Virus record (IMG/VR): IMGVR_UViG_3300012992_000307
DNA from: a virus
DNA: 13,604 nucleotides
Reading direction: 5' to 3' (one strand)
In this document: positions 1 through 13,604 of the stretch, one piece after another
How positions within the stretch are numbered: the stretch's first letter is position 1
Layout of the letters: every line of letters starts with the position of its first letter
Notes under the pieces: model-generated
Databases searched by the model: none
What the model was told of the DNA's origin: nothing
What the model saw: only the letters and a program-made list of their open reading frames with translations
Translations under genes and position numbers: made by a program

Positions 1-257
1 GAGTCGTGCACAGCATGATACGATTTAAATTGTCAGACTATTCATGCAATACTTTACTACGCTAAAGTAATAAAGTGTCAAGTGCATTTTATTAAAGTAA
101 CCTTGCAATAATACAAGAACACGCTGCAGCAGATCATAAACAAAAATACCAGGCCGTGACAGATTGTACTAAATTTAGAACTTGCTACTTGCTATATATG
201 AGTTTATAATTATAAGTGTCAAGGGGAAAGGATAAGGCCTTATTTAGTAACTGTAGT
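1..257. repeat. Left inverted terminal repeat (257 bp)
   Basis: Base-by-base comparison shows 1-257 equals the reverse complement of 13348-13604 with no mismatch. Identity stops at 258 (c versus t). Confidence 0.97.
182..210 (+). promoter_or_regulatory. Inward-facing early promoter inside the left ITR (TTGCTA-N17-TATAAT)
   Basis: -35 TTGCTA lies at 182-187, followed by a 17-nt spacer and -10 TATAAT at 205-210. The -35 sits within a tandem heptamer CTTGCTA-CTTGCTA (181-194). It is about 90 nt upstream of the first + strand gene. Confidence 0.5.
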
Positions 258-301
258 CAAGAAACACTAAATTCTATACCAGATTAAGGAGGTATAACAC
301 A

Positions 302-664
302 ATGTTTAATTTTTCGAACGTAAACAAGGGAACAAGTAAATTTGATTTTCAAATTCCCGAAAATACTGAGTTTTGTAAACTGTCAGAATTGCAGGCAGTA
401 TCTGTCCCGATTGTAGTGCGTGGTTTCTACATCAATAAGAAGGGTAAATTCGCCGACCATCCTGTCGCAATCGTAACATATGGTGAAAATGTAAAGCTAG
501 TCGACTTGCCATCTCATATGACAGATACAATTACAGACTTAATGTCTGATGACGATGCTGTATCTGAAATCAATGCTGGTCGCTGCGGCCTTAAGCCTAC
601 ATCTTACACTTCTAAAAAGTACAATCGGCAGTGCTATAGTGCAGATTTTTACAACATTGAATAA
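302..664 (+). CDS. Hypothetical early protein (120 aa), family not recognised
   Basis: ATG at 302 is preceded by AAGGAGG (286-292) with a 9-nt spacer. It is the first gene downstream of the left ITR promoter and ends 4 nt before the consensus promoter at 668. No motif was recognised by eye. Confidence 0.8.
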   Translation: MFNFSNVNKGTSKFDFQIPENTEFCKLSELQAVSVPIVVRGFYINKKGKFADHPVAIVTYGENVKLVDLPSHMTDTITDLMSDDDAVSEINAGRCGLKPTSYTSKKYNRQCYSADFYNIE

Positions 665-667
665 CTG

Positions 668-696
668 TTGACAATCTTTTAAATAGTTACTATAAT
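668..696 (+). promoter_or_regulatory. Perfect consensus sigma-A/sigma-70 promoter (TTGACA-N17-TATAAT), candidate late promoter
   Basis: TTGACA at 668-673, a 17-nt spacer at 674-690, and TATAAT at 691-696. It lies in the 134-nt gap between the 120-aa gene and the lysin gene. Confidence 0.65.
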
Positions 697-750
697 AACA
701 ATAGAGGTTGCCCAGAATCTCTTGTTGCCATTATATCCCCTTTTTGTGCG

Positions 751-784
751 GTGCAATCCTTAACAGGGTTGCACTTATTTTTAT
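751..784 (+). terminator. Intrinsic terminator/attenuator between the consensus promoter and the lysin gene
   Basis: A 10-bp stem GTGCAATCCT (751-760) / AGGGTTGCAC (765-774, one G-U pair) with loop TAAC is followed by TTATTTTTAT (775-784). It ends 1 nt before the lysin RBS AGGAG (785-789). Confidence 0.6.
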
Positions 785-798
785 AGGAGTTAAAAATT

Positions 799-1260
799 AT
801 GAAATCAATATCAGAAATCGCTCTATCATATTTAGGAGCTAGACAGGGTGGAACAAAACACCTTAAAATTTTAAAAATTTACAACTCAAATAAACCGCTG
901 CCTAGAGGTTATGCAGTGAAGCCGACTGATAATTGGTGTGCGACATTTGTCAGTGCTTGTGCTATCAAATGCCATATAGGTAAATCAATTTATGAGTGTG
1001 GTGCTAACAGGATGTTAGAAAAATTTAAAAAACATGGGTGGTTAGTATCACCCGATAAAGTAGCTAAAAATGATATAATTTTTTATGATTGGCAGGTGAC
1101 GGGGAATTGGTATGACCACGTCGGTATAATTTATAAAGTCACTAAAAATTATGTTTATGTAGTAGAGGGTAATAAGTCACATAAAGTCGGTACCAGGTGC
1201 ATAATTAAGGCAAGCCTTAACAACACTAAAAAATATAGAATTGCTAGAATAGGAGAATAA
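799..1260 (+). CDS. CHAP-domain peptidoglycan hydrolase (endolysin, single-domain)
   Basis: The CHAP catalytic signature is present: Cys in DNWCATFVS, His in YDHVGII, then VVEGN. RBS AGGAG lies at 785-789. At 153 aa it has no room for a cell-wall-binding domain. Confidence 0.85.
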   Translation: MKSISEIALSYLGARQGGTKHLKILKIYNSNKPLPRGYAVKPTDNWCATFVSACAIKCHIGKSIYECGANRMLEKFKKHGWLVSPDKVAKNDIIFYDWQVTGNWYDHVGIIYKVTKNYVYVVEGNKSHKVGTRCIIKASLNNTKKYRIARIGE

Positions 1261-1263
1261 AAA

Positions 1264-1458
1264 ATGCAGGACGTAGTTAATATCATATCACAGGTAGGTT
1301 TCCCAATTTTTGTAGCCATATGGATGCTTTATAAAACAAGTAAAGACAGTGAGGAGATGAGGGAAAGTATCAACGAATTAAAGAACGCTATCACACTTTT
1401 GACAAGTGAAGTAGCACATCATGATAATAATGGAGATAAAAACAATGCAGACTCTTAA
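1264..1458 (+). CDS. Holin-like protein, BhlA/UviB family type
   Basis: The 64-aa protein has one N-terminal TM segment (VGFPIFVAIWMLY) followed by KTSKDSEE and a charged helical tail. This resembles BhlA (..FYVMKTSKERESKL..). It lies immediately downstream of the lysin, with its RBS AGGAG inside the lysin 3' end. Confidence 0.7.
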   Translation: MQDVVNIISQVGFPIFVAIWMLYKTSKDSEEMRESINELKNAITLLTSEVAHHDNNGDKNNADS

Positions 1459-2404
1459 GAGAAAATACAGGGATAATATATCCCTATATGATTTTAAAGA
1501 CAAAAAACAGAATGTAGTTGATATGGTTGACTACATGTTAAATAGGACCAATGCTATGTTCACATGGAAAGGGCTGCCCGACACAATCCCCGCCTGGATT
1601 TTAGAGCTATACTTGCAGACAAATGGAAATGTGATAATTTACAAGTATAACGATAATTTGTATGCTTTTATAGGTGGGTTAGGTGGAGAACCTGATGTGT
1701 ATTTTATGCCAACTATAGCCACGATAGCAAGTCCCGCTCTAAACATATCGAAACAGCTTAAAATACATGAGGAATGTGAGGTTGTTTATAATGATAGCAA
1801 TCTTAAGGGCCTGTTGCCACTTTTAAATAAATATGCTTCTATGCAGGCAGAAAACGAACTATCAATAAGCGTAGCTCAAATCGTTGGCCGGTTACAGTAT
1901 GCAATTTCTGCAGAAGATGACAGAACAAAAAAATCTGCAGAAAGATTTATACAAGGTCTTTACGAGGGTAACATTGAGATTATTGGTGAAAGCAAGTTTC
2001 TGGATAATGACTTAAAAACTCTACCAGTAGCACAAAGTAGTACATCGACCGCCCTGAAACAATACACGGAATTTGAGCAGTATATAAAAGCAAGTTTATT
2101 TCAAGAGTTAGGTTTATCAGCTAATTATAACATGAAAAGAGAAGCTCTTAACAGTTCGGAGAGTTCTATAAATAACGATATACTTTTTCCGCTTGTTGAT
2201 AATATGCTGGAACAAAGAAAACAGGGTTGCGACCGTATAAATAAATTGTACGGAACAAATATATCTGTAAAACTCAATAGCAGTTGGTCTGATAATCACA
2301 AAGAGGAACAGGCCGTAATTGGAAGTCTTGAAAAAAATGAGGAAACTGCAGACCCGACTAAAACAACCCCGACCGATATAAAAGAGGAGATAAAAAATGA
2401 GTGA
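1445..2404 (+). CDS. Portal / head-tail connector protein (phi29 gp10-like upper collar)
   Basis: By-eye similarity to phi29 gp10: FTWKGLPDTIP..LE (phi29 FEWENLPPTINPSFLE), GGEPDVY (phi29 GQRDVY), and GCDRINKLYGTNISVKL (phi29 ACEKINELYGLNVKVKF). ATG at 1445 follows GGAG (1432-1435). The ORF track's alternative start at 1421 lacks an RBS. Confidence 0.85.
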   Translation: MQTLKRKYRDNISLYDFKDKKQNVVDMVDYMLNRTNAMFTWKGLPDTIPAWILELYLQTNGNVIIYKYNDNLYAFIGGLGGEPDVYFMPTIATIASPALNISKQLKIHEECEVVYNDSNLKGLLPLLNKYASMQAENELSISVAQIVGRLQYAISAEDDRTKKSAERFIQGLYEGNIEIIGESKFLDNDLKTLPVAQSSTSTALKQYTEFEQYIKASLFQELGLSANYNMKREALNSSESSINNDILFPLVDNMLEQRKQGCDRINKLYGTNISVKLNSSWSDNHKEEQAVIGSLEKNEETADPTKTTPTDIKEEIKNE

Positions 2405-3509
2405 AAGCACATTAAATTTATGCTATCCAGATGGCATAATCGGCAATGGAATTTTTACCGATTTGCAGAAACTGGATGTACCATGGAAGTCAAAAAATAT
2501 AAATACATCACTGGATATAGCTTATTATGGTAAAAATAGTGGACAGAAAATAGTATCACCGTTTATAGATAATTTTACGGCCGATGATACACCCGTTATA
2601 TCTGATGTAAACCGTGCTATTATAGCAAAATGTCTATTTGATGTGTATGGCGAAAACTGGAAACACCTCTGGGATACAACGCAGCAAGAATATAATATGC
2701 TATGGAATACGGATGCAACTATTGAAGTAGACACAACTAACAGCGGTAAAGACAGTCGGACGTCCTCGGGTGAAGGTAGTGGGACAGATAAGCATGTTTT
2801 ATCTGGAACAGATACCACAACAAAGGATCTGACTGACACACACACACTCGGCGGTAGTGATACAGATACTTTATCTATAACAGGCACTAACACTGACAAG
2901 GAAACTGGAACGGACAAAAACAAGGATAATGATATCACATATCATCATCAAAAAACAATTCAGTTTCATCCAGCTGATAGAAATACAAGTACAGTAACAA
3001 ATAAAACGGCAGGATATAACGAAAGTGACTTTGCCAACGACACACAACAGACGACTGTTGATAATACGGCAATTTTGACACATACTTATACGGATAATTC
3101 AGATGCTAACCCGTATGAGGATAAAAACGGAAAAGATGCTGCGTGGAGAAACTCGGATGAAACTGACAGCGAACGGACTGAAACGAAAGACCTGACCACA
3201 ACGCATGATTTAAATGAAACTGATACTACAACTCATAGTTACGGGAAAACAGACACCGAAACAATCAAAGGCACAGACACGGCCACAACCTACGGCCGTA
3301 CAGACTCTGAAACTATGAGTAACAAAAACCGCAATACAGAAAACGGGACAAATGATTTTACTGGAAAGGAAACAACCCGTAGAACAGGTAATATCGGGAT
3401 CACAACCAATCAGCAGATGATACAGGCTGAGCGGGATCTGTGGAAATGGAATTTTTTCAGTCAGATTTTCGCAGATGTAGACAGATACTTGACATTAGCA
3501 GTATATTGA
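2397..3509 (+). CDS. Putative lower collar / tail tube adaptor protein with a Thr/Asp-rich repetitive core
   Basis: It sits directly after the portal, as phi29 gene 11 follows gene 10, with an 8-nt overlap and RBS GAGGAG. The globular N-terminal and C-terminal parts flank about 220 aa of degenerate T-D-T/GTD repeats. The function is assigned from synteny only. Confidence 0.5.
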   Translation: MSESTLNLCYPDGIIGNGIFTDLQKLDVPWKSKNINTSLDIAYYGKNSGQKIVSPFIDNFTADDTPVISDVNRAIIAKCLFDVYGENWKHLWDTTQQEYNMLWNTDATIEVDTTNSGKDSRTSSGEGSGTDKHVLSGTDTTTKDLTDTHTLGGSDTDTLSITGTNTDKETGTDKNKDNDITYHHQKTIQFHPADRNTSTVTNKTAGYNESDFANDTQQTTVDNTAILTHTYTDNSDANPYEDKNGKDAAWRNSDETDSERTETKDLTTTHDLNETDTTTHSYGKTDTETIKGTDTATTYGRTDSETMSNKNRNTENGTNDFTGKETTRRTGNIGITTNQQMIQAERDLWKWNFFSQIFADVDRYLTLAVY

Positions 3510-3518
3510 TACTATAAT
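3489..3518 (+). promoter_or_regulatory. Internal promoter upstream of the capsid cassette (TTGACA-N18-TATAAT)
   Basis: TTGACA at 3489-3494 and TATAAT at 3513-3518. It overlaps the last codons of the preceding gene and lies 40 nt upstream of the ATG at 3558. Confidence 0.5.
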
Positions 3519-3557
3519 AATCAAAGAGATAAATTTTAGGAAAGGAGATAAATTTAT

Positions 3558-3806
3558 ATGAATGGATATCAGATTGTAGACTTAAAAGACACTGCGCTTT
3601 CGGGAGTGGGAACTAAAGTTAGTGGTGTTTTTGAGTCGATTAAGAACAGTAACAGAAAACCGCTATTACTGACAGGAATAGTAATTGATGGTGCAGAAAT
3701 GAACAGTATTTTTGTATCGGCGACCATTACAAGTGGAAACTATGTAATATCAGCCTACGGAAAAACGATAACAGTTAAACCAGATGACACAATCACGGAG
3801 GCCTGA
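3558..3806 (+). CDS. Small beta-rich protein (82 aa), probable virion component; function unknown
   Basis: RBS AAGGAG sits 8 nt upstream. It ends 2 nt before the capsid gene, and its composition suggests a small all-beta domain rather than a helical scaffold. Confidence 0.7.
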   Translation: MNGYQIVDLKDTALSGVGTKVSGVFESIKNSNRKPLLLTGIVIDGAEMNSIFVSATITSGNYVISAYGKTITVKPDDTITEA

Positions 3807-3808
3807 CA

Positions 3809-4972
3809 ATGGAAGTAAAACAGATTTATGACATCATGAACACAGTTACTAATGAGGTTCTCGGAAAGACCGATTTAGTAAAAGAAGATTTAAGTAACAT
3901 TGTTGACGTTGGAACTGAAGTTTTCAATGCGGATGCAGTTGATAACTATGTTCGTTCACTCGTTGACCATATCGGTAAAGTTGTTTTTGTCAACCGCCCT
4001 TATACAGGAATTGCCCCGTCAGTTCTCATGGATGGGTGGGAGTATGGCAGCGTTCTTGAAAAAATCATGGTAACAAAACTTCCAGAGGCCGTTGAAAACG
4101 AGAGTTGGAATTTACAGAATGGAGCGTCTTATGATGTAAATGTTTTCCACAAGCCTGAAGTATCCGCCAAGTTTTTCAACAAGAGGGTTACTTTTGACAT
4201 TGAAATGTCAATTACTCGTGATCAGGTAAAGAGTTCGTTTGATAATGCAGAGCAGCTCAATGGTTTCATATCCATGATTTACACCGCTATTGACAAGTCT
4301 ATGACTGTCAAGACTGATAATCTTATTTTAAGGACTATCGACAGTATGATTGGAGAAACCCTCGCTGCTGACTTTTCTGACGGTAAATATTCTGAGGGTT
4401 CTGGAATCAAGGCCGTAAACCTTTTAAAGCTCTACAACGATGAGCACGGAACAAAACTCACACCTGCACAGGCAAGGATTAACCCTGACTTTATCCGTTA
4501 TGCCAGCTACATTATACAGTTGTATAAGTCAAGGCTTGCAGGTATCTCTACATTATTTAATATCGGGGGTACGGATAAGTTTACATCATCCGACAGACTT
4601 AAGACGATCTACCTTGCAGAGTTTGCTTCTGCAGCTGGGGTTTTTCTCTACGATGCAAACGGACAGTTAAAAGATGGTAATATCGCTTTACCACAGGCAG
4701 AAACCGTACCATATTGGCAGGCGTCTGGACCGGGTTTCAATTACAGTGATACATCTAAGATTTCAATTGTAACAGGTTCTGGAAAGACAGTTGAGGCAAG
4801 CGGAATCCTCGGTGTCATGTTTGATAGAGATGCACTTGGTGTTTCAAATCTTGAGCGTACTGTCGATAGTGTCTACAACGGCAAGGGTAGATTTTTCAAC
4901 AACTTCTATCACTTCACGAGCGGTTACTTCAATGATAAAAACGAAAACTTCGTTGTTTTCTTTGTAGCGTAA
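3809..4972 (+). CDS. Major capsid protein (phi29 gp8-like, without Ig-like insertion)
   Basis: The N-terminal region YDIMNTVTNE...NYVRSLVDHIGKVVFV parallels phi29 gp8 YDIVNAIRNS...DFITSLVDRIGLVVI. The 387-aa gene has RBS GGAGG at 3797-3801. It is bracketed by its own promoter and a very strong terminator, as expected for the most abundant virion protein. Confidence 0.85.
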   Translation: MEVKQIYDIMNTVTNEVLGKTDLVKEDLSNIVDVGTEVFNADAVDNYVRSLVDHIGKVVFVNRPYTGIAPSVLMDGWEYGSVLEKIMVTKLPEAVENESWNLQNGASYDVNVFHKPEVSAKFFNKRVTFDIEMSITRDQVKSSFDNAEQLNGFISMIYTAIDKSMTVKTDNLILRTIDSMIGETLAADFSDGKYSEGSGIKAVNLLKLYNDEHGTKLTPAQARINPDFIRYASYIIQLYKSRLAGISTLFNIGGTDKFTSSDRLKTIYLAEFASAAGVFLYDANGQLKDGNIALPQAETVPYWQASGPGFNYSDTSKISIVTGSGKTVEASGILGVMFDRDALGVSNLERTVDSVYNGKGRFFNNFYHFTSGYFNDKNENFVVFFVA

Positions 4973-4985
4973 CCGTTGACTTGAG

Positions 4986-5029
4986 CCCCCCAATGTTTCA
5001 CGTGAAACATTGGGGGGGTGTTTTATTTA
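4986..5029 (+). terminator. Strong rho-independent terminator after the capsid gene
   Basis: A 32-nt perfect palindrome CCCCCCAATGTTTCAC|GTGAAACATTGGGGGG (4986-5017) is followed by a T-tract (5021-5029). It is unidirectional, with no T-tract on the other strand. Confidence 0.8.
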
Positions 5030-5043
5030 TAGGAGCAATAAAA

Positions 5044-6684
5044 ATGACAGTAACAGTAGATAATGTAACAGGTTCAAAATGGGTGTTATACCCCCTTGAC
5101 GATAAAGGGGTAAAAGATGGTAATTTTTTACCAATTCTTGTTTTAGAAACTTCAGTAAAATGGGCTGATTTAGATTCGTATCTGGGGCCAATGACGTTTG
5201 AAACGTGGGATATAAACTCACCTGCTTTTGCAGGTGCTAATGATTGGAATACAAGGGTTTTTATTTCAACCGCTGACTATTTTAAAATATATGTATCAAA
5301 CAATAGAATATTTTATGTGGTAACTACTAAATCTGGAGATAAAGTAATTCAACATGACCACCCACCTTTTGGTTCTAAAAGGGCGATAGCTTGTGTATAT
5401 TTTATAGTAGTGCACACCTCAGACGATTATTATGCAGGGGGTACTTATCTTAATGAACCTGACATCGATTACGAGGATTATAACGTAGTATATCCATCTG
5501 CTACAACTATGGGTTCTTGCTCTCCAATATCTAGTATAACATTTGGTACTGGTGGTGACCCCTTGTTATTATGTCCCCGTACAAAAAAGAATGATACGGC
5601 AATCCGTGAGATGATAGGAGCGAGTAAAAGGCAACCTGACAAGGATGACCCGTATGACGGCGGTGATGACAAGGGGGATGATGATAACACCCCAGGTGAC
5701 TACGACCACACATCCGACCCCGTCCCAGAACCTGATTTACCAACCGTATCAGTAACGGATAGTGGACTTGTGACATTGTTTGCACCTACGGAATCTCAGC
5801 TAAAAGCACTTGCAGACTATCTGTGGAGTGATGCTTTTTCATTGGATAATTTTAAAAAGATGTTAAATAATCCTATGGACTGTATATTGGGATTGACTAT
5901 AATACCTGTAAATGTACCGCATGGTGGTGCTAGAGAAATCACAGTTGGCAATATTGTTACTACGGTTAGTTGTGATATCTGCCCGACACAATATGTAAAA
6001 GTTGATTGTGGTACTTTTACATTCAACCGTCATGATATGACTAATAGTTATCTGGACTACTCACCTTATAGCAAGTGCTACTTGTATCTACCATTTATCG
6101 GAGTGCAGGAAATCAACATTGATGATTTTATGCAGTCTACAATGCACGTAGTTTACCATGTGGATATTTTAACGGGTGCGATGTTCTGTTACGTTATGCG
6201 TGATAATAGTGTGATGTATACTTATATGGGACAATGTGCGGAAAATGTACCGTTATCATCTAGCAGTTATTCAAATACCATCGGTTCAATTATGTCAGCG
6301 GCTGCATCAATAGTCGGGGTTGCTTCAGTTGCGGCAACGGGTGGAGCGAGTGCACCAGTCGCAGCTGGATTATTAGCCGGAGCATCTACTTCAACGGCTA
6401 ACGCAGTCACAAGCCTTAAGCCGTCCGTAGCTCATAGTGGGTCTATCGGTGGTGGTGCAGGTATCATGGGTGTCAATTATCCATATTTGATATTTAACAC
6501 ACCGCACGTTTCAATCCCATCAAAACAACGTCATTATACTGGATACCCATCTAATCAGATTGTTAAATTATCTACTTTGAGCGGGTTTAATGTAATACAG
6601 GCCATAAATTTATCTGTATCAGGTGCCAATGACTCTGAAATGAACGAAATAGAAAATATATTAAAAGGAGGTGTTATATTATGA
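5044..6684 (+). CDS. Tail knob protein (phi29 gp9 middle and C-terminal parts) fused to a novel N-terminal domain
   Basis: ATG at 5044 follows AGGAG (5031-5035). The track's TTG start at 4981 would run through the terminator hairpin. The C-terminal half parallels phi29 gp9: YSPYSKCYLYLPFIG versus MMYPYCVTEITDF. The Ala/Gly-rich hydrophobic loop ...GGASAPVAAGLLAGASTSTANAVTSL parallels ...GGSALGMASSVTGMTSTAGNAVLQM. The tail GYPSNQIV...FNVIQ...SGANDSEMNEIENILKGGVIL parallels GYKINRV..FNYVQ..ISGDINNNDLQEIRTIFDNGITLW. The N-terminal ~190 aa are unrelated and are joined by an acidic, Pro-rich linker. Confidence 0.75.
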   Translation: MTVTVDNVTGSKWVLYPLDDKGVKDGNFLPILVLETSVKWADLDSYLGPMTFETWDINSPAFAGANDWNTRVFISTADYFKIYVSNNRIFYVVTTKSGDKVIQHDHPPFGSKRAIACVYFIVVHTSDDYYAGGTYLNEPDIDYEDYNVVYPSATTMGSCSPISSITFGTGGDPLLLCPRTKKNDTAIREMIGASKRQPDKDDPYDGGDDKGDDDNTPGDYDHTSDPVPEPDLPTVSVTDSGLVTLFAPTESQLKALADYLWSDAFSLDNFKKMLNNPMDCILGLTIIPVNVPHGGAREITVGNIVTTVSCDICPTQYVKVDCGTFTFNRHDMTNSYLDYSPYSKCYLYLPFIGVQEINIDDFMQSTMHVVYHVDILTGAMFCYVMRDNSVMYTYMGQCAENVPLSSSSYSNTIGSIMSAAASIVGVASVAATGGASAPVAAGLLAGASTSTANAVTSLKPSVAHSGSIGGGAGIMGVNYPYLIFNTPHVSIPSKQRHYTGYPSNQIVKLSTLSGFNVIQAINLSVSGANDSEMNEIENILKGGVIL

Positions 6685-7160
6685 GTTTTGAAGTTAAAAT
6701 CGGAGTATGTAAAGATGCTAAAAACAAAGTGAGTAAATCCCCGTCATGGAATTATACACTTTCAGGGCAGTTAAAAGATAGTTGTGATATTTTAAATCCG
6801 ACTATAAGACTTATAATCGGAGATAGTAAAGATATCAAATTACCAACAATTACAAAGTGTAATTATATGTACATTGGTAACTTTAATCGATACTACTTTA
6901 TCACTGGCTTTAATATCGTACGAAATACGATTTTAGAGGTAACTGGTCATGTGGATGTACTAAACACATATAAAGACCAGATAAAAGCCAACACTGGATT
7001 GATTTTAAGAAGTGAAAGTAATTACAGTAAATTTTTAGATGATGGTGCTTTTAAAATTTTTAGCAATCCTTATGTTGTAACTAAAAAGCTGACGGGAGAA
7101 TCTTTTGCCAAGAATCCATCTTTTATATTAGCTGTGTCGGGTGGCGGCAAATCATCTTAA
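6681..7160 (+). CDS. Tail protein resembling the N-terminal domain of phi29 gp9 tail knob
   Basis: NYMYIGNFNRYYFITGFNIVRNTILEVTGHVDVLNTY parallels phi29 gp9 residues [42 protein letters not shown]. The start overlaps the upstream stop (ATGA), and the RBS is AAGGAGG. Confidence 0.65.
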   Translation: MSFEVKIGVCKDAKNKVSKSPSWNYTLSGQLKDSCDILNPTIRLIIGDSKDIKLPTITKCNYMYIGNFNRYYFITGFNIVRNTILEVTGHVDVLNTYKDQIKANTGLILRSESNYSKFLDDGAFKIFSNPYVVTKKLTGESFAKNPSFILAVSGGGKSS

Positions 7161-7178
7161 TCTATCTACCATGTGTAA

Positions 7179-7297
7179 TGCGCAAGATTGTGTACTTTGT
7201 CTATTGAATATATACTTGCGCAAGTATACATATTGCACAAATATACTTGCGCAAGATTGTGTACTTTGTCTATTGAATATATACTTGCGCAAGTATA
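7179..7297. repeat. Direct duplication (2 x 50 bp, period 69) carrying palindromic operator-like sites
   Basis: 7179-7228 and 7248-7297 are identical. The region contains a 20-bp perfect palindrome ATATACTTGC|GCAAGTATAT (7279-7298), a 19/20 copy (7210-7229), and half-conserved sites centred at 7181/7182 and 7250/7251. The spacing between site centres is 38, 31 and 38 bp. Confidence 0.9.
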
Positions 7298-7301
7298 TAA
7301 T
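7273..7301 (+). promoter_or_regulatory. Promoter TTGAAT-N17-TATAAT with a 20-bp palindromic operator filling the spacer
   Basis: -35 TTGAAT at 7273-7278 and -10 TATAAT at 7296-7301. The palindrome at 7279-7298 occupies the spacer and half of the -10. The upstream repeat copy has the same -35 (7204-7209) but only a weak -10 (TACATA, 7227-7232). Confidence 0.6.
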
Positions 7302-7352
7302 AAAGACAGTTAAAGAAACAGCAACACAGCATAGAAAGCGGAGGTATAAACA

Positions 7353-7631
7353 ATGACAAAGCAGAAATTAAAAGAAGCATATACAAACTGGAATAAAGAA
7401 ATCACAAAGCTGGATAGCAGAAAAACAGAAATTTTCCACAAATTGCAGGAAATGTGCGAAGAGAAAGGCGACGGGCACCGTTGGTGCTGCATAGAAAAGC
7501 TGGTAGAAGAATTAGCAAAGAAAGGTCATGTCTACCAAGCAATGCAACTTGTAAATGAATATTACCAGATATGCGGGCAGGAAGAAGCATTGAGAAATCT
7601 TGCAACCGCAACAAATAATTTTGAAATATAG
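7353..7631 (+). CDS. Small helical protein (92 aa), function unknown
   Basis: RBS GGAGGT (7339-7344) precedes the ATG at 7353. It is the first gene downstream of the operator-controlled promoter. No family was recognised. Confidence 0.75.
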   Translation: MTKQKLKEAYTNWNKEITKLDSRKTEIFHKLQEMCEEKGDGHRWCCIEKLVEELAKKGHVYQAMQLVNEYYQICGQEEALRNLATATNNFEI

Positions 7632-7643
7632 GGAGGTGTAAGC

Positions 7644-7991
7644 ATGAATAAATATGTTGAAAAAGTAGAGCAATACAAAGAAAAAGTGCTGAAACCTGCA
7701 CTTGAAAAATTAAAGGCTGAACACGAAGAAGCAGAAGACTTTTACCGTGATACTGGTTATGACAGATATTACAAGAAAATGCAGAAGTGCGAAAGCCAGA
7801 TTGAAGAAATAGAACAATATTTGAAAGCAGGAACAATGGAGGTAAGAGAGGTTGCAGCAAGTGAATATAAAGAATTGCTGGAATTAAGACAAAAAATGAA
7901 AAGCATAAAAAACAAAGTATTTTATCTTTCAAAAGAACTGCCAATGTGTGCAGATTTAATAAACCTGCAAGACATTTTAAGGGACTATTAG
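7644..7991 (+). CDS. Coiled-coil protein (115 aa); possible scaffolding protein, unproven
   Basis: RBS GGGAGGTG precedes it. The protein is strongly K/E-rich with heptad-like helical sequence, and its size and character are comparable to phi29 gp7 scaffold. No sequence motif supports the assignment. Confidence 0.7.
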   Translation: MNKYVEKVEQYKEKVLKPALEKLKAEHEEAEDFYRDTGYDRYYKKMQKCESQIEEIEQYLKAGTMEVREVAASEYKELLELRQKMKSIKNKVFYLSKELPMCADLINLQDILRDY

Positions 7992-7997
7992 CAAGCG

Positions 7998-8104
7998 GCG
8001 GCAGTACCCCAGCTGGTAGAGGGACGGGCACGGTGAAATAAAACGGCAGCAGCCGTTGTCGGTCCGTGTCTATGATGTCGCTGGTTCAAATCCAGCCTGC
8101 CGCA
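7998..8104 (+). ncRNA. tRNA-like RNA (107 nt) with canonical acceptor, D and T arms but an elongated rod replacing the anticodon arm
   Basis: Acceptor GCGGCAG (7998-8004) pairs with CTGCCGC (8097-8103), with discriminator A at 8104. The D arm is CCCC-AGCTGGTA-GAGG (8007-8022). The T arm is GCTGG-TTCAAAT-CCAGC (8080-8096). The central part is ACGGGC (8024-8029) / GTCCGT (8062-8067) enclosing AACGGC-AGCA-GCCGTT (8042-8057). I count about 60% GC in an AT-rich genome. No 7-nt anticodon loop can be drawn. Confidence 0.55.
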
Positions 8105-8148
8105 TTACTGGGAAAAGCAACTACAAACCATACCAGATACAAAGAAAT

Positions 8149-8180
8149 CCCTCTTACTTATAAAGTAAGAGGGTTTTGTT
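8149..8180. terminator. Bidirectional rho-independent terminator at the convergence point of the two arms
   Basis: An 11-bp perfect stem CCCTCTTACTT (8149-8159) / AAGTAAGAGGG (8163-8173) is followed by TTTTGTT on the + strand. It is preceded by AAAGAAAT, which gives a T-tract on the - strand. It abuts the ATPase stop codon (8179-8181). Confidence 0.8.
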
Positions 8181-9297
8181 ATGATAAAATACTATTGGAT
8201 TTACACCACTGTATATAATTGCGGACTATCTCACCCACAATATTATCTTGGTAAAACACTTTTTCATTTTCAAAATATTCACAGATTTTTGACACAATCC
8301 GATTTTTATTCATACCTTGGTTTATTTTTCTTGTTTGAAATATCAGCGGACTTGTATTTTCGGTAGAAAAAACCAGATCATCCGGATGTTTTATATCACC
8401 TGTTTTTCGATGGATATATGTAAAATTATAATCATCTACCATTACGATTTCACATTGCAACAGGTCTCTGTTGAATTTTATAAAATATATAAACTGGATG
8501 TCTTTCGGTCTAAATTCGATTGGCTTGTGTGGATACATCCCGATTTCCCACGCACCGTTAGTTATCATGTCAAGCCTACTGTTATCAAATGCAAAATATT
8601 TGGAATTAGCTTTATTATGCTTAAGACTCTCGGCATACTCAACAGCAACCTTTAAATCTTTTTGCCCGTATTTGTAAACATCTATCTGTCCAGGTTTCAT
8701 TTGTTCAATATGGTTCAGTCCCATTTCACCAAAATATGGGCAGTATTTATTAACCGTATTTCCTACCATGAAAATAGTAGCATTATCACGATATCTGATA
8801 ATAGTACTTAATACGTTCATAAACTGGACAAACTCATCGGGTAAATACCCATTTCTTGACATAAACTCATCAAATAAAATATTTGTGACATCGGGAAAAC
8901 TTGCAGATTTGTCATGCTCCATTTCTGTCAAAGCAAAACTATATGCAAACGGTCGTTCCATTCTAATAATTTTTTCTGTTTCATCATCCTCTTTTGCTAA
9001 ATACCATGAACGTCGATAATATACAACCGTATTATAAGCGTTATTTGTCAGCTTGCTTATAAAGCCATTGGATATGTGATTATTAAAAAGAGTTGACCCG
9101 CCCTTATTCATGAAGTCCTCTCTCCATCTGCGGATAATAGCTCCCTGATTTTTTCCGTTGCTCTCCCAGAAATCACTCAATATTTTTGATAATACCGCAT
9201 ACGTTTTACCATTACTACGACCACCAAAAATAACATTGTAGGTGGCTTTTTCTTTTAAGATATTTTTAAGACTGTAAAAATTATTTTTTCCTAACAT
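8179..9297 (-). CDS. DNA encapsidation (packaging) ATPase, phi29 gp16-like
   Basis: Walker A is FGGRSNGKTY near the N-terminus and Walker B is NILFDEF. The 372-aa size is typical of the family. The ATG follows the polymerase stop codon directly, with RBS GAGG inside the polymerase 3' end. Confidence 0.85.
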   Translation of the reverse strand: MLGKNNFYSLKNILKEKATYNVIFGGRSNGKTYAVLSKILSDFWESNGKNQGAIIRRWREDFMNKGGSTLFNNHISNGFISKLTNNAYNTVVYYRRSWYLAKEDDETEKIIRMERPFAYSFALTEMEHDKSASFPDVTNILFDEFMSRNGYLPDEFVQFMNVLSTIIRYRDNATIFMVGNTVNKYCPYFGEMGLNHIEQMKPGQIDVYKYGQKDLKVAVEYAESLKHNKANSKYFAFDNSRLDMITNGAWEIGMYPHKPIEFRPKDIQFIYFIKFNRDLLQCEIVMVDDYNFTYIHRKTGDIKHPDDLVFSTENTSPLIFQTRKINQGMNKNRIVSKICEYFENEKVFYQDNIVGEIVRNYIQWCKSNSILS

Positions 9298-11556
9298 TTA
9301 TATTACCTCTCTATCTACTGTCACACTGTCTAAGAAGTTTTTAAATTCCTCTGACATACTCATTTTATAGCTTGACTCTTTTAGGTTTATCGCACTTTTT
9401 TCTTTTATTTTCTGATAGATGCATAGATAATCTTTTATGACTGCTTCAAAACCGTCATCTAAATATGTGGCTATCAGCTTATCACTCTCACCCTCTGGAA
9501 TGACCATATCATCACTAAACACCTTAAACGGGTCCTTATATTTTGATAAAAATTTCACACCCGCTCTTTTTGGAATACCTGCAACTGTTATATGTAATTC
9601 ATCACCTTGCTTTACTAAGTATCTTTTTGCACCTAAAGTTTTAAATTCTGTATACGGGCAACCCTGAGTTTCATAATCCCACACCCCTAATTGTTTTGAC
9701 TTGCCTTTGATTGTTTTAGGTCTTGCTAATCCAGTATTTATCTTATAAAATTTTAAGACTGTATCTATTTTTTGAGTTATATTCTGATTATATCCAGTAA
9801 TATATTCCATATGCTTGTCAGCATTTAAGCATTTTATGCTGTCAGTGTCACTATAAATATAATCATCTCCAAACTCTATTATTCCAGACCATAAATTCCT
9901 ACGTGCATATGCCGTAACAAATAGGCCCCATGGATAGTATGTAAATCGTTTGTGACTTTTATTCTCATTGTATTTGTCTAGCTGCTGCTGATAGTCACCC
10001 TCTTCAGATATCCAATCATTGTTTTCGTATGTTATCAGCATTCGTAAAATATCCATTACCATCATGCCATATTCACTATTAAGCATACCCTTTTTCATTA
10101 GATATTCATCTTCTTTACCAGATACACCCTTAAGAGTTGTTTTACCTACATAATAATCTAGGGTTGCCTCTATTATTGGCTGTGGAAGATACCCCCATTT
10201 CCATGTGAGTAGATCGGTTATTTTATATCTGTCAAAATCGTAACATCTCGTTATTACCTCCATGTCTACATTAGTAGTTGTTGTAGATATTTCATCAGCT
10301 GACCATACACGGCCGTTATCAAAAACACCGTTTTTTATATTATAGCATTTATTTTTTGATAAATATACATCATACACACCCGATTTTTTTCTAAGATTTT
10401 TAAAAGTAATTCTGAAACAACAGGCATAATTTTTTATATATGTTTTTATTTCTGCCAAAGTCAGGGTTGCACAATCTATCCTTGTACATTTACCCATCGG
10501 ATATTTTTCTGATAACATGACAGCAGGGTAGCTACTTGTAAAATCAAAACTGTCAATTTTACCCTTAATATCACGGCCCACCCATAGATAAGATGCGTGA
10601 GTAAATCCACCTGCAAATCCCTCTTTTAAAATGTTGTAGCATTCCAGATCTGGAATGACCAACTCATTCATGAGTTTTACATACTTATTTTTGTATTTGC
10701 GATTGTAACACTTATTTCGGGTTTCTCTTCTGACATATCCTGTATTAGTATAAGGCACCTGCGATAGATCATTTCCTTCAAATTCCATTTTTTCTTTTAT
10801 GATCGCATTAAGGCCCGTTACATCATGCCTTATATATCCAAGTTCTTTATCTGTCAGCGGAGTTTTTGGACCCCTGATCAGCTTATAATCTAAGTCACCT
10901 ACCATCTTTTTCACGTGATATCTAGTGAGATTTTCACATGATTTTTCAAAACTTAAACCTGTAAGCCTTAAACTGTCACGAAATTCCAGGCCACTCTCAG
11001 TGAGTGCATAAATCGGTTTTCTTGTGGTATCTGTAAAAACCGTGTTCCACTCAAAGTATTTTCTCATAAATTGAAACTCATACCCCAGATTGTGAACATA
11101 GACTATAAATCTTAATCTGTCACCATTACCATTTATAATATCTGATATAGACGGTTGACATTGACAAGTGGTGTAACTTGTCAGCACTTCACACAACTCT
11201 AAAAATTCGTCCCAAGTACGACCAAATATGCACTGACCGTTGATTCCAAATTGCCATACATACATACAAGCATATTTTTCATCGTTTGTTTCCCAGCTAC
11301 TAGTTTCTATATCAAAGGACAATGGTATATTATAACAGTAATCAGAATATGTACAGTTACTATTTTTAATCTTATGAGCTGACAATTTACCGACAAAAAA
11401 ATCACAAACCGATTTTTGTTTTGAAATAGGTTTTGTAAAAGTCATATAATCATTTACTATTTTTCTTATATAATCTTCACCACCCTCATTCCATTCAATC
11501 ATTGTTTCAGATATGTAAAATGGCAGTGATTTTTTATTCTGTCGATAGTTGCCCAT
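9298..11556 (-). CDS. Family-B DNA polymerase, protein-primed (phi29 gp2-like)
   Basis: Exonuclease motifs: Exo I SFDIETSS, Exo II VHNLGYEFQF, Exo III YIRHDV. Polymerase motifs: A is DFTSSYPAVM, B is KGMLNSEYGMM, C is YSDTDSIK, and the KxY motif is GAKRYL. I chose the ATG at 11556 (MGNYRQ...), which is preceded by AAGGTG just after the upstream stop. The track's 11616 start overlaps the upstream gene by 46 nt. Confidence 0.92.
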   Translation of the reverse strand: MGNYRQNKKSLPFYISETMIEWNEGGEDYIRKIVNDYMTFTKPISKQKSVCDFFVGKLSAHKIKNSNCTYSDYCYNIPLSFDIETSSWETNDEKYACMYVWQFGINGQCIFGRTWDEFLELCEVLTSYTTCQCQPSISDIINGNGDRLRFIVYVHNLGYEFQFMRKYFEWNTVFTDTTRKPIYALTESGLEFRDSLRLTGLSFEKSCENLTRYHVKKMVGDLDYKLIRGPKTPLTDKELGYIRHDVTGLNAIIKEKMEFEGNDLSQVPYTNTGYVRRETRNKCYNRKYKNKYVKLMNELVIPDLECYNILKEGFAGGFTHASYLWVGRDIKGKIDSFDFTSSYPAVMLSEKYPMGKCTRIDCATLTLAEIKTYIKNYACCFRITFKNLRKKSGVYDVYLSKNKCYNIKNGVFDNGRVWSADEISTTTTNVDMEVITRCYDFDRYKITDLLTWKWGYLPQPIIEATLDYYVGKTTLKGVSGKEDEYLMKKGMLNSEYGMMVMDILRMLITYENNDWISEEGDYQQQLDKYNENKSHKRFTYYPWGLFVTAYARRNLWSGIIEFGDDYIYSDTDSIKCLNADKHMEYITGYNQNITQKIDTVLKFYKINTGLARPKTIKGKSKQLGVWDYETQGCPYTEFKTLGAKRYLVKQGDELHITVAGIPKRAGVKFLSKYKDPFKVFSDDMVIPEGESDKLIATYLDDGFEAVIKDYLCIYQKIKEKSAINLKESSYKMSMSEEFKNFLDSVTVDREVI

Positions 11557-11570
11557 ATTGCTATAACACC

Positions 11571-12362
11571 TTAATAAAATACATCTTTTATATCTTCTGG
11601 AGTGACAGAAAACCACCCAGAACCTCCGCCTACATCGGGTTGTTTTTCTGTTTTTTCAAGATTGAGTTTTTTCAGTTCCTCTTCAAATTCTTGTTTAAAT
11701 AATTCACTGTTATCAGTCACATTTTTTAAATCATGTGTGCTGCGGTGTTTTTTCTCAATCCTATTGAATACAATTTTTAAGTCTTTTCTACTGTCATAAG
11801 GTATACCATACTTGCCTTCTCTCCATTTTGTAAATGCAGGCCAAAAACCCTCATCGGCAAATTTCGCATTTTCCGTTGCCAATTTTCTCATTTCATTATA
11901 TTTTTTACTGCCTTTCTTATATTTTCCCGCTTTCACTCCTTTTTTTAACCAACCACGAACACGCTCATCTTGCGATTTTCCTTTGATTTTAGCAATCTCC
12001 TTTTTGCTTTTACCCTCAGCCTCAGCCTTGCGCTGCCTTCTTTTTTGGTCGATTATCCTTTCGCGTTTTACTTTTTCTTTTCGTGCTTCTTTATACCGGC
12101 TTGTTTTTTCACGATTAAAAGACTGTTCTCTGATAGCCTCATCAATCAATTTTTCTTTTGTATCTTTACCTTTGACACCAAATTTCCCACCCCCTTCCGT
12201 TATAAATTTATCATAGGCGTCATGCGACACCTTGTCACTCCTTAAGCGTGATACTCTTTTATTTAGCTTTTTGCCTTGTTCACTGACTAAAGATTTGAGT
12301 TCTGGAACAGATAGCTTTTTTAAGTCTTTTACTGTCAACTCCCCAAATTTTTCAAGTGTCAT
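11571..12362 (-). CDS. Putative terminal protein (basic, 263 aa)
   Basis: It lies immediately upstream of the protein-primed polymerase, as phi29 gene 3 precedes gene 2, and its size is similar to phi29 TP. The centre is extremely Lys/Arg-rich. The N-terminal LSVPELKSLVSEQGKKLNKRVSRL resembles a SAP/HeH DNA-binding motif. The ATG at 12362 has RBS GGTGA; the track uses GTG at 12374. Confidence 0.6.
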   Translation of the reverse strand: MTLEKFGELTVKDLKKLSVPELKSLVSEQGKKLNKRVSRLRSDKVSHDAYDKFITEGGGKFGVKGKDTKEKLIDEAIREQSFNREKTSRYKEARKEKVKRERIIDQKRRQRKAEAEGKSKKEIAKIKGKSQDERVRGWLKKGVKAGKYKKGSKKYNEMRKLATENAKFADEGFWPAFTKWREGKYGIPYDSRKDLKIVFNRIEKKHRSTHDLKNVTDNSELFKQEFEEELKKLNLEKTEKQPDVGGGSGWFSVTPEDIKDVFY

Positions 12363-12366
12363 TCTT

Positions 12367-12837
12367 TTAATCACCTTTCTTGTAAATTACTGGAAGTATC
12401 AGACCCACAAGTTCATTATTCTCATAAACATATAAGGGTGATCTGTCGTTCGTTCCTTCAAAGTGTGCATCCGATTCAAAAAACTTCAAATAATCTTCCT
12501 TAACATAGATTGCTTTATCATCCACCATAAACTTATGGAGATTCGTTTTCTTTTGGAATGTTGTACTCTGAACTATCGAATTAGTATCAACAGCAGGTTT
12601 CAAATCCCCTGGCTCCTTTAAGAAAGTTTCACCCTGTATTGGTTTGATATCCTTCCAAATTTTGTCTATATCTAGATAGAATTGATTCCTTGGAATTCCT
12701 ATTATCCATTGCCCTTCAGGACACATCCAAACTTTATCTTCTGTGATAAAATAGTAAATATTGAAGTCCTTGTGCTTCCATCCATCCCTCGCATCTGCTG
12801 CTTTTAGCAAATTCTGCTGTACTTTCAAATAATTCAT
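12367..12837 (-). CDS. Hypothetical early protein (156 aa)
   Basis: This is an ATG-started ORF in the early operon, ending a few nt before the TP start. No motif was recognised. By position it could be a replication accessory protein (SSB or DNA-binding protein analogue). Confidence 0.75.
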   Translation of the reverse strand: MNYLKVQQNLLKAADARDGWKHKDFNIYYFITEDKVWMCPEGQWIIGIPRNQFYLDIDKIWKDIKPIQGETFLKEPGDLKPAVDTNSIVQSTTFQKKTNLHKFMVDDKAIYVKEDYLKFFESDAHFEGTNDRSPLYVYENNELVGLILPVIYKKGD

Positions 12838-12873
12838 TATTCTTTACCTATCCTTTCATGAATTCTTTTAATC

Positions 12874-13026
12874 TCATTTTTCTTTTTTCTTCATTTTTAC
12901 AAATTTGATATCACCACCACCATGAGCGGTAATATCTCTAGCAAGGGTTATAATTCGCCTTATTGTATGATCTTTTTCCTCTAACTGGCATTTCTGATTA
13001 TACCTTTTTCTCTCTTCACTTGTCAT
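12874..13026 (-). CDS. Small basic early protein (50 aa), below the ORF-track length cut-off
   Basis: Manual translation gives MTSEERKRYNQKCQLEEKDHTIRRIITLARDITAHGGGDIKFVKMKKKEK*. RBS GAGGTG sits 6 nt upstream of the ATG (13026). It fills the otherwise empty 204-nt gap in a tightly packed operon. Confidence 0.55.
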   Translation of the reverse strand: MTSEERKRYNQKCQLEEKDHTIRRIITLARDITAHGGGDIKFVKMKKKEK

Positions 13027-13041
13027 TCTAAACACCTCACT

Positions 13042-13320
13042 TTAATCATAAATTTCGTAATCATTTTCAGATACAAAACATCTATGGCCATCGACTGATA
13101 AATCCAGTCCTGTTATTATCTGCCCACGATAATGAAAATAAAAATTTCTATACACTACATTAGATATTTCTAAGGCGTAAAGTGTAGCGTTCAGAACTGC
13201 CCTTGAAATAGTTGCCTGATTGCTTCTATGACCGTAGCATCGGGTATCTTCATTCTGGATGTAAATCTGCTCCTGTATTGTTCCTAAAATTCTTTCGGTG
13301 GTATTCTTATAATGTTTCAT
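13042..13320 (-). CDS. Hypothetical early protein (92 aa), first gene of the right-arm operon
   Basis: The ATG at 13320 (MKHYKNTTER...) is preceded by AAGGAG with a 9-nt spacer, just inside the unique sequence next to the ITR. The track's start at 13389 would place coding sequence inside the ITR and lacks an RBS. Confidence 0.7.
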   Translation of the reverse strand: MKHYKNTTERILGTIQEQIYIQNEDTRCYGHRSNQATISRAVLNATLYALEISNVVYRNFYFHYRGQIITGLDLSVDGHRCFVSENDYEIYD

Positions 13321-13347
13321 GTTCTTAATCTCCTTGTGTGCTAATAA

Positions 13348-13604
13348 ACTACAGTTACTAAATAAGGCCTTATCCTTTCCCCTTGACACTTATAATTATA
13401 AACTCATATATAGCAAGTAGCAAGTTCTAAATTTAGTACAATCTGTCACGGCCTGGTATTTTTGTTTATGATCTGCTGCAGCGTGTTCTTGTATTATTGC
13501 AAGGTTACTTTAATAAAATGCACTTGACACTTTATTACTTTAGCGTAGTAAAGTATTGCATGAATAGTCTGACAATTTAAATCGTATCATGCTGTGCACG
13601 ACTC
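13348..13604. repeat. Right inverted terminal repeat (257 bp)
   Basis: This is the reverse complement of 1-257, a perfect match. Confidence 0.97.
13395..13423 (-). promoter_or_regulatory. Inward-facing early promoter inside the right ITR (mirror of 182-210)
   Basis: This is the identical sequence to the left ITR promoter by virtue of the ITR. It points into the replication operon. Confidence 0.5.

Follow-up and report, generated by a model that had tools for sequence, protein, structure and literature searches.

The phi29-like phages have been surveyed in a 2024 review, which covers more than 2000 entries and describes clusters of 11–14 kb (PMC11476376). phi29 itself (Salasmaviridae) has a genome of 19.3 kb with an inverted terminal repeat (ITR) of 6 bp, encodes a pRNA, and carries separate genes for the gp12 appendage, the gp8.5 head fibre, the gp13 lysin and the p4 and p6 regulators; its tail knob is the product of a single gene. 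The Astrithrvirus-like phages (Salmonella astrithr, Astrid and assan, Pectobacterium DU_PP_III, Acinetobacter Phanie, Enterobacter Entb_47 and Vibrio K58 g2) have smaller genomes than the one described here (astrithr 11,569 bp, Phanie 11,885 bp and Vibrio K58 g2 10,390 bp), with ITRs of 18 bp in astrithr and 171 bp in Phanie. They have a CHAP-type lysin and lack fibre genes (PMC11476376), as does the genome described here.

The stretch of DNA analysed here, referred to as the window, is 13,604 nucleotides long (IMG/VR record IMGVR_UViG_3300012992_000307). We are fairly confident that this is a complete, linear genome and that it belongs to a virulent phi29-like podophage, from a clade in which the Astrithrvirus-like phages are the cultured members. 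These phages are its nearest cultured relatives (amino-acid identities of 50–53% for the capsid, 42–44% for PolB, 46–47% for the packaging ATPase and 40–43% for the portal). In blastn comparisons, matches to Astrithrvirus-like phages covered no more than 10% of a 7.9-kb core, with about 66% identity, far below the genus threshold of 70%. Judged by these values, the window is outside the genus Astrithrvirus and every named family, and the placement of the lineage beyond the described families in the first-pass annotation was thus supported.

A perfect ITR of 257 bp (1–257 and 13348–13604, 100% complementary) lies flush with both ends of the window, and a chance origin is excluded. The same annotation had described this repeat, and its interpretation of the window as an entire ITR-bounded, protein-primed small podophage genome was upheld. 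An inward-facing sigma70-like promoter is present in the left ITR (182–210), with a mirrored copy in the right ITR (13395–13423), and ITR sequence 89–94% identical to the left repeat ends two relatives (L053 and L055). The ITR is presumed to be the replication origin and the attachment site of the terminal protein. Long ITRs had been thought to be known from only a few phages, but this view is outdated, as the ITRs of relatives span 18–266 bp.

Terminal reiteration is typical of protein-primed genomes. The window begins with GAGTCG and has no such reiteration, whereas several relatives begin with GGG, and the contig may lack a few nucleotides at its termini. The missing reiteration could also be taken to mean that the ITR arose as an artefact of assembly, or that the contig is part of a genome that is in truth circular or longer. 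We consider this very improbable, since both ends terminate at the identical nucleotide of the repeat, the gene set is complete, the length fits the 12–13.9 kb of most relatives, and homologous ITRs are found both in relatives assembled independently and in cultured Phanie, for which the genome is finished. End-anchored ITRs of 100–300 bp were identified in 12 relatives, and L055, assembled independently from another sample, begins about 3 nt or less from the first base of the window.

The complete genome is organised in two convergent arms, on the plus (302–7991) and minus (8179–13320) strands, and the sign of the GC skew changes near 8 kb. Correction of the start codons against relatives gave 17 protein genes (90.5% coding), nearly all of them preceded by a GGAGG-like ribosome-binding site; the two arms, the approximate gene number and the scarcity of non-coding DNA reported earlier were therefore confirmed. 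A bidirectional intrinsic terminator (8149–8173; 11-bp hairpin with T-runs on both strands), kept in L055 and L056, separates the arms. phi29, too, has transcription units that converge, with a bidirectional terminator, whereas the replication and structural genes of the Astrithrvirus-like phages are unidirectional. The gene order had been considered a mark of the lineage in that it differs from phi29. This holds for phi29, in which the ATPase gene ends the late operon, but not within the clade: the order of terminal-protein candidate, PolB and ATPase genes, all adjacent, is identical in the Astrithrvirus-like phages, and PolB followed by the ATPase is common to astrithr, Phanie and many uncultured relatives.

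Small ORFs lie at the start of each arm. The first left-arm gene, g120 (302–664, plus strand), encodes an acidic product with homologues in seven related loci and no match in Pfam, PHROG or NCBIfam. The first right-arm gene is g92b (13042–13320, minus strand), with its start set to the 92-aa form of L053 and L055, followed by g53 (12874–13035, minus strand), an ORF for a small basic protein (pI 10), and by g156 (12367–12837, minus strand), which is specific to the window. Close relatives have an 83-aa gene at the position of g156, and L055 has an additional PAPS-reductase-like gene.

The protein-primed family B DNA polymerase (PolB; 752 aa, 9298–11556, minus strand) was identified by its PHROG match (phrog_1907, 4e-73), the Pfam search giving no match, and a 14-sequence profile matched the phi29 DNA polymerase (1XHX, 5e-19). 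With residues numbered on the 772-aa ORF, Exo I corresponds to D102/E104, Exo II to N176 plus E180 (D66 in phi29) and Exo III to Y261/D265, and the polymerase motifs are A (D358..Y363-P364), B (K509..N513..G517), C (D590-T-D592) and KxY (K664/Y666). The spacers between motifs A, B and C, in which phi29 has TPR1 and TPR2, either align or have comparable lengths. Directly upstream of PolB is a terminal-protein candidate (263 aa, 11571–12362, minus strand; pI 9.8, 27% K+R), so that the earlier description of a PolB with all the phi29-type exonuclease and polymerase motifs, preceded by a basic protein of terminal-protein size, proved correct. Over a stretch of about 70 aa, this candidate shares 37–42% identity with the pre-PolB protein of astrithr and Phanie, considered to be the p3 counterpart in the review (PMC11476376). 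No similarity to phi29 gp3 was detected for it, including by hhalign, and none was found between the window and phi29 gp3, gp4, gp5, gp6 or gp7. By analogy with phi29-type phages, the basic protein would be the terminal protein, pairing with PolB; it would serve as primer for DNA synthesis at each ITR end, remaining covalently bound to the 5' ends, with strand-displacement replication proceeding from both ends.

The window encodes a gp10-type portal, or upper collar connector (319 aa, 1445–2404, plus strand; PF05352, 2e-21; phrog_2038, 1e-38; start corrected to fit relatives), a phi29-type (gp8) major capsid protein (387 aa, 3809–4972, plus strand; PF25622, 1e-48) and a gp16-type DNA packaging ATPase (372 aa, 8179–9297, minus strand; PF05894, 2e-12; phrog_2150, 2e-27), all three scoring above their Pfam thresholds. 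A small terminase subunit is absent, and no pRNA was found in the window in a search with an Rfam-type model, in contrast to phi29. Between the portal and capsid genes, the product of 2397–3509 (370 aa, plus strand), with a Thr/Asp-rich middle and the same position in relatives, is a probable gp11-like lower collar. It gave a weak local hhalign match to phi29 gp11 residues 32–106 (E 1e-3), and the sole PDB match of a 19-sequence profile, colinear, was phi29 gp11 (6QZ9, E 0.5). The Astrithrvirus-like phages have a gene at the same site, with no direct similarity detected. Just upstream of the capsid gene, g82 (3558–3806, plus strand) has homologues in 18 related loci and no match in family searches including Pfam, PHROG and NCBIfam; it occupies the position of the phi29 scaffold gene, from which a scaffold role may be suggested. 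Directly 3' of the capsid gene, a G+C-rich hairpin of 14 bp and the T-run after it (4986–5017, plus strand) form a likely partial terminator. The lysis genes encode a CHAP-domain endolysin (153 aa, 799–1260, plus strand; PF05257, 3e-9; phrog_21357 endolysin, 2e-20) and a holin (64 aa, 1264–1458, plus strand; phrog_4898 holin, 1e-15; PF12841 YvrJ, 5e-7), which would together effect lysis. Unit-length DNA with its terminal protein would be packaged by the gp16-type ATPase via the portal, and the predicted virion would comprise the phi29-type capsid, the portal, the gp11-like lower collar and a two-protein tail knob.

By sequence and structure prediction, the tail knob is split over two genes, a configuration also reported in the review (PMC11476376). 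Portal, capsid, knob and ATPase had all been recognised in the first-pass annotation, which was correct except that the knob is not a single gene. The small knob protein (g159; 159 aa, 6681–7160, plus strand) is the counterpart of the tube-like N-terminal domain found in phi29 gp9 and C1 gp12; these two were the only PDB matches of its 59-sequence profile (4EO2, E 3e-3, for C1 gp12; 5FB4, E 0.01, for phi29 gp9). Its AF2 model (pLDDT 73) gave an SPP1 connector chain and phi29 gp9 as the top Foldseek matches (probability 1.0 each; E about 0.01–0.02, TM-score about 0.4), and it is 29–31% identical to Phanie gp9 and astrithr gp09. The large knob protein (546 aa, 5044–6684, plus strand; AF2 model poor, pLDDT 48) has a variable N-terminal domain (aa 1–217), an acidic linker and a conserved C-terminal part including a Gly/Ala-rich hydrophobic stretch. 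This C-terminal part would be the equivalent of the phi29 gp9 C-terminal part; it gave a weak hhalign match to phi29 gp9 residues 496–583 (probability 69%, E 4e-5), no match in a profile search of the PDB, and a weak colinear match to the Phanie gp10 C-terminus. In L035, the large knob protein is fused with the g159 homologue. The Astrithrvirus-like phages likewise have two knob proteins, one of about 150 aa and one larger, encoded in the opposite order.

The large knob protein is 98% identical to P0030 over aa 218–546, with no similarity before this region, and there are many mosaic relatives with a swapped N-terminal domain. Since aa 1–217 are swapped between near-identical relatives, this region is probably a receptor-binding module and would most likely recognise the host. 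No separate appendage, head-fibre, gp13-type lysin or p4-like gene was detected in the window, as noted previously, but the accompanying claim that no receptor-binding gene is present overlooks this swappable domain. The missing fibre and appendage genes could instead reflect reliance on the adsorption apparatus of a helper, as in a satellite-like podophage. According to the account given in the review, Phanie virions are infectious only once they have bound an unrelated myophage at its contractile tail (PMC11476376, citing Pourcel et al. 2024). Phanie belongs to the closest cultured clade, the review suggests that split-knob relatives may behave alike (PMC11476376), and the window has a split knob and no separate fibre gene. 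Nevertheless, we consider helper dependence unlikely: the exchange of a short, 217-aa domain as a module between 98%-identical backbones is the pattern to be expected for direct receptor binding, the host is probably Gram-positive, for which a short knob suffices in phi29-type phages, and the window contains no pointer to a helper. Furthermore, the astrithr-like Salmonella phages were deposited as isolates with Salmonella hosts, with no helper reported in the literature examined.

Relatives of this podophage are numerous: a comparison of the capsid protein with representatives of 50%-identity clusters gave 420 of them at E≤1e-30. The 33 IMG/VR relatives have the same core genes, contigs mostly of 12–13.9 kb and capsids 50–72% identical to that of the window; many have convergent arms, as in L010–L020, in which the ITRs reach 266 bp and some of the contigs have incomplete ends. 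The ENA contigs ERZ27250232 k141_377031 (12,455 bp) and ERZ27280393 k141_897684 (13,301 bp) are about 92% identical to the window at the nucleotide level over 254–7161 and 8185–12376, with the same gene content and order, homologous ITRs and a backbone of about 12.5 kb. The close uncultured relatives (ENA, Logan and IMG/VR) lack g156 and the region 7178–8141, and some have another knob N-terminal domain.

Comparison with close relatives (L053–L057), in which it is not present, identifies the 0.96-kb cassette at 7178–8141 (plus strand) as an insertion. It contains two 50-nt direct repeats (7179–7297) carrying ACTTGCGCAAGT palindromes, a promoter (TTGAAT-17-TATAAT, 7273–7301), g92 (7353–7631), g115a (7644–7991) and a 107-nt tRNA-like RNA (7998–8104, plus strand). 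In this RNA, a 7-bp acceptor stem is combined with a D arm and a canonical T arm (GGUUCAAAUCC). In the MFE fold, an 8-bp stem with a 30-nt loop containing an inner hairpin takes the place of the anticodon arm. The Rfam tRNA model scored 40.2 bits (gathering score 29), and ARAGORN called 'Asp-GUC + 27 nt' only with introns allowed. In 12 copies, 98.8% of cells were paired, and the one compensatory pair was not above shuffles. This RNA was missing from the first-pass list. The Saumur-related IMG/VR contigs L036–L052 (17 contigs, 7–58 kb) match the promoter part at 75–94% and the RNA part at 91–97% identity, and L052 also has g92 and g115a (95% aa identity). Saumur itself shares the arrangement: the palindrome-bearing promoter is followed by a small, variable ORF, and a structured RNA lies immediately ahead of parA. 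The cassette ends just short of the donor's parA gene. The RNA of Saumur is a different G+C-rich element, not detected by the tRNA model. Outside the cassette, the Saumur-like phages (25–58 kb; Saumur 47 kb), which have parA/parB and a small terminase subunit, have nothing in common with the window.

Saumur is an inducible prophage of Enterocloster clostridioformis YL32 (PMC10197239), and the CHAP endolysin has its nearest phage homologues among the lysins of phages of Roseburia, Dorea and Enterocloster (38–46% identity). From these lysin homologues and the 91–97% nucleotide identity of the cassette to Saumur-related phages, we infer a gut Lachnospiraceae (Bacillota) host. Two observations run counter to this host: the G+C content of the window is 36%, against 45–47% in Saumur-like contigs, and the cultured relatives infect Gram-negative bacteria. 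Phage-plasmids of about 29–30 kb exist among phi29-like entries (PMC11476376), and the window might accordingly be read as a linear plasmid, or a phage-plasmid, whose replication genes are phi29-like. We find this scarcely credible for an element with full virion, packaging and lysis sets within 13.6 kb and a cassette that stops just before the donor's parA; partition, repressor and integrase genes were not found in Pfam, PHROG and NCBIfam searches of the window, and toxin-antitoxin genes are also absent.

The window had been described as a near-minimal tailed phage of 'only 13.6 kb', a view contradicted by the closest cultured relatives, of 10.4–11.9 kb, and by the published 11–14 kb clusters. 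Because these smaller cultured relatives and near-identical metagenome genomes exist, the only unusual part of the genome, on sequence comparison, is the cassette of about 1 kb with its tRNA-like RNA, from unrelated phages. It would have been copied from a Saumur-like phage onto a backbone of about 12.5 kb, bringing with it an operator-bearing promoter of its own, two small ORFs and the conserved tRNA-like RNA.

The first 257 nt of the window (1–257) are perfectly complementary to the last 257 (13348–13604), and both copies are flush with the sequence ends, in agreement with the first-pass annotation, which had reported a perfect inverted terminal repeat (ITR) at each end. A perfect repeat of 257 nt is not a chance occurrence, and ITRs were likewise found in relatives of the window. 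The ORFs are arranged in two arms, one on the + strand (302–7991) and the other on the − strand (8179–13320, with the last gene at 13042–13320). The arms converge on a hairpin of 11 bp (8149–8173) that has a T-run on each strand, and the signs of the GC skew and the AT skew flip near 8 kb. Four start codons were corrected against close relatives (portal, 1445; 546-aa protein, 5044; DNA polymerase, 11556; terminal-protein candidate, 12362), leaving 17 protein genes and a coding fraction of 90.5%, with a GGAGG-like ribosome-binding site before nearly every gene, so the earlier description of two convergent arms with about 17 genes stands. Readings of the window as an assembly artefact or as a phage-plasmid were considered and rejected. 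The window begins GAGTCG, without terminal reiteration, and several relatives, including Phanie, begin GGG (ends of L002, L011 and L016–L018); a few terminal nucleotides may therefore be missing from the assembly.

An inward-facing promoter-like site is present in each ITR (182–210 and its mirror image), and perfect sigma70 consensus sites were found at 668–696 and 3489–3518. Between the first of these (TTGACA-17-TATAAT) and the lysin gene that closely follows lies a hairpin of 11 bp with a T-run (750–775), a possible attenuator ahead of the late genes. A strong 14-bp G+C-rich hairpin with a T-run, located directly after the capsid gene (4986–5017), is possibly a partial terminator setting the ratio of capsid to tail transcripts.

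In phi29, replication involves a heterodimer of terminal protein and polymerase, priming by a protein hydroxyl group and strand displacement. The DNA polymerase of the window (PolB) matched PHROGs at 4e-73. Searches of Pfam and the PDB with the single sequence gave no match, and PolB is therefore considered a divergent member of its family; a profile of 14 PolB relatives matched the phi29 DNA polymerase (1XHX) at 5e-19, with an alignment that begins in the Exo III region and ends at motif C, KxY being aligned separately. In the numbering of the 772-aa ORF, the residues invariant in the alignment of relatives are D102 and E104 (Exo I), Y261 and D265 (Exo III), D358 and Y363-P364 (motif A), K509, N513 and G517 (motif B), D590-T-D592 (motif C), and K664 and Y666 (KxY), and N176 of Exo II is kept in at least 90% of the aligned sequences. 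Exo II reads HNLGYE, with E180 (11077–11079) replacing the catalytic Asp66 of phi29, and glutamate is the majority residue at this position in the 14-sequence alignment. PolB thus has Exo I–III, motifs A, B and C, KxY and the inter-motif insertions of protein-primed family B polymerases, and its initial assignment as a phi29-type enzyme with all exonuclease and polymerase motifs was confirmed by the profile match and the location of the motif residues.

The basic protein of terminal-protein size noticed before PolB is a 263-aa product (11571–12362, −) encoded directly upstream, with a pI of 9.8 and 27% Lys+Arg. It is 37–42% identical, over ~70 residues, to the pre-PolB protein of astrithr and Phanie; no similarity to phi29 gp3 was found, and a single-sequence PDB search yielded nothing useful. 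We consider this protein a terminal-protein candidate on the basis of its position, size and charge, and of the literature on its relatives (PMC11476376). By analogy with phi29, it would form a heterodimer with PolB and initiation would occur at the ITR ends, a hydroxyl group of the protein serving as primer. Replication would proceed by strand displacement, and unit-length, protein-capped DNA would be packaged through the portal by the gp16-type ATPase.

The phi29-type portal, capsid protein and gp16-type ATPase proposed from the sequence were all recovered with Pfam, for which every identity reported here lies above Pfam's own cut-offs: a gp10-type connector (portal, 1445–2404; PF05352 at 2e-21), the major capsid protein (3809–4972; PF25622 at 1e-48) and the encapsidation ATPase (8179–9297; PF05894 at 2e-12). 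Pfam also identified a CHAP domain (799–1260), and PHROGs a holin (1264–1458). The exact capsid protein of the window has no record in the gene index, and no small terminase subunit was found in Pfam and PHROGs searches of the window proteins. A scan with all Rfam families returned no pRNA at a cut-off of E ≤ 1, the ITR and left-end region showed no excess of folding over shuffled sequences (z +0.5), and the non-coding DNA outside the ITRs and an inserted cassette is too short to hold such an RNA. The pRNA is typical of phi29 and its close Bacillus relatives, not of the whole group (PMC11476376). Domains of the gp12 appendage, the gp13 tail lysin and the p4/p6 regulators were not found with Pfam, PHROGs or NCBIfam, and the small early proteins and cassette ORFs have no similarity to phi29 gp3, gp4, gp5, gp6 or gp7 and match no NCBIfam family; the suggestion that appendage, gp13-type lysin and p4-type genes are absent was thus upheld in these searches. 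Of the features of Salasmaviridae (phi29 proper) that were looked for, namely pRNA, gp12, gp13, p4/p6 and a very short ITR, none was found in the window, the ITR being 257 bp long in the window and 6 bp long in phi29.

A tail knob is present, as first annotated, but it is encoded by two genes rather than one: a small protein, g159 (159 aa, 6681–7160), and a large protein of 546 aa (5044–6684, +). The small protein is 29–31% identical to Phanie gp9 and astrithr gp09, and its 59-sequence profile matched exactly two PDB proteins, C1 gp12 (4EO2, E 3e-3) and phi29 gp9 (5FB4, E 0.01), the only picovirus knob proteins with a solved structure; in both, the match is to the N-terminal part. The top Foldseek matches of its AF2 model (pLDDT 73) were an SPP1 connector chain, phi29 gp9 (probability 1.0) and a GTA neck protein, with weak scores (E ~0.01–0.04, TM-scores ~0.4). 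The C-terminal part of the 546-aa protein, conserved throughout the clade, contains a Gly/Ala-rich hydrophobic stretch seen directly in the sequence. Residues 218–546 were aligned with residues 496–583 of phi29 gp9 by hhalign (probability 69%, E 4e-5), and the alignment of this part with the C-terminus of Phanie gp10 is colinear and weak. Profiles of the knob C-terminal part had no match in the PDB, a single-sequence PDB search with a 567-aa ORF gave nothing useful, and the AF2 model of the 546-aa protein was left out of the fold search because of its pLDDT of 48. In L035, a related small-phage locus, a single 524-aa ORF (5351–6922) comprises a g159-like part followed by the knob C-terminal part, as in phi29. 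The scores are modest but specific and mutually consistent, and the two proteins are identified, by sequence comparison, as a gp9-type tail knob. Two genes also encode the tail knob in the Astrithr-like cluster (PMC11476376), which the window resembles in this respect. The knob genes are separate and in reversed order in the window and in three relatives (L021, L028 and L030), and separate but in the phi29 order in most other relatives.

Residues 1–217 of the 546-aa protein are unrelated between proteins in which the remaining 329 residues are 98% identical. Unrelated N-termini on a near-identical remainder are the signature of a swappable host-recognition domain, and these residues are probably the receptor-binding module of a phage without a separate fibre gene. 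The N-terminal domain and an acidic linker (5044–5694) are exchanged as a unit, the C-terminal 329 aa being 93–98% identical. Between portal and capsid, the window encodes a 370-aa Thr/Asp-rich protein that aligned with phi29 gp11 (hhalign E 1e-3); gp11 was also the sole PDB match of its profile, in a colinear alignment, yet with an E value of 0.5 and compositional bias. This protein is probably the lower collar, although we treat the evidence as weak.

The best protein matches among cultured phages were Salmonella phages astrithr, Astrid and assan, Acinetobacter phage Phanie, Pectobacterium phage DU_PP_III, Enterobacter phage Entb_47, a Shigella phage and Vibrio phage K58 g2 (50–53% identity for the capsid and 39–44% for PolB), with genomes of 10.4–11.9 kb. 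Their gene order is terminal-protein candidate, PolB, ATPase, small gene, portal, X, capsid, small knob, large knob and lysin. The window and Astrithrvirus, a genus without family assignment, have in common the block of terminal-protein candidate, PolB and ATPase, the split tail knob and the lack of fibre genes (PMC11476376); the window differs in the inversion of its structural module with respect to the replication module and in the reversed order of its two knob genes. With blastn, ~4% of a 7.9-kb core was covered at ~66% identity to astrithr, and at most 10% for the Astrithr-like phages. Megablast of the window against phage records returned no match, so close nucleotide identity to a classified phage, which would have spoken against a separate lineage, was not observed. 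The ICTV genus criterion is at least 70% nucleotide identity to the type species over the genome, and the window therefore lies outside the genus Astrithrvirus. This agrees with the placement outside the described families suggested at first pass, and the window most probably represents a new genus close to the Astrithr-like cluster, expected beside cluster 23 of the published survey (PMC11476376). It is nonetheless phi29-like in the broad sense, with PolB, a linear genome with ITRs, capsid, portal and ATPase without a small terminase, and a knob.

IMG/VR contains 33 relatives (capsid identity 50–72%), most of them on contigs of 12–13.9 kb. Capsid, ATPase and PolB were found in all, portal, collar-like and both knob proteins in nearly all, and a terminal-protein homologue in about half; many have the convergent-arm layout, and 12 have end-anchored ITRs of 100–300 bp. 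Two ENA contigs, ERZ27250232 k141_377031 (12,455 bp) and ERZ27280393 k141_897684 (13,301 bp), are ~92% identical to the window over 254–7161 and 8185–12376 and terminate in ITR sequence homologous to its own, and L055, an independently assembled close relative, starts within ~3 nt of its first base. The protein clusters of the window's species have hundreds of member sequences, and capsid relatives among 50%-identity cluster representatives number 1417 at E ≤ 1e-3 and 420 at E ≤ 1e-30. A 2024 review lists more than 2000 phi29-like entries, with clusters of 11–14 kb, and had already reported the split knob, small lower collars and lack of fibre genes in phi29-like phages (PMC11476376). The ideas of a near-minimal genome size and of an unusual architecture had therefore to be abandoned, since cultured relatives are smaller and clusters of 11–14 kb are published, and since convergent arms recur in many IMG/VR relatives and the block of terminal-protein candidate, PolB and ATPase is shared with the Astrithr-like phages. 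In the light of these relatives, the genome is real and complete, yet neither the smallest of its kind nor odd in its architecture.

In close relatives, the small-knob stop codon is separated from the terminator by 38–60 nt. The window is 964 nt longer there, owing to an insert (7178–8141) located after ...CATGTGTA (7177) and before AAGAAATCC (8142), which is absent from relatives ~92% identical to the window. This cassette consists of two 50-nt direct repeats with ACTTGCGCAAGT palindromes (7179–7297), overlapping a TTGAAT-17-TATAAT promoter (7273–7301), two ORFs (92 and 115 aa) for which Pfam, PHROGs and NCBIfam gave no relatives, and a 107-nt tRNA-like RNA (7998–8104). The RNA part (91–97% identity) and the promoter part (75–94%) recur in 17 IMG/VR contigs of 7–58 kb that share nothing else with the window. 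In these contigs the promoter precedes one variable small ORF and the RNA, after which come parA, a parB-like gene and a PAPS-reductase-like gene, with the small terminase subunit encoded farther along; one of the contigs, L052, has both cassette ORFs, at 95% identity. A relative of these larger phages is Clostridium phage Saumur, whose ParB-like protein is 49% identical to theirs and which is carried as an inducible prophage by Enterocloster clostridioformis YL32 (PMC10197239). The Saumur promoter (1600–1690) is built in the same way, a different G+C-rich structured element precedes parA, and the promoter type occurs a second time in the Saumur genome. No match to the cassette was found among PLSDB plasmids. 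The cassette provides direct evidence that genes pass between highly dissimilar phages sharing a host.

The palindromes suggest that the cassette promoter is controlled by a regulator of the larger phage, and, as the operators are of the Saumur-like type, a co-resident Saumur-like phage could switch the cassette on or off. The promoter has three or four copies of the palindrome ACTT-N4-AAGT, one of which overlaps the −10 box; at the palindrome core the window has GCGC, most larger phages ACGG/CCGT, and a 69-nt duplication in the window provides one extra operator. A tentative reading, which we hold to be rather doubtful as a whole, is that the cassette is a mobile expression module that circulates among unrelated phages of one host, is switchable by a Saumur-like phage and carries a tRNA mimic that would be an undescribed class of phage ncRNA. 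Phanie is reported in the 2024 review to depend on a helper myophage (PMC11476376), and the window might by the same token come from a phage that needs the tail of a helper phage; we consider this less likely than the mobile-module reading. A second variable spot was observed in the early arm (12377–12872), where a 156-aa gene (g156, 12367–12837, −) is unique to the window and close relatives have an 83-aa gene; in L055 (11663–12712) the latter is joined by a PAPS-reductase-like gene of 349 aa, of a type that Saumur-like phages carry as well.

The 107-nt RNA scored 40.2 bits on the Rfam tRNA model (gathering score 29) and has a perfect 7-bp acceptor stem, a D arm and a canonical T arm. Its anticodon arm consists of an 8-bp stem and a 30-nt loop with an inner hairpin, and ARAGORN calls the RNA, as tRNA-Asp(GUC), solely when a 27-nt intron at a non-canonical site is allowed. 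A standard tRNA was ruled out by this 8-bp stem and 30-nt loop in place of a 7-nt anticodon loop, and the RNA is therefore a tRNA mimic. It is the best-conserved segment of the cassette. In a covariation analysis of 12 copies, 98.8% of the cells were paired and there was one compensatory pair, not above shuffled controls, but the analysis was uninformative because these copies are ~93% identical. No tRNA was found in 35 related phage loci, whether or not introns were allowed, and a 28-mer and a 22-mer from the 3' half of the RNA were absent from 185,579 GTDB species (one genome each); neither a donor tRNA nor a host genome emerged from this search. Our best guesses, both of low confidence, are that RNase P or RNase Z recognises the RNA as a processing or stabilising signal behind the variable cargo genes, where it would mark the end of their transcript, or that the RNA is a decoy against a tRNA-targeting host defence. 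The corresponding position in Saumur (2040–2130) is occupied by another G+C-rich structured element, which includes a T-arm-like hairpin (GGCGGGTCCGATTCCCGCC); the element was not detected by the Rfam tRNA model, and annotators placed a 96-nt 'hypothetical protein' (2031–2126) over it.

The closest lysins are those of Roseburia, Dorea and Enterocloster phages (38–46% identity), and the holin matches a Bacillota family. The GC content of the window is 36%, versus 45–47% for the Saumur-like contigs. Lysin, holin and the exchange of a cassette at >90% nucleotide identity with Saumur-like phages make a gut Lachnospiraceae host likely. With the window, the Astrithr-like clade, known from Gram-negative hosts, probably reaches into gut Lachnospiraceae.

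The window adds a species-level member to a large, mostly uncultured clade of 10–14 kb protein-primed podophages and leaves what is known of minimal tailed-phage genomes unchanged. It illustrates how the host range of such minimal phages may change through the swap of a single knob N-terminal domain. Its interest lies mostly in the acquired cassette and the tRNA-like RNA, since a promoter, cargo genes and this RNA, >90% identical in nucleotide sequence, have passed between a virulent podophage of 13 kb and prophage-related phages of 25–58 kb.
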